Part shown: positions 1-52,382 of the stretch, in pieces
Position numbering within the stretch: position 1 is the first letter of the stretch
Layout of the letters: each line of letters starts with the position of its first letter
IMG/VR virus record: IMGVR_UViG_3300045988_148619
DNA: 52,382 nucleotides
Reading direction: 5' to 3' (one strand)
Origin: a virus
Translations under genes and position numbers: made by a program
Notes under the pieces: generated by a model
Told to the model about the DNA's origin: nothing
The model's database searches: none
The model's input: the letters and a program-made list of their open reading frames with translations, nothing else

Positions 1-55
1 ATCAATGTGTACTTCAAAATCTTGCACAGTAGATTGAAGGTTTCTTCTAACACTA
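1..55. repeat. 55-bp terminal direct repeat, identical to 52328..52382. The contig closes on itself, so the genome is circular or circularly permuted with 52,327 bp unique.
   Basis: Bases 1-55 (atcaatgtgtacttcaaaatcttgcacagtagattgaaggtttcttctaacacta) recur exactly as the last 55 bases. The length fits an assembler k-mer overlap. Confidence 0.9.
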
Positions 56-807
56 GCCCCATGCCAACCATTATCTGATGACCCATAATCTCTCCCAGTG
101 ATACCAGTACCATATTTATTTACAGCCACACTTCCCATGACTTCCCTTGGAACATCACTATCTAACACATTACCTGAAGATGACCAACCAACAGTACTAC
201 TACAATCATCATTTAAGATAACTGGATTTGTTTCAACTGAAGGCATATCCACAGAAGGCCTTTGACCCACTAATATTGTCCTTTTATCATAGTTTGTAAC
301 TTGTAAGAAATGTGCTGACTGTGTAAAGGCCACTGATATTACAGGATGGGCTTCTAAATTACCATAATTATTTATTGTTGTTATTCCAGTAAGATTATCT
401 CCTTCAAATAACTTCATTTCATCAGTGTAGGCAACAGGGTCATAACATATGAATCCTAAAGTTCCTTTGCCTACAGCAAGGATTTGGTCTAAAGAATCAG
501 AAGCTTCAGGAACAGCATAATAATATTTATCTAATTCTTCTCCTAAGTACAATTTCTTAGGCTCAGAAACATTTAAAGCACCAGCTAACACCCTTATCAA
601 GTTGTTATAAGATTGATGGTCAGAACAGATAAGGGCAATATCTATTTCTATCTCCCTAGCCCCAAATTTAAACCCTCTGTACCTTTCACCCATAGCATAA
701 GGTATGTCAGTAGTATAGTTTGTTCTTGGTGGCAAGATACTTTTTTTAACTTCTAAGACCTTTATATGTTCTGAAAAATTTATATCATTGTATATTAAGT
801 TATACAT
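1..807 (-). CDS. Distal tail protein (Dit), N-terminal part. The gene crosses the contig junction and continues at 52327..51098, about 678 aa in total.
   Basis: ATG at 807..805 follows GGAGG (814-818). The frame is open to base 1 and is in phase, through the 55-bp overlap, with ORF 51098..52354. The N-terminus MYNLIYNDINFSEHIKVLEVKKSILPPRTN looks like a siphovirus Dit (sipho_tail type). The gene lies directly downstream of the tape measure gene. Confidence 0.75.
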   Translation of the reverse strand, partial: MYNLIYNDINFSEHIKVLEVKKSILPPRTNYTTDIPYAMGERYRGFKFGAREIEIDIALICSDHQSYNNLIRVLAGALNVSEPKKLYLGEELDKYYYAVPEASDSLDQILAVGKGTLGFICYDPVAYTDEMKLFEGDNLTGITTINNYGNLEAHPVISVAFTQSAHFLQVTNYDKRTILVGQRPSVDMPSVETNPVILNDDCSSTVGWSSSGNVLDSDVPREVMGSVAVNKYGTGITGRDYGSSDNGWHGASVRRNLQSTVQDFEVHID

Positions 808-823
808 TTTAAACCTCCTAAAA

Positions 824-841
824 TTGAAAGATATTATTCAA
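824..841. repeat. 18-bp palindrome copy (TTGAAW-N6-WTTCAA family)
   Basis: ttgaaagatattattcaa, located between the TMP stop and the Dit RBS. Confidence 0.8.
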
Positions 842-876
842 AAAGGAGCATGGCCACAAAACCACACTCCTAATAA

Positions 877-3492
877 TTAAACAATACCTCTTTTTCTATT
901 TTCTCTGTCTTGTAGAGTTTTAAGCTCTCTAGCTATTCTTTTTATGTCAGCTTCTTCTCTAACTACTAACTCCCCAACATTGATAACAATGTCACCTGAG
1001 CCTGTAGCTGTAGTTGTTGCTGGTGAACCTATCATAGAAGCAACAGCACTGGCAAAAGGTTTCATCCTTCTTTTGTTTGATAAAGGAACAACAGCTTCAT
1101 CACCATTTTCCCCTACCCCTATGACACTTGCACCAGTGAATATACCCCCAGTTTGGTACCAATCTATTCCAAATGAAGGGGCTGATGGTGGATTTAAACT
1201 GAACTTACCACTGATTTTAACATGAGGTAATTTAAGCTTAGGTAATGACCAGCTGAAGTTGAAGGCACTCTTTATTTTATCTATAGTATTCTTAACTACA
1301 GATAAAGCCCCTTCCACCTTTGTCTTAATGGCATTTTTTATATTGTCAAAGATTTTACTTACTGTGTCCTTAGCTTGATTTAACTTAGTGCTGAAGGCAC
1401 TTTTTATAGTATCTAAGACAGAGCTTACCTTATCCTTAGCTTGTTGAATCTTAGAGCTTATTGCTTCATGTATTCTTGAAAATACTTGCTGTGTTATGTC
1501 CCTAGCTTGGTTGAATTTAGAGCTAAAGAAAGATTTTATATTATCTAAGATCCCACCTATGAAACTAGAAACAGCTTGCATTTTACTAGATATGTATTGG
1601 TGGATTGTTGAGAAAACTTGTGATACAAATTCCTTCACAGCTGTAAATTTATCCTTAAAGTAGTTATATACCTTTTCACAGATTTCCCTTACCTTATCAC
1701 CTATCTTGTGCATTACCTCCTGAATCTTAGACCATATTGATTCTAGAATAGGCTGTAGCCAAGATTTACAGTTCTCCCAAATTAATTTCCAAGGCACAAA
1801 TATTGATTCCATACCAAACTTAATTAAGTTGCCTATAAGCTGAAGGGCAACATCCACAACATCACAGATTGTGTCCCATGCTTGTTGGCAAGTATCTTTC
1901 ACTTTTTGCCAGCACTCACCTAGCTTGTCACCCATCTTTGAGAATGTGTCTTGAGTTGACTTTACAAAGTCTTTAAATCCTTCCACTATTCCATCTATGA
2001 TACCTCCAACAGTATCCTTAATGCTGTTCCAAAGATTGATACAGTATTCTTTTATTGCATCCCAGTTTTTATAAATTAATACACCTATACCAGCCAAAAC
2101 TGCTACAACACCAGCTACAGCTAACACTACTGGATTACAACCTGTTAACCCCATAATTGCACCTTTTAATAGTCCAAACATACCTGATATGGATTTAACA
2201 GTTTTAAGAGCTTCTATACCCTTCTTAACACCTTGGAAAGCTGGGATTAATTTACCTAATGCCCCCTTAACACCTATGAAAGTACCTATAGAAGTTCCAA
2301 AGACAGTGATAATATCCCCATACTTCTTCCAAAAACTTTCCAGTGCTGGTAAAAGATTGTTTATACCTTCTGAAAGCTTTTCAATTAAGTCAGACAGAGG
2401 TTCTTCTACCTTAGACCCAATCTTTATGAGTAAACCCTCCCAAGCTGATTCAAGTCCCCTTATAGCCCCACCAAGACCTGATTCCATTGTGTTGGCTGTA
2501 TCTTCAGCAAAGCCACTACAATTATACAGCTCTTCAGTCAGCTTAGGTAAATCATCAGTTGAAGCATTAACAAGTGCCAAGAATCCTGACATTGATTCAG
2601 ACCCAGCTATTTGTTTTGCTGTAGCAACTTGTTGGGTTTCAGATAATCCAGCAAACTTTTCTTTAAGTAAAGGGAGGAATGAGCCTAAGTCTTTACATCC
2701 AGCTTCTACATCAGCAGTAGATAATCCTAATGTTTGGAATCCTTTTGTAACTTCAGCAGTAGGACTTGCCAATCTACTCAGAATATTTTTAAGGGCATTC
2801 CCTCCACTACCAGCCTTAATACCATTATTTGCCATGATACCCAGCATAGCAGAAGCCTGCTCTATGTCCAACCCAAAAGCACTAGCTGTTGCCCCAGCAT
2901 ATTTCATCCCTTCTCCAAGTTGCTGTACATTTGTATTGGCACTTGCCTGAACCTTAGCAAACACATCTGAAGCCCTAGCAGTATCTTCAGCAGTCAGGTT
3001 AAACATTGACATACTATCTGTTAAAATATCTGAAGTGGTTGCTAAATCTAGGGCTGAAGCACTTGATAGTGAAAGTACTCCCCCAACTCCATCCATGATT
3101 TCTTGGCAATTCATTCCACTTAAAGCCATATAACCCATTGCATCAGCAACATCTGAAGCACTGTGGGCTGTAGTTGAACCATACTCAATTGCAACATTTT
3201 TCATTGCATTGAATTCACCCTGTGTTGCACTTGACAGGGCTTTTACACTAAGCATTGAATCAGAGAATGTAGATGTAGTATTAATTACACTCTTACCAAA
3301 TCCAACAACCTTATCTACAGCAAAAGCTGTCCCAATAGCCTTTCCAACCTTACTCAAAGCCCCATCCATAGATGAAGAACTTTTGGAAGTAGTATCAGAC
3401 AGACCTTGAATACTTGACTGAGCCTGTTTTAATCCTTTCTCAAGATTACTAATGTCAGCCTGTAATTTTACAATTACATCATTTGATGCCAT
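877..3492 (-). CDS. Tail tape measure protein
   Basis: 871 aa. ATG follows GGTGGA. The TP901-type core reads [13 protein letters not shown]...[49 protein letters not shown]. There is a central TM-like segment and C-terminal ~25-aa K/S/I-rich repeats. The gene sits after the tail chaperones. Confidence 0.9.
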
Positions 3493-3517
3493 ATTTTTTC
3501 CACCTTTCAGTTTATTT

Positions 3518-3535
3518 TTGAAAATTATTTTTCAA
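3518..3535. repeat. 18-bp palindrome copy (TTGAAW-N6-WTTCAA family)
   Basis: ttgaaaattatttttcaa, between the terminator at 3547-3582 and the TMP RBS. Confidence 0.8.
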
Positions 3536-3546
3536 ATTTGAATAAT

Positions 3547-3582
3547 AAAAAAAGGCTGTCAGGAATATCACCCAACAGCCCC
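3547..3582 (-). terminator. Intrinsic terminator between the tail chaperone and tape measure genes
   Basis: On the minus strand, GGCTGT..(loop)..ACAGCC is followed by TTTTTTT. Confidence 0.6.
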
Positions 3583-3590
3583 TAAAAGAA

Positions 3591-4213
3591 TTATGACAGT
3601 CCAAAAGTTGCCATTAATTCATCTTGTAATTTTTTCTTTTCTTCAGGATCAATTCCCTTAGCCCTAACCTTTTCTTGTTCCCTTTGCTTTTCTAAAGGGA
3701 TGTATAAATCTTCAGGCTTAATTTTCTTTTTATAGTTGCCTGTACTATTCATTAATAAAGCTGTTTGCCATGACAACATAATCATCTGCATATCAAAGGC
3801 TTCTTCCTCAGCCTTAGTATGTGCTAGAACCATATCACACAAGATACTAAGGTCAAGATTATAAACCTCTGAAGGCTTCAGTCCTAATTTGCCATAAGCC
3901 CAGTACTTTATTTCAGAAGTATTAGATAGTCCTAAGATTATTGCAAACCCCCAAAGGCTTGACCTATAGCCTCAGAAACAGCTTGTATATCACCAAAGCC
4001 TATCATTTCACCTACAGCTTCAACTGTTAGGTCTTTGTCCTCATGTATTAGTCCAGCATAGACTAACACTTTTAAAGTTTTCATTGATATATTTTGTGTT
4101 ATCTTGTCTAATGTAGACCCAGTTAAATCCTCTATAATCTCTAAAGAGTTTAAATTATAATGTAAATGTCTTTCTTGACCAGCTAACTCTATTTTTACCA
4201 TGTTCTTTTTCAT
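3591..4213 (-). CDS. Tail assembly chaperone G-T fusion made by a programmed -1 frameshift
   Basis: The -1 frame is open from 3971 down to the stop at 3591 and overlaps the end of ORF 3938..4213. The slippery heptamer G_GGT_TTG lies in the overlap. The gene occupies the canonical position between the major tail and TMP genes. Confidence 0.6.
3938..4213 (-). CDS. Tail assembly chaperone (gpG-like)
   Basis: 91 aa. ATG follows GGGAGA. It lies immediately downstream of the major tail protein gene, with a frameshift partner downstream. Confidence 0.7.
   Translation of the reverse strand: MKKNMVKIELAGQERHLHYNLNSLEIIEDLTGSTLDKITQNISMKTLKVLVYAGLIHEDKDLTVEAVGEMIGFGDIQAVSEAIGQAFGGLQ
3944..3950 (-). 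promoter_or_regulatory. Candidate -1 ribosomal slippery site GGGTTTG
   Basis: The minus strand reads GCC TTT GGG GGT TTG CAA TAA. The heptamer G GGT TTG fits the X XXY YYZ pattern. After slippage the frame reads GGG TTT GCA ATA ATC, continuing into the 3591 frame. Confidence 0.55.
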
Positions 4214-4248
4214 AATTAATTTTCTCCCATCCTTATTTTAAGTTTAAA

Positions 4249-4689
4249 TTATTTGCTCTTTTTAGCTCTCATCTCTGAGTTCTTAGCTCTTTTTAAAGGT
4301 GAAGCCCCCTGTAAAGTTAGTGAGTAAGTAACAGCATCATCTTGTGGAAATTCTTCAGGAAAATCTGTTATAACCACTTTACCTGTGTAAGTATATCCAT
4401 CAGTATCTCCCACTTTTATTTCAACATCTATAGCCTTTCTTTCATCAAAAGCAGTATGTAATTCCTCAAAGCCCTCATCTCCTAAGCAAACAAACCCTTC
4501 ACAGTCTAAAGACCAAGATTTAAGACCCATTATTGATTCAGTCCAACCTTCTGAAGTCTTGTCAGACACATCTATTGTTTCAGCACTTCTTGATAATGAA
4601 GCACCCTTTTGTCCTCCTATTGCTACAAAAGAACCACCATTTTTCTTAATTTTTAATAAAACATCTACACCAGCAATCTTTTTAGCCAT
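4249..4689 (-). CDS. Major tail (tube) protein
   Basis: ATG at 4689 lies 8 nt after AGGTGG; the ORF-track start at 4701 is a GTG inside the RBS. MAKKIAGVDVLLKIKKNGGSFVAIGGQKGASLSRSAETIDVSDKTSEGW matches the TP901-1/phi13-type tail tube pattern. Confidence 0.8.
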   Translation of the reverse strand: MAKKIAGVDVLLKIKKNGGSFVAIGGQKGASLSRSAETIDVSDKTSEGWTESIMGLKSWSLDCEGFVCLGDEGFEELHTAFDERKAIDVEIKVGDTDGYTYTGKVVITDFPEEFPQDDAVTYSLTLQGASPLKRAKNSEMRAKKSK

Positions 4690-4713
4690 GTTTTTATCCA
4701 CCTTTCTTTAAAA

Positions 4714-4731
4714 TTGAAAAGTATCTTTCAA
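4714..4731. repeat. 18-bp palindrome copy (TTGAAW-N6-WTTCAA family)
   Basis: ttgaaaagtatctttcaa. Confidence 0.8.
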
Positions 4732-4748
4732 AAACAGCTACAGTGAAA

Positions 4749-4766
4749 TTGAAAAACACTTTTCAA
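4749..4766. repeat. 18-bp palindrome copy (TTGAAW-N6-WTTCAA family)
   Basis: ttgaaaaacacttttcaa. Confidence 0.8.
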
Positions 4767-4772
4767 AAGTTG

Positions 4773-5147
4773 TTATATTTTTGTTGTCAATACCCTGAAA
4801 TCTACAGAAAAGATAAATTCACCTGTCTGAGTTTCACCCACAAATATGGGCTGTGGTGTACTAACTCTCAATAGAATCAGCTGATATTTTCCATCAGCAA
4901 ATTCTTTATTTGTAACCATGTTTAATTTATTTATACAATCTATTGCTGAAGCTTCAGCCTTAGCTGGATGATTCTCAGACTTAAACATCAACTGAATATT
5001 AAAGTCCTGAACCCCACCTGTTTCAACAATGCCTGAAAGTATTTCTAATTTAACAAAATTCCCTTTTGTAAAGCTGGGGAAATTAACAGCATATATTTCT
5101 TGACCTGATAACTCAGTCAATAATTTTGCTAACTCAATCACACTCAT
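4773..5147 (-). CDS. Tail terminator / tail completion protein (assigned by synteny)
   Basis: 124 aa. ATG follows AAGGAGAG. It is the last of four small head-tail joining genes before the tail tube gene. Confidence 0.5.
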   Translation of the reverse strand: MSVIELAKLLTELSGQEIYAVNFPSFTKGNFVKLEILSGIVETGGVQDFNIQLMFKSENHPAKAEASAIDCINKLNMVTNKEFADGKYQLILLRVSTPQPIFVGETQTGEFIFSVDFRVLTTKI

Positions 5148-5158
5148 AAAAGCTCTCC

Positions 5159-5602
5159 TTACTTAACAAAGCCACCCAGCTTGATAGCAACATCAACCTT
5201 ATCCTGAATATGCTCCTTATATCCTTTTTCACAACTTTTGATTGTATCTGATAGGTAACCAGCCCCAACTTTCATGGTGCCTTTACTAAATTGGCTTCTA
5301 ACTCCTGAAGCTGATTTGCTTTTAGACTTTTCACCTAAATTATATTTTCCAGTGTCCATCTTATAAGCATAGTTGTAACCCCTTTTAACAGCCCTAAAAG
5401 ATACCTCACCAGTAATACTAGAACCAGTAGAAACCCTAGAGGTTCCTGACTGCTCCAGTGTTCCTGAATCAGTTGGTGACCTTAAAGAAGCAACCCTTAA
5501 AAGGTCATTAGTGCAGTCAGTGATGGCTGTTTTAACCTGTGTTTTAACTCCATTTTGCAAAGCCATGAAGCCCTTAACAGGTAAAATTATTTCTATAGCC
5601 AT
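5159..5602 (-). CDS. HK97 gp10-like head-tail joining protein
   Basis: 147 aa with an AAGGAG RBS. The segment LLRVASLRSPTDSGTLEQSGTSRV and the gene's position fit the gp10 family. Confidence 0.55.
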   Translation of the reverse strand: MAIEIILPVKGFMALQNGVKTQVKTAITDCTNDLLRVASLRSPTDSGTLEQSGTSRVSTGSSITGEVSFRAVKRGYNYAYKMDTGKYNLGEKSKSKSASGVRSQFSKGTMKVGAGYLSDTIKSCEKGYKEHIQDKVDVAIKLGGFVK

Positions 5603-5613
5603 TTAATCACTCC

Positions 5614-5925
5614 TTAAACAGTAACCTTAGTCACTAAAACCTTCCTTGAAAGGTCTTTAATTTCTACCCTTTTCAGAACTTCTTTAGTTTCTCCTTCTAC
5701 CTCTAGCAAGTCCCCCACTTTAATGGCAACAGCACCATTGAAGGAAATATCATAAGTAGGTAATACTTGTTTTCCTCCAGTGTCCTGTAAGCCTGTAGAA
5801 GTTTGAGAAGCTTTTATATAGCATTTAATAAGCTCCTTTTCTTCTGAAGTAGTGGGAAGTCCCCAAGAATCAAACCCACCTTTAGAAAGTAGATAAATGG
5901 ATTCCTTTTCAGGTAATAACTTCAT
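5614..5925 (-). CDS. Head closure protein (assigned by synteny)
   Basis: 103 aa, between the connector and the gp10-like gene. Confidence 0.45.
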   Translation of the reverse strand: MKLLPEKESIYLLSKGGFDSWGLPTTSEEKELIKCYIKASQTSTGLQDTGGKQVLPTYDISFNGAVAIKVGDLLEVEGETKEVLKRVEIKDLSRKVLVTKVTV

Positions 5926-5928
5926 ACC

Positions 5929-6330
5929 TTAGCACCACCCTTTTCTTCTACTATCAAATAATGATGTTGAATACCTTGCTGTTTTCCTTTTCATATTCCA
6001 ACCTGAAGATAGATTGTGATAATCCAATAGGAAAGGGCATAGGCTGTTATCCTTAGCTGATATAGTGACATTGATCCCATCTATACTGAAATAAGTAACA
6101 CCCATTTCTGATTTCTGAATCATTTCATCTAACTTCAAAAGCCATACACACTGTTCAGCCAAGTGTTCAACTGGAACCCCTTCTGTATAAGCTTTAGGGA
6201 ACAGCCTTTCCAGTGTTCTTTTAGCATGATTAACAGCTTTAGACCTTTGTTTTTCTTCTGCTGAATCCCATGCTTCAGTGTGTATTATATTTTCATCTAT
6301 GAACTCATGTACTTGTTGCACTAAATCCAT
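5929..6330 (-). CDS. Head-tail connector (gp6/gp15-like) protein
   Basis: 133 aa. It is the first gene after the major capsid terminator, preceded by a GGGGGTG RBS. Confidence 0.5.
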   Translation of the reverse strand: MDLVQQVHEFIDENIIHTEAWDSAEEKQRSKAVNHAKRTLERLFPKAYTEGVPVEHLAEQCVWLLKLDEMIQKSEMGVTYFSIDGINVTISAKDNSLCPFLLDYHNLSSGWNMKRKTARYSTSLFDSRRKGWC

Positions 6331-6354
6331 TTAATACACCCCCAAATATCCAAA

Positions 6355-6379
6355 TAAAAAAGGAAGCCTTTCAGCTTCC
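6355..6379 (-). terminator. Intrinsic terminator after the major capsid gene
   Basis: Minus strand GGAAGC tgaaag GCTTCC, followed by TTTTTT. Confidence 0.7.
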
Positions 6380-6396
6380 CTAATTATTAATTATGA

Positions 6397-7278
6397 CTAC
6401 TTAACAGCTTTCCCTTTAGCTTTAGCTCTTGAAACATTGCTTATTTCTAATACAGAGAAGCAATTTTTATGTTTAGTAGCTAAACCACAGTAGAACTCTA
6501 TTCTTGTTCTGTAGCAAGGTTTAGTATCTAATTCACCTAAATCCCTAGCTTGAACACCACCATTTGATAATCCATGTACATATGAATCAGTACCAAATTT
6601 AACAGCATATATTTTATTTTTAGGTATTAAAGAATCCTCAACTGGAACTATCTCAACCCCACCATACATAGCTACTGGTCTACCAAAAGCATCTGAACCA
6701 TTTTCTATATAGTGTTGATTTTCTTGAAGAAGTTTCATAACTTCCCTTCTCATTGTTTTACTCATAAACATAGCATCTGCACCATCTACTACATTATCAA
6801 GTAATTCATTTAAAGCATCTAAAGTTAAATCATCTTCAGTTTGTTTAGTACCAGCTACATCACCAGTTTGTCTAGCATCTAAACCTTTTAAAGCATCAGA
6901 TGTTCCAGCACCAGTGAAGAAGTCTTTTTCAAATTGTCTAGCAACAGCTTTAGCTTTTAATTCTGTTTGCATAGCTCTTAATTCATTTAAATTTGAATGT
7001 GTTCTTGTTAGGTAAACATCCACATCAGCATCTCCACCTAATATAACTAAGTGTTCCACTGTTTGTTTTGGTTCAGCTGTACTTTCAGTGTAAGTACCAT
7101 TTACAGCTCTGTATTGTACAGAAGGTAATTCCTCCACTACATTGTAAGCATATCCTGACCCCATAACTTCTATGAAAGGTAATCTTTGTAATACTCCTGA
7201 AGTTTTAGCCATAGTTTCTATGACACCCCTTTGGAGCATATCTTGTGTTAATAATTTTGCTTCATTTAATAATAACAT
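6397..7278 (-). CDS. Major capsid protein
   Basis: 293 aa with a strong AGGAGG RBS. It follows the scaffold gene and is followed by a terminator. Flanking terminators fit high expression. Confidence 0.75.
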   Translation of the reverse strand: MLLLNEAKLLTQDMLQRGVIETMAKTSGVLQRLPFIEVMGSGYAYNVVEELPSVQYRAVNGTYTESTAEPKQTVEHLVILGGDADVDVYLTRTHSNLNELRAMQTELKAKAVARQFEKDFFTGAGTSDALKGLDARQTGDVAGTKQTEDDLTLDALNELLDNVVDGADAMFMSKTMRREVMKLLQENQHYIENGSDAFGRPVAMYGGVEIVPVEDSLIPKNKIYAVKFGTDSYVHGLSNGGVQARDLGELDTKPCYRTRIEFYCGLATKHKNCFSVLEISNVSRAKAKGKAVK

Positions 7279-7308
7279 TAACTAATTCCTCCTAAAATTT
7301 CTTTAATA

Positions 7309-7339
7309 TAAAAAAGACTGTGGCAATCTTGCACCACAG
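7309..7339 (-). terminator. Intrinsic terminator after the scaffold gene
   Basis: Minus strand CTGTGG tgcaagattg CCACAG, followed by tcTTTTTT. Confidence 0.6.
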
Positions 7340-7354
7340 CACTTGTGTTATTTC

Positions 7355-7903
7355 TTATTTCTTAATTGAGTTGTAAGCCATTCTTAATAACTCTCCCCCT
7401 GACAGCTTAGCTGTATCTACAGCTGGAACATCTACATTTAAGGGCTTCCCTATTTCCACATTTGGTTTTTTCTTTTCTTCCTTAGTAAATAAACCTTTAG
7501 CTTCAGCCTTTTCTAACCATGATAATTTACCTTTAAGGTCTAAGTTATCAGGAATCAAGTCCCTATAATCTTCAGGTACCTGTTCCATCTTTGTTTCAAC
7601 CATCTTAGTTATTAAATCCTCATATTCTTTTATAACAGTATCTTTTTGAGAAGCTTCATTTTTTAGAGTTTCTATAGTAGCATTTAAGCCCTCTATTTCA
7701 GCCACTTTCTTATTAGCTTCTTCAAGTTCTTTTCTTACAGATTGTAATTCTGAATTGTTTTGATCCTGTACTTCTTCTTGTTTAGATTCCTCTTTCTTAG
7801 GCTCCTTTTTAGGTTCCTCTTGTTTTGGTTCTTCCTTTTTAGGCTCAGCTATTTCTGTTGGTTCTTCAGTTTTAACTGGCTCTTTAACTTCATTATTTTC
7901 CAC
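7355..7903 (-). CDS. Capsid scaffolding protein
   Basis: Rich in E and K with coiled-coil character (EEPKKEEPKQEEPKKEPKKEE). The likely start is GTG at 7903, 7 nt after GAGGGGGA. The ORF-track TTG at 7930 overlaps the promoter -10 box. Confidence 0.7.
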   Translation of the reverse strand: MENNEVKEPVKTEEPTEIAEPKKEEPKQEEPKKEPKKEESKQEEVQDQNNSELQSVRKELEEANKKVAEIEGLNATIETLKNEASQKDTVIKEYEDLITKMVETKMEQVPEDYRDLIPDNLDLKGKLSWLEKAEAKGLFTKEEKKKPNVEIGKPLNVDVPAVDTAKLSGGELLRMAYNSIKK

Positions 7904-7929
7904 ACTTATTTCCCCCTCATTATTTTGCA

Positions 7930-7958
7930 ATAGTAACCAGCTGGTCAGGTCCTGTCAA
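7930..7958 (-). promoter_or_regulatory. SigmaA-type promoter for the scaffold and capsid genes
   Basis: Minus strand TTGACA (7958..7953), a 17-nt spacer, then TACTAT (7935..7930). Confidence 0.55.
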
Positions 7959-8092
7959 TCAAAGGAGAACCAGCTAGCTCTTTTAAAATAAGGAAGGGAA
8001 GGGACAGTAAAGCCTGTCCTTGTTGTTTCCCCACCTTCTCATATACACCTTTAACAACTTGTGACAAAAACAAGTAATTTTTTTATAAATTT

Positions 8093-9088
8093 TTATTTTT
8101 TTCTTTTGACTGCTGTCACACTCTTTAATCCTCTAACCTTTTCATTGTGCCTATCTATGTCCTCTTGTGGTAATAAAGATATATCACCCACTGGGAAAGG
8201 AGAATGAACACACCTAGGATGAAATATAAGCCCTGTAGACTGTAGGCTGTCATATGTAGGGAAGCCTTTGGCTGTACCAGTTAGGGATATCAACATCCCC
8301 TCAAAGTATCTACAGCTATCTTTTGCCCCCTTCTCAGGGATAACAGCCATATCAAAGCCTGTTTCTACTGCTCTATCCTTTAGACCTTCCACATATGCCT
8401 GATTTAGCTTTGTCTTAACAGCCATGTCAACATAATTCTTAGTACTCCATTTCCTTCCTGACTTATCAACCAGCCCTATGAATCCTTTCTTATTTAGAGA
8501 ATCCTTTAGCCCATTTCTTGAAAGTTCTTTTTCAATAATCTTTTTAATCTCTTTCTGATTTTCTTCTTTTAAGGTATGATATTGTAAATTCTTACTGAAC
8601 ACTTCCCTGACAAGCTTCTTCAATTCTTTTGAAGTGTGTTGAGTAGTGAATAGTAAATCATCCATTGTATCCTGTACTATCTGTTCCATTTTAAAGGTGT
8701 TTAAGGTAGAGTAAGGAACAGCACCCTTTAAGGCTTCAATATCCTTTATAGTTTCACTGGCTAAAGCATGAAACAACTTGGCTGTCACATAAGATTCCTC
8801 TAGCTCCTGTTTAACCACCTGAGCCACAACACTGTCCAACTCTGTCATCCTCTTTTCAATTAATTGCATTAAAGCCAAATGTGACTGATAAGAAGGGGAA
8901 GATAATACCCCAAAATTATCAGCTAGTTGACCATGAAGCTCTTTAAATATCTTCTTATATGCTGTTGCATACTTCTTTGATATAGCTTCTGAAGATGTTT
9001 CAATCCTTCTTGCTGGTATATTTTGATTACCCTTTCTATGAAGTTTCATAACCTCAGCCAAAAGCTTATTAAATTCTTTTTCAGTCAT
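8093..9088 (-). CDS. Minor head / head morphogenesis protein (SPP1 gp7-like)
   Basis: 331 aa, directly after the portal gene, with a GGGGAGGA RBS. The C-terminal HPRCVHSPFP motif is typical of this family. Confidence 0.65.
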   Translation of the reverse strand: MTEKEFNKLLAEVMKLHRKGNQNIPARRIETSSEAISKKYATAYKKIFKELHGQLADNFGVLSSPSYQSHLALMQLIEKRMTELDSVVAQVVKQELEESYVTAKLFHALASETIKDIEALKGAVPYSTLNTFKMEQIVQDTMDDLLFTTQHTSKELKKLVREVFSKNLQYHTLKEENQKEIKKIIEKELSRNGLKDSLNKKGFIGLVDKSGRKWSTKNYVDMAVKTKLNQAYVEGLKDRAVETGFDMAVIPEKGAKDSCRYFEGMLISLTGTAKGFPTYDSLQSTGLIFHPRCVHSPFPVGDISLLPQEDIDRHNEKVRGLKSVTAVKRKK

Positions 9089-9108
9089 GGTATTCCTCCC
9101 CTAAAATT

Positions 9109-10620
9109 TTATATTTCTACCTCAGCAATTTCTAAATCATTAATATTTGATCCTTCAGGCTCCAACTCATTAAACACTGAAGGGTCAGCTGTTTCTAAAG
9201 CTTCTTCCTCTTCCTGTTTAATTCTTTCAATCTCAAGCTCAGCCTGTTCTTCTGTAAAGTTGTTTAGTATCATTACAGCTGATTTTTGACTTAGTGTCTT
9301 AGCTCCACCAGTTCTGACACTCATTATATTGGCCTGCTCCATTTCATCCTTTGGAAGCCCATCTTGGAAGTGTAGTACTGGAACAGTAATATCATAATCT
9401 GCAATACCTAAAGCTTCTTCAAGCTTCTGAGCTATATAAAATACTTGCTTGATTCCTTTAGAGTAATATTGTTTCTTCCTGTTTATCTTAGCCAGTATAC
9501 TGTTCATTCTCCATTTAATAGCAAGCCCTGAACTTCCTGAAGTCCCTGAATCACCTTTCCCTAAAGCAACAGCTGGTATTTCAGCAACCATTAAGACCAT
9601 ATCAACCAGCCTATCTAATTCAGAAAAGGCTTCATTAAGTTGCCCATTCCAAGTAATATAAGAAGGAACAATGTCATCTTTGCCCATTACCTCAAAGACC
9701 TTATCTACAGCAACTCTAAATTGTGCATTTCCATCTTCATCTGCTGATAAAAGCCCACTTGGTACAGCCATAGCTGGGTTAGAGTGCTTATCTAATATAT
9801 CTGCTATTTGAGTAATCCTATTATTTATTTCATCTAATAATGGGAGAATTTCAGTTAAATCATCAAGACCTTCCCAAGTATCAGCTATGGATAAGTTTGG
9901 AATATGAACAACTAAAGGCATATTTACTCCTGTCATAACTTCATAACTTGCTGATTCATCTATCCCTTGTATAGCCCATCTGTCAGGCTCATTATCCATA
10001 TTGAAGTTTATAGGAGCTATATTATATCTAGAATATACAATCTTTCCAGCATAGTGGCTCTCTACTGTTAGGCTCCACTTATCCTCTTCTTCATCATATA
10101 AAGGAATAGCTATGTGATAACATTTTATTCTATTTTTATCCCATGATACTGTTTCAGGAAAAACATATTCAGGGTTAATATTTTCAATTATCACTTTAGG
10201 TTCATCTAACTCAGGAGGAAGTTCTCCACCATATTCTTGACCATATCTGACTTTAATGAAGCTGTCCCCAGCATAAGCATTAGAGATTGCATTTTCATAA
10301 AGCATTATATTTAGGTGGTTTTCCTCCATAAGCCTGTTAAAAGCTTCTTGCTCCTTTGAGTACTCACCTTTACCAGCCAACACCTTTAATTCCTCTCCAA
10401 AAAGAAAGTCTGCTGACTTCTTGCATATGATACCAGCTAAATTTACTGATACATACAGAAGGTCTTTGTGGCTAGGCAGAAGATTAGAGCTTTTAAATAC
10501 CTCATTGTGTAACCCCTTAAAGACCTTTTTATTCATTCTGTACTGTCTGATTCTTTTGTTGTGTGCTTGTGGTGGGTACAGTTCACCAACAGCAAATAAT
10601 TTTTGACTTTGCATTATCAT
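9109..10620 (-). CDS. Portal protein
   Basis: 503 aa, directly after the large terminase gene. The size and acidic C-terminus fit an SPP1-type portal. Confidence 0.8.
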   Translation of the reverse strand: MIMQSQKLFAVGELYPPQAHNKRIRQYRMNKKVFKGLHNEVFKSSNLLPSHKDLLYVSVNLAGIICKKSADFLFGEELKVLAGKGEYSKEQEAFNRLMEENHLNIMLYENAISNAYAGDSFIKVRYGQEYGGELPPELDEPKVIIENINPEYVFPETVSWDKNRIKCYHIAIPLYDEEEDKWSLTVESHYAGKIVYSRYNIAPINFNMDNEPDRWAIQGIDESASYEVMTGVNMPLVVHIPNLSIADTWEGLDDLTEILPLLDEINNRITQIADILDKHSNPAMAVPSGLLSADEDGNAQFRVAVDKVFEVMGKDDIVPSYITWNGQLNEAFSELDRLVDMVLMVAEIPAVALGKGDSGTSGSSGLAIKWRMNSILAKINRKKQYYSKGIKQVFYIAQKLEEALGIADYDITVPVLHFQDGLPKDEMEQANIMSVRTGGAKTLSQKSAVMILNNFTEEQAELEIERIKQEEEEALETADPSVFNELEPEGSNINDLEIAEVEI

Positions 10621-10651
10621 AAATAAATAAATCCTTTCTGTATATTGTTTA

Positions 10652-10669
10652 TTGAAAAATACTTTTCAA
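10652..10669. repeat. 18-bp palindrome copy (TTGAAW-N6-WTTCAA family)
   Basis: ttgaaaaatacttttcaa. Confidence 0.8.
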
Positions 10670-10691
10670 AATAGTTACAGCTGTATTCAAA

Positions 10692-10709
10692 TTGAAAAAT
10701 ATTTTTCAA
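10692..10709. repeat. 18-bp palindrome copy (TTGAAW-N6-WTTCAA family)
   Basis: ttgaaaaatatttttcaa, a perfect palindrome. Confidence 0.8.
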
Positions 10710-10720
10710 TAATAAGTAAT

Positions 10721-10751
10721 AAAAAAGCCCAAAGTTAAAATCCTTTAGGCT
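10721..10751 (-). terminator. Intrinsic terminator overlapping the large terminase stop codon
   Basis: Minus strand AGCCTAAAG gattttaa CTTTGGGCT (one mismatch), followed by TTTTTT. Confidence 0.55.
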
Positions 10752-12428
10752 TTTGATAGTATGTTCTTTTTCTTTGCCTTCCAGCAATTTCAACAGCTGA
10801 AGCCAGTGCATCAGGCAAGTCATCATGGTCATGGGCTGGAAACAGCTCTAGCTGTTCCTGAAGCAGTCTGTGACCTCTATTAAATCTTAGATAGCCATTT
10901 TCAACTAATGGCTCCAAGGTTTCAATCCTGTCCTCTTTCTTTCCTTTTGGATTAAATGCTAAAACTCTAGTAGAATATAGACCTTTTTGCATACACCTTT
11001 CCCTAAGTTGTCTGTACATATCATATTGAGCCTGTACTGTTTCAACACCAAATACTTTAGGCTTCCACTGTCTAACTTTCATTTCAGCAACTTCTAAAGC
11101 CTTGTGCATAGGGATTTTATCAGCCCAAGCATCTAGTACATAGATAACACCAGTAAATTTATCCCTTCCTATTGTAACAATGGCATTGTAGTCAGATCTT
11201 TTAGACTTACCAATGGCAATATCCCAAAATGAATATATATCAAGGTTTCTGTAGTCCATTTGGTGTTCATTATAATAAGTAAAATATTCTTTCTTAAAAA
11301 TACATGAATCATCATCTGAAGGTTTATTCAGATACTCTGAAGCAAAAGCCTTTGACCCCACATTAACTTTAATTTTCATAAGCTCAAAATAAGTAAATCT
11401 TTCATTCCAAAGAGTTCTACTCCCTTTGTCCATTTCTTCCTTATGCTCATAGTAAAATTTATCAGCTTCATACTCTCTGTTTGGATTTTCTGTATTTCTT
11501 AATAAAGTGTCTATATGTTCCCATAGATCCAACCTAACAGGTTCAGACACAATAGCTGAATAAATCTTCCCATCAAAATCTGACCTATTTAAAACATGGG
11601 GCAATAACCCCTGACCATGTACTAAAGTTCCCATGTAAATGAAGGCTGTTCTTGTTATATCTCCAATGGGCATGATAACAGAGTTGAACCAGTGGAGATT
11701 CTTCTCCCTTAAATCCTTTGTATTAGTATTTTTACTAGATTCTAAATCATCCAGTATAACTAAATCAGGCCTGTATGCCCCATGCCTAGCACCCCTTAGC
11801 TGTTTTCCTATAGATGCTGACTGTATTTTAATATTATTATGAGTGATGAATCCTTCTTGGTTATCCTGTTCATTTCCCATTTTAGAAGGGCTTAGCAGTT
11901 CACCAAAGTCCTCCCTAAGTTTCTTATTATATTTAAGCTGGTCACCAACCCACTCCACAAACCTTTTAGCCATAGCCTCTGTTTCAGAAACTATTAGTAT
12001 GTAGTGTCTTTTTGCAAATATGATTTGATGTGTTGGGAATACATTGGACATATAACCTGATTTAGCATGACCCCTTGGAACAGACCAGCAGATTTTCTTG
12101 GTAGGTTTAGTATTTAATTCATCCAGCTTTCCACAAAGCTCAGTGTGGAAGGCTGGGGCTTCTGTAAATACAGTTCCTTCAGGAATCAGATTATCTTCAT
12201 TTTCAGGATTGCCCTCATATGAAAAGTATTCATAAGCAAAATATAAAACATCATATTCAGACCTAAGCACCCTGTAAGCCCTGTCTATAGCTTTATATTG
12301 CTTCATGTACTCTGTTGCAATCTCTTTTTCTCCATTATCATTATAATATTTTGCAAGTTCTAAAACTTTAGCCTTGCCCTTTTCAAATCTTTCTAGTTTC
12401 TGTATTACCTCTTTAGGTAAATTGTTCA
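10735..12428 (-). CDS. Terminase large subunit
   Basis: ATG at 12428 follows GGAGGGGGA; the ORF-track start at 12495 adds an unlikely leader. It has the Walker-A-like VPRGHAKSG and a C-terminal nuclease region (DDLPDALASAVE). The portal gene lies downstream. Confidence 0.85.
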
Positions 12429-12496
12429 TATATATCCCCCTCCTACCCCTTTCTGTAGGTAAGAGGAAGTAAAACAAGTAAAAAATGCTAGGCATT

Positions 12497-12520
12497 AAAA
12501 AAAGAAGCTTTTCAGCTTCT
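12497..12520 (-). terminator. Intrinsic terminator just upstream of the large terminase gene
   Basis: Minus strand AGAAGC tgaaaa GCTTCT, followed by TTTTTTT. Confidence 0.6.
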
Positions 12521-12525
12521 CTTTT

Positions 12526-13083
12526 CTAACAAACATATTGTTTACTTGTTTTAAAAATTTGGCTACTTGGGCATAAATGAATATAATCTTTAAGAAGTGT
12601 AAAAGCCCCTACCAATACAGATGGTTCTACCTCAACCTTTAGGCTCTTTTGCTTTTTAACTACAGCTAAAATCTGTTCTAGGGCTTCTTTACAAAGATTC
12701 ATTTCCCTTTTACCTACACACACATAGGAATCAGTATCTATTATGTGCAAGGTCATAGGACAACTCTCTAATCCCTCAAAGCTTTCCAGCTCAGTTGAAC
12801 CTTTATAATGTTTTGCAAATGCTTCTAAATATAAAGTATTTAGAGATTCAAACCCCTCAACATTTAAACCAACTAATAAATGACCTAAGAATGAATCTAT
12901 CTTTAAGTTAATAGCATTATTCAAAATAAGTTTTACATCCTCTTGGGTTGGGTTGTAATAATTAATATACATAGATATATGACCCTTGTTTAAATCAAAC
13001 CAAAAACCATCAGAAGCCCATATCTCTGTGCCTTCTAGCTTTTGCCCTACCTCAATTTTTCTGATACCTTTAATCAATCTCAT
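12526..13083 (-). CDS. Hypothetical protein, paralog of 37975..38499
   Basis: 185 aa with an AAGGAGAG RBS. It shares blocks with the 174-aa plus-strand protein: KIEVGQK/KLEVGKY, FDLN/FDID, YYNPTQEDV/FKNPTQTEI and MTLHIIDTDS/ITVLLVDASD. Confidence 0.6.
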   Translation of the reverse strand: MRLIKGIRKIEVGQKLEGTEIWASDGFWFDLNKGHISMYINYYNPTQEDVKLILNNAINLKIDSFLGHLLVGLNVEGFESLNTLYLEAFAKHYKGSTELESFEGLESCPMTLHIIDTDSYVCVGKREMNLCKEALEQILAVVKKQKSLKVEVEPSVLVGAFTLLKDYIHLCPSSQIFKTSKQYVC

Positions 13084-13108
13084 ACACTCAGTACTCTCCT
13101 TTTAGTTA

Positions 13109-13933
13109 TTATTTAACTCCTATTTTTTTCAAATACCTCCACAGGGTAGTCCTAGACATATTGCATCTTTCTGCTATCTCTGTTGCTGTATATTTGCCTT
13201 CCTTATATAAAGCTAGTGCAAGATCAAAGTTTGCACCATTTTTTAATTTCTTGCCATATTTGACACCCTTGCCTTTTATTTCTTCAGTGATTTGCTTCTG
13301 TTTTAGTGCTTTAAATTCTCCATCTAAATTATGTAAAGCCACCAATCCCTGATATTTAAAGATTGCATATTTTGAAGTACTGTCTATCCATACTTCTCTT
13401 AATGAAAGTACTCTGACCCCTTTTTTATGTAAGCCCACCAGGAACTCTAAAAGATCACTAATGTTATTAACTACATCTATTATCTGATTTAATACCAAAG
13501 TATCTCCATCTTTTAGTTTTGACATTAAGTGTTCATAACCTACTTGCTCAATATCTTTATCAACATAAATGTTTTCACACCCAGCATTCCTCAACTGCTT
13601 CATGACTAATTCCACATCTTGAGTATTAGAGGTTCTTAAATAGCCATATACCTTCCTATTTGTGTGTAAGTCCATTACTCCCTCATCTACAAAGCCACTG
13701 ATTGCCTGTAATCCCTGTATGAAGAAAGGGTATAACATTGGAATGTGGTATTTAATGTAATCATGGTCATATGTTCCATACTCTACAAATTTCTGCTGAG
13801 CAGTCAGGTTCCCAAGGACACAATTTTGAGCTAAGACCTTTAACCCATCTTGCAATGTTTCTACTGATTCCATACCTTCAATGCTTTTACAAGTTTCCTT
13901 CATTTCTTTTAAAACTAAGTTCACATCTTTCAT
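13109..13933 (-). CDS. Resolvase-fold (serine-recombinase-like) HTH protein with degenerate catalytic motifs. It could be a small terminase or a site-specific DNA-binding protein.
   Basis: 274 aa. YGYLRTSNTQD resembles the resolvase Y-x-R-V-S-T-x-x-Q motif. The D-R-x-x-R block is replaced by IIDVVNN. The C-terminal HTH reads YTATEIAERCNMSRTTLWRYLKK. A ~95-aa N-terminal extension is present. It lies two genes upstream of the large terminase gene. Confidence 0.55.
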   Translation of the reverse strand: MKDVNLVLKEMKETCKSIEGMESVETLQDGLKVLAQNCVLGNLTAQQKFVEYGTYDHDYIKYHIPMLYPFFIQGLQAISGFVDEGVMDLHTNRKVYGYLRTSNTQDVELVMKQLRNAGCENIYVDKDIEQVGYEHLMSKLKDGDTLVLNQIIDVVNNISDLLEFLVGLHKKGVRVLSLREVWIDSTSKYAIFKYQGLVALHNLDGEFKALKQKQITEEIKGKGVKYGKKLKNGANFDLALALYKEGKYTATEIAERCNMSRTTLWRYLKKIGVK

Positions 13934-14061
13934 TGTTTAGATTCTCCTATCTGTAAACAGTTGAAATCTTTTACAGGTATTGATTGTACCATTAAACTGT
14001 AAAAGCTACAACTATTATTTTTTCTATATTTTAATTTGTTGTGTTCTCTGTTGCTTCATAG

Positions 14062-14079
14062 TTTGTAACATTTGTAACA
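14062..14079. repeat. Tandem TTTGTAACA x2. Related half-sites occur at 14251-14256, 14264-14269, 14282-14287 and 14444-14451.
   Basis: tttgtaacatttgtaaca. TGTTAC/GTAACA words are clustered within 400 bp of ORF-free DNA. Confidence 0.6.
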
Positions 14080-14605
14080 CTATATACACACTTTAAAAAA
14101 ATACTTTTTTGAAATTTATGGAAGTGCTGTAAAATAACAGGATAATTTATCCAATGTCATGTAAAATACAGTATTAAGTCCTTATAGGGCTTGAACAAGT
14201 TGAAGTGTCTAGTTTTCCAGTTAATAGTTATGTAGTTTTTTATTGGTTTGTGTTACTGATTTCTGTTACTTACACATCTTATGTTACACTAAATTTGAAA
14301 CAAATGCAACACTTATTTTATGGAGGTAATTAAAGGAAATGTGTTTACAGCTTCTTGTATATATGAAAAATGATAAACACATAATCTATCAAGTTGATTC
14401 CCCATTTTTAAAGCCAGTATTACAGATTCATGGAACAAATGTATTGTAACACAATTAAATCCCCTCAGAATAGCTCTCAGGGGCTTAAATAAGTATTTAT
14501 AAACAGGATTCTAAACAAGAAACACACTTAAATATACTCCCCCATTTTATACTCAGTTTTAATGTTAATAAATTTTAAACACCTCTTATAATATATAAAT
14601 ATATA

Positions 14606-14640
14606 TAGGATGTTTATATACTGTATGTTTGGTATAAAAT
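14606..14640 (+). promoter_or_regulatory. 35-bp perfect repeat core carrying an extended -10 promoter (TGgTATAAA); copy A
   Basis: taggatgtttatatactgtatgtttggtataaaat is identical to 42427-42461. Flanking similarity extends the repeat to about 100 bp (about 14555-14660). Confidence 0.6.
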
Positions 14641-14794
14641 ATTTAAACATTAAAACTAGAACCCTTCATTTTACTAGGTTTAAAGCTGTTTTATTGGGGT
14701 ATTAATTAAAGTTTGATCCTCAGTCAAATATATTCCCCACCTTCTGATTAAACTCTGTTGTTTAAAAGATATAAAAGGTAAGGAGTTTATTTAT

Positions 14795-15004
14795 GTGTTA
14801 TTTTATAGATGTTTTACAGTAAATAGTGTTATGTGTGTTTTGGGTGACTGTTGGGTGACTTCATGGGTGACAGTAGATGATGTGTCATTTTCTGTAAAGT
14901 GGCTTTATTTTTTTGTTGTAAATATTTTACTGGCATTAGTCCCCAGCAGAATGAGGGGGGCTGGGGGTGATGGGGGGATCAAAATATACACAAAAATTTT
15001 TTGA
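14795..15004 (+). CDS. Doubtful small ORF (69 aa, GTG start) inside the repeat-rich noncoding region
   Basis: AAGGAG lies 9 nt upstream of the GTG, and the ORF sits about 150 nt downstream of the promoter-like repeat. However, the sequence is dominated by GGGTGAC repeats and a G-tract. Confidence 0.2.
   Translation: MLFYRCFTVNSVMCVLGDCWVTSWVTVDDVSFSVKWLYFFVVNILLALVPSRMRGAGGDGGIKIYTKIF
14842..14871. repeat. Three phased GGGTGAC repeats, 11 and 12 bp apart. Two more lie at 15369-15384.
   Basis: tGGGTGACtgttGGGTGACttcatGGGTGACa. Confidence 0.75.
14953..14980. other. G6-G5-G6 tract, a candidate cos/pac cleavage region
   Basis: gaggggggctgggggtgatggggggatc is, by eye, the most G-rich spot in an AT-rich genome. 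It lies 80 bp from the phased GGGTGAC repeats and upstream of the packaging genes. Confidence 0.3.
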
Positions 15005-15018
15005 AAGATATTTTTCAA
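15001..15018. repeat. 18-bp palindrome copy (TTGAAW-N6-WTTCAA family)
   Basis: ttgaaagatatttttcaa. Confidence 0.8.
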
Positions 15019-15404
15019 TATGATTATTATTAGAAAATGAAATTAATTTTAAATTGAATAATAAAATCAAAAATTATTTGGCAAAATAAATTTTACTGAC
15101 ATGAAAAAAGTACTTCAAAGTATTGCAATTACTTAGCTTGAAGGCTCTTTCACTGACATTATTTTAATATGGCATAAAAGATTTAGTTTTATGTCACTTA
15201 AAAATAATGTAGTGATTGCAATGGGTTCAGTAGTCAGTAATAGTACTATGTCAGTAAATAGTCAGTGGTCATTAAAATTAGGGCTGTATTTAGTAAGATT
15301 TTATAAGTATTTTATAAAGATATTTTGACAGTATTTTAAATCCATTTGAGAAGAAAAGTGAGGGAATTGGGTGAAGTGGGTGACCTTTAAAAACCCCCTA
15401 CCCT

Positions 15405-15440
15405 AAAAAATAGGAGTACCCCTTAAAAAGAAGTACTCCC
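15405..15440 (-). terminator. Second of two tandem intrinsic terminators after gene 15486..15872
   Basis: Minus strand GGAGTAC ..loop.. GTACTCC, followed by TATTTTTT. Confidence 0.6.
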
Positions 15441-15478
15441 ATAAAAAATAGGGAGGGGTTAAAAAAGACCCCACCCCC
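15441..15478 (-). terminator. First of two tandem intrinsic terminators after gene 15486..15872
   Basis: Minus strand GGGTGGGGT cttttttA ACCCCTCCC (one mismatch), followed by TATTTTTT. Confidence 0.6.
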
Positions 15479-15485
15479 TTAAAAA

Positions 15486-15872
15486 TTATAGCCCCAGCTC
15501 CTTTAAGAATGTATCTACATCCACATCTTGTTTTACTGTTGCATTTATGTCTGTTGTATCTTTTAGCTTTCCTTGGTTCTTTAAGACCAGCTCAATGGCC
15601 TTTAACTTCTCATGTGACTTTCCATAAGCCATTATCTTTCTAAGCTCTGAGAAGGCTTCTGAAAGGAATGACCTTTGAAATTCATCAGCTAGATTGTTTA
15701 GATAGTCATTAAATTCTTTCTTTTGTTTCCATCTATAAAGAGTGCTTCTGTCAACTCCTACAGCTTCAGCAATATCATCATTAGACATTTTATTAATATC
15801 CTTCATTATAAGTAATTCACAGGCTTTTTTCTGTGTTGCACTTAGTCCTAATTTTGTAATGTTTTCAACCAT
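15486..15872 (-). CDS. HTH DNA-binding protein (phBC6A51-type, small-terminase-like HTH)
   Basis: ATG at 15872 lies 9 nt after AGGAGA. LSATQKKACELLI...MSNDDIAEAVGVDRSTLYRWKQKKEF is a typical terminase-small/insertion-element-type HTH. Confidence 0.55.
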   Translation of the reverse strand: MVENITKLGLSATQKKACELLIMKDINKMSNDDIAEAVGVDRSTLYRWKQKKEFNDYLNNLADEFQRSFLSEAFSELRKIMAYGKSHEKLKAIELVLKNQGKLKDTTDINATVKQDVDVDTFLKELGL

Positions 15873-16399
15873 CTTCAAATTCTCCTTTCTACAGTATTCT
15901 ACACAGCAAATCAACCAATCTATAAACAAGTAATATCAAGGCTCTTACAGGCTAATCTACAGCCTTAAAAAACACATTATTTACTGTATTTTCATAGTAA
16001 TTTTACTGTCATAAATCAATGCAACACCCTACCATAAAAAACAAGTAAAAAGACATCATTAACTGTTTAATTTTCCTGTATCATTTAACAGTTTACATTT
16101 ACTTTTATAACATCTTTTTAAAGAACAGTTTCAATAGTTTTAAAACAATATTAAACAATAATTTTCTAAATCATTTACAGCACATTTACAGATAACATCA
16201 GAAAAGAAACAATAGAACATTATTTACAGTTAACTAGATTCCTTAAAATGTTTAAAAATATTAATTACAGGATCAACTACTTTAGTGCTGTAATTTTTAA
16301 CCAAACACACACACAGTCAAATCACAGGTACTAAACTATACCTGAATTGCTTAGAATCAATTTTAGAAGGCCATTTTCAAGTTGTATAAAATTATATAA

Positions 16400-16417
16400 T
16401 TGAATATTATTTTTCAA
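16400..16417. repeat. 18-bp palindrome copy (TTGAAW-N6-WTTCAA family)
   Basis: ttgaatattatttttcaa. Confidence 0.75.
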
Positions 16418-16469
16418 TTTGCACTTGTATATATTTATGACCCTTTTGAAACATTGATATACCAACATT

Positions 16470-16487
16470 TTGAATAATACTTTTCAA
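16470..16487. repeat. 18-bp palindrome copy (TTGAAW-N6-WTTCAA family)
   Basis: ttgaataatacttttcaa. Confidence 0.75.
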
Positions 16488-16640
16488 TGGGATGCTTAAA
16501 TACACTTATGACCTGAAATATGTCTTTTGTATAAAATCCTTAATTATATCTAAAGGTACAAACACCTTATGACAAATTTCAAAAAGCTCCTGATGGCTCT
16601 CAGAGGGTCACTTTTTTCTGCAATTTCTTGTACCAGCAAT

Positions 16641-16666
16641 AAAAAAAGACCCTTCAATTTAGGGTC
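16641..16666 (-). terminator. Intrinsic terminator after gene 16695..16898
   Basis: Minus strand GACCCT aaattga AGGGTC, followed by TTTTTTT. Confidence 0.7.
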
Positions 16667-16694
16667 CAACTTTTGAACTGTTTAAAATTCTTTA

Positions 16695-16898
16695 TTATCT
16701 TATTTTCTCTAACACTTCATATCTATCTATAACTGGCTGATGCTTCCAGTATATTCTCTTTATCTTAGCCTTAAAAATGTTCCTTTGACCTAACCCAGCA
16801 ATCTTTTTATAGCTCCTGAAAGCTTCCATTTCAGATTCACCAGCATAATAAATTGATTCTGATTCCATACCAAAATTTTGTATTACTATATATTCCAT
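16695..16898 (-). CDS. Hypothetical small protein
   Basis: 67 aa. ATG follows a GGGAG RBS, and a terminator lies downstream. Confidence 0.5.
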   Translation of the reverse strand: MEYIVIQNFGMESESIYYAGESEMEAFRSYKKIAGLGQRNIFKAKIKRIYWKHQPVIDRYEVLEKIR

Positions 16899-17052
16899 AA
16901 CTCCCTTTAATTCCTTTCAAACACTGGATAATACTATTATAAACTATACATAAAAAAATAACCAGCCCCTAAGAGCTGGTTTATTATTCCCTACTGGGAA
17001 TTTATTTTGATTTATACAAATTTATACACTTAAATTAATAAATAACTGGTGC

Positions 17053-17256
17053 TTATATTACTGCATAACCTAGACTGTAAAGTCTTACACAGTCTTTTAT
17101 TAAGAAGTCTATAGATGGTAATTTCCCAACACTTTCACAGTGTAGCATGAAATCTTTTACCACTACATCATGGAATCTTTTTAACCCTGTCCAAGTTGGC
17201 TCTATCCCAGTTCTTTCTGCAATCTCCATATAAGCAAATAATATTGATACATTCAT
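17053..17256 (-). CDS. Hypothetical small protein
   Basis: 67 aa. ATG follows AGGAGAAAAG. Confidence 0.5.
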   Translation of the reverse strand: MNVSILFAYMEIAERTGIEPTWTGLKRFHDVVVKDFMLHCESVGKLPSIDFLIKDCVRLYSLGYAVI

Positions 17257-17346
17257 TTTTCTTTTCTCCTATTCTGTCTTTAAATTTTGGTTATTATTTT
17301 TCTTTTCTTTATACCTTGGTTGTGGTATATTATTAATTGAATTATA

Positions 17347-17490
17347 TTAGTGTTCCTTTTTGATAATTTGGTTGTATTCATTCATCAAGGAACTAAGCTT
17401 TACTTTAAGGGAATCATATTCTCTAACAGTTTTTGATTCTCTTAAACCTCTTATGGTTAGGTTCATTTCTTGAATTAACCTACTTTTCAT
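17347..17490 (-). CDS. Hypothetical small protein (47 aa)
   Basis: ATG at 17490 lies 7 nt after AAAGGAGG. The longer ORF-track start lacks an RBS. Confidence 0.45.
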   Translation of the reverse strand: MKSRLIQEMNLTIRGLRESKTVREYDSLKVKLSSLMNEYNQIIKKEH

Positions 17491-17589
17491 TTGAGTACCT
17501 CCTTTACTGGGTAACAAATTTTTACATAACTTCAGCAAGTTATCACTTTAATAATTAATATTTTATCACTTTAATGTTTACTATATATT

Positions 17590-17611
17590 TTGTTACAGCT
17601 TTCTGTAACAA
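17590..17611. repeat. 22-bp perfect inverted repeat TTGTTACAG-N4-CTGTAACAA, a candidate operator
   Basis: ttgttacagctttctgtaacaa. A near copy, ctgtttcagttttctgtaacaa, lies at 33795-33816. Confidence 0.6.
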
Positions 17612-17723
17612 CCCTGTATTTAATATACTACATATCAAATATTTTTGCAATACTTTTTAAAAAGTTTTTAAAAATATTTTTTCACTTGGGACACTCCAAG
17701 AATTTAAAGTGTCCCAAAGGAAT

Positions 17724-18971
17724 CTATTTAACTGGTTTGTGGCTTTTTGAAGGTACTTCCTTTGATACCCCTATCAAGTCACATAAAGCTTTAAACTCCT
17801 TTTTGTGGTTAGGCTTCAGCCCTTCTGTAACATATTGATAATGATGTATATATTGGTGTCTTATTGTGTCAGTTACATCTACATCTGAAGCAGTATCTAA
17901 ATAATGTTTAGAAAATTGTATTTTTATATTTTCCCCTTCAGTGTATTTAGCCCACTGAGTATTCATTTTGTCAGATATAACTATGTTCACATCTTCAAAA
18001 GAACAAGGCTTTAGGCCTACAGCTTCAGATTGTTCAGCTGTTACCTCTAACACCTGTCTTATAAGTTGTACATTCCATGTAATCAGTTTGCTATTTTCAG
18101 GTTTAGCTTCTATAGGTTCAGCCAAAGCCCCACCACATTCAGGACAAACCTCTGACCCTTTAGCCAAATGATGAACACACCCACAGTCAGTACATATATA
18201 TTTAACTGTTTCTTCAGCTGGTTCTTCTACTGGATTAGCCACCACAGGTTCAGCCACAGGTTCAACTACTGGCTCAACTGGTTCTTCAACAGGTTGTGCT
18301 GGTTTTTTAACTGGTGCATCAGCATCTACAAATTGAAACACTCCATGCCCAGCTTCTAAGCAGTCCCCACATATTACATTTACCTTTTTAGTAGCTCTTA
18401 TTATACAGCCACAGTTTGGGCAAACATACTTTCTTACAGATGATTTTTTGGCTGGTTCTTTAGAAGTTACCACACCATCTTTTCTTGATAAATTGAAGGC
18501 TTCCTTGTTTATGTCTGATTTGTCTATTAAGCCCATAGTTCCTGATTGAAGCTTAGTTAGTGACCACCCTATTCTTTCATCATGCTCAATGACTAACCCT
18601 GATCTTTCAGCCACTTCTTTAAACCTTTTATTGTGATATGTCCCACCTCTTGAAACATCCCTTATATCATTTTGTAAACAGTACAGGTGTACCATTTCAT
18701 GTATTAATGTTCCCATTACTGGATATACCCCCCTATTTAATCCTTCAGCTACTATATTAACTTCATATCTTTCCTCTTTTGTTTCTTGATTTCTCCAAGC
18801 CTTGTTTACTGTACACCAGCCTAGACACCCTTTTCTATTTCCCTTTGATTGGATTAATATAGCTGGCTCTTTTAATTCTCCATTAAAGAACTCTTTGTTG
18901 AATATTGCAAATGCTTTGTGTAATTCTGTTATTACCACTTCAGTGTTTATATTTTTTGGTTGTGTTTTCAT
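17724..18971 (-). CDS. Tandem SprT-like zinc metalloprotease-domain protein with two zinc ribbons
   Basis: ATG at 18971 follows AAGGAGAAAA. The first domain has HEMVH. It carries the zinc ribbons CPNCGC...CGDC and CTDCGC...CPECG and a PVEEPVEPVVEPVAEPVV repeat linker. The second SprT-like domain has HQYIH, with Glu replaced by Gln. Confidence 0.65.
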   Translation of the reverse strand: MKTQPKNINTEVVITELHKAFAIFNKEFFNGELKEPAILIQSKGNRKGCLGWCTVNKAWRNQETKEERYEVNIVAEGLNRGVYPVMGTLIHEMVHLYCLQNDIRDVSRGGTYHNKRFKEVAERSGLVIEHDERIGWSLTKLQSGTMGLIDKSDINKEAFNLSRKDGVVTSKEPAKKSSVRKYVCPNCGCIIRATKKVNVICGDCLEAGHGVFQFVDADAPVKKPAQPVEEPVEPVVEPVAEPVVANPVEEPAEETVKYICTDCGCVHHLAKGSEVCPECGGALAEPIEAKPENSKLITWNVQLIRQVLEVTAEQSEAVGLKPCSFEDVNIVISDKMNTQWAKYTEGENIKIQFSKHYLDTASDVDVTDTIRHQYIHHYQYVTEGLKPNHKKEFKALCDLIGVSKEVPSKSHKPVK

Positions 18972-19073
18972 GGTTATTTTCTCCTTAAATCTGTATAAAT
19001 TTTTATATAAATCATGTACTGGATAACTCAGACATTTCTTTCTGACTTCTTGCCTGTTTCTGAATACATTATT

Positions 19074-19102
19074 ATAATAGCAAAAGTTTGAAACACTTGC
19101 AA
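19074..19102 (-). promoter_or_regulatory. SigmaA-type promoter for the SprT-like gene
   Basis: Minus strand TTGCAA, a 17-nt spacer, then TATTAT. It lies 7 nt downstream of the palindrome at 19110-19127 and after the GNAT-gene terminator. Confidence 0.5.
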
Positions 19103-19109
19103 CACTTTT

Positions 19110-19127
19110 TTGAAAAATATTTTTCAA
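19110..19127. repeat. 18-bp palindrome copy (TTGAAW-N6-WTTCAA family)
   Basis: ttgaaaaatatttttcaa, a perfect palindrome. Confidence 0.8.
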
Positions 19128-19211
19128 TTTTTATCAAAATAAAAGAACCCACTGGGCTTAAACTGTGTAAACTCAATGGGTTCAGGCATTTCTATAATTT
19201 TATATAAATTT

Positions 19212-19853
19212 CTATAAAGGCTCTGCTTTTTTGAAATTATCTAAGAATAAATATGTATTTAATCCCTTTATGGTTCTTTTTAATGTTTTGGTTTCAGCTG
19301 GTTCATCAGAACAATGTATATACATTTCCCCTAGAGTTGCATATTTAAACCCAGCCCTTCTGAAGAAGCTCATAATCCTTTGATTTTCCTTATCATATTG
19401 CCCCTCAAACATTTCAAAAGGCTGTAATGGGTCTTTAGGGGTAACACAGAATTGATATACTTTAAACTTGCTCTGTACCTGTTCCATAAACAGTTTTAAA
19501 ATCTTACTTCCCACACCTTCTCCCCTATAAGGAGCCATTGCTTCAATATCTAGGATTTTACATATATTAGAATCTATAAAAGCCCCTTCTATATAACCTC
19601 CCCTTTTAGTGTACATATATAATTTATAAGTATCTGAATTATAAATTAATGTTTCAGGATCAATGCCCATATCTAAAAATAACATTGTATTCCACATAGC
19701 TTTAGGTGTGGCATCATTAATTGGCTCCCTATGTTTAGTATCAAGATTCATATTTATAGCTTTAAATATAAGTTTTTGCATCCTTACCCTTGTGCCTGTA
19801 GCTTCTATCTCTTCAACTTGCTTATTTGTTATTTCAATATATTTTCTTTCCAT
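19212..19853 (-). CDS. GNAT-family N-acetyltransferase with an unknown N-terminal domain
   Basis: 213 aa with an AAGGAGGGG RBS. YRGEGVGSKILKLFMEQV looks like acetyl-CoA-binding motif A. Confidence 0.55.
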   Translation of the reverse strand: MERKYIEITNKQVEEIEATGTRVRMQKLIFKAINMNLDTKHREPINDATPKAMWNTMLFLDMGIDPETLIYNSDTYKLYMYTKRGGYIEGAFIDSNICKILDIEAMAPYRGEGVGSKILKLFMEQVQSKFKVYQFCVTPKDPLQPFEMFEGQYDKENQRIMSFFRRAGFKYATLGEMYIHCSDEPAETKTLKRTIKGLNTYLFLDNFKKAEPL

Positions 19854-19921
19854 AGCCCCTCCTTAGTCCCTGTTTATTTAGAGTATAACACAAAAGGGAC
19901 AGCCTTAAACTGTCCCTAAAA

Positions 19922-20686
19922 TTAATTTATCCAATCTGTGGCAAAATGATGTCCTCCTATGGTCTGCATTGGGGTTAGGTGTTGCCAAATACTATGGCTA
20001 GGCCTTACCCATGTAGCCCAAAAGAATTTAACATTATCAGCCACTGCCTTCTCACCAGCCAAAGCCCTTTTAACTGCTTCTTTTGTTTCTTCTGAAGGCA
20101 CAGCTGTATTTATAGCAGAATTGCCTACAGGCTGAAACTGTCCTTTTTGGTATATCACACCTTCTATTGTATTAGGAAATGCTTCTGACTTCACCCTATT
20201 CAGAACAACATTAGAAACAGCAATCTTTCCCTGCATACTCTCACTTCCAGCTTCACATTGTACCAACCTTTCTAAAAGTCTTATATCTGAAGCTGTAGCT
20301 GTTATAGTTTCATTACTAACCTTTTTATTGCCCTTCTCAGAGGTTTTCTTAGCCTTAGTTGATGTTTGATGCCCTTTAATCTCTTTGGTTAATTGGTCTA
20401 ATAAATCCTCTTTGGCTGAAATTTGATCCCTAAGCCCAGCATTTATTTTTTGAAGTGTTTTGTACTTCTTTTGGAGTTTATCAAAGTCACTGTCTGACTG
20501 CTCCAGTTGGCTTACCAGCTTGTCAATCATCTTGTTCAACTCCTGTTGGTAAGCATTGTCTGATTTTACTTTTTGTGTATACTCTTCTTGTAAAGTGTTA
20601 TATTTTATATTTTTTGATATAACCAAACCTGTGAGGGACAGCATAACAGCCCCAGCACAGGTGAATTTAATTATCTTTTTATTCAT
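19922..20686 (-). CDS. SleB/CwlJ-type cell wall hydrolase with an N-terminal membrane anchor and coiled coil
   Basis: 254 aa. LLERLVQCEAGSESMQGKIAVSNVVLNRVKSEAFPNTIEGVIYQKGQFQPV matches the Hydrolase_2 (spore cortex-lytic enzyme) signature. The N-terminus has the TM segment CAGAVMLSLTGLVI. Confidence 0.7.
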   Translation of the reverse strand: MNKKIIKFTCAGAVMLSLTGLVISKNIKYNTLQEEYTQKVKSDNAYQQELNKMIDKLVSQLEQSDSDFDKLQKKYKTLQKINAGLRDQISAKEDLLDQLTKEIKGHQTSTKAKKTSEKGNKKVSNETITATASDIRLLERLVQCEAGSESMQGKIAVSNVVLNRVKSEAFPNTIEGVIYQKGQFQPVGNSAINTAVPSEETKEAVKRALAGEKAVADNVKFFWATWVRPSHSIWQHLTPMQTIGGHHFATDWIN

Positions 20687-21056
20687 ACCTTTGACCCCTT
20701 TTTGTATTCTTATCCATGTTCTTTAGGTTGTTGGTTACTCTATGATACTGCAAAGCATCTAAGGTTGCTTCTTCTTGTACTAACACCCTCTTTCTCCCCC
20801 TCCTATACAGCTGATGTTCTGATAAAACAGGATATTCTTCTAATGCTACCTTATTACACCTTGTATCTGTATAAGTTTCCTTTAACAGCCAAGTGCCTAG
20901 CATTTCTAGTAAAGTAGGTGGAAGATGCTCCCCTACCTCCATATAATATGTTTCATTTAGTTCTTCCACAGTTCTTTTTCTTTCTTCTATAGGTGGAAGT
21001 GTTTCCACTAACTGCTCCACCTCTTTAGTGTATTTATCTATCAGTGTATTTTGCAT
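20679..21056 (-). CDS. Hypothetical protein
   Basis: 125 aa, overlapping both neighbours in an operon-like arrangement. Confidence 0.5.
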   Translation of the reverse strand: MQNTLIDKYTKEVEQLVETLPPIEERKRTVEELNETYYMEVGEHLPPTLLEMLGTWLLKETYTDTRCNKVALEEYPVLSEHQLYRRGRKRVLVQEEATLDALQYHRVTNNLKNMDKNTKRGQRYE

Positions 21057-21354
21057 CCAATTCCCTCCATTTATCTACCACCTTTTGAAATTTAACCTTT
21101 ACTTTTTTAATGTGGTCAAGTACAGCCTGTTGTGTTATCCCCATTTTGACTGATGTTTCTTCTTGTGTATACTGCTGTATAAAGTATAGATTTAGAACCT
21201 CTAACTGTTTCTGAGTAAGTTTTGCTTCTTGAATAAGAAATTCAACATCAATCAGCAAGTCAATTTGGTTTATTTCCCCTGAGTAGGCACCTTCTTTTAT
21301 TTTGTCTTGATTACTTAGAACCCCCAACATAAATGGTGCTGTGTAACTATTCAT
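21034..21354 (-). CDS. Sigma-70 region-4-like HTH protein, a possible late transcription regulator
   Basis: ATG at 21354. LTQKQLEVLNLYFIQQYTQEETSVKMGITQQAVLDHIKKVKVKFQKV resembles a sigma region 4.2 HTH. Confidence 0.55.
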   Translation of the reverse strand: MNSYTAPFMLGVLSNQDKIKEGAYSGEINQIDLLIDVEFLIQEAKLTQKQLEVLNLYFIQQYTQEETSVKMGITQQAVLDHIKKVKVKFQKVVDKWRELDAKYTDR

Positions 21355-21919
21355 CACACAACACCCCACTGTCCATAAGGTCTTTAACTTTTCTTCTTAA
21401 ATCCTCAATAGATCCATCATTCACTATTGTTATATCAGGCCTTACAAGGTCAACTTGTTTCTCTGTTTCATGTTCTAAAGCTTCTTCTGTAAAAATATCC
21501 CCTGAAGCTAAACTTCTTTTAAATCTTGTTTCCTTTGGGGCTTCTACTTTGACAATCAAGTATCCCTCTTTTCTTAACCTGTCTGCTTCATTAAGTTGCC
21601 TCCCATCTGTCACAACAACCCTAAAAGGCTTTTTATTGTTCTTGTTTTCAACACTAAGCTTCAAGTCCATTTTATGGTGTAGAACCCTTTTTAATAAGTA
21701 TGTAATCCAAACATCATTGTCAAGCTCCCTCATACTTTGCCCTATGTGTTGATAGTGTTTCCTAGGTTTCCCATAAGATAATGCTGTTGGAAAATACTTA
21801 ACTATTATTTCACCAATCCCTTGAGCAAAGGCAAATTTTTCAAAACCATATTCTTCTGCAAGAATATCTGCTACTGTGTCCTTGCCAGTTCTCATCTTTC
21901 CAAATAATGCAATTTTCAT
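21347..21919 (-). CDS. Deoxynucleoside monophosphate kinase-like P-loop protein
   Basis: The likely start is ATG at 21919, 8 nt after GAGAGG. It has the P-loop LFGKMRTGKDT and resembles phage dNMP kinases. The ORF-track start at 21973 would lie inside the promoter-like motif. Confidence 0.5.
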   Translation of the reverse strand: MKIALFGKMRTGKDTVADILAEEYGFEKFAFAQGIGEIIVKYFPTALSYGKPRKHYQHIGQSMRELDNDVWITYLLKRVLHHKMDLKLSVENKNNKKPFRVVVTDGRQLNEADRLRKEGYLIVKVEAPKETRFKRSLASGDIFTEEALEHETEKQVDLVRPDITIVNDGSIEDLRRKVKDLMDSGVLCDE

Positions 21920-21954
21920 TTTCATATCCTCTCTTTCCTGTTTTCTGTATATAT

Positions 21955-21986
21955 GTATATGTTCAGTTTTCAAGGGTTTGTGTGAC
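21955..21986 (-). promoter_or_regulatory. Bipartite promoter-like motif copy (GTCACA-N15-TGWAC-CTAWAY)
   Basis: Minus strand GTCACAcaaacccttgaaaacTGAACATATAC, 35 nt upstream of ATG 21919. Confidence 0.6.
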
Positions 21987-22200
21987 CAAAGCTAGAACTA
22001 TGTGTACTTAGATATTCCAGTTTATTCCTCTTAGCTTAATTTTTATTATTGTATGTGTTCCAGTTTTATGTTAAAATACTGTTTAATGATGTGTACCTGT
22101 GTTGACTATCTATAATAAAACAAATAACATACACAGCAACACACATTAGGGAATAGGAAAATATTTACATGGGGATGTAAAAAGGAGTAATGACAACAAC

Positions 22201-22599
22201 ATGAAAAGGATTGAATTAATTGAAATCACACATGGTAACACAAAAGAAGCTGGAACATCATTTGACCAGTTATTCAGGAATAATGATATTTACTGTAAAT
22301 TTAAATTGGCTGACAGAATGAAAGAAAGGGGGCTAACAGTAAGAAGATTAGCAGAGCTTTCAGGGCTAAGACTTGCAACAATATCTGAATTAATGAATGG
22401 TAAAAAAGGGCTTGTGAATCTTCAGCACATAGCTGTTTTGATGCTAGTTTTAGGATTATCAGATATAAATGATATAGTTGAGATATACATTAGTGACAAA
22501 TTAAAAGAACAGTTTACAGCAGAAACAACTCAATGGATAAAAACAGGTGAACCACCTCAAAGAGTTTATGATGCTTCAGAAATACTAAATGGCAAGTAA
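22201..22599 (+). CDS. XRE-family HTH transcriptional regulator, the likely lysogeny repressor
   Basis: 132 aa and one of only five credible plus-strand genes. RGLTVRRLAELSGLRLATISELMNGKKG is an HTH_3-type motif. It is divergent from the early operon. Confidence 0.65.
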   Translation: MKRIELIEITHGNTKEAGTSFDQLFRNNDIYCKFKLADRMKERGLTVRRLAELSGLRLATISELMNGKKGLVNLQHIAVLMLVLGLSDINDIVEIYISDKLKEQFTAETTQWIKTGEPPQRVYDASEILNGK

Positions 22600-22622
22600 C
22601 TTAATACTTGCCATTTTTCTAT

Positions 22623-23114
22623 TTATCCAATCTTATAGCCAGCTTCCCCTACAAGAACACCATCCCTATAGAACCTTTCCACTAGCTCACCAGTTTCTTT
22701 ATGCAGGTAGTACTTACAAACTAAGTCCCCACCATTTTCTTCTCTTTGGAACTCTAAATCAGAATCTTTATAAACTGATTTAATCTCTTTTCTTCCTATT
22801 GAGTCAGCTTCCCCTTTGGCTCTAGCCCTTGAGTAGTCATCCATGAAGCTTTTGTTTTCATTGTCCACTGCTTTCTTAATGTTTCCTTTTTCATCAAGCT
22901 CAACAGCCACCTTGAATATTTCAGGCACTCCCTCATGCTCTACATTTAAATAGTGCATTTCTTCACCTACTTTGAAAACAAGACCTATTTCAGCATCTTT
23001 TATTTTGAATTGAGTTTCAGGGATTCCAGCCCTTTGTTGTATATCTGTTGTAACCTCTTTTATTAATTTTGGCAGTTTATTTAATGATGTTTCACCTTTA
23101 AATTTTATTATCAT
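22623..23114 (-). CDS. Hypothetical protein
   Basis: 163 aa, convergent with the repressor gene. Confidence 0.5.
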   Translation of the reverse strand: MIIKFKGETSLNKLPKLIKEVTTDIQQRAGIPETQFKIKDAEIGLVFKVGEEMHYLNVEHEGVPEIFKVAVELDEKGNIKKAVDNENKSFMDDYSRARAKGEADSIGRKEIKSVYKDSDLEFQREENGGDLVCKYYLHKETGELVERFYRDGVLVGEAGYKIG

Positions 23115-23131
23115 ATGGTTTTGATCCTCTC

Positions 23132-23470
23132 TTATAATTTAGTTTCTTTAATTTTGTATTCCTCTATAACACATTCTACTGAGCAGAAGCTCAAGCCATC
23201 AGCATGACTTTTATATGCTTCATATTCAGGAAGTAATGGCAATCCACACACCTCACAATATTCTGAAGTAGTACTTTCTATTTCTTCAATCTCATGCCAA
23301 TCTAAAGCACAGTATAGGTCACAGAATTGACCTTCACCATCTTCATAAATATCCTGACCTTCTTTCAAAGGGTCATCACAGCAGAAGCAATAGCCTACTA
23401 TATCAGGTTCCCTGTAATAAGGCTCAGCTGTTATGTAGCCATCAATTATATTTGAATCTCTAAAAGCCAT
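23132..23470 (-). CDS. Cys-rich protein with two FCS/TRASH-like zinc-binding motifs
   Basis: 112 aa. It carries CFCC...FCDLYC and CEVC...FCSVEC. Confidence 0.5.
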   Translation of the reverse strand: MAFRDSNIIDGYITAEPYYREPDIVGYCFCCDDPLKEGQDIYEDGEGQFCDLYCALDWHEIEEIESTTSEYCEVCGLPLLPEYEAYKSHADGLSFCSVECVIEEYKIKETKL

Positions 23471-23498
23471 TGTAAGCCCTCCCTATTAATTTATAGAT

Positions 23499-23530
23499 AA
23501 TTAGGTTCATGTGCTTCCAGTTGGTGTGAC
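23499..23530 (-). promoter_or_regulatory. Bipartite promoter-like motif copy (GTCACA-N15-TGWAC-CTAWAY)
   Basis: Minus strand GTCACAccaactggaagcacaTGAACCTAATT, 28 nt upstream of ATG 23470 and preceded by GGGGTGGGG. Confidence 0.6.
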
Positions 23531-23542
23531 CCCCACCCCTAT

Positions 23543-23568
23543 AAAAAAGAACAGGCTTTCACCTGTTC
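23543..23568 (-). terminator. Intrinsic terminator after the DNA polymerase gene
   Basis: Minus strand GAACAGG tgaaag CCTGTTC, followed by TTTTTT. Confidence 0.75.
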
Positions 23569-23580
23569 TGTTATTTTTTT

Positions 23581-23598
23581 TTGAAAGTTATTTTTCAA
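23581..23598. repeat. 18-bp palindrome copy (TTGAAW-N6-WTTCAA family)
   Basis: ttgaaagttatttttcaa, straddling the polymerase stop codon. Confidence 0.8.
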
Positions 23599-25906
23599 AA
23601 GCCTTTCTTCCACAACCAGCCTTGACCCAATCATCAAAGCTAACACCTTGACCCCATACAGCTGATACTTCAACATCACACTTCATAGGGATTGATAATT
23701 TAACAGCCCTTTTCTGAATCTCAGCTATTTCTTGGACTTCCTCTTTTGTAGCTGTTGCTGGTATTTCTAAAAGCACTTCATCATGGATAGTTCCAATTAT
23801 ATCCCAGCCTTCTTTGTCCTTGATATGTCTGTATATATCAACCATAGCCTTTTTCATAATATCAGCTGAGCTACCTTGGATAACAGCATTTATGGACTGT
23901 CTAGCAACTCTGTTATAGTCTTTAGCAACAGCCCAATAATCCATTTTAGCCTGTCTTGATAGATTCTTTTCCTGCCATACATTGAAATTCTCTTTACCTA
24001 GATGTTTCTGAATGGCCTTGTGTCTTAAATGGTAACTCTTTGCTATTTGCTGATGACCAAGGAATCTTCTTTTTCTTCCAAACATTGTTTGAACAAATCC
24101 AAATTTATCAGCATGGGCATTAGTTTCTTTAAACCAGTTATCCATTGTAGGATAGGCTTCCTTGAAGTCAATATATATTTGTTCTGCTTCTTGTAGTGAT
24201 AGGCTGAAACTTTCAGCCAGTGACATTGAGCTGATTCCATACATCATTCCAAGTAAAACTACCTTAGCCATCTTTCTCCATTTAGACCCATCACCACATT
24301 CCTCTATTGGTTGTTTAAAGGTCTTGGAAGCAATCTCACTATATAAGTCCCTACCCTCTAAATACACTTCCATGAAATGTTCATCTTGAGATATGTGAGA
24401 AAGGAATCTAGGCTCAATTTGAGAGTAGTCTGACCCTATTATGATTTTATCTTCAGGAGCCACAAACATTTGTCTTGCTGGGTATGGTAGATTCTGAAGG
24501 TTAGGATTATTAGAAGCAAATCTTCCTGTTACTGTAGCTGACTGATTAAATGAACCATGTAACCTCCCATCAGCTCCCACCTTGTTTGGTAATGGCTCTA
24601 TATATGTTGTAAGAAGTTTATTCAACTCTCTATACTTCAATAGAACAGTTATATAATTTACTTTCTCAATCTTACTTCCCCAATCTCTAACAATCTTTTT
24701 AAGTGTTTGGGCATCTACCTTTCCTTTATATTCATCTATAACACCCCACTGGTTATAAATAACTTCAGCTAATTGTTGATTAGAGTTTATATTTATATCA
24801 CCAAATCCTTCTGCTATCTTGCTTTGAAGCTCAGCCACTTCTTCCTCTAGTTCCTTTTTGTATTTTTCTGCAAAGCCTAGATCAATCAGGAAGCCTTTCT
24901 TCTCCATAGCTATGCAAACTTCTGTTATAGGCAATTCTATATTAAAATATAAGTCCTTTAATTGAGGGATTCTGTCAAACTGTTCTAAGACCCAACAACC
25001 AAATTTATAAGTTAAATGGGTATCTTTACAAGCATATACAGTCCCAATGTCTAAAGGTGTTTTCTCAAAGCCACCCTTACCAAACAGTTCCTCATAAGTC
25101 ATTGATTTATCTTCAAATCCAAAGAACTTACCATACTTTGTTGCTAGGTTCTTCAGTGCAAAGCTTGGCTCATTCTCATTAAGCAAGTGCATAGCCACCA
25201 TAGTGTCCAAGTATAGACCTTGAAGTTCTATTCCTTCTTTTCTCAGCACATGAACATCAAACTTTGAATTGTGTAGCATCTTCTTAATGTGTTTATTTTC
25301 TAGTATAGGTTTAAGGCTTTCAAACACTATTACAGGATCTAGCTGTTCATCTTCCAACTCATGCCTAACTGGAATGTAACAATGGTAATCAGCCTTTGGT
25401 AGTGTAAGAGATATTCCAACAATAACATCTTTGCCCCATATATCAACTCCTGTGGTTTCTGTATCAACAGCCAGTACTTCTTCAAATCTTAGTAAATATT
25501 TTAAATGTCTAAATTGTTCCCATGTTGTTATGCAATGGTAATTTGCTGGGCAATCTCTGACCATATCTTTAATTATCTGTTCTTTTCTAACCTCCATTAG
25601 AACCTTATACAGCCCTAGTGCTTTAGTCTTTGTGAACTTGCTTAGTGAATCTACCCCTGAAGGTATTTCACCAACCTCTATAGCCTGTTTAACCTGTAAC
25701 AGCTTGGCTCTGTCTGAATCAGTAACCTTAGTCTGAAATATAGCCTTCTTAATAGTTCCTGTGTGGGTCTTATACCCTGTTTCCCAAACCTCAGCCCATG
25801 TTGGCTCATATTTAGCCATCTTCTTTTTCTCTGTAGCTTTCTTGACCCTCTGCTGTGCTTGGGTTTCCTTATTGGATTCTAGTTTTAGATTCAATTCTAA
25901 ATTCAT
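23588..25906 (-). CDS. polA: Family A DNA polymerase with a 3'-5' exonuclease domain
   Basis: 772 aa. Exo I reads LAVDTETTG. Motif A reads IIGSDYSQIEPRFLSHISQDE. Motif B reads RKMAKVVLLGMMYG. Motif C reads IGTIHDEVLLE. Confidence 0.9.
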   Translation of the reverse strand: MNLELNLKLESNKETQAQQRVKKATEKKKMAKYEPTWAEVWETGYKTHTGTIKKAIFQTKVTDSDRAKLLQVKQAIEVGEIPSGVDSLSKFTKTKALGLYKVLMEVRKEQIIKDMVRDCPANYHCITTWEQFRHLKYLLRFEEVLAVDTETTGVDIWGKDVIVGISLTLPKADYHCYIPVRHELEDEQLDPVIVFESLKPILENKHIKKMLHNSKFDVHVLRKEGIELQGLYLDTMVAMHLLNENEPSFALKNLATKYGKFFGFEDKSMTYEELFGKGGFEKTPLDIGTVYACKDTHLTYKFGCWVLEQFDRIPQLKDLYFNIELPITEVCIAMEKKGFLIDLGFAEKYKKELEEEVAELQSKIAEGFGDININSNQQLAEVIYNQWGVIDEYKGKVDAQTLKKIVRDWGSKIEKVNYITVLLKYRELNKLLTTYIEPLPNKVGADGRLHGSFNQSATVTGRFASNNPNLQNLPYPARQMFVAPEDKIIIGSDYSQIEPRFLSHISQDEHFMEVYLEGRDLYSEIASKTFKQPIEECGDGSKWRKMAKVVLLGMMYGISSMSLAESFSLSLQEAEQIYIDFKEAYPTMDNWFKETNAHADKFGFVQTMFGRKRRFLGHQQIAKSYHLRHKAIQKHLGKENFNVWQEKNLSRQAKMDYWAVAKDYNRVARQSINAVIQGSSADIMKKAMVDIYRHIKDKEGWDIIGTIHDEVLLEIPATATKEEVQEIAEIQKRAVKLSIPMKCDVEVSAVWGQGVSFDDWVKAGCGRKAFEK

Positions 25907-25938
25907 TTCTTCACCTTCCTATTTTGTTGTAGTTAGGT

Positions 25939-25970
25939 GTCTAGGTTCACCCTAGCCTATTGGATGTGAC
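25939..25970 (-). promoter_or_regulatory. Bipartite promoter-like motif copy (GTCACA-N15-TGWAC-CTAWAY)
   Basis: Minus strand GTCACAtccaataggctagggTGAACCTAGAC, 32 nt upstream of ATG 25906. Confidence 0.6.
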
Positions 25971-25986
25971 TTCCTTAATTTGCAAT

Positions 25987-26020
25987 AAAAAAAAGACAGG
26001 CAATTAAGCCTGTCTTTTTT
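25987..26020. terminator. Bidirectional-looking intrinsic terminator at the end of the salvage operon
   Basis: aaaaaaaaGACAGGCaattaaGCCTGTCtttttt. Confidence 0.75.
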
Positions 26021-26252
26021 ACTCTCTATTACTTTTTATAAAATAATCATGGACTACAGTTAGCCCCTTCCAAAGCAATATTGCTATACCCACTATTTGA
26101 AGTGGCACCATAGGTAACCCATAATATATAAGAATTGAATTTAATAATACTGTAAGTAAAGCACACATAAGGAACACACCACATATTATTACTAAACCAG
26201 CCCCTACAATTAAACCAGCACCTATTAATAAATTCTTTGTTGATTTCTTCAT
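26019..26252 (-). CDS. Small membrane protein with two predicted TM helices
   Basis: 77 aa with a GGGGTGA RBS. It has hydrophobic stretches LLIGAGLIVGAGLVIICGVFLMCALL and LQIVGIAILLW and lies directly after the transporter gene. Confidence 0.5.
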   Translation of the reverse strand: MKKSTKNLLIGAGLIVGAGLVIICGVFLMCALLTVLLNSILIYYGLPMVPLQIVGIAILLWKGLTVVHDYFIKSNRE

Positions 26253-26262
26253 ACAATCACCC

Positions 26263-27432
26263 CTATATCATAAGACCTATAACAGCACCAGTTAATAAGT
26301 TTACTGCTGTAGCTGTTAATAATGCCTTAACACCTAATTTAGCAACCACCCCAACTTTCTCAGGAGCAACAGCTGAATAACCACCTATTAATATTCCTAT
26401 TGAACCTATTCCAGCAAACCCACATAATGCCACTGTTACCATTGCTTTGGCTTGTGTTCCTAACATAGCAAATTGAGGTAATGCAAAGGCAACTGCTTCA
26501 TTAGTAACCAATTTAGTAGCTAGTATTTCAGAAGCTAAAGATACATCTGAAGCTGGTACCCCCATAATAACAGCTAATGGCTTAAATACTATACCTAATA
26601 TACTTTGCATAGTAACACCTTCAAAGAACAGCCCTATAAAGTTGTTTATCATAAATACTACAGATAAGAACACCATTAAAGCTACTGATATTCCTATAAC
26701 CCCTTTAAATCCAGCTGTGGCATAATTCATCATTGTTTCTGTTGCATTTATACCTTTATCTGTAGATTCAACCTCTATTACTTCATTAGTGTATTTAGTA
26801 GGCATTAGTATTTGAGTTAATACAAATGTAGAAAATACAGTTAAAGGCATTGATACAAGAATCCATTCCATAGAAGCCCCATAGCCAACATAAAGACCAA
26901 CAACTGAAGCTGATATTGAAGTCATACCACCAACTAAAGTGGCAAATATAACTGAATCAGAAGCTTTAGGTAAATATGATTTAGTTACAAATAAAGATTC
27001 TGATTGACCTAAAAACATATTAGTAACACCATTTACAGCTATTAAAGTGTCTACCTTTAAAACCTTAGCTACTGTGTTTCCTACAACAGCAATAAACTTT
27101 TGTAATATCCCAAAGTGGAATAATAACCCCATGATTGCTGATATAAACACTATAGGCAATAAACTATTTATGAAGAATACATAGTTGTCTGATATACCAC
27201 CAAACACAAAATTAATTCCTTCTGTAGCCTGAGATAATAACCATGTAACACCATTAGAAGCAAGTTCAACTAATTTCCATAGGGGTGTTTTTATTAAAGC
27301 TAATGCCAAAACTAATTGACCAGCAAAAGCACAACCCACTGACTTCCAATTTATCTCCTTCTTATTACTTGAAAATAGGTAGGCAATGCCTACAATTACA
27401 AATATTCCAACAAATCCAAATATCTTTTCCAT
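26263..27432 (-). CDS. nupC: NupC-family (concentrative) nucleoside transporter
   Basis: 389 aa with an AAGGAG RBS. Blocks EGINFVFGG, PIVFISAIMGLL, LGQSE, ILGIVFKPLAVIMGVPASDV, ATKLVTNEAVA and FAGIGSIGI line up with E. coli NupC blocks recalled from memory. Confidence 0.85.
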   Translation of the reverse strand: MEKIFGFVGIFVIVGIAYLFSSNKKEINWKSVGCAFAGQLVLALALIKTPLWKLVELASNGVTWLLSQATEGINFVFGGISDNYVFFINSLLPIVFISAIMGLLFHFGILQKFIAVVGNTVAKVLKVDTLIAVNGVTNMFLGQSESLFVTKSYLPKASDSVIFATLVGGMTSISASVVGLYVGYGASMEWILVSMPLTVFSTFVLTQILMPTKYTNEVIEVESTDKGINATETMMNYATAGFKGVIGISVALMVFLSVVFMINNFIGLFFEGVTMQSILGIVFKPLAVIMGVPASDVSLASEILATKLVTNEAVAFALPQFAMLGTQAKAMVTVALCGFAGIGSIGILIGGYSAVAPEKVGVVAKLGVKALLTATAVNLLTGAVIGLMI

Positions 27433-27471
27433 TTCACAATCTCCTTATTATTTAATTTTCAAAGTTCAAGG

Positions 27472-27765
27472 CTAGGAGATCAATCCTCTAAGCCTTAGCA
27501 AATATATAGCCTTACTTACCACTAAAGGGTCATTGAAAGGCAAGTCAAACCCTGAAGCATGAGTTAATTTCTTAAACTCTTTAGCATAAACAACCTTGTC
27601 AGCCAGTTCAGGATAGTCTTTCTGAAGTCTTATCAACTCATTACACCACTTATCAAAAGTTGAATCCTCTATGATGTTGGAATCAAACCTGTAATAAATA
27701 CAGGAATGAACCAATATCTGAAGTCTTCTTCTTTGGATTAGCTCCATAATCTTTTTATCTTCCAT
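27472..27765 (-). CDS. Hypothetical 97-aa protein resembling domain Ia of NAD-dependent DNA ligase
   Basis: LQILVHSCIYYRFDSNIIEDSTFDKWCNELIRLQKDYPEL follows the LigA N-terminal pattern YY..d.p.isD.eYD.l..eL..lE..yPel. No adenylation domain is present. Confidence 0.3.
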   Translation of the reverse strand: MEDKKIMELIQRRRLQILVHSCIYYRFDSNIIEDSTFDKWCNELIRLQKDYPELADKVVYAKEFKKLTHASGFDLPFNDPLVVSKAIYLLRLRGLIS

Positions 27766-28408
27766 CTCTCAGTTCCTCTAGTTTCTTATCTATCAACTGA
27801 AGGACTTCCTTTTTATCTTCTTCATTATTTACAAAGTCATATTTATCAATGTCTATAACTAAGACCTCTGAAGCCTTATAATGATTAAACACCCAATCAT
27901 CATAACCTTCCCACAATGCCCTGTAATAATCTTTTAGGCTTTCATCAATTTCAAAGTCCCTACCTCTTTTTGCAATCCTTTCAAGTATTGTTTCAAAACT
28001 CCCTGAAAGGTATATAAACAGGTCAGGGCTTTTCTTAGGCAGTTCTTCTAGTTCCTCCATCATATTCTCTAATAGGCTTTCATAAATACCAAATTCAAGG
28101 TCTGATATTCTTCCCATATCTTTATTTACTTTGGCAAAATACCAATCTTCATATAGTGACCTATCAAGAACATTATCTTGATTAGTTAAAGCCTGTTTGA
28201 TACTTTTAAATCTTGTGTCTAAGAAATACAGCTGTAATAAAAATGGGTATCTCTTAGCTTGGATTTCTTCATCACTGGCTGTATAGAATAAAGGTAATAC
28301 TGGATTATCCTCAACACTTTCATAAAATACTTCAGACCCTAGGTGTTCCCCTAACAGCCCTGCTAAGCTAGATTTACCAGCCCCTATCATTGCTCCAATT
28401 ACTATCAC
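27755..28408 (-). CDS. Deoxynucleoside kinase
   Basis: The likely start is GTG at 28408, 7 nt after GGTGGA, forming a GTGA overlap with the upstream small ORF. It has the P-loop GAMIGAGKSS, an LDRSLYED (ERS-like) motif and the lid RIAKRGRDFE. Confidence 0.8.
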   Translation of the reverse strand: MIVIGAMIGAGKSSLAGLLGEHLGSEVFYESVEDNPVLPLFYTASDEEIQAKRYPFLLQLYFLDTRFKSIKQALTNQDNVLDRSLYEDWYFAKVNKDMGRISDLEFGIYESLLENMMEELEELPKKSPDLFIYLSGSFETILERIAKRGRDFEIDESLKDYYRALWEGYDDWVFNHYKASEVLVIDIDKYDFVNNEEDKKEVLQLIDKKLEELRDGR

Positions 28409-28542
28409 AATAACATCCACCTATCTTTCTGTTTTTCCAATTCTTCAATTTCTTGTTTTTGTTTTTGAATAATATCTTTCAATTCTTCAATTATTTTATC
28501 TTGGTTCTTAATGTGATTTTCTATTGCTTTTAACTCTAGCAA
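28405..28542 (-). CDS. Possible 45-aa coiled-coil micro-ORF, below the ORF-track size cut-off
   Basis: TTG at 28542 lies 5 nt after GGGGGTG. The frame reads LLELKAIENHIKNQDKIIEELKDIIQKQKQEIEELEKQKDRWMLL. Its stop overlaps the dNK GTG start as GTGA. Confidence 0.3.
   Translation of the reverse strand: MLELKAIENHIKNQDKIIEELKDIIQKQKQEIEELEKQKDRWMLL
28465..28482. repeat. 18-bp palindrome copy (TTGAAW-N6-WTTCAA family)
   Basis: ttgaataatatctttcaa, between the TK and dNK genes. Confidence 0.7.
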
Positions 28543-28553
28543 ATCAACACCCC

Positions 28554-29096
28554 CTACCCTATAAAATCAAAGTAGCATTTCCTACATAAAGGAACATACA
28601 GGTCTTTGGCTCCAAGCTGTACTACAGAATCATTTTCAACCCTTTTCCCTGACATGACTGCATCTTCACCACATTCCTCACATATAGCTTTCAACTTATT
28701 GACCTTATCAGCCATAGCCATTAAATCCATAGCTGTTCCAAATCCTTGACCTTTAAAGTCCATATCTAAACAAGATACATAGATTGTTTTACCAGCCTTC
28801 AGAAGCCCATTTATAGATTGTAGTATCACTTTATCAAAGAATTGTGCTTCATCTATCAGTATGACCTCATAGGCATCTATATCAACTTCTAAGGGTTTAG
28901 AAGTATCTACAGCCACAGCCTTTACTCTTAGATTTGAATGTGTTACAATTTCATCTTCTGAATACCTTGTGTCCATACTAGGCTTTATATACAAAACATT
29001 TTGCCCAGCTCTCATGTGTTTTTCACCCTGAGATATTAACAAAGTGGATTTACCTGAGAACATAGCCCCAGTGTTAACTGTTAGTGTTGCCTTCAT
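28554..29096 (-). CDS. tdk: Thymidine kinase
   Basis: 180 aa. It has the P-loop GAMFSGKSTLLI, Walker B ILIDEAQFF, and the zinc motif CEECGE...CRKCY. Confidence 0.9.
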   Translation of the reverse strand: MKATLTVNTGAMFSGKSTLLISQGEKHMRAGQNVLYIKPSMDTRYSEDEIVTHSNLRVKAVAVDTSKPLEVDIDAYEVILIDEAQFFDKVILQSINGLLKAGKTIYVSCLDMDFKGQGFGTAMDLMAMADKVNKLKAICEECGEDAVMSGKRVENDSVVQLGAKDLYVPLCRKCYFDFIG

Positions 29097-29343
29097 CTTC
29101 TACCTCCCTAGTGATTAAAACTTTTCTTCTTGGTATAAGTACAGCATCTAAAACTTGGTCTATGTCTGATATGATATTAAATTCCTCAACCACATCACCA
29201 GCATTACTACCCTCTAGGCTTACAAGACCATACCTATGGTCTCCATAAGGTCTTTGGAACTCTACCACCATACAAGGTTTTCTGTTGTATAAAACTATAT
29301 CCCCAGTGTAGCAATCACACTTTTTAGTTAGTCTTACCTTCAT
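29074..29343 (-). CDS. Hypothetical protein
   Basis: 89 aa, the first gene of the salvage transcription unit. A GGGCAGGTGA RBS precedes it. Confidence 0.5.
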   Translation of the reverse strand: MKVRLTKKCDCYTGDIVLYNRKPCMVVEFQRPYGDHRYGLVSLEGSNAGDVVEEFNIISDIDQVLDAVLIPRRKVLITREVEDEGNTNS

Positions 29344-29377
29344 AAAATCACCTGCCCTTTCTTATTTTGTTATAGAT

Positions 29378-29409
29378 ATTTAGGTTCACTGATTAAGACC
29401 AGCTGTGAC
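29378..29409 (-). promoter_or_regulatory. Bipartite promoter-like motif copy (GTCACA-N15-TGWAC-CTAWAY)
   Basis: Minus strand GTCACAgctggtcttaatcagTGAACCTAAAT, 34 nt upstream of ATG 29343 and preceded by GGGGGTGGGG. Confidence 0.6.
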
Positions 29410-29421
29410 CCCCACCCCCAT

Positions 29422-29447
29422 AAAAAAAAGAAGGGAATTAACCCTTC
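29422..29447 (-). terminator. Intrinsic terminator after the N6-methyltransferase gene
   Basis: Minus strand GAAGGG ttaatt CCCTTC, followed by TTTTTTTT. Confidence 0.75.
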
Positions 29448-29972
29448 TTAAACAGTCTTTTTTATTTCCTCAAATACTATCTGTTGTGGTAGCATTTTGG
29501 AACATAAATAAACACTTGAAAAAGGTGGATTCATAGAAGGCTTAGTATCTTCATAGTCCTTAAAATAGGATACCCTTCTATTTAAATACATAATTTCAAA
29601 ATCATTATCCCTAAACATTTCAAATCTTTTTTGACTTTCAAATAGCCCAACCACTCCAACCAGCATGGCAAAAGGAATATTTAATTCAAATAATCTTTGG
29701 AACACTTCCCCCTTCATAGAGTAAGGGGGGTTACTTATGATGTAATCACATTCAGGGGCTTCCATTTCAAAGAAGTCTTGCCCACTAGATATATGGGTAG
29801 GTATGACTGCATGTCCCCCCTTTCTCAACTCTTTAACATACAGACTATCTTCAGTATCAAAAGGACACCAAACCTTTGAGTTGGGATTTATATATTTTTT
29901 AATAGGTTCTATTGCATATTTTGGTGTGTAAAATTCATCATTCTTACTCCCAGCCACCTTATCCATCTTCAT
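29448..29972 (-). CDS. Putative N6-adenine DNA methyltransferase (NPPY motif)
   Basis: The likely start is ATG at 29972, overlapping the RuvC stop as TAATG. It has the N-terminal NDEFYTP motif and the catalytic motif IISNPPYS. Confidence 0.6.
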   Translation of the reverse strand: MKMDKVAGSKNDEFYTPKYAIEPIKKYINPNSKVWCPFDTEDSLYVKELRKGGHAVIPTHISSGQDFFEMEAPECDYIISNPPYSMKGEVFQRLFELNIPFAMLVGVVGLFESQKRFEMFRDNDFEIMYLNRRVSYFKDYEDTKPSMNPPFSSVYLCSKMLPQQIVFEEIKKTV

Positions 29973-30487
29973 TATTTCAATAATCCTTTCTTTATACAAT
30001 AAGTCAAGGCAACAGCTACAGCATCAGATTCATCATCAGAATAAAATTTTATTCCCTTTTGATCCTCTGACAAAAGCTGTCTAACTCCTTCCTCAACCTC
30101 TAATTTATCTGCTTTAGAATAACCAGCCACAATGGACTTTACAACTGTAGGAGGTAGTTCCTCTATGGACTTGATTCCCCCTTCTTGATAAGCAACCAAA
30201 TCAGCAACTCCAACTACTCTAAATAATAGCTGTGTTGTATTAGCAAATCTGCTGAATCCTTTCTCCCTAACAACCACATCAAAATTCCCATATCTTTGAA
30301 AAATATCTTTCAATTTAACAGCAATTCTATCTAGCTTTTCAGGTGTTGTGTACTTGCCTTTCTTGTTGTCTATATGGAATATTTCTACCAGCTTAAATTC
30401 TCCATCTATGACCTGAGCCACACACCCAGCTGGAAGATTTAAAGAAAGGTCTAAGGCTAGTATTAATTGATTATTCTTCTTTTTCAT
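29972..30487 (-). CDS. ruvC: RuvC-like Holliday junction resolvase
   Basis: 171 aa. The acidic residues lie in LILALDLS, VVVREKGF and DDESDAVAVALTY, the pattern of phage RuvC-type resolvases. Confidence 0.7.
   Translation of the reverse strand: MKKKNNQLILALDLSLNLPAGCVAQVIDGEFKLVEIFHIDNKKGKYTTPEKLDRIAVKLKDIFQRYGNFDVVVREKGFSRFANTTQLLFRVVGVADLVAYQEGGIKSIEELPPTVVKSIVAGYSKADKLEVEEGVRQLLSEDQKGIKFYSDDESDAVAVALTYCIKKGLLK
30296..30313. repeat. 18-bp palindrome copy (TTGAAW-N6-WTTCAA family), intragenic
   Basis: ttgaaaaatatctttcaa, inside the RuvC-like gene. Confidence 0.7.
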
Positions 30488-31403
30488 CTAGCCCCTCCTG
30501 TTCTTGCTCCATACAAGCTGTTTTGTATTGACAGAAGAAACACTTATCTTCTTTAGCTGGAACTTCTTCAGCATAAAACTGCTTAGCCACTTCAGAAAGC
30601 TTATCTAGTAACTGCTGTCTATCTTCTTCTGTAATCTTCACATAGAAAGTTCTTAAATCCACTTTGGCATCTGCTCCCTTAGTCCAGCCATCTTTAGCAA
30701 CTGATTCATAAGTGAATATTGCTTCATCTATCCCAAATAAGATTGAATAAGCAACAGCCTGTATTCTATGTTCTTCCTGCACTCCTTTTAATTTGTAAGT
30801 ACCCACACAGCCTATTGTTGTTGATTTTGTTTTGAACTCAAATAGCACTTTAGAGCCATCTAATTGATTTACTAAAATACCATCACACATTCCATTTAAA
30901 ACAAACTTAACCCCATTATGCTCTATAACCTTAGCTGTCTTGATATTTTGCTCCCATGCTGGTAGTCCACTGTCTAGCCTATCAACTTTGAAAACAGGAT
31001 TATCTAGTATCTTTTCAGAGTATAATAAATCCCTTTGGACTGCTTCATGTACTGCTGTTGAGTTCCTAGTCCATCTCCTTTGATATGGGTATCTTAGTAT
31101 TTCATCTTTCTTAACCTTCTTAGCCTTAAAATAAAGCCCTCTACCACACCCTGAAGCTGAAGATGGTGAGAAGGATATTAAACCTTCAGGCAACTGCTTG
31201 AAGTCCTTTAATTGCTCCAAATCATGTTCCTTTTGTTTTAATAACAATTCCTCAATTTCAATATCATCATAGAAGTCAATCTTGTGTAAATCATTGAATT
31301 GATTATATAAGGCTCCAGCTAATCTGTTACCTCTTTCTGATTGACCATCCACCACTCTTTTCTTGAGCCTTTCAGCCCCTTGCCTACTGAATAAAGTAGC
31401 CAC
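30471..31403 (-). CDS. PD-(D/E)XK exonuclease with a Cas4-like Cys cluster
   Basis: 310 aa with a GTG start after AAGGAAGGTGA. GMCDGILV...LFEFKTKS supplies the D...ExK motif. One N-terminal Cys (SASGCGRG) plus the C-terminal CFFCQYKTAC (C-x2-C-x5-C) form the cluster. Confidence 0.7.
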   Translation of the reverse strand: MATLFSRQGAERLKKRVVDGQSERGNRLAGALYNQFNDLHKIDFYDDIEIEELLLKQKEHDLEQLKDFKQLPEGLISFSPSSASGCGRGLYFKAKKVKKDEILRYPYQRRWTRNSTAVHEAVQRDLLYSEKILDNPVFKVDRLDSGLPAWEQNIKTAKVIEHNGVKFVLNGMCDGILVNQLDGSKVLFEFKTKSTTIGCVGTYKLKGVQEEHRIQAVAYSILFGIDEAIFTYESVAKDGWTKGADAKVDLRTFYVKITEEDRQQLLDKLSEVAKQFYAEEVPAKEDKCFFCQYKTACMEQEQEGLDEKEE

Positions 31404-31432
31404 ACTATCACCTTCCTTTTACATATTTATCT

Positions 31433-31464
31433 ATTTAGGTTCAAATGTGCTGGGGTCTTGTGAC
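31433..31464 (-). promoter_or_regulatory. Bipartite promoter-like motif copy (GTCACA-N15-TGWAC-CTAWAY)
   Basis: Minus strand GTCACAagaccccagcacattTGAACCTAAAT, 29 nt upstream of GTG 31403. Confidence 0.6.
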
Positions 31465-31476
31465 TGACCCCTTTTT

Positions 31477-31494
31477 TTGAAAGATACTTTTCAA
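31477..31494. repeat. 18-bp palindrome copy (TTGAAW-N6-WTTCAA family)
   Basis: ttgaaagatacttttcaa, between the terminator at 31506-31533 and the promoter-like motif. Confidence 0.8.
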
Positions 31495-31505
31495 TTTTAA
31501 GCAAC

Positions 31506-31533
31506 AAAAAAAAGACAGGCATTTAAACCTGTC
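31506..31533 (-). terminator. Intrinsic terminator after the C5-methyltransferase locus
   Basis: Minus strand GACAGG tttaaatg CCTGTC, followed by TTTTTTTT. Confidence 0.75.
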
Positions 31534-31542
31534 ATTCACTAA

Positions 31543-32185
31543 CTACTTGGAACAAATATTCAATATATGCTCACACAACTTTTCAGGAATTATACTTCTT
31601 GCCTTTGCCCCCATAATTCCCTGTGTCCCTGTTCTGCTCCCTCTAGGAGCTGGTTCATGGCATGGGCTACCATTTTTACAGGGTGGTATAAACTCAGGGT
31701 TTGGGTGGTTTGTCCAAATATCTGTTGGCTTCATCCTAGATTCACCATACTGACAATAGGTAACAGTATGCCTTGGAATCTGCTTCATAAAGTCCATCTT
31801 TCTTAGCCCTCCCCTTGGATTCTCTATAAAGAAATATTTAGGCTCCAAATCTTCTATGAGCTTAATTACATTCTTATTGACCCTATCACAAAACTGGGCA
31901 TACTCACTGATAGGTGTTAGATTTCCATTGGCTTCCCTTCTCCTATGGTGTGATATCCCAGCCACACTATAAGAGGTGCAATCAGGTGATTGCCCAAATA
32001 ACATCAGGCTTTCCAAACCTCTCTAAAATATCTTCAGCTGTTATATCTCCTATATCAGTATACCAATCAATATTAGGATGCTGCTTATCCCATTCAACAC
32101 TAAAAACTTCATGCCCAGCCTTCTCAAATACCTTTCCAACTGACCTAGTTCCAGCAAATAATTCTAATACTTTTAACTTTCTCAT
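31543..32185 (-). pseudogene. C5-cytosine DNA methyltransferase interrupted by a 1-nt frameshift
   Basis: ORF 31982..32185 carries motif I (LELFAGTRS) and ends ...PDVIWAIT*. ORF 31543..32016 carries SPDCTSYS (motif IV), FFIENPRGG (motif VI) and QYGESR. Deleting one A at about 31990 (GCA A TCA) joins them as PDVIWASPDCTSYS. Confidence 0.7.
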
Positions 32186-32200
32186 ACATATCCTCCCTCA

Positions 32201-32232
32201 AAAATAAGAGGACAGGGCTTATTGCCCTATCC
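32201..32232 (-). terminator. Intrinsic terminator after the SSB gene
   Basis: Minus strand GGATAGGGC aataa GCCCTGTCC (one G-U pair), followed by tcTTATTTTT. Confidence 0.6.
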
Positions 32233-32237
32233 TGAAA

Positions 32238-32912
32238 TTAAAATGGTAATGGTTCAGAAGTTCCTTCTGCTGTACCTTCTTCTTCTATTTGTATATGTGG
32301 GAAGTATTCATCTGTTGGGAATCCTGCTTCCTTTAAAGTTCTAACTTGTAACTCTGCTGTTCTAGGAGTTAACACTGTATTTAAGTATTCATCTGTAACT
32401 TCTAAAGATTCACAAGCATCAAATTGTTCTTGGTCATTCCCTTTCATTTTTATGATTGGATTTAATGAATATCCTGTGTTTGTTCCTTCTCCTGTTTTCT
32501 TTAAGTTGAAAGCTAACACATCTAAATCCTCTCTGTATTCCTCTATATCAGCTATTAACTTCTTAGCTTGATTCTTAGATACATCTAAAGCTTTTAGCTC
32601 TCCTGATTCCATATCAGCAAATACAAATATATACCTCTTTCTTGGGTATAAAACATCAAACCCTTCTACACCTGATTTACTTGCTTCACATAAAGGACAC
32701 TCTTTTCCTATTACTGCAACACATGGCTGAGTGTAAACCTTATGAGTAAAACTTGAATGTGATAAATATTCAACATAGTCTATAGGTGATAATACTCTAA
32801 CCTTCACACTGTCCCCTGACTTCATTCTTAAATAAGCATTTTTTAAGTCCACTTTCTTTTTCTCTAACTGTTCTTTGGCTTCTTGCCCTCTAGCTGTAAA
32901 CATCATTTCCAT
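32238..32912 (-). CDS. Single-stranded DNA-binding protein (phage gp2.5/gp32-like) with an SSB-type acidic C-terminal tip
   Basis: ATG at 32912 follows GGAGGAAAC. It has Cys motifs QPC...CPLC. The C-terminus IEEEGTAEGTSEPLPF ends in LPF, like bacterial SSB tails. The gene lies in the replication block. Confidence 0.55.
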   Translation of the reverse strand: MEMMFTARGQEAKEQLEKKKVDLKNAYLRMKSGDSVKVRVLSPIDYVEYLSHSSFTHKVYTQPCVAVIGKECPLCEASKSGVEGFDVLYPRKRYIFVFADMESGELKALDVSKNQAKKLIADIEEYREDLDVLAFNLKKTGEGTNTGYSLNPIIKMKGNDQEQFDACESLEVTDEYLNTVLTPRTAELQVRTLKEAGFPTDEYFPHIQIEEEGTAEGTSEPLPF

Positions 32913-32964
32913 GATTCTGTTTCCTCCTGTTGTTTTAAATCTCAAGGTCTTTAACCTTATATAT

Positions 32965-32996
32965 GTATATGTTCAAGCCACAGGAGAGCCTGTGAC
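32965..32996 (-). promoter_or_regulatory. Bipartite promoter-like motif copy (GTCACA-N15-TGWAC-CTAWAY)
   Basis: Minus strand GTCACAggctctcctgtggctTGAACATATAC, 52 nt upstream of ATG 32912. Confidence 0.6.
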
Positions 32997-33014
32997 CTGA
33001 CTAAATTCCTTTTT

Positions 33015-33710
33015 TTAATATTCAAATCCATGTTCTATTAGGAACTGGGCAAATCTCTTTTTAGCCCTTTGAACTTGCTTTCTTTCTTTACTCCCATAAA
33101 CTTCAGCACCAAGCACCTGTAATATTGCCTGTGTTTTTAATTCTTGTTTTCCAATCATTTCACACCTAACAACCTTTCCATGCTTATCTACTGATTCAAA
33201 CTTTCTGATTAGGTCATGCAGTACCATATTCTTAACCAGTTCCTCTGAAAAGTCTGCTGTTGTTTCTTCTATACAGTCCATTAATGTGGTATCTCCATCC
33301 CCAACTGGTTTATCTGAAGATGTTACTTTATGCTGATAAAACTTCATTTTATTAGTTGTAACCCTAGCAAATTCATTTTTGAAATGCCCATCTATTACAA
33401 CCTTCCAATATGTAAGAAAATAAACTCCTTGGCTTATATCAAAATCTCTGATAGCCTTCCATAATGCTTCTCCTGTAGCTATGCTATATAAGTCCTCAAC
33501 TGTTAATTCATCAGCCCCATTGCTCTTTATGAACCCTTTACAGTTATTTGTTGTAAGCTCTTTAGTAACTTCAATTAAGTCCCCAACAAAAAAATTGACC
33601 CTTGCATCTGTCTGCTCTAATCCTTTTATTTTGCAAACTAAATCTTGGGCTATCCCATAAAGCTCATTTAGTTCATATTTAAATTTTTGTTTTGCTGTAT
33701 TTTGTGTCAT
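33015..33710 (-). CDS. Sigma-70 family RNA polymerase sigma factor
   Basis: 231 aa. EDLYSIATGEALWKAIRDFDISQGVYFLTYWKVVIDGHFKNEFAR fits sigma region 2 (DLxQEG..L..A...FD...G..F.TYA...I). The C-terminus has a region-4-like helix, QVQRAKKRFAQFL. Confidence 0.7.
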   Translation of the reverse strand: MTQNTAKQKFKYELNELYGIAQDLVCKIKGLEQTDARVNFFVGDLIEVTKELTTNNCKGFIKSNGADELTVEDLYSIATGEALWKAIRDFDISQGVYFLTYWKVVIDGHFKNEFARVTTNKMKFYQHKVTSSDKPVGDGDTTLMDCIEETTADFSEELVKNMVLHDLIRKFESVDKHGKVVRCEMIGKQELKTQAILQVLGAEVYGSKERKQVQRAKKRFAQFLIEHGFEY

Positions 33711-33739
33711 GTCTAATTACCTTCCTGTCCCTTTTGGTT

Positions 33740-33771
33740 GCTTAGGTTCAGGAGCAACTTGACTTTGTGAC
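33740..33771 (-). promoter_or_regulatory. Bipartite promoter-like motif copy (GTCACA-N15-TGWAC-CTAWAY)
   Basis: Minus strand GTCACAaagtcaagttgctccTGAACCTAAGC, 29 nt upstream of the sigma gene ATG at 33710. Confidence 0.6.
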
Positions 33772-33890
33772 ACAAAATAAGTATTTTCTGCTCTCTGTTT
33801 CAGTTTTCTGTAACAAAAAAGATTAAAAAAAGGGCATAATAAATCAAACCCTCTGTGCTTGTTCCAGCTTTAAGTAACATAAAAAGGCAT

Positions 33891-33932
33891 AAAAAATACA
33901 GGGATAGCCTATATTTATATAGCACTATCCCC
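33891..33932 (-). terminator. Intrinsic terminator after the primase gene
   Basis: Minus strand GGGGATAG ..18-nt loop.. CTATCCC, followed by TGTATTTTTT. Confidence 0.6.
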
Positions 33933-34039
33933 TTCTTATTTAAATGTCTATCAAGTTACTCCCCACTGGTTTTATTTGTTCCAGTTTATTGTAACATTGT
34001 ATAATATATATGAAGTTTTGTCAAATCTTTTCTTATATA

Positions 34040-34999
34040 CTATAACTTTACACTTAGACCATATTCAACTTTATTTTTGTAGGCATATTCAACCTGTTCC
34101 TTGGTCATTTCATTAACATCTTTCTGACCAGTAAATGCTATCCTAAAACATTGATAGAACCCCATAAACTCATTCCTTAATACTTCAGCAAATCTATGAC
34201 CTACAGTGTCATTATCAGTTGCTATTATCAGCCTTTCTATACTGGAGTTTAATAATAAGTTTTTCTGCTTGTCATTTATTGATCCCCCACCAAAAGCAAC
34301 TGCTGGGTAGCCTAAAGACCATAAGTACAAGGCATCTATTTCTGATTCTACAGCCCATACTTCTTTTATCTTATACTGCTTAATTAGGAACAAACCATAC
34401 ACATGGTCCTTGATTGGCTGACCACCTGAGCTGAACCAAAATTCTTTACCAAGCATACTCCTATATTTTATATTGATAATTCTTCCTTTGCTATCATGCC
34501 AAGGGATAGCCACAGCATCACCTTCTTTTCCAATACCTGTTTCAAGTTGCCTTTGAGCCTGTTCAGATATTCCTCTACTTAAAAGATATACTGAAGGTTT
34601 CCCAACTACATCCTCATATTTTTCTTGACCCAAAACAGCAACTTCAGGGACTTCCACTTGAAGATTTAAATTTAACTGTAACCCCTCTGTATCATCTAAT
34701 AGATGTGTGTATTTATCCAATAGATAGTTAGCTGTATCTTCATAGCTCTCACCCCTAAAGTGGGCTAATAGTGTTGTGAAGCTCCCCTTTCTATCTGATT
34801 CATTATCTGCCCCTGAATCTACCCAACTACCATTATCCAAATTAACAGCCCAAGATGGGTGGTTCTCATTCCTAAAAGGGCTACAGGCCTGAACCTTTTC
34901 ACCCCTTACCCTTACCTTCTCTAGTCTGTCCATGTATGGCTCCAACTCTGCTGGATAATCCACTTCAATCATATAACCATTTACTTTTAATTTTTCCAT
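34040..34999 (-). CDS. DNA primase (Toprim domain, DnaG-like)
   Basis: 319 aa. The zinc-binding-like segment reads CSPFRNENHPSWAV. The Toprim segment reads VWAVESEIDALYLW...LIIATDNDTVGHRF. Confidence 0.75.
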   Translation of the reverse strand: MEKLKVNGYMIEVDYPAELEPYMDRLEKVRVRGEKVQACSPFRNENHPSWAVNLDNGSWVDSGADNESDRKGSFTTLLAHFRGESYEDTANYLLDKYTHLLDDTEGLQLNLNLQVEVPEVAVLGQEKYEDVVGKPSVYLLSRGISEQAQRQLETGIGKEGDAVAIPWHDSKGRIINIKYRSMLGKEFWFSSGGQPIKDHVYGLFLIKQYKIKEVWAVESEIDALYLWSLGYPAVAFGGGSINDKQKNLLLNSSIERLIIATDNDTVGHRFAEVLRNEFMGFYQCFRIAFTGQKDVNEMTKEQVEYAYKNKVEYGLSVKL

Positions 35000-35029
35000 T
35001 TTATGACCTCTTTTCTTCTGTTTTCAGGT

Positions 35030-35061
35030 CTATAGGTTCAAGCTTAATTCCTGACTGTGAC
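35030..35061 (-). promoter_or_regulatory. Bipartite promoter-like motif copy (GTCACA-N15-TGWAC-CTAWAY)
   Basis: Minus strand GTCACAgtcaggaattaagctTGAACCTATAG, 30 nt upstream of ATG 34999 and preceded by GGGGGTGGGGGAGG. Confidence 0.6.
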
Positions 35062-35082
35062 AGACCTCCCCCACCCCCATTT

Positions 35083-35100
35083 TTGAAAAGTATCTTTCAA
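35083..35100. repeat. 18-bp palindrome copy (TTGAAW-N6-WTTCAA family)
   Basis: ttgaaaagtatctttcaa, between the helicase terminator and the promoter-like motif. Confidence 0.8.
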
Positions 35101-35111
35101 TTTAGAACAAC

Positions 35112-35133
35112 AAAAAAGGAAGCTCTAGGCTCC
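35112..35133 (-). terminator. Weak intrinsic terminator after the helicase gene
   Basis: Minus strand GGAGC ctaga GCTTCC (imperfect stem), followed by TTTTTT. Confidence 0.4.
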
Positions 35134-35188
35134 CTATCTTCCATTTATATGATTATTTATTATATCTGCTGTACTCATTAAATCCTCC

Positions 35189-36454
35189 TTATATGAAATC
35201 TACTATAGATGGCTCTTTTATATACCCAAGGTCAAAATCACACTGTAGTTCCAATATTTCATCTACATGGGGTGTTCTTGCTTTAGCCAGTCTTATCTTA
35301 CCCACCCCTTGGTGCTGGTCAAAGTTTAACACTGTACAAGCATCCTGAATAACTGCAACTGTTTCTGAATACTGGTCAATCCTTGGAGGTTCAACTATTC
35401 TTGACCCTGTTTCATCTTCTGACCTATTTTCTTTTTCTGCTGAAGTTGGAACCTGATGAACAACTACACCAACCACACCATACTTTCCAAATAGCTGTCT
35501 TAATCTCCTTGAAGTATTAGTCATGTTGTTTCTGTTACTATCAGTCCCTTTATGATTCATAAGGCCAAAACCATCTATTATAACCATTTTGATATTGGGA
35601 TTCATCTGAAGGTCTGCTTCTATACCTTCTATTGATAATCCTTTTGGTAAGTCCCCCATAGTCTTTACTATATAAGGGATGTCAACATCATCATTGAATC
35701 TTTCTAAGTAGTTTAAATATTGTGCTTCCTGTTGCAGATCCCCCACCTTTAGCTCACTATTTCTGAAGTGACCATGTAGAGTGTCTAGTCTTTGAAGCTG
35801 TTGCTTTTTAGATAACTCAGGAGAATAATGAAGAACACCTTGACCTGAAGCCCATGCACTGATTCCTATGTCTGAAGCAATCCATGATTTACCCCTGTTA
35901 GTGTATGCCTGAAGTAAAACATAATCACCAAGCTCAAAGCCCCCACCAAGCCACTCAGTAAGTGATGGGTAAGGTGTAGGTATATATTGATAGGTTCTTT
36001 GCTCCTTGCTCTCCATATACCATTGTTTTCTTTCTGCTCCATTTGTAGCAAAGTTAGTCCCAGCAAATACTTCTGAACTTGTCACCTCTTTTATCTTAGA
36101 AGTTTCCTCATGTAACCAGCTTATAAATTCTGACCCATTTAAAGTACTGAATTTTTCAGTTGCTTCTTTTTGTAGAAGTTCAAAAGACCTTCTTTTGGCA
36201 TTATCTGACTTTAATTTCTTACACATATAAGCCACATTATCAGGGATTTCAGGCATATATTCAAAATTAGGACATTCAGCAACTACTTCAGTGTAGGCTG
36301 GAGCCTGTCCAAACTCTTTGATATATCTTCTAATGAATAAATATGTATCTTTTTGTAGGGTAAAGTCTGCTGTAGTTATATTGAACTTATTTAATACAGC
36401 TGTGTTCCCTTCATCTAGTAATTTACTTAATAATCTATTTTCTATATTAGCCAT
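35189..36454 (-). CDS. dnaB: Replicative DNA helicase (DnaB-like)
   Basis: 421 aa. It has Walker A LLQAYTNRGKSW and Walker B-like VIIDGFGLM. Its ATG overlaps the loader stop as TAATG. Confidence 0.75.
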   Translation of the reverse strand: MANIENRLLSKLLDEGNTAVLNKFNITTADFTLQKDTYLFIRRYIKEFGQAPAYTEVVAECPNFEYMPEIPDNVAYMCKKLKSDNAKRRSFELLQKEATEKFSTLNGSEFISWLHEETSKIKEVTSSEVFAGTNFATNGAERKQWYMESKEQRTYQYIPTPYPSLTEWLGGGFELGDYVLLQAYTNRGKSWIASDIGISAWASGQGVLHYSPELSKKQQLQRLDTLHGHFRNSELKVGDLQQEAQYLNYLERFNDDVDIPYIVKTMGDLPKGLSIEGIEADLQMNPNIKMVIIDGFGLMNHKGTDSNRNNMTNTSRRLRQLFGKYGVVGVVVHQVPTSAEKENRSEDETGSRIVEPPRIDQYSETVAVIQDACTVLNFDQHQGVGKIRLAKARTPHVDEILELQCDFDLGYIKEPSIVDFI

Positions 36455-37221
36455 TAAAACAGCCCTCCCTTTCTGTGGTCTTTTCCTGTAAAAGCAACTT
36501 GGAAGCAGTCACCTTCTATTCTTGATGCTATCCTATCCCCTAGTAACTCTTTTACCACAGGCAAAGGATGATTAGATGTATATATAGTGGCTAACCCTTC
36601 TGTCACTCTATAATCAACTATTTCAAATAGCTCATTTTTAAATGCTTCAGTTGTATCTCTAATAGCAATATCATCTACCACTAACAGCTCAACCTTCTTC
36701 ATTCTATTTTTAAACTTATAAAACACATCAGAAGCTTGTTGCTGTGTTGCCACAGACCCTCTAAACTGTGCATTATATTTATTTTGAAACTCAGAAGCCT
36801 TTATAAATAAAGCTGGATTCTGTTTTAATTCCTTTTTCTTTTGTAGGTGTAATTTTACTGAAGCCAGCACATACTCATTTAAGATTGTAATTGCTGTGGT
36901 AGTCTTTCCTGTACCTGTTCCAAAAGTATTCTCCTTGCTTGGTACAGAAAATAAGAATAACCCCATCCCCTTTTCTTCAACATAGGCTGATATATTAGAA
37001 ACATATTTTTCAGCTATTGTGTAGGCTCTAGGGTTATCAATTTTAGTTGGTAAATTATCTATTAAACATCCTTTATACTTGGCTGGTATTCCTGAAGCTG
37101 TCCAAAAGCCTGAAGTCCCATCTTGACCATGTAACATTACAAAAGGATAACAATGCCTAGAGCATCTTTCTGAATCTTTATTCTTACATTTCCTATTAAA
37201 CATACAATTTTCACTGAACAT
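36454..37221 (-). CDS. DnaC/IstB-like AAA+ helicase loader
   Basis: 255 aa. It has Walker A GTGTGKTTTA, Walker B LLVVDDIA and an N-terminal Cys-rich segment CKNKDSERCSRHC. Confidence 0.7.
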   Translation of the reverse strand: MFSENCMFNRKCKNKDSERCSRHCYPFVMLHGQDGTSGFWTASGIPAKYKGCLIDNLPTKIDNPRAYTIAEKYVSNISAYVEEKGMGLFLFSVPSKENTFGTGTGKTTTAITILNEYVLASVKLHLQKKKELKQNPALFIKASEFQNKYNAQFRGSVATQQQASDVFYKFKNRMKKVELLVVDDIAIRDTTEAFKNELFEIVDYRVTEGLATIYTSNHPLPVVKELLGDRIASRIEGDCFQVAFTGKDHRKGGLF

Positions 37222-37256
37222 TTAATCACCTTCCTCTTTGTTTTTTTTTCTCAGGT

Positions 37257-37288
37257 GTATAGGTACAGCATTAAATTTTATTTGTGAC
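37257..37288 (-). promoter_or_regulatory. Bipartite promoter-like motif copy (GTCACA-N15-TGWAC-CTAWAY)
   Basis: Minus strand GTCACAaataaaatttaatgcTGTACCTATAC, 35 nt upstream of ATG 37221. Confidence 0.6.
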
Positions 37289-37315
37289 TAAAGGATCAAA
37301 CTTTTTGCCTCCCCC

Positions 37316-37344
37316 TTGTTTTTCCAATTGCTGGTATGTATAAT
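37316..37344 (+). promoter_or_regulatory. SigmaA-type promoter of the plus-strand two-gene cassette
   Basis: TTGTTT (37316-37321), a 17-nt spacer, then TATAAT (37339-37344). The AAGGAGGGGG RBS and ATG 37380 follow. Confidence 0.6.
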
Positions 37345-37379
37345 AGGACTATACATAATAAAAATAAGGAGGGGGTACT

Positions 37380-37961
37380 ATGAATCCTAAAGAACAGATA
37401 CATGAAACTTATAGACAATTTAGAAATTCTTGTGGTAAAGACATGGATAAATGCTTTGACTTTTTAAAAAAGCTACATGAAGAAGAGCATACTGCTAAAT
37501 ACTTGGTGGATATGAAAGAATTAACTGGGAAGGAACTAAAGTATATAAATACATTACTGCAAAATACACCTGATGAAGAAAAATTTATTGAAAATGCCAA
37601 TATAATATATGAGGTGTGGAAATGGTATAAGGTTGGAGCTGTGCAAATATCTTGGCTTAAAAATTATATAGTTTTAAATGATATGTATGTACTTATTACA
37701 CAAGCTAAAGGCTGGGCTAAGGTACCCCCTGAAAGCTTAGATATCATTGAAAGCTTTTTTGATAAATATATAGGTACCTTAGTACTTATGAAAGATTTTT
37801 CAGCTTGCCAAGATCAGGTAGACACTTGGGTATACACTTGGCTTGGTAAAAAGGAAGGAATGTCACATGATGAACTGCAAAGTTTAGCTATAGATGACCT
37901 AGTTTCTTTGGAGAAATTGGCTAGGTTTAAAGTAGCAGAAGTAGTTGGGGATGAAGATTAA
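37380..37961 (+). CDS. Hypothetical protein, first gene of the plus-strand cassette
   Basis: 193 aa with a strong RBS. I recognise no family. Confidence 0.55.
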   Translation: MNPKEQIHETYRQFRNSCGKDMDKCFDFLKKLHEEEHTAKYLVDMKELTGKELKYINTLLQNTPDEEKFIENANIIYEVWKWYKVGAVQISWLKNYIVLNDMYVLITQAKGWAKVPPESLDIIESFFDKYIGTLVLMKDFSACQDQVDTWVYTWLGKKEGMSHDELQSLAIDDLVSLEKLARFKVAEVVGDED

Positions 37962-37974
37962 TTGGAGGTAAATT

Positions 37975-38499
37975 ATGATTAAATTAGAAGTTGGGAAATA
38001 TATATCAGGAACTCCTAGGAGATATGATGAGGGAGTAAGATTTGACATTGATGATTCAGGGGCAAGTTTAGTTGCATATTTCAAAAACCCTACCCAAACA
38101 GAAATAACTAATTTCAAAACAGGTAGGATAAAATTAGGCTTTTATTCTTACAAAAATGTAATAATGCTTTTAGCTAAAATTGGGGAATTAAATTGGGTAG
38201 ATGCCCCTTACTCAGTTCATTTATCTAAAAACTTAACCACTTTAGGGGAGTTAGGTGAATCAGAAGGTTTGGCTATAACAGTGCTGTTAGTAGATGCCAG
38301 TGATGGTACTATTATGTCTATGAGATTATTGGGGGCAAATCATAGATTAACAGAGGGGTTATTTAAAGCAATTGGGCAACAAAAGGATGTTAGTTTTCAA
38401 GACTTTGATAAAAATGTAAATTATATATTTAATACATATAGTACCAAAGACCTAATAAAAAGGGCTTCTATGATAGAAAACTTAACTATTGTAAAATAA
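37975..38499 (+). CDS. Hypothetical protein, paralog of 12526..13083
   Basis: 174 aa with a GGAGG RBS. Shared blocks are listed under 12526..13083. Confidence 0.6.
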   Translation: MIKLEVGKYISGTPRRYDEGVRFDIDDSGASLVAYFKNPTQTEITNFKTGRIKLGFYSYKNVIMLLAKIGELNWVDAPYSVHLSKNLTTLGELGESEGLAITVLLVDASDGTIMSMRLLGANHRLTEGLFKAIGQQKDVSFQDFDKNVNYIFNTYSTKDLIKRASMIENLTIVK

Positions 38500-38503
38500 G
38501 TAA

Positions 38504-38537
38504 TAAAAAAAAGACAGCTTTATTAGGCTGTCTTTTC
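38504..38537. terminator. Bidirectional intrinsic terminator between convergent genes
   Basis: aaaaaaaaGACAGCtttattagGCTGTCtttt. Confidence 0.7.
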
Positions 38538-39311
38538 TGCTTCTCTTTCCATTAGTCTTAATTGGGTATTAGTTTGTATTTTATTTATAAGATATTGCTT
38601 TTTAAATAAAGCATAACCATTTATTATTTTAGTGCTATCTGATTCTACTTCATCATATAAAAGGAAAGTGTGACCAGTGAAGTCCCTTTCTTTATATATT
38701 TGATGATTTATCTTAATCCATTTAGGTCTAGCAAACATCTGACCCTTTTCCTGTTTAAAGTCCAACTGTTTCCCTTCCTTTTTAAACAAGAAATCAATGG
38801 CATACTCTGAGTTCTTAGTTATATGCAATTTATGTGATACTCTATGCTTATAGTCTAAGGCAACTAAATCAATTCCAGCATAGTCCAACTTATCACTCTT
38901 TTTCATAACAAAGTTAGGATATATTTCCCTGATAGAAAGCTCTGTGTGAAGTTCATTTATAAAAGAGATGTAACTCCTTAATAATCTTTGCTTAATGCCC
39001 TTTTCCACTGTTTCTGTCCATTTGAAACACACATTATTTCTAGCCCTCCACACTTCACTGGCATAGCTCTTTTTTACATCTTTCATCTGAAAGGCAATAA
39101 ATTCTTGGGGTGTTGGAATCCTCCCAAGCATTTTATGAGCCTTATCAAAAGTGTGATGGAAGCTCCTACCTAAGACCCTATTATTCTGTTCCATTAATCT
39201 ATAGTTAGGGTCTTTCTGCTCTGCTTTAGTCATTCTTATATTAGGTATTCTGTAAGCCTTCTGTTTCAGTAGAAACTCTAATCTAGTAGTGTTTAGTCTT
39301 TGTAAGTTCAT
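38523..39311 (-). CDS. Hypothetical protein
   Basis: About 262 aa from ATG 39311. The ORF-track TTG at 39329 overlaps the upstream gene. I recognise no family with confidence; AGIDLVALDYK gives only a weak hint of a PD-(D/E)XK motif. Confidence 0.45.
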   Translation of the reverse strand: MNLQRLNTTRLEFLLKQKAYRIPNIRMTKAEQKDPNYRLMEQNNRVLGRSFHHTFDKAHKMLGRIPTPQEFIAFQMKDVKKSYASEVWRARNNVCFKWTETVEKGIKQRLLRSYISFINELHTELSIREIYPNFVMKKSDKLDYAGIDLVALDYKHRVSHKLHITKNSEYAIDFLFKKEGKQLDFKQEKGQMFARPKWIKINHQIYKERDFTGHTFLLYDEVESDSTKIINGYALFKKQYLINKIQTNTQLRLMEREAEKTA

Positions 39312-39318
39312 GCTGTGC

Positions 39319-39651
39319 CTACTTTCCAAGACCTAAGCTTTTAAAGAACTTATCAATTACTCCCTTTACTTCATCTTCAGTCATTTGTTTCCCATGTGAA
39401 TTTGTTTCTAACTCCTTAGCCACTTCAGAAACTTCCTCAGCTAGTTCCTCTAATAAAGAAGATTGTTTTATTAAGAATCCATTGAAAGCTGTTATAACTG
39501 ACTTGTGGGCTTCATATTCAGCCCTAGGCATAAATCCAAACTGATTTATTACTTCTAGTTGTGCCTGTGCTTGTACTAGCTGTGTGAAGCTTTCAGCAGT
39601 CCCTTCTTTCATTTCCTCTATTTGTGATACTAAATCTTTTATCATTTCCAT
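39319..39651 (-). CDS. Hypothetical coiled-coil protein
   Basis: 110 aa, the first gene after promoter-like motif j. Confidence 0.5.
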   Translation of the reverse strand: MEMIKDLVSQIEEMKEGTAESFTQLVQAQAQLEVINQFGFMPRAEYEAHKSVITAFNGFLIKQSSLLEELAEEVSEVAKELETNSHGKQMTEDEVKGVIDKFFKSLGLGK

Positions 39652-39682
39652 TTTTCCTGTCCTCCAAATTGTTTGTTTAGGT

Positions 39683-39714
39683 ATTTAGGTACAGGACTGA
39701 TTTCTATTTGTGAC
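39683..39714 (-). promoter_or_regulatory. Bipartite promoter-like motif copy (GTCACA-N15-TGWAC-CTAWAY)
   Basis: Minus strand GTCACAaatagaaatcagtccTGTACCTAAAT, 31 nt upstream of ATG 39651. Confidence 0.6.
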
Positions 39715-39781
39715 ACTTTTTATTTATTTTTTTTAATCTTTTTTTTGGAAGCAATTTTTGAAAAGTAGTATTCAGTGGTTT

Positions 39782-39799
39782 TTGAAAAATATCTTTCAA
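39782..39799. repeat. 18-bp palindrome copy (TTGAAW-N6-WTTCAA family)
   Basis: ttgaaaaatatctttcaa. A degenerate second copy, ttgaaaagtagtattcag, lies at 39758-39775. Confidence 0.8.
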
Positions 39800-39810
39800 T
39801 TTAGACAACA

Positions 39811-39838
39811 AAAAAAAAGACACTGATTACTCAGTGCC
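39811..39838 (-). terminator. Intrinsic terminator overlapping the parR-like stop codon
   Basis: Minus strand GGCACTGA gtaa TCAGTGTC, followed by TTTTTTTTT. Confidence 0.7.
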
Positions 39839-40186
39839 TTGTTCATTTCTTTTACTCATTATTCCTTGAATCTTCATTTTATTAGCCTTGGGTTTTGGTG
39901 GCTCAGCTGGTTCAGTAGTTACTGCTGTTTCATTAGTCCCAGCACCTTGTTGACTTTGGATTAGTTTTATTAGGGCTTCTATATCTAGCCCTGTTGGATT
40001 TGTATTTAGTTGTGACATGGCTGTGGGCTGTGGCCTTCTACCAGCCATATCATCTCTGATTAATTGCTTAACATAATTTGAAAAACTCCCCTGACTATCA
40101 GCCCACTCAATTAGGTCTAGTTCATTATCCATGAAAGATACATTAATTATGTATCTTCCATCTTTTCTAGGCTTTCTAATCTTCAT
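39827..40186 (-). CDS. parR: ParR-like centromere-binding protein (ribbon-helix-helix-like N-terminus)
   Basis: ATG at 40186 lies 6 nt after GAGG. GRYIINVSFMDNELDLIEWADSQGSFSNYVKQLIRDDM has a beta-helix-helix pattern. The gene follows the ParM-like gene. Confidence 0.5.
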   Translation of the reverse strand: MKIRKPRKDGRYIINVSFMDNELDLIEWADSQGSFSNYVKQLIRDDMAGRRPQPTAMSQLNTNPTGLDIEALIKLIQSQQGAGTNETAVTTEPAEPPKPKANKMKIQGIMSKRNEQGTE

Positions 40187-41090
40187 ATAATGCCTCTGCA
40201 ACAGCTTGATAAACTTCTTGGTTTATATATTGGCTGTTTTCTATTAATTCAGCTTTTGGGAAGTGTTTCTTCCAGTATTTAAAGGTATTAATAGCACCCC
40301 CACCAAATACTTGGATAGCATCAGCACCTACATAGTCAATGTTTTTAGTGAATGATATTAAATCATATACTAAACCATCAAAGGCACTGTCCACTTCTTT
40401 CTCAACACTTACTTGACCAGTTTTTGTGTTCATAACTGGGTTGCTGACATATCTTTCAACATCAGGTGGATTTAAATGTGTTTTATGTTTTTCATTAATC
40501 AGCTGTGTTAGGTCAGTGTACACTTTATTCATAGAACCATTATTTGTATAATGATTAGCTATTTCTTGCTCTCTCCACTCTATGATATTTATTGTACCCA
40601 TGCCCACATCTATAGTAATTATATGTCTATCATCATTATCCCTAATTGGCAATGCTCCTTCTATAAATACTTTCATATTCTTAAAATCTATTATGTAATG
40701 CTTACCATCAACAGTGATTTCTTCAACTCCTAAGCCATTTAAATAGGCTTCAACATCATCAGCTTGGTTATTGTAGTGGTCTACAGGTATTCCCACAACT
40801 AGATTAGCCTCTAATGGATTTTTTGCCACTGGTGTAGCTAAAGCTGTAGCTGTTAGAAGTGCTATTTTATATTCCTCTGTAAAGTATCTATCTTCTGAAA
40901 TGAATGAATGGCCTTCACCTACTACATAAGAAGCTCCTTTATATATTACCTCATGAACCTCAGCTTTGTGCTTTATGTTGTAGCCATTTGCCTTTTGAAG
41001 TGTTCCCTGTCTTATCTTTGAAGCAAATCTGTTTCCTACTCCATACTTACAGTACCCATTTCCAATATCAAGTCCTTTTTTAATAATCAT
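40176..41090 (-). CDS. parM: ParM/StbA-type actin-like plasmid segregation ATPase
   Basis: 304 aa. The N-terminal phosphate-1 motif reads KGLDIGNGYCKYG. Internal motifs are ITIDVGMGTINI and VFGGGAI. Confidence 0.7.
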   Translation of the reverse strand: MIIKKGLDIGNGYCKYGVGNRFASKIRQGTLQKANGYNIKHKAEVHEVIYKGASYVVGEGHSFISEDRYFTEEYKIALLTATALATPVAKNPLEANLVVGIPVDHYNNQADDVEAYLNGLGVEEITVDGKHYIIDFKNMKVFIEGALPIRDNDDRHIITIDVGMGTINIIEWREQEIANHYTNNGSMNKVYTDLTQLINEKHKTHLNPPDVERYVSNPVMNTKTGQVSVEKEVDSAFDGLVYDLISFTKNIDYVGADAIQVFGGGAINTFKYWKKHFPKAELIENSQYINQEVYQAVAEALYED

Positions 41091-41214
41091 AATAAATTAC
41101 CTCTCTTTTCTTTATTCAATTTTATCTGTTTTGTGTTTTGATTTTTTGTTTTGTCAGTGGCTTGTCCCCCTGACACTATTTATATTATCACATACCCAAA
41201 ATTAATGCAATACT

Positions 41215-41430
41215 TTTTTATAGAAATTTATATATTTTTACATAAATTTATAGATTTTTATAGATTTTTCTATACAAGATTAGTGATTGCAATGGCTACA
41301 CATTTCTATAAATTTATAGATTTTTATAGATATTTATGTATTTTTCTATAAATTTTATATAAATTTCTATAAATAATACAGCTAATCCATTTCTATAAAT
41401 TTCTATACTTTTATATATTTTTCTATAAAA
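41215..41430. repeat. parC-like centromere: at least 10 copies of TTCTATAAA / TTTATAGAW in both orientations, upstream of the parM-like gene
   Basis: ttctataaa occurs at 41304, 41344, 41365, 41391 and 41421. ttctatac occurs at 41268 and 41401. Inverted tttatagat/tatagaaa copies lie at 41217-41330. Confidence 0.65.
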
Positions 41431-41457
41431 GACCCCCTCCCCCTATTTTTAAACAAC

Positions 41458-41486
41458 AAAAAAAGACAGGCATTTTTAAACCTGTC
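41458..41486 (-). terminator. Intrinsic terminator after the wHTH gene
   Basis: Minus strand GACAGG tttaaaaatg CCTGTC, followed by TTTTTTT. Confidence 0.75.
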
Positions 41487-41495
41487 CTGTATTTT

Positions 41496-42281
41496 CTAGC
41501 CCAATATACTGTCAAAAGCTGAATAATCATCTTCTAAATACTGTGCTGTAAGGTCTGCTAAAGCTTCTTTCTTAGCTTCTGCTTCCTGTTCTTGCTTCAT
41601 TTGTTGAAGTACATTGTTCCCTAACCAGCCACATAGCATAGGTATTGTAGGATATGGGAAGTTTGCACTGCTCCATTTAACCCTATAGTTCTTAATTGCA
41701 TATTCAATCATTGATAATATTGTTTCATCATCAAAGTTTGCCATTAATTTATTTTTGATCAGTGATAAGTCCCTTGCATATTTCACTAAATATTTAATCC
41801 CATATTCTTCTTCATACATGGAACAGAACTTACCAGCATAATCTTTGGCTGTTCTTTTCTTAGGTTCTTGGACATCCTCCTGTTCCACTGATAAATCACT
41901 TGTGCTGTTTTCTGTTTTCTCAACATTTAATTTATATACTGAAAACTTCTTTCTTCCACCAGCCTGTTCTAAGTCCCTAGCAAGGACTGGAACACCATTT
42001 ATTTTGGTAGTCAGAAGCTTATTAACTAGCTTATTTACTGTTGGCAATGAATACCCTGTAAGCTCTGCAAGTTTCCTTTGACTTGGGAAAGCTTCCCCTT
42101 CCCTGTCCATATATGAAGCTATGGCTAACAAGATTATAAATTCACCAGCCCCAATCTCTTTCAGAATACCTTGCTGTATTGCATGAATGTCTAGCTTAAT
42201 GCTTCTATCTTCAACATAAGATTGGTTTATAACATCATACTGTTGAATTAGCTCCACCTGTAAAAAAGAATTATTGTTCAT
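41496..42281 (-). CDS. Winged-HTH protein, a possible replication-origin-binding or organiser protein
   Basis: 261 aa with a GGTGGTGG RBS. FPSQRKLAELTGYSLPTVNKLVNKLL is a wHTH of the kind found in phage replication initiators. Confidence 0.45.
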   Translation of the reverse strand: MNNNSFLQVELIQQYDVINQSYVEDRSIKLDIHAIQQGILKEIGAGEFIILLAIASYMDREGEAFPSQRKLAELTGYSLPTVNKLVNKLLTTKINGVPVLARDLEQAGGRKKFSVYKLNVEKTENSTSDLSVEQEDVQEPKKRTAKDYAGKFCSMYEEEYGIKYLVKYARDLSLIKNKLMANFDDETILSMIEYAIKNYRVKWSSANFPYPTIPMLCGWLGNNVLQQMKQEQEAEAKKEALADLTAQYLEDDYSAFDSILG

Positions 42282-42322
42282 ATAGAACCACCACCTTACA
42301 CTAATATTTAATTTTCACAAGA

Positions 42323-42354
42323 TAATAGGTACATGATTTATTTCTAGGTGTGAC
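42323..42354 (-). promoter_or_regulatory. Bipartite promoter-like motif copy (GTCACA-N15-TGWAC-CTAWAY)
   Basis: Minus strand GTCACAcctagaaataaatcaTGTACCTATTA, 41 nt upstream of ATG 42281. Confidence 0.6.
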
Positions 42355-42426
42355 CCTATATGTTAAATCTTAATGTTTATATTTTTTAAACATATCTATT
42401 TATTTATAAATATATTTAGGATGTTT

Positions 42427-42461
42427 ATATACTGTATGTTTGGTATAAAATTTTTTAACAT
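42427..42461 (+). promoter_or_regulatory. 35-bp perfect repeat core carrying an extended -10 promoter (TGgTATAAA); copy B
   Basis: Identical to 14606-14640. It points toward the oriV-like region and the rep gene. Confidence 0.6.
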
Positions 42462-42939
42462 TAAATTTTGATCCTGTAATAAAAGTATATCTAACCCCCT
42501 ATTTTAGATTCTAAGGAATAATTTGGTGTTACCTAAGTAATTAATCAGATTTGATATTCTAAAAGCTCCTAGCCTGTTTTAAATGGATTTTATGATGGGT
42601 TTAAAAGGTTCATATGAATATAACTATAGAATACCCCTTAGAAGCTGTTATTTCCATTTAGAGATGTTTGATTCTAAGAAATGATTAATTACTTGATTAG
42701 CCTGTCCCATTTCCTTAGAAACTAATTTAGAGCTTCAAACCTATATCCTTTCCCTAAAGGCTTAAAAACAAAAGACCCTATAACTTCTAAAAGAATATCC
42801 CTTCAAGATAAACAAATCTATTTTGATAATCATATACCTTATTCCTAAATGCTATTTTTAAAAACCAAAAATATAGAATTAAGAAAATAGTTTTTTTGTT
42901 TGTTTGAATTAAGTCAGGGAAGGTGTCCCCCCTTTCCTT

Positions 42940-42982
42940 TAGTTTTTAAAAATAGTTTTTAATAGTTTTTATATAGTTTTTA
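42940..42982. repeat. Four phased TAGTTTTTA repeats 10-13 bp apart, an AT-rich bent or unwinding element next to the iterons
   Basis: tagtttttaaaaatagtttttaatagtttttatatagttttta. Confidence 0.6.
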
Positions 42983-43024
42983 GGGGTACCCAAAACCCAG
43001 TATTTCCAATATGTTGCTGAATTG

Positions 43025-43150
43025 AAATATGACAAAAACATAATGAAATATGACAAAAACATAATGAACTATGACATTTGCATAATGAAATATGACAAAA
43101 ACATAATGAACTATGACAAAAACATAATGAACTATGACAAAAACATAATG
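43025..43150 (+). repeat. Six tandem 21-bp iterons
   Basis: (a)aaTATGACAaaaaCATAATG repeated six times with no spacers. One copy has tttg in place of aaaa. Confidence 0.9.
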
Positions 43151-43280
43151 CCTGTGGACAAGTCTGTGCATAACCCTGTGGATAGTGCTGTGAACAACTC
43201 ATACAACCATTGAAAATATTAGGATTCAGAAAAAGGCATTTTGCTGTTAATTTTATCAAAATAGGGTCAAATAGCTATCT

Positions 43281-43367
43281 AAATATGACATTTGCATAAT
43301 GAACTATGACACTGATTATGTTTTTGTCATATTTTAATTATGACTGATTATGTTTTTGTCATATTTA
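43281..43367. repeat. Additional iteron copies abutting the rep promoter: one direct, one partial and two inverted
   Basis: The direct copy aaatatgacatttgcataatg is at 43281-43301. The inverted copies gattatgtttttgtcatatt are at 43314-43335 and 43346-43367. Confidence 0.8.
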
Positions 43368-43370
43368 GTG

Positions 43371-43399
43371 TTGACAGATGTATTTTTGGTATGTATAAT
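43371..43399 (+). promoter_or_regulatory. Consensus sigmaA promoter of the rep gene
   Basis: TTGACA (43371-43376), a 17-nt spacer, then TATAAT (43394-43399). An inverted iteron ends 3 nt upstream of the -35 box. Confidence 0.75.
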
Positions 43400-43434
43400 A
43401 AGCTTATAACATTACAGAAAAGAGGAACAAAACA

Positions 43435-44481
43435 ATGAGTAACCAAGAAATATTAATGCAACCAAATAACCTAGTAAAGAGTAGATATAACTTTACTTCA
43501 ATAGAGAATAAATTATTCTATAAAATTCTGTACAATGCCCAAAAACAACACACACAAGGGGCTGAAAACTACAAAGCAACATTAACTACAGCTGAAATAC
43601 AAAGCTTTATAAAAAGCCCAGTGGATTATGTATCATCATCTATAAAAGAAAGACTAAATATGTTCCAACAAAGTATATTAGAATTTGACTATTTAGATGA
43701 AGAAACAGGAAACTTAAAAACATTTGGGTCAGGATTAATTACAGCCTATACATTAGACCATGATGAACAGGTCTATACTATAGAAATACATAAAAAGTTA
43801 TATGAACATATTACAAACTTTGTGAGAATGCAACAAGAAGGGTATAGTCCAATAAACTTATCTTTACTATTTGGGTTTAAAGGGGCTTACACTCAAAGAA
43901 TATATACTTTATTAAGAATGTGGAGCAGACAAAACCAAGAAGTGGAGATTAAATTTAAGATAGAAACATTAAGAAGCTATCTTCAACTTGATAAATTATA
44001 TCCTTCATATGCTGACTTTAAAAGAAGGGTATTGCTACCAGCTATAAAAGAAATAAATAAAACTGGAAATATGCAAATAGAGTTTGATAAAACTTGTGAA
44101 ATTAAGAAAGGGAGAAAAGTTGCTGAAGTTGTTTTCAAAGTAACTGATTTTGAAACTAAGAAATATTTTGAACAACCTTTAGTGGTAGAAGCTCCAGCTG
44201 ACCCTAATGAGGGAAAGGCTGATGTAAAAGAAGAATTTAAAAAGTTCTTACTTGAAAAAACAGCTATGACTAAATCAGCTTTAGACCCATTTATGAATGA
44301 ATATGACTTCTATGCTGAACAGTTCATGGAGCCTGAAAGTCCTAGGTTTAAGATTCTGTTAACCCTAATGGCTAAGGCTATGGAAAAGGATAAGGTAGAC
44401 ACTTTTGGTATACAACAATTTGCATACATAAAAAGAGCCTTAATGGATGAATTAGTCCAATATGATATGATGCATGAATAA
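43435..44481 (+). CDS. Rep_3-type plasmid replication initiator
   Basis: 348 aa with an AAGAGGA RBS. The N-terminus PNNLVKSRYNFTSIENKLFYKILYNA matches the Rep_3/RepB-type signature (N.li.s.y.ls..E.rl...il). Iterons lie upstream. Confidence 0.75.
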   Translation: MSNQEILMQPNNLVKSRYNFTSIENKLFYKILYNAQKQHTQGAENYKATLTTAEIQSFIKSPVDYVSSSIKERLNMFQQSILEFDYLDEETGNLKTFGSGLITAYTLDHDEQVYTIEIHKKLYEHITNFVRMQQEGYSPINLSLLFGFKGAYTQRIYTLLRMWSRQNQEVEIKFKIETLRSYLQLDKLYPSYADFKRRVLLPAIKEINKTGNMQIEFDKTCEIKKGRKVAEVVFKVTDFETKKYFEQPLVVEAPADPNEGKADVKEEFKKFLLEKTAMTKSALDPFMNEYDFYAEQFMEPESPRFKILLTLMAKAMEKDKVDTFGIQQFAYIKRALMDELVQYDMMHE

Positions 44482-44510
44482 AAAAAAGGCTGGGGCCTAA
44501 TGCCCCAACC
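44480..44510 (-). terminator. Intrinsic terminator after the endolysin gene, shared with the end of rep
   Basis: Minus strand GGTTGGGGC attag GCCCCAGCC, followed by TTTTTTTT. Confidence 0.75.
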
Positions 44511-44517
44511 AGTTAAT

Positions 44518-45477
44518 TTATAGTCCCAAAATTTTAGACCATGCTTTCAGATCCCACACACCAGTGGCTTCTAGACCATTATTTGTTTGATATATTTTTA
44601 CTGCTGATTCCATACCAGCACCAAAAGAACCATCAACACCTTTGCAGTCTAAATTATATACAACAGTAAGATGTTCCTGTAGTAACCTTACTACCTCACC
44701 AGTAGAACCCTTTTTAAGTTCAGGACAAGCTTCTGCTGTGTTTTTAGAGTACCCTAAAATATTACAAGCTGTTTGTAGCCTAGCCACCCAACCATTGTAT
44801 TGGTTAGGTATTACTTTAGAACCTTTTACAGCTTCACAGTAAGCCATAGACACATAGCCTGTGACTTTATTGTATGTAACCTTGCCCCAACCAGCAGACA
44901 CTTCAGAAATGTCTATAACTGTGTTATGTGGTAAGTTGCCAAGTATGTTGAAAGCTGTACTTTTACCAGCCCTGATGTTTAAACCATCTTCAGCTGTTAT
45001 TTTATAAACCCCTTTAGAAGTAGATGGGGCTGTTGCAGTGCCTTTAGTTATTTCATCAAAAGGAAAATTCTTACCAGGGCAGTCTGTATTTGCATAATCT
45101 CTGTGTTTAGCAAACTTAGTGATTTTGTGATACTCTCTGATATACTTACACAGCTGTTTCCCAGCTTCTATTTGAGCCTGTGGCATTGTGTTGTCTTGAA
45201 GATTACCCTCAAAGCACACACCAATAGAAACCCTGTTCTTGCCCTGTGCAGAACAATGACAACCAACTGCTGTAGTAGGTCTACCTTTGTATACTGTACC
45301 ATCTTTTCTTACATAATAATTATATCCAATTCCACCCCAACCTTTTGATTTGTGAAACTCATGTATAGCTTCAACTGTTCCATTGCCTGAAGCATGGTGT
45401 AAAATACATTCAACTGGTTTATTAGTGTGTTTTAATCCAGTAAAGACTAAACCAGTATCAATAATTTTAATAGTCAT
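44518..45477 (-). CDS. Endolysin: N-acetylmuramoyl-L-alanine amidase (Amidase_2/PGRP) + SH3b + PG_binding_1
   Basis: ATG at 45477 follows GAAAGGGGG. The amidase signature reads ILHHASG...GIGYNYYV...CPG. The SH3b-like segment reads VYKITAEDGLNIRAGKS...GWGKVTYNKVTGYVSM. The C-terminal segment GSTGEVVRLLQEHL...DGSFGAGMESAVKIYQTNNGL fits a PG-binding domain. Confidence 0.85.
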   Translation of the reverse strand: MTIKIIDTGLVFTGLKHTNKPVECILHHASGNGTVEAIHEFHKSKGWGGIGYNYYVRKDGTVYKGRPTTAVGCHCSAQGKNRVSIGVCFEGNLQDNTMPQAQIEAGKQLCKYIREYHKITKFAKHRDYANTDCPGKNFPFDEITKGTATAPSTSKGVYKITAEDGLNIRAGKSTAFNILGNLPHNTVIDISEVSAGWGKVTYNKVTGYVSMAYCEAVKGSKVIPNQYNGWVARLQTACNILGYSKNTAEACPELKKGSTGEVVRLLQEHLTVVYNLDCKGVDGSFGAGMESAVKIYQTNNGLEATGVWDLKAWSKILGL

Positions 45478-45544
45478 AATATGACCCCCTTTCACTATTT
45501 ACACAAACTACTGTAAACAAACAATATTAAAAACAAGCTTATTA

Positions 45545-45562
45545 TTGAAAAATACTTTTCAA
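45545..45562. repeat. 18-bp palindrome copy (TTGAAW-N6-WTTCAA family)
   Basis: ttgaaaaatacttttcaa. Confidence 0.8.
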
Positions 45563-45584
45563 AATAGCTTCAGCTGTACTCAAA

Positions 45585-45602
45585 TTGAAAAATACTTTTC
45601 AA
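45585..45602. repeat. 18-bp palindrome copy (TTGAAW-N6-WTTCAA family)
   Basis: ttgaaaaatacttttcaa. Confidence 0.8.
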
Positions 45603-45624
45603 TAAAACTGGTAAAATGGGCATA

Positions 45625-45750
45625 AAAAAAAACAGCCCCCAACCAAAAGGACTGTTTTTCTGAATAACCAAAACCCAAAACAGATGGTACTGTATCAATA
45701 CCCTGTATTGAGTGCCTAATGGCTCAACCAATAGCCATTAAACAAATATT
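45625..45750 (-). ncRNA. Candidate ~125-nt small RNA or attenuator leader between the holin and endolysin genes
   Basis: It is bounded by a sigmaA-type promoter (45757-45785) and an intrinsic terminator (CAGTCC..GGGCTG plus T9, 45624-45654). It contains no ORF. Internal hairpins are AATGGCT..AGCCATT and CAATAC-agg-GTATTG. Confidence 0.3.
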
Positions 45751-45756
45751 AAATAT

Positions 45757-45785
45757 ATTATATCATAGTGTTTGTGTATGGTCAA
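45757..45785 (-). promoter_or_regulatory. SigmaA-type promoter downstream of the holin stop codon
   Basis: Minus strand TTGACC (45785..45780), a 17-nt spacer, then TATAAT (45762..45757). Confidence 0.6.
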
Positions 45786-45803
45786 TACTTTAATTTAATT
45801 TAA

Positions 45804-46238
45804 TTATTTTTGAAAAGTATCTTTCAATTCAGAAGGGGATGTTTCATCAGCTATATCATGGAGTTTAGCTAATCTTTCTCTAATCACTTCGGGTATAGGA
45901 ACCCCTACAGCCCCAAGATTCTCTATGATAGAAGATCCTTCAATAGAAATGTAGAATATAGTAACCACAGTCCTTATTACTGGGTCTGTGTTGCCCATAA
46001 GAGTGTCTAGCTGGAAACACAGTATTAAAATTAGGATATACCCAGCTTTAGTAACTAATCCTTCTCTGAATTGTTTGGAAGTAAAGGCAAACCCATGTAA
46101 GCCTTTGAATACCCCTGTAAGAATATCTATAGCAATTAATATTAATAAAACCTGAAGAGTGAAGTCCCAGCCCCCAATTAAGGCTGAAACAACTCCTATA
46201 ATAATACCTGTGATGTTTTCAAAACTTTGTTCTAACAT
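45804..46238 (-). CDS. Holin (phage_holin_4_1 / TcdE-like family)
   Basis: ATG at 46238 follows TAGGAGGG. It has three TM-like segments. IGGWDFTLQVLLILIAIDILTGVFKG...FTSKQFREGLVTKAGYILIL fits this holin family. Confidence 0.8.
   Translation of the reverse strand: MLEQSFENITGIIIGVVSALIGGWDFTLQVLLILIAIDILTGVFKGLHGFAFTSKQFREGLVTKAGYILILILCFQLDTLMGNTDPVIRTVVTIFYISIEGSSIIENLGAVGVPIPEVIRERLAKLHDIADETSPSELKDTFQK
45810..45827. repeat. 18-bp palindrome copy (TTGAAW-N6-WTTCAA family), inside the holin 3' end
   Basis: ttgaaaagtatctttcaa, which encodes ...KDTFQK. Confidence 0.75.
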
Positions 46239-46246
46239 AAACCCTC

Positions 46247-46552
46247 CTAGTCTGCTATACAATCTTTAAAGAACTCTTCAGTTTCAAGATACTTATAGGC
46301 TTGAACATATATAGATTTATTGTTCATGCTTCTAGCTGAAAAGTGCTTTTCAAATTCATCTTCTACCCATTTGGCTCTTACCTTTCTAATGTTCATGGGT
46401 TCAACTTCAGAAAGCCTTGCTTCTTTACTTGTATATCCACCAACAGTAATATCACAGTATTTAAACTGCATATTCAGGTTTATTGCCAGTATTCTATAGT
46501 ATTCCTCTTGAACACCAAATTGATTTATATTATTTTCCTTAATTAATGCCAT
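46247..46552 (-). CDS. Hypothetical protein between the tail fiber and holin genes
   Basis: 101 aa with a GAGGGGG RBS. Small unknown tail-associated genes often occupy this position. Confidence 0.5.
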   Translation of the reverse strand: MALIKENNINQFGVQEEYYRILAINLNMQFKYCDITVGGYTSKEARLSEVEPMNIRKVRAKWVEDEFEKHFSARSMNNKSIYVQAYKYLETEEFFKDCIAD

Positions 46553-48962
46553 TATAAATAACCCCCTCTAATTTTAATAATCTTTGCTCTAAAGCTTCTT
46601 TTTCAGATTCAAGTGATTCTACCTTCTGCTGTAGATGTTTAACAGCTCCTAGCACCAAGGTAGTGTAGGCATAGTTGTCTACTGCTCCACCATCCCCACC
46701 TTCATTATCATATAGAACTACCTCCATAGGTAATTCATCTATCATACAACCAAGTTGCATATCAGATCTTTTGACCCTTGCAGATACAGTGTTAGCTTCA
46801 TCTTTTATATCTGATATAGTTCTGTAGCCATAAGTATTTAAATCCTTTACTGTGTTGTATAAATATTCATTATCAAATTTTTGTATATCATATTTAGTTG
46901 ACCTTTTTGACACAGAACCTCCATATCCATAAACCCTGTACCACTCATAGCCAACACCCCCCAAATAGCCCCAGCCTTTTCCTAAACTATTCCAAAGAGA
47001 TACTTCACTACCCTTAGAACCAGCCCACTGACCATTTATCATAAGGTCTGTGCCTGCTTCAGCTTCTACATCCCACTTGTGACAGCCCACTTTAATTTTT
47101 GTAGTGTTTTCTTCACCTAAAGATAACACCCCACCAGTAGCAGTAAGAGAAATATTATTACTTCCCAAATCACTAAGTATTGCTTTTCCAGTACTTGCTA
47201 CAACCTTTCCTGATTTATCTAATTTAACTACAGGTGCTTGTAAATTCCCAGTAGAATAGAAGTTTCCTAAAAACTTCAGATTGTTGGCTGAAGTTAAAGC
47301 TAATCTACCACTGTATTCAGTGTTGGTATTTGGTAAATGGAAATCAATATATTGGCCAACTTCCATAGACCCATCTGAAGCCACATATGGGATTTTATTA
47401 TATATATCATTCTTATCACCAGCAAGTCCATTGACCATATTCTTAGTGACTAAATTAGTAGTGTCCACAGGAGCAGAACTCCCACCTGAAGAACCTCCTG
47501 AGCTAATGTCTACCCCATTAACAGAAAGCCTTCCTTTGATAGCTACATCCATATTAATGTCAAATAAGCCCTCTGTTTCAGAAGTCTTTCCTATTGCTAT
47601 ACCTTTACCACCTTTTAAGAAGTCCAAAGTAACAAAAGAGGTAGCTAATACTAAAGTTTCTTCAACTGTTGCAAAGTTATCTGAAAGGGTTAATTTTATT
47701 TCATAGGCTGATGTTGTTTCAAACCTACCACCTATAACTACAGCACCATCCTGAACAGGTGATTGACTAGCTGTAGTATAGTTGGAATCACCTGTTTTTC
47801 TGTAGCTAAGCTGAACTCTCACATTATTTGATCCACTGAGATTAGCAAAAGAATAGTTAGTATAAATTTTTGCATAAGTTCCATCTTCATCTGCTAACCC
47901 ATTAGATAAACACCTTCTAGCTGAAAACTCTATTATCTTGGGATTAGTGTAAGGTTGTACCTGTATAGATACAGTTTTAGTTGCTGATTGCCTTCCCCTT
48001 GAATCCACTACATAAGCAGTAAATGATATTGTTCCAGCTTCAGTTAAAAGTCCAGTAGTGGATTCAGCAACATTGGATGAATAGTTACCACCTTTTACTA
48101 CATAGTTAGTAATTGTAGACCCATAAACACCCTCAGCCCCTTTTACAGATAATTTACATTTGGATTTATTCTGAACATACCCAACAGAACTATTAATACC
48201 TACTGGAATTAACTCAGTTGTTATTTCTGTAAATGTGGGTTTTACTGAAGTTGGTACATGGGCAACAAAGTTTGTTGTGGTCTGACCCATCTTTGTACCA
48301 TTGCTGTATGTTTCTAAAACCATTTCACCAGCCCCAGTAATACTGTTTGGCAACTCATTACAGTCTGATATATTAGGGGTAAAGTTTACAGAAGTTGCCC
48401 CTGAATCCAGCAGTAACCTGTTTATTGACCCTAGTCTATAGTACAGTTTATGTGTGAATGTTGAAGATGATTTGTTTATTGCAACTTCAACAGCAGTACT
48501 TCCTAAAGTAATATCTGTTGTATTTAATGTAAAGGTTGATACCCTAGGGATAGTATTAAAGGAAGCTGTCCCTGTGGCTGTAACACTTGTCCAAAGCTTC
48601 CCTGAAAGATACACATTTAAAGGGAAAGTTGCTGATATATCACAGCTCTTTGTCCCATCACTGTTATGTTTTATATCTATTGTTTTAGTGTACAGGGTCT
48701 TTGTTTGCCCCCCTGTAAGTGTTGGGTTATAGGTAAAACTATATTTTGTACCATTTATTGTAACTGTACCAGTCTGAGTATTTGAAGATGATATTGTATA
48801 TCCAGCACTACTCACCAGCTGACATTTAAAAGTTACATTAGATGTATTTGTTGTTGGGTCTTGGCTGTTTACTGTCCAAACAACCTGAACCTTGTACCCT
48901 GTCCTAAAAGCATTTACAACACTTCCTGATGTTGCTCTTAGGTCTATATTTCTATTAATCAT
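46539..48962 (-). CDS. Receptor-binding tail fiber with a C-terminal intramolecular-chaperone (peptidase S74-like) domain
   Basis: 807 aa with a TGGAGGG RBS. It has a Gly/Ser linker SSGGSSGGSS. The C-terminus SKRSTKYDIQKFDNEYLYNTVKDLNTYGYR...LVLGAVKHLQQKVESLESEKEALEQRL resembles the auto-cleaving chaperone domain of tail spikes and fibers. Confidence 0.65.
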   Translation of the reverse strand: MINRNIDLRATSGSVVNAFRTGYKVQVVWTVNSQDPTTNTSNVTFKCQLVSSAGYTISSSNTQTGTVTINGTKYSFTYNPTLTGGQTKTLYTKTIDIKHNSDGTKSCDISATFPLNVYLSGKLWTSVTATGTASFNTIPRVSTFTLNTTDITLGSTAVEVAINKSSSTFTHKLYYRLGSINRLLLDSGATSVNFTPNISDCNELPNSITGAGEMVLETYSNGTKMGQTTTNFVAHVPTSVKPTFTEITTELIPVGINSSVGYVQNKSKCKLSVKGAEGVYGSTITNYVVKGGNYSSNVAESTTGLLTEAGTISFTAYVVDSRGRQSATKTVSIQVQPYTNPKIIEFSARRCLSNGLADEDGTYAKIYTNYSFANLSGSNNVRVQLSYRKTGDSNYTTASQSPVQDGAVVIGGRFETTSAYEIKLTLSDNFATVEETLVLATSFVTLDFLKGGKGIAIGKTSETEGLFDINMDVAIKGRLSVNGVDISSGGSSGGSSAPVDTTNLVTKNMVNGLAGDKNDIYNKIPYVASDGSMEVGQYIDFHLPNTNTEYSGRLALTSANNLKFLGNFYSTGNLQAPVVKLDKSGKVVASTGKAILSDLGSNNISLTATGGVLSLGEENTTKIKVGCHKWDVEAEAGTDLMINGQWAGSKGSEVSLWNSLGKGWGYLGGVGYEWYRVYGYGGSVSKRSTKYDIQKFDNEYLYNTVKDLNTYGYRTISDIKDEANTVSARVKRSDMQLGCMIDELPMEVVLYDNEGGDGGAVDNYAYTTLVLGAVKHLQQKVESLESEKEALEQRLLKLEGVIYNGIN

Positions 48963-48976
48963 TTATATCCCTCCAA

Positions 48977-51034
48977 TTATGCTCTACTCCATTTTAAAGA
49001 TAGATTCCCATTAGCCCCTTCTTGCCAAGTAAAGAATCCCTGTTCTACATTACCAATCTTTAGAGAGTGTCCAATCTCAGCCTGTGTAATGTGCATTTTG
49101 TTGTTGGAAATATAAGCAACTTCTTTATCATTTTCTAAAAAGGCAAGTTTCTTATTATCAAGTGAAGCTGTAAAAGGTGAATTTATTTGACCAAGCTCCA
49201 TACCATTTTCAGAAAATCTAATGTGTGTTTTTACTTCCTCCTTATACTTGTTTAACTCATCCCCTACTTTTACAGTGTAGTCATTAACTCTATTGAAATT
49301 TAATTCTACCATTTGATTTGTTTGTAAGATTTGAGAACTAATACCACTTTGCATTTCAGTAATAGTTACCCTGTCAGCATAGTTTTCAGCCACATTATTT
49401 AGGATTTCTTTCTGAGAATCCTGAATAGCATTATCTATATTTTGATTTAAGATTGTTTCAGTATTGTTTAATTTATCTTCAACAACTTGATCTAAATCTT
49501 CTTGGGCATAGCTATGGGCTGAAGCAACATTCCCATATTCAAGCTTAACCCAATCAATAGTACTTTCAGTGTCTATTGATGTTGATATTGGATATATGTT
49601 GATAAAGGCATCTTTACCTTTAATCCATTTGAATGTTTTTACATATCTTCCATCAGGCTTTCTATCTTCAGGAGTTAATTGACACAGCTCAGTAACTCCC
49701 CCTGAATTACACACCTGCCAAGCTCTTTTTCTTTCTCCTAACTGCCCTTTTATTGTTATGGTGTAGTCAGCCCCTTCTTCATAAGGCTCTAGTTGTGAAA
49801 GTGTAAATATTGCTGTTGGGTGATTATTGTTTGTGACCTTCCTTACAGAATCCAGTAATAGGTTTCTACCCCCCACTTGGATAGATTGAATCTTATCTTT
49901 CAATTCTTCAGCAGTACCTTCAAATTTATTTGAGATGTAAACAAGTTTATCAGCCATAGCCCTCATTTCATCTGTGATATTACTAGATACTTCTTTGAAG
50001 TTTGTTAAAGTACAATTATTAGATGTTGGGTCAGATTGAGATAATTCTAATTTCTGCACCCTTGCTTCTAAATGTAGAGGTGGATTAAAAGTATTGTCTA
50101 TAATATACACAGTGTCCCCTAGCCCCACTTGTTCCCCTAACATTTCTAAACTTAAATCATAAGTTATTTTTGGGGTAGACCTTTTGATGCTTTCTTCTCT
50201 AGTTAATAGCAGTAGCTCATGAGGTGAATTGGCATCACATTCAAATACACCAAAGATATGATTACCCCTGACATTGAATCTTTCAAAAGCTTCTTGGTTA
50301 ACAATGAAATCTTGGTCTAAGGGTTTATCCTCTGCTTCCACTGATTTAATGTCTATATTATCAGCCCCTACCCCTATTAGTGCAGTGCAAACCTCTGTTG
50401 AATCAACTTTTCTTGTTACCCCTGACATATTAAATCCATACTCAAACCTATGTAAATCCCTAGCACCCCTTTGAGTGTATAGGTCAACATACCTAGCAAC
50501 TATTCTGTTATTTACAATCTTAACCCTGAAAGACACTTCAGCTCCAAATTTACCTATAGCAATATCTTGAATTAGTGCATATACAGAAGTATGTTTATCT
50601 ATCTCAACATCCTCTAAAGCTGTTAAAGATAAACTTACATTACCTAATTTAAATGGAGTATCAGCCAGTATTGAATCCATAAAACTTTTTATATTTACTC
50701 CCACCATGCTTACAGGTCTGACATAACTGTTTAGTAGTTCAAGACCACAGGATTCAGTATATACAGTCTTATTAAATACATCTGTGTGATTATCTTCAAT
50801 ATCAACTATAGCAAACAGCTTCACTTCACCATTAAAGTCAAAGGCTATATAGTTTCCCACTTCTAAATAAGAAGCTTCAGGTGAATCCCCCAAAGTGGTA
50901 AATTCATATGATTCAGACCCATTATCTAAGTCTAAGCTGTGAACATCATCCCAAAAAGGTGTTACCTGTGAAGCATAGCCATTATTAGATAATACCCCAA
51001 CTATTTCCTCATTCTTATTTAATATATAAATCAT
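48977..51034 (-). CDS. Tail-associated lysin-like / tail tip protein (Tal; prophage tail endopeptidase family)
   Basis: ATG at 51034 follows TAGGAGGGAAAA. The N-terminus MIYILNKNEEIVGVLSNNG is typical of the 'phage minor structural protein, N-terminal region' family. The gene follows Dit. Confidence 0.7.
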   Translation of the reverse strand: MIYILNKNEEIVGVLSNNGYASQVTPFWDDVHSLDLDNGSESYEFTTLGDSPEASYLEVGNYIAFDFNGEVKLFAIVDIEDNHTDVFNKTVYTESCGLELLNSYVRPVSMVGVNIKSFMDSILADTPFKLGNVSLSLTALEDVEIDKHTSVYALIQDIAIGKFGAEVSFRVKIVNNRIVARYVDLYTQRGARDLHRFEYGFNMSGVTRKVDSTEVCTALIGVGADNIDIKSVEAEDKPLDQDFIVNQEAFERFNVRGNHIFGVFECDANSPHELLLLTREESIKRSTPKITYDLSLEMLGEQVGLGDTVYIIDNTFNPPLHLEARVQKLELSQSDPTSNNCTLTNFKEVSSNITDEMRAMADKLVYISNKFEGTAEELKDKIQSIQVGGRNLLLDSVRKVTNNNHPTAIFTLSQLEPYEEGADYTITIKGQLGERKRAWQVCNSGGVTELCQLTPEDRKPDGRYVKTFKWIKGKDAFINIYPISTSIDTESTIDWVKLEYGNVASAHSYAQEDLDQVVEDKLNNTETILNQNIDNAIQDSQKEILNNVAENYADRVTITEMQSGISSQILQTNQMVELNFNRVNDYTVKVGDELNKYKEEVKTHIRFSENGMELGQINSPFTASLDNKKLAFLENDKEVAYISNNKMHITQAEIGHSLKIGNVEQGFFTWQEGANGNLSLKWSRA

Positions 51035-51097
51035 ATTATTTTCCCTCCTAAACCAAAAAGGATGTAGCAACATTGCCCACATCCTTTAATATTTATT

Positions 51098-52382
51098 TTA
51101 TAAAAATTTCTCTCTTATACCAGTTATGGTATGAATGTATCTATCATCTGATCTCACCAAGAATTGTGAATCCCCTGGGGCTGATGTGAAGAACTCTGAG
51201 CCTATATCCAGCTTATCCATAAAAGGAACACCATTAAGATAAATTTTATGCTCCTCACAGTTAATTTGAAGTTCATCCCCATTTTGGAATATTGGGTTAT
51301 TTACAAATTCTTCTGTTTGTTCTGAATATGAGGTAACCCTCACATTTTCAACTGAAATAGTATCAGAAACAGGAGCAGATTTGTACTGACCAAACCATAA
51401 CACCACACTGGCAAGTTTACCTGTAGGGTATTTTGAATTGACTAAAGTATTACTTGATAGAGTTTTAACCACTTTACCATTTTGTAACTTCTGCATTTTA
51501 CATTGCCACATTGTTCCTAACCTACTTAATGAGAATCTTATTGTCCCATCATTCCAAGCCCCATATTTACCTGAATCAATATTGACAGTTACCTTTTCTT
51601 CTCCCTCTGTCCTTGTTTCAGTCTTAGCTTTAGGACAAACAGTGCTGTCATATAAAACCCTATTACTGCCTATAAAAATTTCAGGCTCTACAAATTCATA
51701 AAAGGCTTGAGAATCCTTGACACTGAACTTTCCTATCTTCTGACTGTTTTCATCAAATAAGTAAACCTCTATTCTTCCCATTTTACTAAAGTCCTCATAT
51801 TCTGATTCATCTATGACCATAGCACCACCTAGGCTCCTACTGACTGCTGTAAGATATTGCATTGAGCAATAACCAGTTTTACCATTATAGGCAACCCTAC
51901 CCCATCCATTTTGAATATCTGTTACTGTTACAGTGGTGTTGTATGGTATCTTAGCAATAGAAGTGTAGTTTGATCCTCTACCACTTCTCAGATTCAGCCC
52001 AGCAGAAGTGTTAACCCTATACCTAGCCCCAGTACTGCCAGTATTAGCTACAACCTTAGTATGTTCCATGCTTATATATCCAGTAACCTTGTTATAGGTA
52101 ACCTTACCCCAACCTTTAGCTATGTCTGAAACCTCAACAGTTTTATTTAGTGGAATCTTTCCTAAAATCTTAGCTTTTGTATTTCTATCAGCTCTAATCC
52201 TTAAAGATGGACTAGCTGTAATCTTATATGTACCTGATGTACTTGTACCACCAGTTCCCCCAATACCTCCTGATGATTCAGTGCCACCTGAACCACTAAC
52301 ACCTGTGTCTTTAGAATCAAAAGCCACATCAATGTGTACTTCAAAATCTTGCACAGTAGATTGAAGGTTTCTTCTAACACTA
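51098..52382 (-). CDS. Distal tail protein (Dit), C-terminal part with two SH3b-like modules. The unique sequence ends at 52327 and the gene continues from 807..1.
   Basis: The frame is open to the window end. It has a Gly-rich linker GSGGTESSGGIGGTGGTSTSG. The SH3b-like repeats read YKITASPSLRIRAD...GWGKVTYNKVTGYISM and YRVNTSAGLNLRSG...GWGRVAYNGKTGYCSM. Confidence 0.75.
   Translation of the reverse strand, partial: SVRRNLQSTVQDFEVHIDVAFDSKDTGVSGSGGTESSGGIGGTGGTSTSGTYKITASPSLRIRADRNTKAKILGKIPLNKTVEVSDIAKGWGKVTYNKVTGYISMEHTKVVANTGSTGARYRVNTSAGLNLRSGRGSNYTSIAKIPYNTTVTVTDIQNGWGRVAYNGKTGYCSMQYLTAVSRSLGGAMVIDESEYEDFSKMGRIEVYLFDENSQKIGKFSVKDSQAFYEFVEPEIFIGSNRVLYDSTVCPKAKTETRTEGEEKVTVNIDSGKYGAWNDGTIRFSLSRLGTMWQCKMQKLQNGKVVKTLSSNTLVNSKYPTGKLASVVLWFGQYKSAPVSDTISVENVRVTSYSEQTEEFVNNPIFQNGDELQINCEEHKIYLNGVPFMDKLDIGSEFFTSAPGDSQFLVRSDDRYIHTITGIREKFL
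52328..52382. repeat. 55-bp terminal direct repeat, a copy of 1..55
   Basis: Exact identity to the first 55 bases. Confidence 0.9.

Follow-up and report, generated by a model that had tools for sequence, protein, structure and literature searches.

The window analysed here, a stretch of 52,382 nucleotides that looks like a complete, circularly permuted phage-plasmid of Clostridium type, carries copies of an 18-bp palindrome positioned at the boundaries of its lytic transcription units. Our preferred reading, which we hold tentatively, is that this palindrome would be a double-stranded operator for one dimeric phage-encoded regulator and would mark these boundaries, the likeliest binder being the XRE-family protein encoded at 22201-22599. 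Such a regulator would be global and is probably a repressing or insulating one. Whether it represses or activates is something that we infer, and the phasing between palindrome and -35 suits an activator as well as a repressor.

The motif TTGAA-N8-TTCAA has 21 strict matches in the window while 0.29 +/- 0.48 are expected (mean over 100 dinucleotide-preserving shuffles, largest value 2). An earlier note on this DNA, which proposed this comparison, had listed 19 positions and estimated that less than one match would occur by chance; all 19 match the motif, the estimate holds and the enrichment is clear. The two matches missing from its list, 8518 and 49886, both lie within coding sequence. Scanning with the fuller consensus TTGAAAARTAYTTTTCAA, allowing up to three mismatches, gives 25 matches for 0.87 expected and adds degenerate copies at 17667, 36996, 39758, 42945 and 46336. 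The two perfect palindromes that had been claimed are those at 10692 and 19110, both TTGAAAAATATTTTTCAA. Fifteen of the 21 strict copies are fully intergenic in a window that is 85.5% coding (binomial, ~5e-9), and copies are present in the early as well as the late half, as previously described. Neither the strict nor the degenerate scan found any copy next to the promoters of + strand genes, rep, parM or the XRE gene.

Comparison with relatives indicates that the 18-mer itself is maintained. Two close relatives have 21 strict copies each. Between the window and relative 158547, palindromes are identical at 245 of 252 positions (97%) whereas their 40-nt flanks are identical at 944 of 1127 (84%). 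Sites fixed while the adjacent intergenic DNA diverges are the mark of purifying selection on the 18-mer. Relatives carry either the same site or a variant centred on ATTAAT. The motif is also enriched in pCPC216_2 (9 matches, 0.33 expected) and in a C. perfringens contig (8 matches, 0.18 expected), and many unrelated elements, phages and satellites of Gram-positive bacteria, have close variants. By contrast, it is entirely absent from FA67 and from the relatives that are close by their helicase (L116-L137).

The copies typically start 15-19 nt past the stem of an intrinsic terminator. In 24 of 35 cases from the window clade and pCPC216_2, and in 17 of 35 from unrelated elements, 12-20 nt (mostly 15-19) separate the stem end from the palindrome, for about 15% expected under a uniform spread over 0-60 nt. 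The palindrome is followed either by a sigmaA-type early promoter or by the RBS of a late gene. Spacings to the -35 hexamer fall into two groups that differ by roughly one turn of the helix, 5-7 bp (9 cases) and 17 bp (7 cases). Most copies had been placed after a terminator and before the following gene: the intergenic part of this description stands, but a terminator-like hairpin ending within 19 nt upstream was detected for 7 copies, and the terminator of copy 23581 is downstream of the palindrome. Only about half of the strong terminators of the window have a palindrome.

Many copies precede late genes. Starting 2 nt past a terminator hairpin (871-844), the copy at 824-841 stops 16 nt short of the start codon of a tail gene wrapping round the window end. 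That at 3518-3535, 15 nt past terminator 3583-3551, is upstream of the RBS of an 871-aa tape-measure-like gene (877-3492). Others are paired: 4714-4731 and 4749-4766 (35 bp start to start, spacer containing CAGCTG) upstream of the tail-tube-like gene 4249-4701; 10652-10669 and 10692-10709 (40 bp apart, spacer tttgaatacagctgtaactatt) past the terminator following TerL and upstream of the portal gene 9109-10620; and 45545-45562 with 45585-45602 (spacer tttgagtacagctgaagctatt, 40 bp apart), which precede the endolysin gene 44518-45495. Two further copies, 16400-16417 and 16470-16487, 70 bp apart, lie in non-coding DNA ahead of the TerS-like gene 15486-15872 and are conserved while their flanks diverge (58/80 and 48/82). 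In the same way, the copy at 15001-15018 is kept at 18/18 in relative 158547 with flanks at 63/81; the 1.5-kb non-coding stretch that includes it separates the TerS-like gene from a recombinase. The copy at 45810-45827, within the last codons of the holin gene (TIGR01593, 1.2e-23) and 24 bp upstream of TTGACC-17-TATAAT, is also conserved at 18/18 (flanks 56/80).

On the minus strand, the perfect palindrome 19110-19127 is 18 nt past a terminator stem and is followed by aaaagtg, TTGCAA, 17 bp and TATTAT, the early sigmaA-type promoter (locus 19074-19127) of a SprT-like gene (17724-19031); this layout recurs in pCPC216_2 at 53825. The copy at 23581-23598 overlaps the DNA polymerase stop codon, its terminator lying 11 nt downstream, followed by a GTCACA-N16-GAACC motif. 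This second motif is also found 12 nt downstream of copy 31477-31494 (19 nt past a terminator stem, ahead of a PD-(D/E)XK nuclease gene) and downstream of copy 35083-35100 (16 nt past the terminator following the helicase gene, ahead of the primase gene). Finally, the copy at 39782-39799, adjoined by a degenerate one with 3 mismatches (39758-39775), is 17 nt past the terminator ending the parM/parR-like operon, a position that we count in favour of the operator reading.

Some copies lie inside genes. Three had been placed at or in gene 3' ends; this is true for the polymerase and holin copies, whereas the third (30296-30313, peptide LKDIFQ) is in the body of RuvC. As close relatives do not keep it as a motif (14/18), it is probably a by-product of the coding sequence. 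The matches 8518-8535, in a minor-capsid/head-morphogenesis gene (3 mismatches to the full consensus), and 49886-49903, in a tail gene (peptide ELKDKIQ, poor inner sequence), are probably non-functional. The copy at 28465-28482, within a small coiled-coil ORF of about 45 aa (peptide ...ELKDIIQ...), is kept in relatives, including L265, and is uncertain as a functional site.

The earlier note proposed that the palindrome is the operator of one global phage regulator. A symmetric, conserved site at lytic-unit boundaries agrees with this proposal, and the part concerning the XRE protein (HTH_26; 22201-22599, + strand; recognition helix GLRLATISELMNGKK) rests on helix covariation. This protein appears the best candidate binder because, from one relative to another, its recognition helix and the centre of the palindrome change together: helices of type ...TIS[ED]... 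go with ARTAY centres (window, 158547, 142024, L265, L266, L271, L272, L273/L274) and helices of type ...TIND... with ATTAAT centres (pCPC216_2, L275, 2663763443), while FA67, devoid of the motif, has a truncated and divergent XRE. One or two evolutionary events (shared ancestry) may be all that lies behind this covariation. Several observations weigh against the XRE protein. No palindrome copy is found at its own promoter or at the adjacent divergent one, which is unusual for an autoregulated repressor. Homologues on host chromosomes whose recognition helix is nearly the same lack any palindrome within 12-15 kb. Furthermore, no XRE or region-4-like homologue was detected in many of the unrelated IMG/VR phages and small integrase-bearing elements in which the ATTAAT-type site is multi-copy. 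The XRE gene is divergently oriented with respect to the lytic genes of the window.

The second candidate is a small HTH protein related to sigma-70 region 4 and YlxM (21034-21369, minus strand), a possible ArpU/RinA-like activator whose helix also differs between the two motif types. The HTH protein encoded at 15486-15872, previously suggested as a regulator, is unlikely to be one, as it is a terminase-small-subunit-like HTH (PF13022, 1e-31). ParR and Rep were excluded as binders because each has its own repeats; the ParM/ParR system has centromere-like 10-bp repeats at 41200-41430.

Comparable systems are known. In Cluster A mycobacteriophages, the stoperators bound by the immunity repressor (gp71 of L5) are present in more than 20 copies genome-wide, in promoter regions and short intergenic spaces of early and late operons, and were proposed to stop both initiation and elongation (PMC9283540). 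They are asymmetric 13-mers bound by a monomer, whose orientation strictly follows the direction of transcription (PMC9283540). The window shares with them the many dispersed copies of one short site in early and late units, but its site, an 18-bp palindrome, is used in either orientation and lies at a constant ~17 nt past intrinsic terminators, with a putative binder, in a phage-plasmid of low-GC Firmicutes. The C1 repressor of P1 controls many operators scattered over a phage-plasmid genome, as the single candidate regulator would here; however, these operators are asymmetric 17-mers overlapping promoters and not palindromes. In phiC31, one repressor acts at many scattered conserved inverted repeats, which like the present sites are often between a terminator and the next gene. 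To our knowledge, neither a fixed terminator spacing nor two phased promoter spacings have been described for P1 or phiC31. KorB and KorA of IncP plasmids have palindromic operators dispersed round a mobile replicon, some just upstream of -35 and others far from promoters; KorB is a ParB-family protein, whereas the element studied here has ParM/ParR with its own repeats and no ParB-like protein was seen in it. Sites of the phi29 p4 or class I CAP type are, as here, inverted repeats upstream of -35, bound by a dimer on one helix face, and can switch on promoters that are weak or, through alpha-CTD contacts, repress those that are strong; they occur once or twice per genome and are not coupled to terminators or intercistronic positions, unlike the approximately twenty terminator-coupled copies of the window.

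The same phasing could instead reveal an activator site, from which a phage regulator such as the region-4/YlxM-like protein (RinA/ArpU-type) would recruit the host RNA polymerase through alpha-CTD or sigma contacts and switch on the units behind each terminator. This is unlikely. Spacings of 5-7 and ~17 bp put the palindrome centre near -51.5 or -61.5, typical of contacts dependent on the helix face, and the half-sites TTGAAA/TTGAAT resemble the -35 hexamer, which we would infer to be the target of a region-4 HTH. Moreover, each of the four pairs of copies is located ahead of a late module (terS-like, portal, tail tube, endolysin), and the region-4-like gene, which ends the replication module, is kept in every relative of the window that has the motif. 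However, the promoters adjacent to palindromes are near-consensus (TTGACA-17-TATAAT with an UP-like element, AAAAAAGTG) and so should not need an activator. Start codons at late sites are just 16-33 nt past the palindrome, too close for a promoter to fit downstream of a -51/-61 site. The motif is missing from FA67, which does have a region-4-like homologue, and unrelated motif-rich elements lack the protein.

It is improbable that the binder is a host regulator conserved in Firmicutes, for example a chromosomal XRE homologue, whose site was adopted by many phages, phage-plasmids and satellites to tie their transcription to the host state. Near-identical 18-mers (TTGAAWATTAATWTTCAA) are indeed multi-copy in unrelated elements having no regulator in common with the window, and chromosomal XRE homologues have a recognition helix almost identical to that of the phage. 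Nevertheless, no palindromes lie within 12-15 kb of these homologues, FA67 and L116-L137 are devoid of the motif, and both centre types occur among C. perfringens elements, tracking the XRE type of the element itself, which argues against a host factor there.

Spread by recombination of mobile cassettes, the palindrome being the junction between terminator and promoter modules and its conservation due to copying, seems quite improbable too. Promoter/stem-loop cassettes of T4 have been proposed to spread in this way within and between phage genomes. The ten pCPC216_2 copies, identical at 18/18 including the asymmetric position and present in both orientations (6 and 4), would fit such copying, as would the perfectly identical copies of unrelated elements and the flanks that some copies of the window have in common (on the upstream side, ttttgttgYYtaaa; at three loci, a paired module of 58 bp). 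Yet terminator stems and downstream sequences vary between copies, indicating that whole cassettes are not being copied; the selection acting on the 18-mer amid diverging DNA and the covariation of its centre with the regulator also speak against it, and no dedicated recombinase is common to the elements.

There is very little chance that a phage sigma factor or a phage-modified RNA polymerase uses the palindrome as its promoter, despite the position directly past terminators and ahead of late-gene RBSs with no visible sigmaA promoter, despite the TAnnnT in the centre and despite the divergent sigma-like protein that the phage encodes at 33015-33710. A site used in both orientations carries no direction, some copies sit upstream of complete sigmaA promoters and no phage RNA polymerase was found. 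The sigma-like protein already has a better candidate promoter in GTCACA-N16-GAACC (12 matches for 1.2 expected, 11 on the minus strand, that of the genes).

The least credible reading, raised in part earlier and now largely refuted, is an A/U-rich RNA hairpin acting just upstream of the RBS in mRNA processing, stabilisation, antitermination or translational control: many copies do lie 0-25 nt upstream of a Shine-Dalgarno within operons (in the window and especially in a 97-kb IMG/VR phage and small islands), but predicted stabilities are marginal (-0.7 to -2.8 kcal/mol, -0.7 for the pCPC216_2 variant), mirrored positions 7/12 form 25 Watson-Crick pairs for 33.7 expected under independence (A7/C12 20 times, G7/C12 once) with no compensatory changes, identical 18-mers point either way with respect to transcription, the window has no Rfam match, and many copies lie between a terminator and -35, so that the adjacent promoter does not transcribe them and only read-through would. 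By these features the copies behave as double-stranded protein-binding sites.

Returning to the operator reading, in the plasmid (lysogenic) state the bound protein would repress early promoters by occupying the UP-element/alpha-CTD region beside -35. It could also be a roadblock halting RNA polymerase at or close to the U-tract of the terminator before it, and each lytic unit would thus be sealed against read-through from units such as the parMR operon, which is needed constitutively. The system may therefore be a palindromic, terminator-coupled analogue of the C1 operators of P1 or of the mycobacteriophage stoperators.

The 18-bp palindrome TTGAA-N8-TTCAA is a selected, symmetric DNA site that lies at the boundaries of lytic transcription units, about 17 nt after terminators, and appears to be phased with early promoters. 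Its presence in the window is real and non-random: there are 21 strict matches, while the mean over 100 dinucleotide-preserving shuffles is 0.29 +/- 0.48 and no shuffle exceeds 2. All 19 start positions listed in the earlier note were recovered on re-scanning, and the two copies that it described as perfect palindromes are those at 10692 and 19110. The two additional strict matches (8518 and 49886) are both located within coding sequences. The fuller consensus TTGAAAARTAYTTTTCAA, with at most 3 mismatches, has 25 matches against 0.87 expected and adds degenerate copies at 17667, 36996, 39758, 42945 and 46336. Fifteen of the 21 strict copies are fully intergenic in a window that is 85.5% coding, and copies are found in both genome halves. 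This layout, with many copies in short intergenic regions of early and late genes, is that of the L5-like dispersed repressor sites. In the coding copies 28465, 30296, 45810 and 49886, the palindrome is always read in one frame (TTG AAA GAT ...), as (E)LKD(I/T/K)(I/F)Q; the one in RuvC (30296) reappears as a peptide motif in the related loci L273 and L276, so codon usage can generate strict matches.

Nearly all genes of the window are carried by the minus strand. Pfam and NCBIfam scans identified replication genes (family-A DNA polymerase, primase, DnaB-like helicase, DnaA-like ATPase), a dNK, a nucleoside transporter and RuvC, together with a divergent sigma-like protein (33015-33710), a sigma region-4/YlxM-like protein (21034-21369) and an XRE protein (22201-22599) encoded on the strand opposite to most genes. 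Virion and lysis genes include a TerS-like HTH gene, head and tail genes, a holin and an amidase, and one ORF is homologous (71% identity) to the annotated large terminase of the C. perfringens plasmid pCPC216_2. The same scans recognised a serine recombinase, a Rep3 initiator and a ParM-like actin that is accompanied by a small RHH protein; an HTH_36 protein is encoded at 41496-42281. A tail gene spans the window ends, which suggests a circularly permuted phage-plasmid present in full length. Of the annotated relatives, pCPC216_2 and Clostridium phage FA67 come nearest; polymerase identity is 63% for the former and about 50% for the latter. Elements that combine a rep gene with phage structural genes, the 'phage-like' plasmids, are a recognised but little-studied family in C. 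perfringens (PMC10210947).

Several other features of the window deserve mention. About 12 repeats with a 10-bp period (TTTATAGAWW), partly inverted, lie directly upstream of the ParM-like gene (41200-41430); this array is the predicted parC-type centromere on which the RHH protein (39827-40201) would act. The plasmid origin is likely formed by six tandem 21-bp iterons (TGAAATATGACAAAAACATAA; 43002-43150) and two inverted copies upstream of the Rep3 gene, the whole spanning 43002-43366; the ORF listed at 42969-43259 within them is probably spurious. There are no genes in 1.5 kb of low-GC sequence downstream of the TerS-like gene (13934-15485); this stretch, with stacked terminators, G-runs and C-runs (ccccccatcacccccagcccccc near 14960-14985), could contain a packaging site or encode a non-coding RNA; Rfam and tRNA scans of this stretch were negative. 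A nucleoside-salvage module, in which a concentrative nucleoside transporter adjoins deoxynucleoside kinase and thymidine kinase homologues (26263-27432, 27755-28420, 28554-29096), is kept in the relatives L265 and L266. The protein encoded at 38523-39329 has no Pfam match and is 42% identical to an annotated TaqI-family restriction endonuclease of pCPC216_2, and 29448-29999 gives a weak N6-methylase-like signal.

In gene orientation, the usual order is a stop codon, a terminator hairpin with its T-run, a short A/T-rich stretch and the palindrome. The latter is followed by the RBS of late genes (copies 824, 3518, 4714 and 10652), by a GTCACA-N16-GAACC motif (23581, 31477, 35083 and 39782) or by a sigmaA-type promoter (19110 and 45810). 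The distances from stem end to palindrome start, obtained with a simple terminator finder, are 17, 16, 19, 18, 13, 15 and 2 nt in the window, 17, 16 and 19 nt in pCPC216_2 and 12-19 nt in other relatives. A distance of 12-20 nt, expected in about 15% of cases if distances were uniform over 0-60 nt, was found for 24/35 in the window clade pooled with pCPC216_2 and for 17/35 in unrelated motif-bearing elements. For most intergenic copies, the downstream start codon lies anywhere from about 12 to 130 nt from the palindrome. The tight first distance and the variable second one indicate that the palindrome is placed relative to the terminator, not to the following gene.

Where a strong sigmaA promoter follows, the spacing between the palindrome and the -35 is mostly 5-7 bp (n=9) or 17 bp (n=7), one helical turn apart; spacings of 9, 13, 15, 20 and 24 bp are also seen. 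These promoters match TTGACA/TATAAT at 10-12 of 12 positions. Most window copies have no sigmaA promoter downstream, and none adjoins the promoters of rep, parM, the XRE gene or the plus-strand genes. Paired copies, 35-70 bp apart, occur four times, each time ahead of a late module (terS-like, portal, tail tube, endolysin), and three of the four pairs share a CAGCTG-containing spacer. The conserved spacers (4732-4748, 10670-10691 and 45563-45584; tttgaRtaCAGCTGwaRctatt) hold a dyad, TACAGCTGTA, that could be the site of a second factor.

The promoters themselves show further regularities. The early sigmaA promoters of the window clade (window 19074-19102; L265, L266 and L271-L274; pCPC216_2 3445-3480) share the arrangement TTGCAA/TTGACA nnn TGTTTCAA ... 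TATAAT; a half-site in this spacer, TTTCAA, is separated from the right arm of the palindrome by about 2 or 3 helical turns. The GTCACA-N16-G(A/T)ACC motif has 12 matches against 1.2 expected. Eleven of them are on the gene (minus) strand, all in the replication/early-middle region (21960-42354; e.g., 23504-23530, 31438-31464, 35035-35061), and 4 of these 11 have a palindrome and a terminator just upstream; the motif is probably the promoter recognised by the divergent sigma-like protein (33015-33710).

A dimeric regulator would bind the palindrome, and the role that we favour is repression and insulation in the plasmid-prophage state. Four arguments lead to this preference: the adjacent promoters, being close to consensus, should require silencing and not assistance; there is no space for a promoter downstream of the late copies; the promoters needed in lysogeny are devoid of sites; and one copy seals the end of the parMR operon. 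With its edge about 17 nt past the stem, a bound protein would be encountered by the front of RNA polymerase once the active site has moved roughly 3-8 nt beyond the stem and is on the U-tract, an estimate based on typical footprint sizes; such a roadblock could raise termination efficiency. The main competing explanation is that the bound protein acts as an activator, as the phasing between palindromes and promoters, the paired sites ahead of late modules and the -35-like half-sites could suggest. However, class I CAP-like sites would be expected to accompany weak promoter cores, and the cores adjacent to the palindromes are strong.

The earlier note had proposed either the operator of a global regulator or an RNA hairpin; of the two, the operator has the best support, and the hairpin is not supported. 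The predicted folding of the 18-mers as RNA reaches only -0.7 to -2.8 kcal/mol. Among 59 non-coding copies of the type found in the window (ARTAY centre), pooled from the window and its relatives, the two outer arms (positions 1-5 and 14-18) never vary, and the inner mirrored positions show no pairing-preserving covariation: Watson-Crick pairs at positions 7/12 number 25, fewer than the 33.7 that independence predicts, and A/C combinations occur 20 times and G/C once. The 18-mer and its reverse complement are both present in gene orientation. In pCPC216_2, ten copies are identical at all 18 positions, 6 of them in one orientation and 4 in the other. Many copies are located between a terminator and a -35 and would therefore be transcribed only by read-through, and Rfam has no match in the window. 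Taken together, these data favour recognition of duplex DNA by a symmetric dimer over a structured RNA element, whose stem would be unstable and lacks compensatory changes.

A proximal-UP-like element, AAAAAAGTG, abuts the -35 and is separate from the palindrome; the palindrome itself is not an UP element (alpha-CTD site), considering its dyad symmetry, its invariant G3 and C16 and the lack of a sigmaA promoter downstream of most window copies. It is neither a parC centromere nor a set of Rep iterons, as the palindromes are dispersed and these functions have separate arrays (41200-41430 and 43002-43150). A restriction or Type I target site would be expected to be depleted in a phage, while the palindrome is enriched and intergenic. 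The known boxes of Rex, ArgR, CodY, Fur/PerR, parS and ComK do not appear to match it in spacing or sequence.

Comparison of related elements shows that the sites are maintained. Two IMG/VR contigs whose polymerases are 94-98% identical to that of the window each carry 21 strict copies. Against the more distant of them, the intergenic palindromes are identical at 245/252 positions and their 40-nt flanks at 944/1127; for copy 45545, 18/18 positions are kept and only 37/80 in the flanks. The coding copy in RuvC decays to 14/18 in the comparison with these contigs. More distant relatives were reached through XRE homologues. L265, L266, L271 and L272 contain 3-7 window-type copies per 10-20 kb in the same terminator-palindrome-promoter order, and L273 and L274, which come from C. 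perfringens assemblies, contain 8 and 7 window-type copies, respectively. A variant with an ATTAAT centre, TTGAAWATTAATWTTCAA, is found in pCPC216_2, L275 and the contig 2663763443. FA67 and about twenty relatives defined by their helicase have no such dispersed palindrome; some of them carry local clusters of other repeats.

The XRE protein is the leading candidate for the binder. The HTH of its family is nearly invariant (FKLADRM.ER.LTVRKL..LSGLRLATIS[ED]LMNGKK), and the S/N change in its helix tracks the centre of the palindrome: ...TIS[ED]... is paired with ARTAY in every lineage of the window type, among them L273 and L274 of C. perfringens, and ...TIND... with ATTAAT in pCPC216_2, L275 and 2663763443, while FA67, which has no motif, encodes a truncated XRE protein with ...TVSE.... 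Elements of a single host species contain both centre types, which for this clade speaks against a host factor. An 18-bp dyad with invariant TTGAA/TTCAA arms and an HTH protein covarying in the same element is what an XRE/Cro-CI operator would look like; however, such operators are expected at the promoter of their own regulator, and the palindrome is absent from 21974-22200 and from the corresponding regions in five relatives. The association may rest on few independent events, and the helix of the region-4-like protein, the second candidate, also differs between the two centre types. Host-chromosome homologues of the XRE protein (L268, L269 and L270, Logan contigs; 42-45% identity) have an almost identical recognition helix and adjoin polC/ispG/rseP/dxr or lie near a BTAD-domain gene; no TTGAA-N8-TTCAA occurs within 12-15 kb of them.

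Three other proteins of the window were rejected as binders. The ParR-like RHH protein (39827-40201) was attractive at first, as its N-terminus shares 77% identity with the pCPC216_2 protein and is different in L116, which lacks the motif. It is, however, already served by the typical 10-bp repeat array upstream of parM, and the motif-bearing contig 2663763443 has no ParM/ParR in the regions examined. In the same way, Rep3 has its own 21-bp iterons. For the serine recombinase (13109-13933), considered in view of hix-like half-sites, about 20 dispersed recombination sites are implausible and nothing supports them.

A scan of IMG/VR with the ATTAAT variant reveals, among the matches listed, many-copy carriers unrelated to the window. 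For example, L250 contains 11 copies in 12 kb against 0.13 expected, a 97.5-kb contig at least 22 and a 52-kb contig at least 13; several 14-18-kb contigs, some of them isolate-derived with integrase, portal and capsid genes, are also carriers. In some of these elements, nearly every copy lies 5-7 bp upstream of TTGACA-17-TATAAT; in others, the copies separate a stop codon from the Shine-Dalgarno sequence that follows. The perfect palindrome TTGAATATTAATATTCAA and its one-base variants are present in many copies in unrelated elements (L250, L249, L226, L164-L257 on contig 3300025292_000002, L161/L172/L191/L248, L185, L183, L196 and L155). Some are 6ec/GR1-like siphophage contigs with tandem early promoters, and others are 14-18-kb elements with integrase, portal and protease-capsid genes that resemble capsid-forming satellites. 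The first 50 kb of Geobacillus phage GR1, which is related to the motif-rich contigs, are free of copies, and BLAST of the palindrome-plus--35 cassette against GenBank phages gave chance matches only. No homologue of the XRE or region-4-like protein was found in the DNA examined of the unrelated motif-rich elements. BLASTP clustering, HMM searches and jackhmmer (seeds: XRE, region-4-like, ParR-like, DUF5659-like and HTH_17-like proteins) found no regulator common to all carriers; the only shared proteins that these searches recovered from motif-bearing elements are SprT-like, tail, DNA polymerase, TK, PQ-loop, primase, lysin/holin-like and ParM-like.

The P1 C1 operators, the conserved inverted repeats of phiC31 and the IncP KorB operators share with the palindrome a dispersed, genome-wide layout. 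So do the L5-type stoperators (PMC9283540), and these four are the closest known systems. As far as is known, the palindrome is set apart by its symmetry, its orientation independence, its fixed distance to terminators and its two classes of promoter spacing one helical turn apart, as well as by its recurrence, nearly unchanged, in elements unrelated to one another. L5-like stoperators, in particular, are asymmetric and oriented with transcription, whereas the site described here is palindromic and found in both orientations. Full-text literature searches for the exact 18-mers retrieved no description.

It is conceivable, although we consider it unlikely, that this site is a terminator-coupled 'insulator' operator used as a common currency by unrelated Firmicute mobile elements, namely phage-plasmids, about 95-kb 6ec-like siphophages and 15-18-kb islands with integrase, portal and capsid genes. 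The bound dimer would stall RNA polymerase about 17 nt upstream, on the U-tract, making termination protein-switchable, and the regulator of one element or a conserved host XRE homologue could control the others. If so, cross-control would reach helpers, satellites and competitors.

The main interest of the palindrome lies in its coupling to terminators and its unexpectedly wide distribution. To our knowledge, phage operators dispersed over a whole genome have been well documented in few systems only (P1, L5-like mycobacteriophages and phiC31). A counterpart in clostridial phage-plasmids, palindromic and anchored to terminators, would bring this principle to low-GC Gram-positives, including C. 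perfringens elements, and would offer a concrete, testable case of protein-assisted or protein-switchable intrinsic termination. In practice, the site provides a handle for annotating transcription units and early promoters and for engineering these genomes. The near-identical 18-mers of unrelated phages and capsid-gene islands suggest a possible cross-regulation between these elements, such as heteroimmunity or helper-satellite signalling.

Follow-up and report, generated by a model that had tools for sequence, protein, structure and literature searches.

The window analysed here, a 52,382-nt stretch belonging to a temperate-looking phage-plasmid of gut Clostridia, contains eleven copies of a bipartite sequence (GTCACA-N15-TGWAC) that are probably middle (replication) promoters, read by the host core RNA polymerase together with a 231-aa sigma factor encoded by the phage. 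A dedicated promoter class heading about eleven terminator-bounded replication units and linked to the phage sigma had been put forward in the original prediction, and the position and orientation of the copies, the terminators, footprinting between relatives, the distribution among lineages and the fold of the sigma all fit promoters of this kind. The type of cascade is familiar among phages and follows a logic similar to that of SPO1 gp28; the sigma family and the promoter sequence are undescribed.

A rigidly spaced motif ahead of the replication units

An exact search of the window for GTCACA-N15-TGWAC returned the same eleven copies that had been listed originally, all of them on the minus strand, against a chance expectation of 0.03 in dinucleotide-preserving shuffles. 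The spacing is as fixed as had been claimed: a gap of 15 nt gives 11 matches, gaps of 10–14 and 16–21 nt give none, and a search allowing two mismatches added matches at background level only, none of them convincing. Of the minus-strand occurrences in the window, the motif sites account for 11 of 20 for GTCACA and 9 of 12 for TGWACCTA. The core and the list of TA-containing hexamers stood as first described, but the conserved block runs further, to GTCACA-N15-TGWAC(C)TA.A.A.CTR, with a T at position 35 in 10 copies (position 0 being the G of GTCACA) and a purine at position 36 in every one. The copies at 21986 and 32996 carry TGAACATATAC instead of TGAACCTA.

All the copies are intergenic, lie on the coding strand and are confined to 21.9–42.4 kb; none was found by exact search and annotation among the structural or lysis genes of the window, in line with the reported absence from the structural/late half. 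Gene orientation and a position 28–52 nt before a start codon hold throughout, the motif ending 28–41 nt from the start codon at ten sites and about 52 nt from it at 32996 (read from the sequence), and Shine-Dalgarno sequences are present at these start codons. Hairpins resembling intrinsic terminators occur just upstream of six of the sites (23530, 25970, 29409, 31464, 35061 and 39714), and the G-rich block noted before several copies (GGGGTGGGG or similar) is found ahead of four.

Read along the minus strand, copy 1 (42323–42354) heads the gene of a HTH_36/DnaD-like replication protein (41496–42281), copy 2 (39683–39714; terminator at 39817–39840 upstream) two genes with no assigned function (39319–39651 and 38523–39329), copy 3 (37257–37288) a DnaC-like loader (36454–37221) and the DnaB helicase (35189–36454), and copy 4 (35030–35061; terminator at 35117–35135) the primase (34040–34999). 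Copy 5 (33740–33771) stands directly before the sigma gene and copy 6 (32965–32996) heads an SSB-like gene (~32238–32912). Copy 7 (31433–31464; terminator at 31514–31533) is followed by a PD-(D/E)XK nuclease, a RuvC-like resolvase and a methyltransferase (29448–31403), copy 8 (29378–29409; terminator at 29428–29449) by a nucleoside-salvage unit with thymidine kinase, dNK and a NupC-like transporter (26019–29343), copy 9 (25939–25970; hairpin at 25989–26020) by a family-A DNA polymerase (23588–25906), copy 10 (23499–23530; terminator at 23548–23569) by the genes at 23132–23470 and 22623–23114, and copy 11 (21955–21986) by a dNMP kinase (21347–21925) and the genes downstream. Two units inside the replication block, ALP/ParM (40176–41090) and a methyltransferase (31543–32016), have no motif, which counts against the reading by the phage sigma.

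The phage sigma factor and its host-type promoter

The proposed reader of the motif, encoded on the minus strand at 33015–33710, is a genuine two-domain protein of the sigma-70 family and belongs to a family without a name. It has a weak Pfam match to Sigma70_r2 and matches phrog_351 at E 1.4e-10; the best matches of its family profile in the PDB were SigI6 (E 3.8e-4), SigI1 (1.1e-3), SigK, RpoS and FliA, and NCBIfam returned BacL2, SigK, SigH and SigI, all under the cut-off. Its AF2 model (pLDDT 88) shows two helical domains, all the Foldseek matches listed were sigma factors or sigma-containing RNAP complexes, and the C-terminal helix-turn-helix domain aligns to sigma-4 of SigH and sigma-A. 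A phage sigma-70 factor with a motif copy upstream had been predicted at this locus, and profiles, PDB matches, AF2 and Foldseek agree on it; the copy preceding the gene suggests autoregulation. RNA polymerase domains were absent from the ORFs scanned, whose domains are ordinary replication, structural or lysis ones.

The sigma gene alone in the replication block has a strong host promoter of the sigma-A type, the near-consensus TTGACA-17-TACAAT at 33996–34024 (minus strand) between the primase and sigma genes, which ranks first among coding-strand sigma-A matches across 21–41 kb. The sigma gene is not strictly the sole unit with a sigma-A-like site, since a weaker one (22074–22045, 10/12) is located upstream of copy 11. 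Three palindromic operator-like sites (GTTMC-N8-GKAAC) follow on the minus strand at 33978–33995, 33861–33878 and 33797–33814, the first abutting the -10 of the promoter, with a hairpin and T-run at ~33891–33932 between the first and the second. The same palindrome occurs behind sigma-A-like promoters at 17592–17609 and 43411–43428. A Cro/CI-type HTH protein encoded on the plus strand at 22201–22599 (Pfam HTH_26, E 9e-9; phrog_3, transcriptional repressor) is a candidate repressor of these operators. Neither the sigma-A promoter nor the operators figured in the original account.

A near-consensus promoter of the sigma-A type, with operators, ahead of the sigma gene would solve the bootstrapping problem of a self-activated sigma. 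Host sigma-A RNA polymerase would fire the promoter at 34024–33996, gated by the operators, presumably via a phage repressor in the plasmid or lysogenic state; the phage sigma thus made would activate its own second promoter (33771) in a positive feedback, as well as the ten other terminator-bounded units, and so would supply the replication initiator, helicase loader and helicase, primase, SSB-like protein, recombination nucleases, nucleoside salvage, DNA polymerase and dNMP kinase. The second gene of the last unit (21034–21369, minus strand) encodes a 111-aa protein with sigma-70 region 4 only (Pfam Sigma70_r4, E 5.2e-7, 29.5 bits against a cut-off of 24.1), a candidate regulator of the next stage that may start late expression.

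Conservation in related phages

A search for the motif in related phages, as suggested in the original prediction, found the architecture in the metagenomic relative L001 and in five further lineages (L014, L015, L016, L018 and the cultured Clostridium phage vB_CtyS-FA67, hereafter FA67). L001, whose sigma is 51% identical to that of the window, keeps GTCACA-N15-TGAACCTAAAT with a diverged gap: in three orthologous promoter pairs the boxes are identical at 41/42 positions (98%) and the gap at 20/45 (44%; Fisher p = 1.4e-8). Among more distant lineages, L014, L015 and L016 have GTCACA-N15-TKAATTTA, with the same spacing and an altered downstream box, and L018 has GTCACA-N15-TCTATTWAC. FA67 has eleven copies of GTCACA-N14-CCTACATA, in which the downstream box is one base closer; none lies in its structural genes, and 11 of the 12 occurrences of CCTACATA in its genome are inside the motif. 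In all six lineages a copy precedes the sigma gene. A sigma-A-type promoter is also found at the equivalent position in L001, L014, L018 and FA67; in L015 and L016 inspection by eye showed a weaker one ahead of the sigma gene. The promoter comes close to consensus both in the window and in FA67 (TTGACA-17-TGtTATTAT), and in FA67 no other coding-strand promoter within the replication block reaches 11/12; the gut lineages have palindromic operators at the sigma gene as well.

Five of the six lineages with GTCACA have a sigma whose C-terminal helix reads ERKxVQR(A/T)K; in L017 and L020, which are without GTCACA, it reads ERQIAERTR or NRRIAYMTR. This contrast in sigma-4 suggests a link between the sigma and GTCACA, correlative and resting on a single phylogenetic split; the L018 sigma (P0028), with the partly different helix ERKKASRAM, counts against the link in that its lineage has kept GTCACA.

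Promoter register and alternative readings

The distance of 20–21 nt had been considered too long for a -35/-10 pair, which holds only if CTAWAY is the -10; in another register the spacer is 16–17 bp. With a Shine-Dalgarno sequence that starts 35–36 nt beyond the G of GTCACA, FA67 leaves room for a -10 only up to about position 28. A -35 of GTCACA, a spacer of 16–17 bp and a -10 of TACATA (FA67) or WACCTA (window) would thus give a normal sigma-70-family geometry. In the window, sigma region 4 would contact GTCACA, the spacer of 17 bp would have TG as its final two bases, WACCTA would occupy positions 23–28 with the invariant A at -11, and transcription would start at the conserved T-purine step around position 36. 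Two features count against this register: WACCTA ends in A instead of T, and TG adjoins the -10 hexamer directly and not one base away. The sigma-A -10 is TATAAT, ending in T, and the sites are still not sigma-A-like, since none of the eleven passes a lenient sigma-A scan and WACCTA ends in A.

It is unlikely, though conceivable, that the sites are promoters read by host sigma-A RNA polymerase redirected by a GTCACA-binding phage activator (T4 MotA/AsiA-like or class II), or by a host alternative sigma, with the 231-aa sigma serving another class such as late genes. GTCACA does equal TTGACA at four of six positions, but the failure in the lenient scan argues against sigma-A recognition, as does the register TA.... 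at positions 27–32, whose final base, required to be T by sigma-A, is A in 10 of the 11 window sites. FA67 positions 26–31 read TATAAT in 5 of its 11 sites; used as a -10, however, this would place the start within or after the Shine-Dalgarno sequence. An activator acting in place of the sigma could be encoded by one of the small sigma-A-driven early genes without assigned function (e.g., downstream of 17650), yet no MotA- or AsiA-like match was found among the ORFs scanned. The presence of the protein with region 4 only, and the fact that no late-promoter class assignable to the 231-aa sigma was identified, also speak for this alternative. On the other hand, the downstream box varies by phage lineage while canonical sigma-A promoters are kept elsewhere in all of them, so a changed phage factor is simpler than a changed host sigma, and the sigma gene is the only one directly behind the conserved sigma-A promoter of the block. 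It is highly improbable that the sites are not promoters at all and bind replication, partition, packaging or recombination proteins, or work at the RNA level, as intercistronic signals for processing or translation: the phage-plasmid does have other repeats (Rep3 iterons, parC-like repeats and 23 copies of a TTGAAA-N6-TTTCAA palindrome), so not all intergenic repeats in the window are promoters, but the eleven sites are strictly co-oriented with genes, at a fixed short distance from start codons and downstream of terminators, their two conserved boxes, separated by variable sequence of constant length, suit protein–DNA recognition at promoter geometry and not an RNA structure (no Rfam family matched them), and they are spread across 20 kb before replication units, whereas the sites of an origin, a centromere or packaging normally sit together in a single cluster.

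Relation to known systems

The proposed middle promoters served by the phage sigma have their closest counterpart in Bacillus phage SPO1, whose gp28 middle-promoter consensus is AGGAGA-N17/18-TTTNTTT. As in the scheme proposed here, gp28 takes the place of sigma-A on the core enzyme of the host, an early sigma-A promoter drives its gene, and the private bipartite -35/-10 class that it reads precedes the middle (replication) genes, with a later regulator for the late genes (cascade summarised in PMC13401047). Unlike SPO1, a large virulent myovirus, the window belongs to a temperate-looking phage-plasmid; its promoter consensus differs, its sigma gene has a motif promoter of its own (pointing to autoregulation) together with palindromic operators, and the sequence kinship is very distant at most, the only Okubovirus match being a 231-aa hypothetical ORF of Goe16 (31% over 113 aa). 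The sigma-like specificity subunits of phiEco32 (gp36) and phage 7-11 likewise redirect host RNA polymerase to middle and late promoters, according to PMC8948821, but these are proteobacterial podoviruses and neither protein gave a sequence match in the phage database search.

ECF (group 4) sigmas share the two-domain sigma-2/sigma-4 build of ~200–230 aa, a target promoter before their own gene, and two highly specific boxes at rigid spacing. However, TIGR02937 is touched weakly by only 3 of the 29 family members, the window promoter has neither the AAC of an ECF -35 nor the CGT of an ECF -10, the neighbouring ORFs scanned gave no anti-sigma domain, and the nearest profile matches of the window sigma are SigI, SigK, SigH and BacL2. 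Sigma-I of Clostridia and Bacilli gave the best PDB profile matches, covering region 2 only, and the TGWA that opens the downstream box superficially resembles the CGWA of its -10; sigma-I promoters have an A-tract -35 and a CGWA -10 and the protein is without a sigma-4 domain (PMC10575876; structures 8I23 and 8I24). The likeness is limited to sigma-2: the -35 here is GTCACA and not an A-tract, the window sigma models with a C-terminal helix-turn-helix aligning to sigma-4, and no RsgI-type anti-sigma domain was found among the ORFs scanned.

BacL2 (NCBIfam NF041508) is the top named family for 18 of the 29 members (best E 6e-10) and matches the window protein at E 5e-7 over residues 70–224. 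Membership of the window sigma in BacL2 was rejected, its 29.7 bits being far under the family cut-off of 200. On the Enterococcus faecalis plasmid pYI14, BacL2 activates transcription of the Bac41 bacteriolysin operon (bioRxiv 10.1101/2020.11.20.391417); it controls a bacteriocin operon and not a phage replication regulon, and is alike in being a small sigma-like activator carried by a mobile element of Firmicutes.

A Fixed-Spacing Motif Ahead of the Replication Units

The eleven minus-strand copies of GTCACA-N15-TGWAC claimed for 21955-42354 were recovered exactly: the window holds eleven matches, all on the minus strand and each at its predicted position, and dinucleotide-preserving shuffles gave 0.03 matches. 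The spacing proved as rigid as proposed, with no match at gaps of 10-14 or 16-21 nt and eleven at 15 nt, and a search of the window allowing up to two mismatches added matches at background level only. Alignment of the eleven sites yields the consensus GTCACA-N15-TGWAC(C)TA.A.A.CTR, in which the 15-nt gap carries nearly no information; with the G of GTCACA numbered 0, 10/11 sites have T at position 35 and all have a purine at position 36. As also predicted, every copy is intergenic, with a start codon and its Shine-Dalgarno sequence 28-52 nt downstream, and none is found in structural or lysis genes; the terminators expected ahead of most copies appear as intrinsic-terminator-like hairpins just upstream of 6/11 sites. 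The window thus carries a repeated bipartite motif that differs from the host sigma-A consensus and is positioned as the promoters of a temporal gene class would be. None of the eleven sites passes a sigma-A scan even at a threshold of 9/12 and, judged by their sequence, they are not sigma-A promoters.

The replication and nucleotide block (~21-42 kb) encodes a DnaD/HTH_36 protein, a DnaC-like loader, DnaB, primase, the sigma factor and an SSB-like protein, together with a PD-(D/E)XK nuclease, RuvC, methyltransferases, thymidine kinase, a deoxynucleoside kinase (dNK), a NupC-like transporter, PolA and a dNMP kinase. The NupC-type transporter (26263-27432) and the three salvage enzymes that accompany it, thymidine kinase, deoxynucleoside kinase and dNMP kinase (28554-29096, 27755-28420 and 21347-21925), are all under the putative promoters and amount to a full nucleoside-salvage module, which in relatives is extended by a nucleoside deoxyribosyltransferase and an acid phosphatase. 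The motif is missing ahead of two units of the block: a methyltransferase gene (31543-32016), which has terminators on both sides and does not occur in L002, a near-identical contig, and the ParM-like operon (40176-41090). Both give the impression of modules that were acquired, or are regulated, separately.

An Unnamed Sigma-70 Family

The ORF at 33015-33710 had been taken for a phage sigma-70 family factor, and it does belong to the sigma-70 family, within which its own group of relatives has no name. The single protein matches phrog_351 (RNA polymerase sigma factor; E 1.4e-10) and, below cut-off, Pfam Sigma70_r2 (E 0.0026). An exhaustive search of 1.84 billion representative proteins found 49 relatives, 29 of which make up the family profile and alignment; Sigma70_r2 is matched by 5/29 members (best E 1.4e-5). 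Searched against the PDB, the 29-member profile matched region 2 of SigI6, SigI1, SigK, RpoS and FliA; the single sequence gave spurious matches only. An FD..G..FLTYW motif is visible in the alignment, and the core-binding and -10-recognition helices of sigma-2 are present in the window protein. With the 29-sequence alignment, AF2 gave a model of pLDDT 88, compared with an unusable 35 from the single sequence. The model comprises two helical domains, the second (helices 154-226) following a low-confidence flexible linker (129-153), so that a sigma-4 helix-turn-helix domain is predicted to be joined to sigma-2 by a linker in an overall sigma fold. The Foldseek matches listed against the PDB were all sigma factors or sigma-containing RNA polymerase complexes, and a SigH model aligned over 230 columns. 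Among NCBIfam models BacL2 was the best named family, although its score fell far short of the cut-off; SigK, SigH, SigI and SigF/G came next. The homologue ORF33 of the cultured Clostridium tyrobutyricum phage vB_CtyS-FA67 (FA67) is annotated as a hypothetical protein.

The Motif in Related Phages

If the motif belongs with this sigma factor, it should recur in related phages, and it was found to be conserved where the sigma is conserved, in six lineages including FA67. In L001, the closest of these metagenomic relatives (sigma 51% identical to that of the window), the form is GTCACA-N15-TGAACCTAAAT in 4 copies; in L014, L015 and L016 (38-41%) it is GTCACA-N15-TKAATTTA in 5-7 copies each; in L018 (27%), GTCACA-N15-TCTATTWAC in 3 copies; and in FA67 (28%), GTCACA-N14-CCTACATA in 11 copies. 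Three of the four L001 copies have orthologues in the window, namely those that precede the sigma gene, the SSB-like gene and the nuclease gene, and across these three pairs the two boxes are identical at 41/42 positions vs 20/45 for the gap (p = 1.4e-8). In FA67, ten copies precede replication genes and one a homing-endonuclease gene, no copy occurs in structural genes, and 11 of the 12 CCTACATA octamers in the genome fall within the motif. The core common to all lineages is GTCACA, a fixed distance and then A-Y-N-T-A-N-A. The left end of FA67 also carries a 24-nt direct repeat containing GTCACC.

GTCACA is absent from L017 and L020 (sigma 25-32% identical), where no clear alternative repeated motif was found by eye. 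The C-terminal helix of their sigma proteins reads ERQIAERTR or NRRIAYMTR; in 5/6 GTCACA lineages it reads ERKxVQR(A/T)K and in L018 ERKKASRAM. This contrast, which derives from a single phylogenetic split, is what would be expected if region 4 reads GTCACA.

An exact-motif scan of IMG/VR returned two contigs of the same phage and three contigs (L005, L006 and L008) with one match each and no further copies, which were taken as chance. Scans of IMG/VR, JGI metagenomes and GTDB genomes with the sigma alignment gave near-identical copies or nothing and pointed to no host genome, and the 22-kb block had no megablast match among GenBank phages. Near-identical contigs come from human-gut metagenomes, and the closest cultured phages are the Clostridium (tyrobutyricum) phages vB_CtyS-FA67 and FA70 (TerL 60% identical).

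Promoter Geometry

The original prediction had placed the -10 element at CTAWAY (positions 26-31) and judged the resulting 20-21 nt too long for a standard promoter; this depends on the register chosen, and the Shine-Dalgarno sequences of FA67 argue otherwise. They begin as early as positions 35-36, and therefore transcription would start at or before ~34-35 and the -10 element would end by ~28. FA67 promoters would then consist of a GTCACA -35, a 16-bp spacer and a TACATA -10. By alignment, the putative -10 is WACCTA with a 17-bp spacer in the window, AATTTA in L014-L016 and TATTTA in L018. The proposed boxes of all lineages share an A in second place (-11) and a final TA, and the conserved T35-purine36 step lies where the start site would be expected. 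The arrangement appears to be an ordinary sigma-70-family geometry with a private sequence, in a register that may shift by one base either side.

A Host-Type Promoter and Probable Operators Upstream of the Sigma Gene

Within the replication block, the best coding-strand match to a sigma-A promoter, TTGACA-17-TACAAT (34024-33996), is located in the unusually long gap between the primase and sigma genes, upstream of the motif copy directly ahead of the sigma gene (copy 5). A sigma-A-type promoter precedes the sigma gene in all six other motif-carrying lineages as well: TTGACT-17-TATTAT in L001, TTGATA-17-TACAAT in L014, TTGAAA-18-TATACT in L018 and TTGACA-17-TGtTATTAT in FA67, all at or above the scan threshold of 10/12, and the weaker TTGAGT-17-TACAAT, below this threshold and identified by eye, in L015 and L016. 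By its sequence context, then, the sigma gene would be expressed from a host sigma-A promoter. The remaining strong coding-strand sigma-A promoters of FA67 are confined to a separate group of small ORFs, which are presumably early.

In the gut lineages, two to three palindromes GTTMC-N8-GKAAC overlap or follow the promoter ahead of the sigma gene; they are conserved at this location in L001 and L014-L016. In the window they occur just after the sigma-A-type promoter of the sigma gene (33797-33995) and just after sigma-A-like promoters ahead of a small-ORF cluster (17592-17609) and of the Rep3 gene (43411-43428), with weaker sites at 14252-14269 and 14419-14436. They are probably repressor operators of the element; a candidate repressor is encoded by the Cro/CI-type helix-turn-helix gene at 22201-22599, which lies on the opposite strand.

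In the simplest model, repressor-gated transcription by host sigma-A would yield the phage sigma, which would then transcribe its own gene from motif copy 5 together with ten other units. The last of these units would also yield a 111-aa protein (21034-21369) that matches Pfam Sigma70_r4 above cut-off, contains region 4 only and is a plausible next-stage regulator.

Alternative Readers of the Motif

The dependence of motif transcription on the phage sigma has correlative support from the co-occurrence of the two, the autoregulatory placement of copy 5 and the contrast between sigma-4 helices and -35 boxes. A host sigma, or sigma-A plus a phage activator, might read the sites instead, but this accounts less readily for a downstream box that varies from one phage lineage to the next and for the fact that it is the sigma gene that sits behind the conserved sigma-A promoter. 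Non-promoter roles are hard to square with the way the sites strictly follow gene orientation, their fixed short distance to start codons, their location after terminators and their spread across 20 kb. The ORFs scanned contained no phage RNA polymerase domain. A T4-type middle promoter (MotA box plus sigma-70 -10) was rejected, the TA.... register ending in A at 10/11 sites rather than as TAnnnT; MotA and AsiA domains were absent from the ORFs scanned. CATATAATA of FA67 resembles the CATAnnnTA consensus of the sporulation factors sigma-K and sigma-E, but a host sigma of this kind was rejected as the reader: it stands 18-19 nt from the AC of GTCACA instead of 16-17 nt, CATA does not occur in the window motif, and replication genes would not be placed under a sigma that acts late in the mother cell.

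Relation to Known Systems

The proposed cascade follows the same logic as SPO1 gp28 and its middle promoters, a principle that is extended here and not overturned. Autoregulation is typical of ECF sigmas and is likewise proposed for the window sigma, but ECF membership fails on the features compared: the ECF profile TIGR02937 is touched by just 3/29 family members (E 0.0035 or weaker), GTCACA and TGWACCTA differ from the ECF signature (AAC in the -35, CGT in the -10), and the neighbors of the sigma gene are the primase and SSB-like genes, with no anti-sigma domain found among the neighboring ORFs scanned. Membership of the sigma-I group was also rejected: the motif lacks the A-tract -35 and CGWA -10, the profile similarity is limited to region 2, NCBIfam SigI models are weakly matched by 3-7/29 members, and no domain like RsgI, the sigma-I partner, was found among the ORFs scanned. 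BacL2, described as the positive transcriptional regulator of the Bac41 operon (bioRxiv 10.1101/2020.11.20.391417), is likewise not the family in question, the window sigma scoring 29.7 bits (E 5.3e-7) against a curated cut-off of 200 bits in NF041508. No description of a GTCACA promoter or of this sigma family was found in the searchable literature, including that on FA67 and LysFA67.

On a further reading that is offered tentatively and judged somewhat less likely than not, the family would consist of natural orthogonal sigma/promoter pairs, with a gut replication programme insulated from sigma-A and entered via a single repressor-gated sigma gene. The GTCACA -35 and the spacing stay fixed down to ~26% protein identity, and the -10 box may have been re-specified at least four times (WACCTA, AATTTA, TATTTA, TACATA). 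If this is true, the decision between lysogeny or the plasmid state and lytic growth would come down to one operator-controlled promoter and a positive-feedback loop. Confirmation of the proposed sigma and promoter set itself would mean that a complete regulon (one sigma, eleven promoters and one sigma-A entry with operators) can be read from sequence alone in an uncultured human-gut Clostridia phage-plasmid with a cultured relative, C. tyrobutyricum phage FA67, available for testing. It would also name a sigma family now annotated only as hypothetical protein, make the middle genes of related phages predictable from the motif, and provide compact, probably host-orthogonal sigma/promoter pairs for Clostridia genetic tools.

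Phage-Plasmid Features and Other Repeats

Positions 1-55 and 52328-52382 of the window are identical and therefore represent the assembly overlap of a circular genome with a true length of 52,327 bp. Nearly all genes are on the minus strand, including a siphovirus-type structural and lysis module (TerL, SPP1-like portal, tape measure, Dit, Tal, holin, amidase). A Rep3-type initiator (43435-44481, plus strand) has a perfect TTGACA-17-TATAAT promoter (43371-43399) and, upstream, six to seven 21-bp iterons TGAAATATGACAAAAACATAA (43002-43169 and about 43279); 10-bp repeats (41201-41430) lie upstream of an actin-like ParM-type segregation gene (40176-41090). Because of this plasmid-style replication and partition equipment, the element looks like a phage-plasmid. 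A resolvase-like gene is present (13109-13933), no integrase was seen in the window, and Rfam and tRNA scans gave no matches.

A second palindrome, TTGAAA-N6-TTTCAA, has 23 window copies at up to one mismatch vs 0.74 expected (for example 824-841, 3518-3535, 4714-4731, 4749-4766, 10652-10709, 31477-31494, 35083-35100, 39782-39799 and 45545-45602) and is also present in L015, L016 and L018. The copies are mainly intergenic, often after a terminator. They lie 10-65 nt upstream of a GTCACA site or precede a late gene (tape measure, portal, endolysin), only 4-30 nt from its ribosome-binding site. The 111-aa protein is a speculative binder, since the half-sites resemble a -35 hexamer. Two such palindromes around ACAGCTGT form a 64-nt repeat, 94% identical between its copies ahead of the portal gene (10649-10712) and the endolysin gene (45542-45605); it may help to control late genes. 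A near-consensus extended -10 sigma-A promoter, TTGACC-17-TGnTATAAT (45757-45785, minus strand), lies between the holin (45804-46262) and endolysin (44518-45495) genes, an odd location for a strong host-type promoter.

Additionally, a 116-nt AT-rich repeat (82% identical) occurs at 42359-42474, directly upstream of the first motif copy (42323-42354), and at 14548-14663, in the non-coding stretch before the late genes. At 13934-15485, between the resolvase-like gene and a terS-like gene (15486-15929), lies a 1.5-kb low-GC stretch without a coding-strand ORF of at least 60 aa; it contains four GTCACCCA repeats (14848-14871, 15384), C-rich runs and several GTTAC-type half-sites, and could have a regulatory role or serve as a pac/cos site.

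Follow-up and report, generated by a model that had tools for sequence, protein, structure and literature searches.

A Clostridium phage-plasmid from the IMG/VR collection (record IMGVR_UViG_3300045988_148619) carries, in one transcription unit, a full-length CNT/NupC-family nucleoside:cation symporter (hereafter CNT), a deoxynucleoside kinase (dNK) and a thymidine kinase (TK), with a dNMP kinase nearby, as an earlier note on this DNA had proposed. Judged from sequence, the block is probably a host-derived auxiliary salvage operon that would feed phage DNA synthesis. Gene identities, operon architecture, binding-site conservation, purifying selection, CNT-dNK linkage and cellular origin were computed here. 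Nucleoside scavenging by a phage transporter-kinase cassette has apparently not been described before: no paper describing a phage nucleoside importer-kinase operon was found in the literature, and the element pBtic235 stands as a database precedent.

The window (the whole stretch analysed, 52,382 nt) is the circular genome of a Clostridium phage-plasmid of the siphovirus type. Its first 55 nt are the same as its last 55 nt, which fits a circular assembly; it encodes a Rep_3 initiator and an actin-like ALP/ParM protein, no tyrosine integrase was found in it, and among cultured elements its closest kin is a 'plasmid' of C. perfringens. An assembly artefact, or host DNA misjoined to a phage contig, might be suspected from the Clostridium chromosomal homologs that are 75–77% identical to the CNT. 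This explanation is effectively refuted, since the contig closes on itself through the 55-nt overlap, GC content and GC skew are even over the transporter-kinase block, the block bears the phage's own promoter class, and two independent contigs of IMG/VR have the same arrangement (98% identity), with analogues in many independent assemblies. The block is thus phage DNA, as first supposed.

All seven ORFs of the proposed unit were recovered on the minus strand (Table 1), in the order 89-aa unknown protein, TK, 45-aa ORF, dNK, solo Nlig-Ia protein, CNT and 77-aa membrane protein. They are close-packed, with successive intergenic distances of -23, 11, -16, -11, 39 and 10 nt, and six of the seven have a clear Shine-Dalgarno-like sequence, the dNK (GTG start) showing a weak one only. 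The promoter-like motif reported earlier ahead of them is real: GTCACA-N15-TGAACCTA, before which stands GGGGTGGGGG, belongs to a class (GTCACA-N15-TG(A/T)AC(C/A)TA) of which 0.46 sites would be expected and 11 were counted. Every one is on the minus strand, their positions run from 21958 to 42354, and each of the six exact sites that were examined stands upstream of a gene start. The motif is kept ahead of the same cassette in three relatives (L001, L002 and L019), and in L019, which is diverged, it precedes both the cassette and the family-A DNA polymerase (PolA) gene. The class is also found ahead of replication and partition-type genes, which a phage-plasmid may express in lysogeny. The terminator of the upstream methyltransferase gene shields the operon from read-through, and the terminator previously noted at the operon end proved to be a strong hairpin with runs of A and T on its two sides.

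Table 1. Features of the transporter-kinase operon and of the surrounding element (window coordinates)
Feature	Position	Strand	Remarks
dNMP kinase, T4-type	21347..21919	-	own promoter-motif copy at 21986-21958; second phosphorylation step
Family-A DNA polymerase (PolA)	23588-25906	-	presumed dNTP consumer; directly downstream of operon
Next promoter-motif copy	25942..25970	-	drives PolA gene
Bidirectional intrinsic terminator, operon end	25989..26020	.	13-bp stem, 5 GC pairs, 6-nt loop, A6 and T8 flanks
77-aa protein, last operon gene	26019..26252	-	two or three hydrophobic segments; lineage-specific
CNT, 389 aa, full-length	26263..27432	-	PF01773 and PF07662
Solo Nlig-Ia protein, 97 aa	27472..27765	-	PF22745 at 2.7e-28; phrog_6466 at 5e-31
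dNK, 221 aa, GTG start	27755..28420	-	PF01712 at 1.8e-39; purine/cytosine-dNK type
45-aa coiled-coil micro-ORF, TTG start	28405..28542	-	SD-like GGGGGT upstream
TK1-type thymidine kinase, 180 aa	28554..29096	-	PF00265 at 1.7e-47
89-aa protein, first operon gene	29074..29343	-	overlaps TK start by 23 nt
Promoter-class motif	29381..29409	-	putative operon promoter
Intrinsic terminator of upstream methyltransferase gene	29428..29449	-	8-bp stem, 4 GC pairs, then T-run
Actin-like ALP/ParM	40176-41090		phage-plasmid trait
Rep_3 initiator	43435-44481		phage-plasmid trait
Endolysin	44518-45495		
Holin (the real one)	45804-46262		

An HMM check placed the CNT, dNK, TK, Nlig-Ia and dNMP kinase (DNMK) each in the family first assigned to it. 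The CNT matches Nucleos_tra2_N (1.7e-20) and Nucleos_tra2_C (3.6e-42) and aligns over its full length with nwCNT (1.5e-51) and vcCNT (1.9e-51), with a score of 287.8 bits against TIGR00804 (NCBIfam nupC), below the cutoff of 442. With residue roles taken from studies of CNTs (PMC4139061; PMC7440666; PMC5465479; bioRxiv 10.1101/2023.02.03.527023), the Na+-site residues N149, S183 and I184 of vcCNT are kept, as are all base contacts (G153, Q154, S/T155, E156 and V188) and three of the four ribose contacts (E332, F366 and S371). At the fourth, N368, the phage protein has Gly341, and next to the HP2 Glu, where vcCNT has F333, it has Ala313. The lack of conserved binding-site residues, named in the earlier note as a ground for refutation, is touched on by the change at this one ribose contact. 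Gly at the N368 position was found in 120/120 clade members and Ala at the F333 position in 119/120, against 0/142 distant representatives in each case. The N368 replacement is not decay, because it is subfamily-wide and under purifying selection (dN/dS among phage copies of 0.11–0.13, about 0.12). These swaps suggest a changed sugar recognition, and one may speculate that the pocket possibly favours 2'-deoxyribose. The protein belongs to a Clostridia-specific subfamily; no CNT from beyond that subfamily exceeds 39% identity to it, with the single exception of P0121 (50%).

Since the ribose-contact Asn is Gly and the score lies under the nupC cutoff, the substrate of the CNT could differ from canonical nucleosides. 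A transporter of nicotinamide riboside, a modified nucleoside or a nucleoside antibiotic, acting through a sugar pocket remodelled by N368G and F333A, would fit the clade-wide signature, the invariance and ribose-binding role of N368 in vcCNT and hCNTs and the presence of an NAD+-binding neighbour in the window. We regard it as most improbable: the same signature occurs in nrdDG-linked cellular copies, a deoxynucleotide context, the constant phage partner of the CNT is a dNK, all nucleobase contacts are kept together with E332, F366 and S371, and in hCNT3 uridine binding persists in the N565A mutant.

The TK shows the P-loop GAMFSGKS and zinc cysteines (CxxC...CxxC), its nearest PDB entries are Bacillus and Clostridium TKs (2ja1, 2j9r and 1xx6; 1e-34 to 1e-32), and it scores 175.8 bits against NF003296, slightly below the cutoff of 183. 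The dNK, nearest to Mycoplasma deoxynucleoside kinases (2jaq and 2jas; 1e-23), shows the P-loop GAGKSS, a DRS motif and the lid RIAKRGRDFE. The dNMP kinase reported outside the operon was confirmed with PF21448 (DNMK; 57.1 bits, cutoff 27.1; 2.5e-15) and phrog_139 (2.4e-49), with a weak match to the T4 enzyme 1dek; its true start is most likely the ATG at 21919, because the longer ORF from TTG-21973 overlaps the gene's own promoter motif. Among the small genes, the 89-aa protein has no match in Pfam, NCBIfam, PHROG or PDB and is 41–42% identical to the ORF ahead of TK in L003 and L019. The 45-aa micro-ORF is a genuine conserved small gene, with 80–98% identity in L001 and L002 and by-eye homology to a 53-aa ORF at the equivalent position in L019 (IEN..Q..II..LKDIIQ). 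The solo Nlig-Ia protein is the NAD+-binding domain Ia of LigA without the ligase catalytic module, a phage-only NAD+-binding protein known from 81 phages (PMC9503650). The 77-aa protein gave only a sub-threshold holin-like match (PF07332, 0.0013, 19 bits against a cutoff of 28). It had been suggested as an accessory subunit of the transporter; it is present in L001 and L002 only, shows no similarity to proteins downstream of the CNT in other phage or cellular loci, and, because it is confined to two near-identical contigs, is not a conserved accessory subunit.

The phage CNT is probably host-derived and did not originate in phages: its subfamily is a cellular one of Clostridia, with identities of 69–77%, and phage CNTs were monophyletic in 1/200 bootstraps. 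In four Clostridium genomes the chromosomal gene, 75–77% identical to that of the phage, lies directly after nrdD-nrdG, and the phage gene evidently has either its source or its sink in these nrdD-nrdG-linked genes (C. culturomicium, Clostridium MAGs). Their products are likewise 388–389 aa long and bear the Gly/Ala signature, which is thus not phage-specific. The chromosomal gene follows the anaerobic RNR operon without an adjoining dNK or TK, whereas the phage gene stands apart from nrdDG and in company with kinases. For a cellular pair dN/dS is 0.046, lower than among phage copies.

The gene for this CNT subfamily adjoins dNK in three unrelated phage backbones: the PolA siphovirus lineage (the window, L001–L005, L019 and L024), SPbeta-like phages (L006–L009, L011 and L012) and an HK97-head phage (L020 and L021). 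The dNK of the window is 58–80% identical to the CNT-accompanying dNK of other backbones, and between two of the three backbones dNK identity reaches 95%. In a fourth backbone (L025) the CNT belongs to a replication module, and no dNK lies closer to it than 6 kb; in a fifth contig, the viral L026, dNK once more has a CNT as its partner, here a different, canonical one (34% identity, with N368 kept). This recurrence strongly reinforces the tie that had been drawn earlier between importer and kinase. Sister cassettes often add a nucleoside 2-deoxyribosyltransferase, which takes the Nlig-Ia slot in L003, L019, L024 and L006, and a secreted acid phosphatase (PF03767, signal/anchor sequence, DIDET motif); by their gene content they would form a complete route of dephosphorylation outside, import and re-phosphorylation. 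A Tad2-like gene (anti-Thoeris family, weak match) lies just upstream of the cassette in L003–L005. More than 100 database clusters are nearest to phage-context CNT references, and one of these clusters, P0109, has records on 232 contigs and index entries in 258 blocks of the collection; with these, and with the CNT-like gene of pBtic235, the phage-borne CNT is not unique. CNT-kinase cassettes recur in several unrelated gut phages, and outside-nucleoside scavenging therefore looks like a real phage strategy.

Host anti-phage systems include dCTP deaminases or dGTPases that drain nucleotides, and others that deplete NAD+. The module might refill such dNTP or NAD+-related pools by importing precursors past the depleted step, the solo Nlig-Ia sensing or buffering NAD+. 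The NAD+-binding domain within the operon, the weakly matched Tad2-like gene of the relatives and the neighbourhood of the CNT-like gene in pBtic235, where NaPRTase, PRPP synthetase and a SIR2-like deacylase are encoded, are in keeping with this counter-defence role, which is nevertheless very unlikely: Nlig-Ia is not a constant CNT partner, since a deoxyribosyltransferase replaces it in most relatives, the base-contact residues of the CNT are the canonical nucleoside ones, and the context is explained no better than by plain precursor supply.

Precursor supply for the phage, the preferred explanation, would proceed as follows. The operon would be transcribed from the promoter class common to the phage replication genes, and the symporter would import exogenous (deoxy)nucleosides across the host membrane, probably with Na+ coupling, since Asn is kept at the sodium-site position N149 of vcCNT. 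The TK would phosphorylate dT and dU, and the dNK dA, dG and dC; the separately promoted dNMP kinase and the host NDP kinase would then yield dNTPs for the family-A polymerase. CNT substrate, transport direction and coupling ion, the timing of operon expression and the burst-size benefit are points that we infer. As the earlier note had stated, no RNR, ThyA/ThyX or dUTPase domain was detected in the scanned window ORFs of at least 150 aa (ORFs 4249-4701 and 7355-7930, in the structural-gene region, and most ORFs below 150 aa lay outside the scan). Its conclusion that de novo synthesis would not be needed is overstated, as related Clostridium genomes encode NrdDG beside their own CNT copy; the phage would rather supplement this oxygen-sensitive class III RNR, the host's only visible de novo route, to which the cellular orthologue of the CNT is chromosomally linked. 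Because those genomes own a close copy, the benefit of a second one from the phage is an assumption.

The operon might instead be expressed in the plasmid prophage and give the lysogen nucleoside uptake and salvage in the gut, with nucleosides serving as nutrient or nucleotide source rather than for phage replication specifically. The phage-plasmid traits of the window point this way, as do the promoter class ahead of replication genes, which a prophage living as a plasmid may require, and the setting of the pBtic235 CNT-like gene, amid metabolic genes in what its paper terms a plasmid module. On the other hand, the cassette lies within the replication module, co-oriented with PolA and directly upstream of it, SPbeta-like and HK97-type phages carry it beside DNA-replication or packaging genes, and its partners (TK, dNK, NDT and dNMP kinase) indicate DNA-precursor supply, not catabolism. 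Such a host-fitness module is unlikely as the main explanation, and it is compatible with salvage for phage DNA, the two not being mutually exclusive.

Compared with characterised CNTs (TC 2.A.41/SLC28: vcCNT, nwCNT, E. coli NupC and hCNT1-3), the phage protein shares the Pfam domain pair and full-length alignment; its subfamily differs by Asn368 to Gly and Phe333 to Ala, and it is phage-encoded. pBtic235/pBTHD789-2, a jumbo phage-plasmid of 235 kb that is cultured and inducible and comes from Bacillus thuringiensis serovar israelensis, likewise encodes a CNT-like protein of 394 aa, annotated as 'nucleoside transporter C-terminal domain-containing protein', and, at another place, a nucleoside 2-deoxyribosyltransferase. 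Its CNT-like protein is only 34.6% identical to the phage CNT, and the gene lies amid prs, NaPRTase, the SIR2-like deacylase and nrdIEF, without a kinase operon, on an element with its own RNR; the sole mention in its paper is 'metabolite transporters'. The sister phage-plasmid pCPC216_2 of Clostridium perfringens (NZ_CP075975; 55 kb, with ParM) has a replication module syntenic with that of the window at 44–76% protein identity (DnaC-like, DnaB, primase, PD-(D/E)XK, RuvC, TK, dNK, PolA, dNMP kinase and sigma-like proteins). Its TK and dNK occupy the slot that they have in the window, but it lacks the CNT, in whose place, directly upstream of PolA, lie a 93-aa PQ-loop (SemiSWEET-type) transporter and a 66-aa two-TM protein. 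Herpesvirus UL43/BMRF2 is another viral protein homologous to a nucleoside transporter of the host, and a metabolic role has been proposed for it (PMC11410667); unlike the phage CNT, it belongs to eukaryotic viruses, has an unrelated ENT fold seen by structure only and no kinase operon. The TK, dNK and dNMP kinase of the window are ordinary members of phage nucleotide metabolism (phrog_592, phrog_761 and phrog_139). Known phage nucleotide modules act on intracellular pools, whereas here a polytopic importer shares one transcription unit with kinases, and sister cassettes, unlike those modules, also carry a secreted phosphatase.

The ORFs that an earlier note had listed between a promoter-like motif and a terminator were all found in the window, and profile searches placed its family assignments above the curated thresholds: Nucleos_tra2_N and Nucleos_tra2_C on the 389-aa protein (CNT), dNK on the 221-aa protein, TK on the 180-aa protein, Nlig-Ia on the 97-aa protein and DNMK on the separate dNMP kinase gene. 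The seven genes of the operon (89-aa protein, TK, 45-aa micro-ORF, dNK, Nlig-Ia, CNT and the 77-aa membrane protein TM77) follow each other at distances of -23, 11, -16, -11, 39 and 10 nt; six of the seven have a clear Shine-Dalgarno-like sequence and the dNK gene, which starts with GTG, has only a weak one. Terminators stand on both sides of the unit, the 3' one being a strong bidirectional hairpin. The micro-ORF and the 89-aa ORF are taken as real genes because homologs stand at matching positions in relatives: in the diverged relative L019, a homologous ORF of 53 aa fills the position of the former, and the ORF ahead of TK in L019 and in L003, a further locus of the same lineage, shares 41–42% identity with the latter. 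Neither the 89-aa protein nor the Nlig-Ia protein has sequence matches in the PDB. Upstream of the operon, a DNA methyltransferase gene sits where the L003 lineage (L003, L004 and L005) has a weak Tad2-like gene (anti-Thoeris family) just ahead of the salvage cassette.

The promoter-like motif proved to be a member of a clear class, GTCACA-N15-TG(A/T)AC(C/A)TA (also written GTCACA-N15-TGAACCTA), with 11 sites against 0.46 expected, all of them within 21958–42354 and on the minus strand; some sites have GGGGTGGGGG in front. Each of the six exact sites examined stands ahead of a gene start, approximately 30–45 nt upstream, and the genes served are early and replication genes. The motif does not fit the sigma-70 consensus, and a scan of the window for sigma-70 promoters gave no excess (14 sites compared to 16.3 in shuffles); a small sigma-like protein encoded in the window is a candidate for its recognition. 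The motif is kept in the two near-identical contigs L001 and L002 and in L019, where it again lies immediately ahead of the first cassette gene and of PolA, and it is not found in this form in L003, L024 and the Clostridium perfringens plasmid pCPC216_2. The best-supported interpretation is that of a host-derived salvage operon co-regulated with the phage replication genes. It is also possible that the operon serves the host of the plasmid-prophage by lysogenic conversion, given that replication genes use the same promoter class.

Coordinates of features in the window and in compared loci
Record	Feature	Coordinates	Strand	Remark
Window	tape measure	877-3492
Window	major head protein	6397-7278
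Window	portal	9109-10620
Window	large terminase	10735-12495
Window	resolvase-like recombinase	13109-13933	-	sole recombinase type found
Window	467-aa protein, C-terminal SprT-like metalloprotease domain	17724-19127		between replication and packaging modules
Window	254-aa membrane-anchored SleB-type cell-wall hydrolase (Hydrolase_2)	19922-20686		between replication and packaging modules
Window	small sigma-like protein	21034-21369
Window	dNMP kinase (DNMK)	21347-21919
Window	motif site	21986-21958	-	one mismatch; ahead of dNMP kinase
Window	motif site	23530-23502	-
Window	motif site	25970-25942	-	ahead of PolA
Window	terminator 3' of operon	25989-26020
Window	TM77	26019-26252	-	last operon gene
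Window	CNT	26263-27432	-
Window	motif site	29409-29381	-	ahead of seven-gene operon
Window	terminator 5' of operon	29449-29428		after preceding methyltransferase gene
Window	DNA methyltransferase	29448-29999
Window	motif site	31464-31436	-
Window	motif site	33771-33743	-
Window	motif site	35061-35033	-
Window	replication module		-	DnaC-like, DnaB, primase, PD-(D/E)XK nuclease, RuvC, family-A polymerase
Window	actin-like ALP_N/ParM-like segregation protein	40176-41090	-
Window	Rep_3 plasmid initiator	43435-44481	+
Window	amidase endolysin	44518-45495
Window	holin	45804-46262
Window	Dit and Tal	48977-52354
L003	weak Tad2-like gene	7492-7737
L003	split polA	12345-15818		GIY-YIG/NUMOD3 insertion
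L006	SPbeta-like cassette region	3301-7718		with alpha-amylase-like gene
L014	nrdD-nrdG, CNT, membrane protein	7161-11167
L025 (IMGVR_UViG_3300045988_145181)	CNT locus	1352-7705		same metagenome as window
L026 (IMGVR_UViG_2826782446_000003)	dNK and CNT locus	4324-8172		predicted prophage
pBtic235/pBTHD789-2 (L027)	block with CNT-like gene	207009-225971
pCPC216_2 (L028, NZ_CP075975.1)	dNK	12829-13476		missing from PLSDB gene table
pCPC216_2 (L028, NZ_CP075975.1)	93-aa PQ-loop protein and 66-aa two-TM protein	14034-14516		directly upstream of PolA
FA67 (L029)	split polA	8962-12225		I-HmuI-like insertion

The CNT protein carries the two domains that define the CNT/NupC family (TC 2.A.41), PF01773 at 73.8 bits (cutoff 27) and PF07662 at 144.9 bits (cutoff 32.3), the Gate domain falling just below its cutoff (28.7 compared to 29.6). 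It has about ten hydrophobic segments and aligns collinearly over its full length, from TM1 to TM8 and with HP1 and HP2, with a solved transporter (residues 5–388 with residues 11–421 of nwCNT 5l26, 1.5e-51), as well as with vcCNT 3tij (1.9e-51) and CNT3 chains (1e-32 to 1e-35), so that its homology to solved CNTs is unambiguous at the sequence level. The NCBIfam nupC model TIGR00804 gave 287.8 bits, below its cutoff of 442, which indicates a divergent subfamily. Residue roles were taken from the structural literature on vcCNT, the hCNTs and NupC. At the Na+ site, N149, V152, S183 and I184 of vcCNT correspond to N138, L141 (a backbone contact), S172 and I173; the H+-coupled NupC of E. coli has Ser at the N149 position whereas the window protein keeps Asn, which points to Na+ as the putative coupling ion. 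The base contacts G153, Q154, T155, E156 and V188 correspond to G142, Q143, S144, E145 and V177, and NupC also carries Ser at the T155 position. Regarding ribose, the contacts E332, F366, N368 and S371 have been termed invariant between vcCNT and the hCNTs; three of the four are kept (E312, F339 and S344), N368 is replaced by Gly341, and F333, the neighbor of the HP2 glutamate, is Ala313.

Residues were tallied in 120 close homologs and in 142 distant representatives of 50% clusters: Gly stands at the N368 position in all of the former and none of the latter (137 of which have Asn), and Ala at the F333 position in 119 close homologs and in no distant representative. This Gly/Ala signature defines a subfamily of Clostridia CNTs that has lost the ribose-contact asparagine. 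The remodeled sugar pocket makes it possible that the transporter accepts a non-canonical substrate; the N565A variant of hCNT3 retains uridine binding. The subfamily also offers transporter biochemists a natural variant in which to study sugar selectivity.

The dNK protein (PF01712, 136.1 bits, cutoff 27) shows the P-loop GAGKSS, an LDRS motif and the lid RIAKRGRDFE, with the Mycoplasma purine/cytosine deoxynucleoside kinase (2jaq, 2jas) nearest in the PDB. The TK protein (PF00265, 162 bits, cutoff 20.6) is of TK1 type, with the P-loop GAMFSGKS, zinc cysteines CEEC...CRKC and its nearest enzymes in Bacillus and Clostridium; its score with the NCBIfam equivalog NF003296 (175.8) is just under the cutoff of 183. 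From what is known of their families, the two would plausibly cover all four deoxynucleosides, and the dNMP kinase is T4-like. In the proposed mechanism, the operon would import exogenous (deoxy)nucleosides, which would then be phosphorylated for the adjacent polymerase. No RNR, ThyA/ThyX or dUTPase domain was found in a scan that covered the window ORFs of at least 150 aa (all except two in the structural region) and a minority of the shorter ones. The earlier claim that the phage could do without de novo synthesis was overstated, and salvage would rather supplement the class III RNR of the host.

The 97-aa Nlig-Ia protein (PF22745, 98.9 bits, cutoff 27) has no ligase catalytic module. Solo Nlig-Ia has been described as a phage-only, stand-alone NAD+-binding protein family (PMC9503650); it is also encoded elsewhere in the genome of Clostridium phage FA67, and in the window it fills the slot that relatives give to a nucleoside 2-deoxyribosyltransferase (NDT). 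It is possible that the operon acts in counter-defense, against depletion of nucleotides or NAD+. TM77 had been proposed as an accessory subunit of the transporter, a role that its distribution does not favor: it occurs in two near-identical contigs only, no counterpart lies downstream of CNT elsewhere, and it shows no similarity to the 166-aa protein downstream of cellular CNT genes (E 0.09) or to the 66-aa protein of pCPC216_2 (E 0.52). A role of TM77 as a lysis holin was also considered and rejected, the match being sub-threshold and the real holin and endolysin lying elsewhere.

The window (52.4 kb, 35% GC) has an identical terminal 55 nt at both ends and is thus a circular assembly; that the operon was joined to phage DNA by misassembly is effectively excluded. 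It encodes a virion and lysis module of siphovirus type as well as genes for plasmid replication and partition, no tyrosine integrase was found in it, and its closest cultured relative was deposited as a plasmid. This relative is the 55-kb pCPC216_2 (63% identity in PolA, 66% in DnaB and 76% in the PD-(D/E)XK nuclease), followed by the Clostridium phages FA67 and FA70 with 50% identity in PolA, and on this kinship the window is read as a putative Clostridium phage-plasmid. The polA gene is intact in the window and split by homing-endonuclease insertions of different types in L003 and FA67. Genes for an SprT-like metalloprotease domain protein and a SleB-type cell-wall hydrolase were also observed in the window.

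Other phages encode such a transporter as well. Genes of the same CNT subfamily adjoin dNK in three unrelated backbones: the PolA siphovirus/phage-plasmid lineage of the window (L003–L005, L019 and L024; order TK, small ORF, dNK, NDT, CNT, PolA), SPbeta-like phages with YorF and YorH (L006–L009, L011 and L012; dNK, NDT, class-B acid phosphatase, CNT), and an HK97-head phage (L020 and L021) where dNK-CNT lies immediately before the small terminase. The dNK proteins of the first two backbones are 95% identical, which indicates that the cassette has been exchanged between phages. The acid phosphatase of the sister cassettes bears a signal/anchor segment at its N-terminus and contains the HAD motif DIDET, so that these cassettes would encode a full route: dephosphorylation outside the cell, import, base swapping and re-phosphorylation. 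P0109, a CNT cluster of the SPbeta-like type, has entries for 232 contigs, and the collection indexes it in 258 blocks. The SPbeta-like version greatly outnumbers the others, with 102 of the top 120 database clusters; these phages come from pig gut and other samples, their cassette region also holds an alpha-amylase-like gene, and two of the contigs were binned into ‘Treponema’ and Lachnospiraceae MAGs, probably by mis-binning.

Two further contigs extend this distribution. A fourth backbone (L025) has a CNT of 58% identity that carries Gly at the N368 position and Val at the F333 position; the gene lies between those for Pol III alpha, a PD-(D/E)XK nuclease and RuvC, and no dNK was found within 6 kb of it. 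The fifth contig (L026) carries an unrelated, canonical CNT (34% identical) that retains N368 and F333; a 289-aa dNK lies about 0.8 kb upstream of it and a primase beside it, and this is an independent CNT-dNK pairing. Additionally, pCPC216_2 has TK and dNK (69% identical) in the same slot as the window, and its PQ-loop (SemiSWEET-type) transporter and two-TM protein hold the place that CNT and TM77 occupy in the window; importers may thus be interchangeable in this one slot upstream of PolA.

Regarding the origin of the transporter, at least 120 clusters of a large protein database are 77–99% identical to CNT, many of them on contigs of 46–57 kb. An initial view from a library of 50% representatives, that the phage clade lies far from any cellular CNT, was overturned by a scan of GTDB genomes which revealed chromosomal genes of 69–77% identity in Clostridia. 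Four Clostridium assemblies, among them that of Clostridium culturomicium with the gene on a 696-kb contig, have it directly after nrdD-nrdG, among housekeeping genes; Anaerosporobacter and Cellulosilyticum carry it in ordinary chromosomal contexts. At the nrdDG loci (L014, and also L010, L013 and L018) the anaerobic RNR and its activase are followed by CNT and then by a conserved, approximately 160-aa membrane protein, and in Anaerosporobacter (L017) a PurA-like gene stands ahead of CNT. To our knowledge, this linkage of salvage and de novo genes has not been described. The Gly/Ala signature is common to cellular and phage copies, which indicates a cellular Clostridia subfamily carried by phages; CNT lies among phage genes in the window and its cellular homologs in housekeeping contexts, as for an auxiliary gene of host origin. 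A single phage clade, and with it a single capture, was suggested by a neighbor-joining tree and dropped after bootstrapping with more phage sequences: the four nrdDG-linked genes formed a clade in 200 of 200 replicates, the phage copies in one. The phage copies are under purifying selection (dN/dS 0.11–0.13 compared to 0.046 for a cellular pair).

These observations could be joined in a wider picture, which we offer tentatively and consider more doubtful than probable. Phages of gut Clostridia would share a modular locus for nucleoside acquisition in which dNK is the usual partner of an interchangeable importer (either a CNT, canonical or of the N368G subfamily, or a PQ-loop/SemiSWEET-type protein), with a secreted nucleotidase and a deoxyribosyltransferase as optional parts. 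The N368G/F333A subfamily would be a dedicated deoxynucleoside importer, placed in Clostridium hosts beside the class III RNR genes to give a second, back-up supply of dNTPs, and captured and traded by phages on repeated occasions. If this were so, phage DNA replication in anaerobic gut Clostridia would be limited by, and partly fed from, the breakdown products of extracellular DNA.

Auxiliary genes of nucleotide metabolism are well known in phages, and they normally rework intracellular pools. The window operon extends the salvage genes among them by a built-in importer: a secondary-active importer within a kinase operon would let the virus also draw DNA precursors from outside the cell, and the sister cassettes add a secreted nucleotidase and a base-swapping transferase. 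Given its abundance in animal-gut metagenomes and its movement from one gut phage to another, unrelated one, the cassette could affect how productive phages are in the gut; effects on the turnover of nucleosides and extracellular DNA there, and on the sensitivity of lysogens to nucleoside-analog drugs, are also conceivable.

Concerning precedents, a literature search found no paper describing a phage-encoded CNT/NupC, and the operon had no megablast match among GenBank phages. In tblastn against the same phages, CNT matched only nine unannotated ‘Kay’ contigs, at up to 41% identity, from lysates of Staphylococcus, Listeria and Salmonella, whose CNT genes are probably host carry-over. Records named ‘phage ... 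Kay’ and others like them, unannotated and 2 to 214 kb long (OR844998, OR844992, OR844990, OR851140 and others), have CNT genes typical of the chromosomes of these genera and look like host DNA, which calls for caution in surveys of auxiliary genes among GenBank phages. A search of IMG/VR for CNT returned five contigs, and in PHROGs the unnamed family phrog_25571 matches the protein over its full length. Among cultured elements, the jumbo phage-plasmid pBtic235 of B. thuringiensis has an annotated CNT-like gene in a context unlike that of the window, and the paper that describes it names ‘metabolite transporters’ only. The gene is found there with PRPP synthetase, nicotinate phosphoribosyltransferase, a SIR2-like deacylase, TerD proteins and nrdIEF, a block that suggests a nucleotide and NAD supply island. 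In eukaryotic viruses, the analog of the phage importer is provided by the ENT-fold proteins of herpesviruses (PMC11410667).
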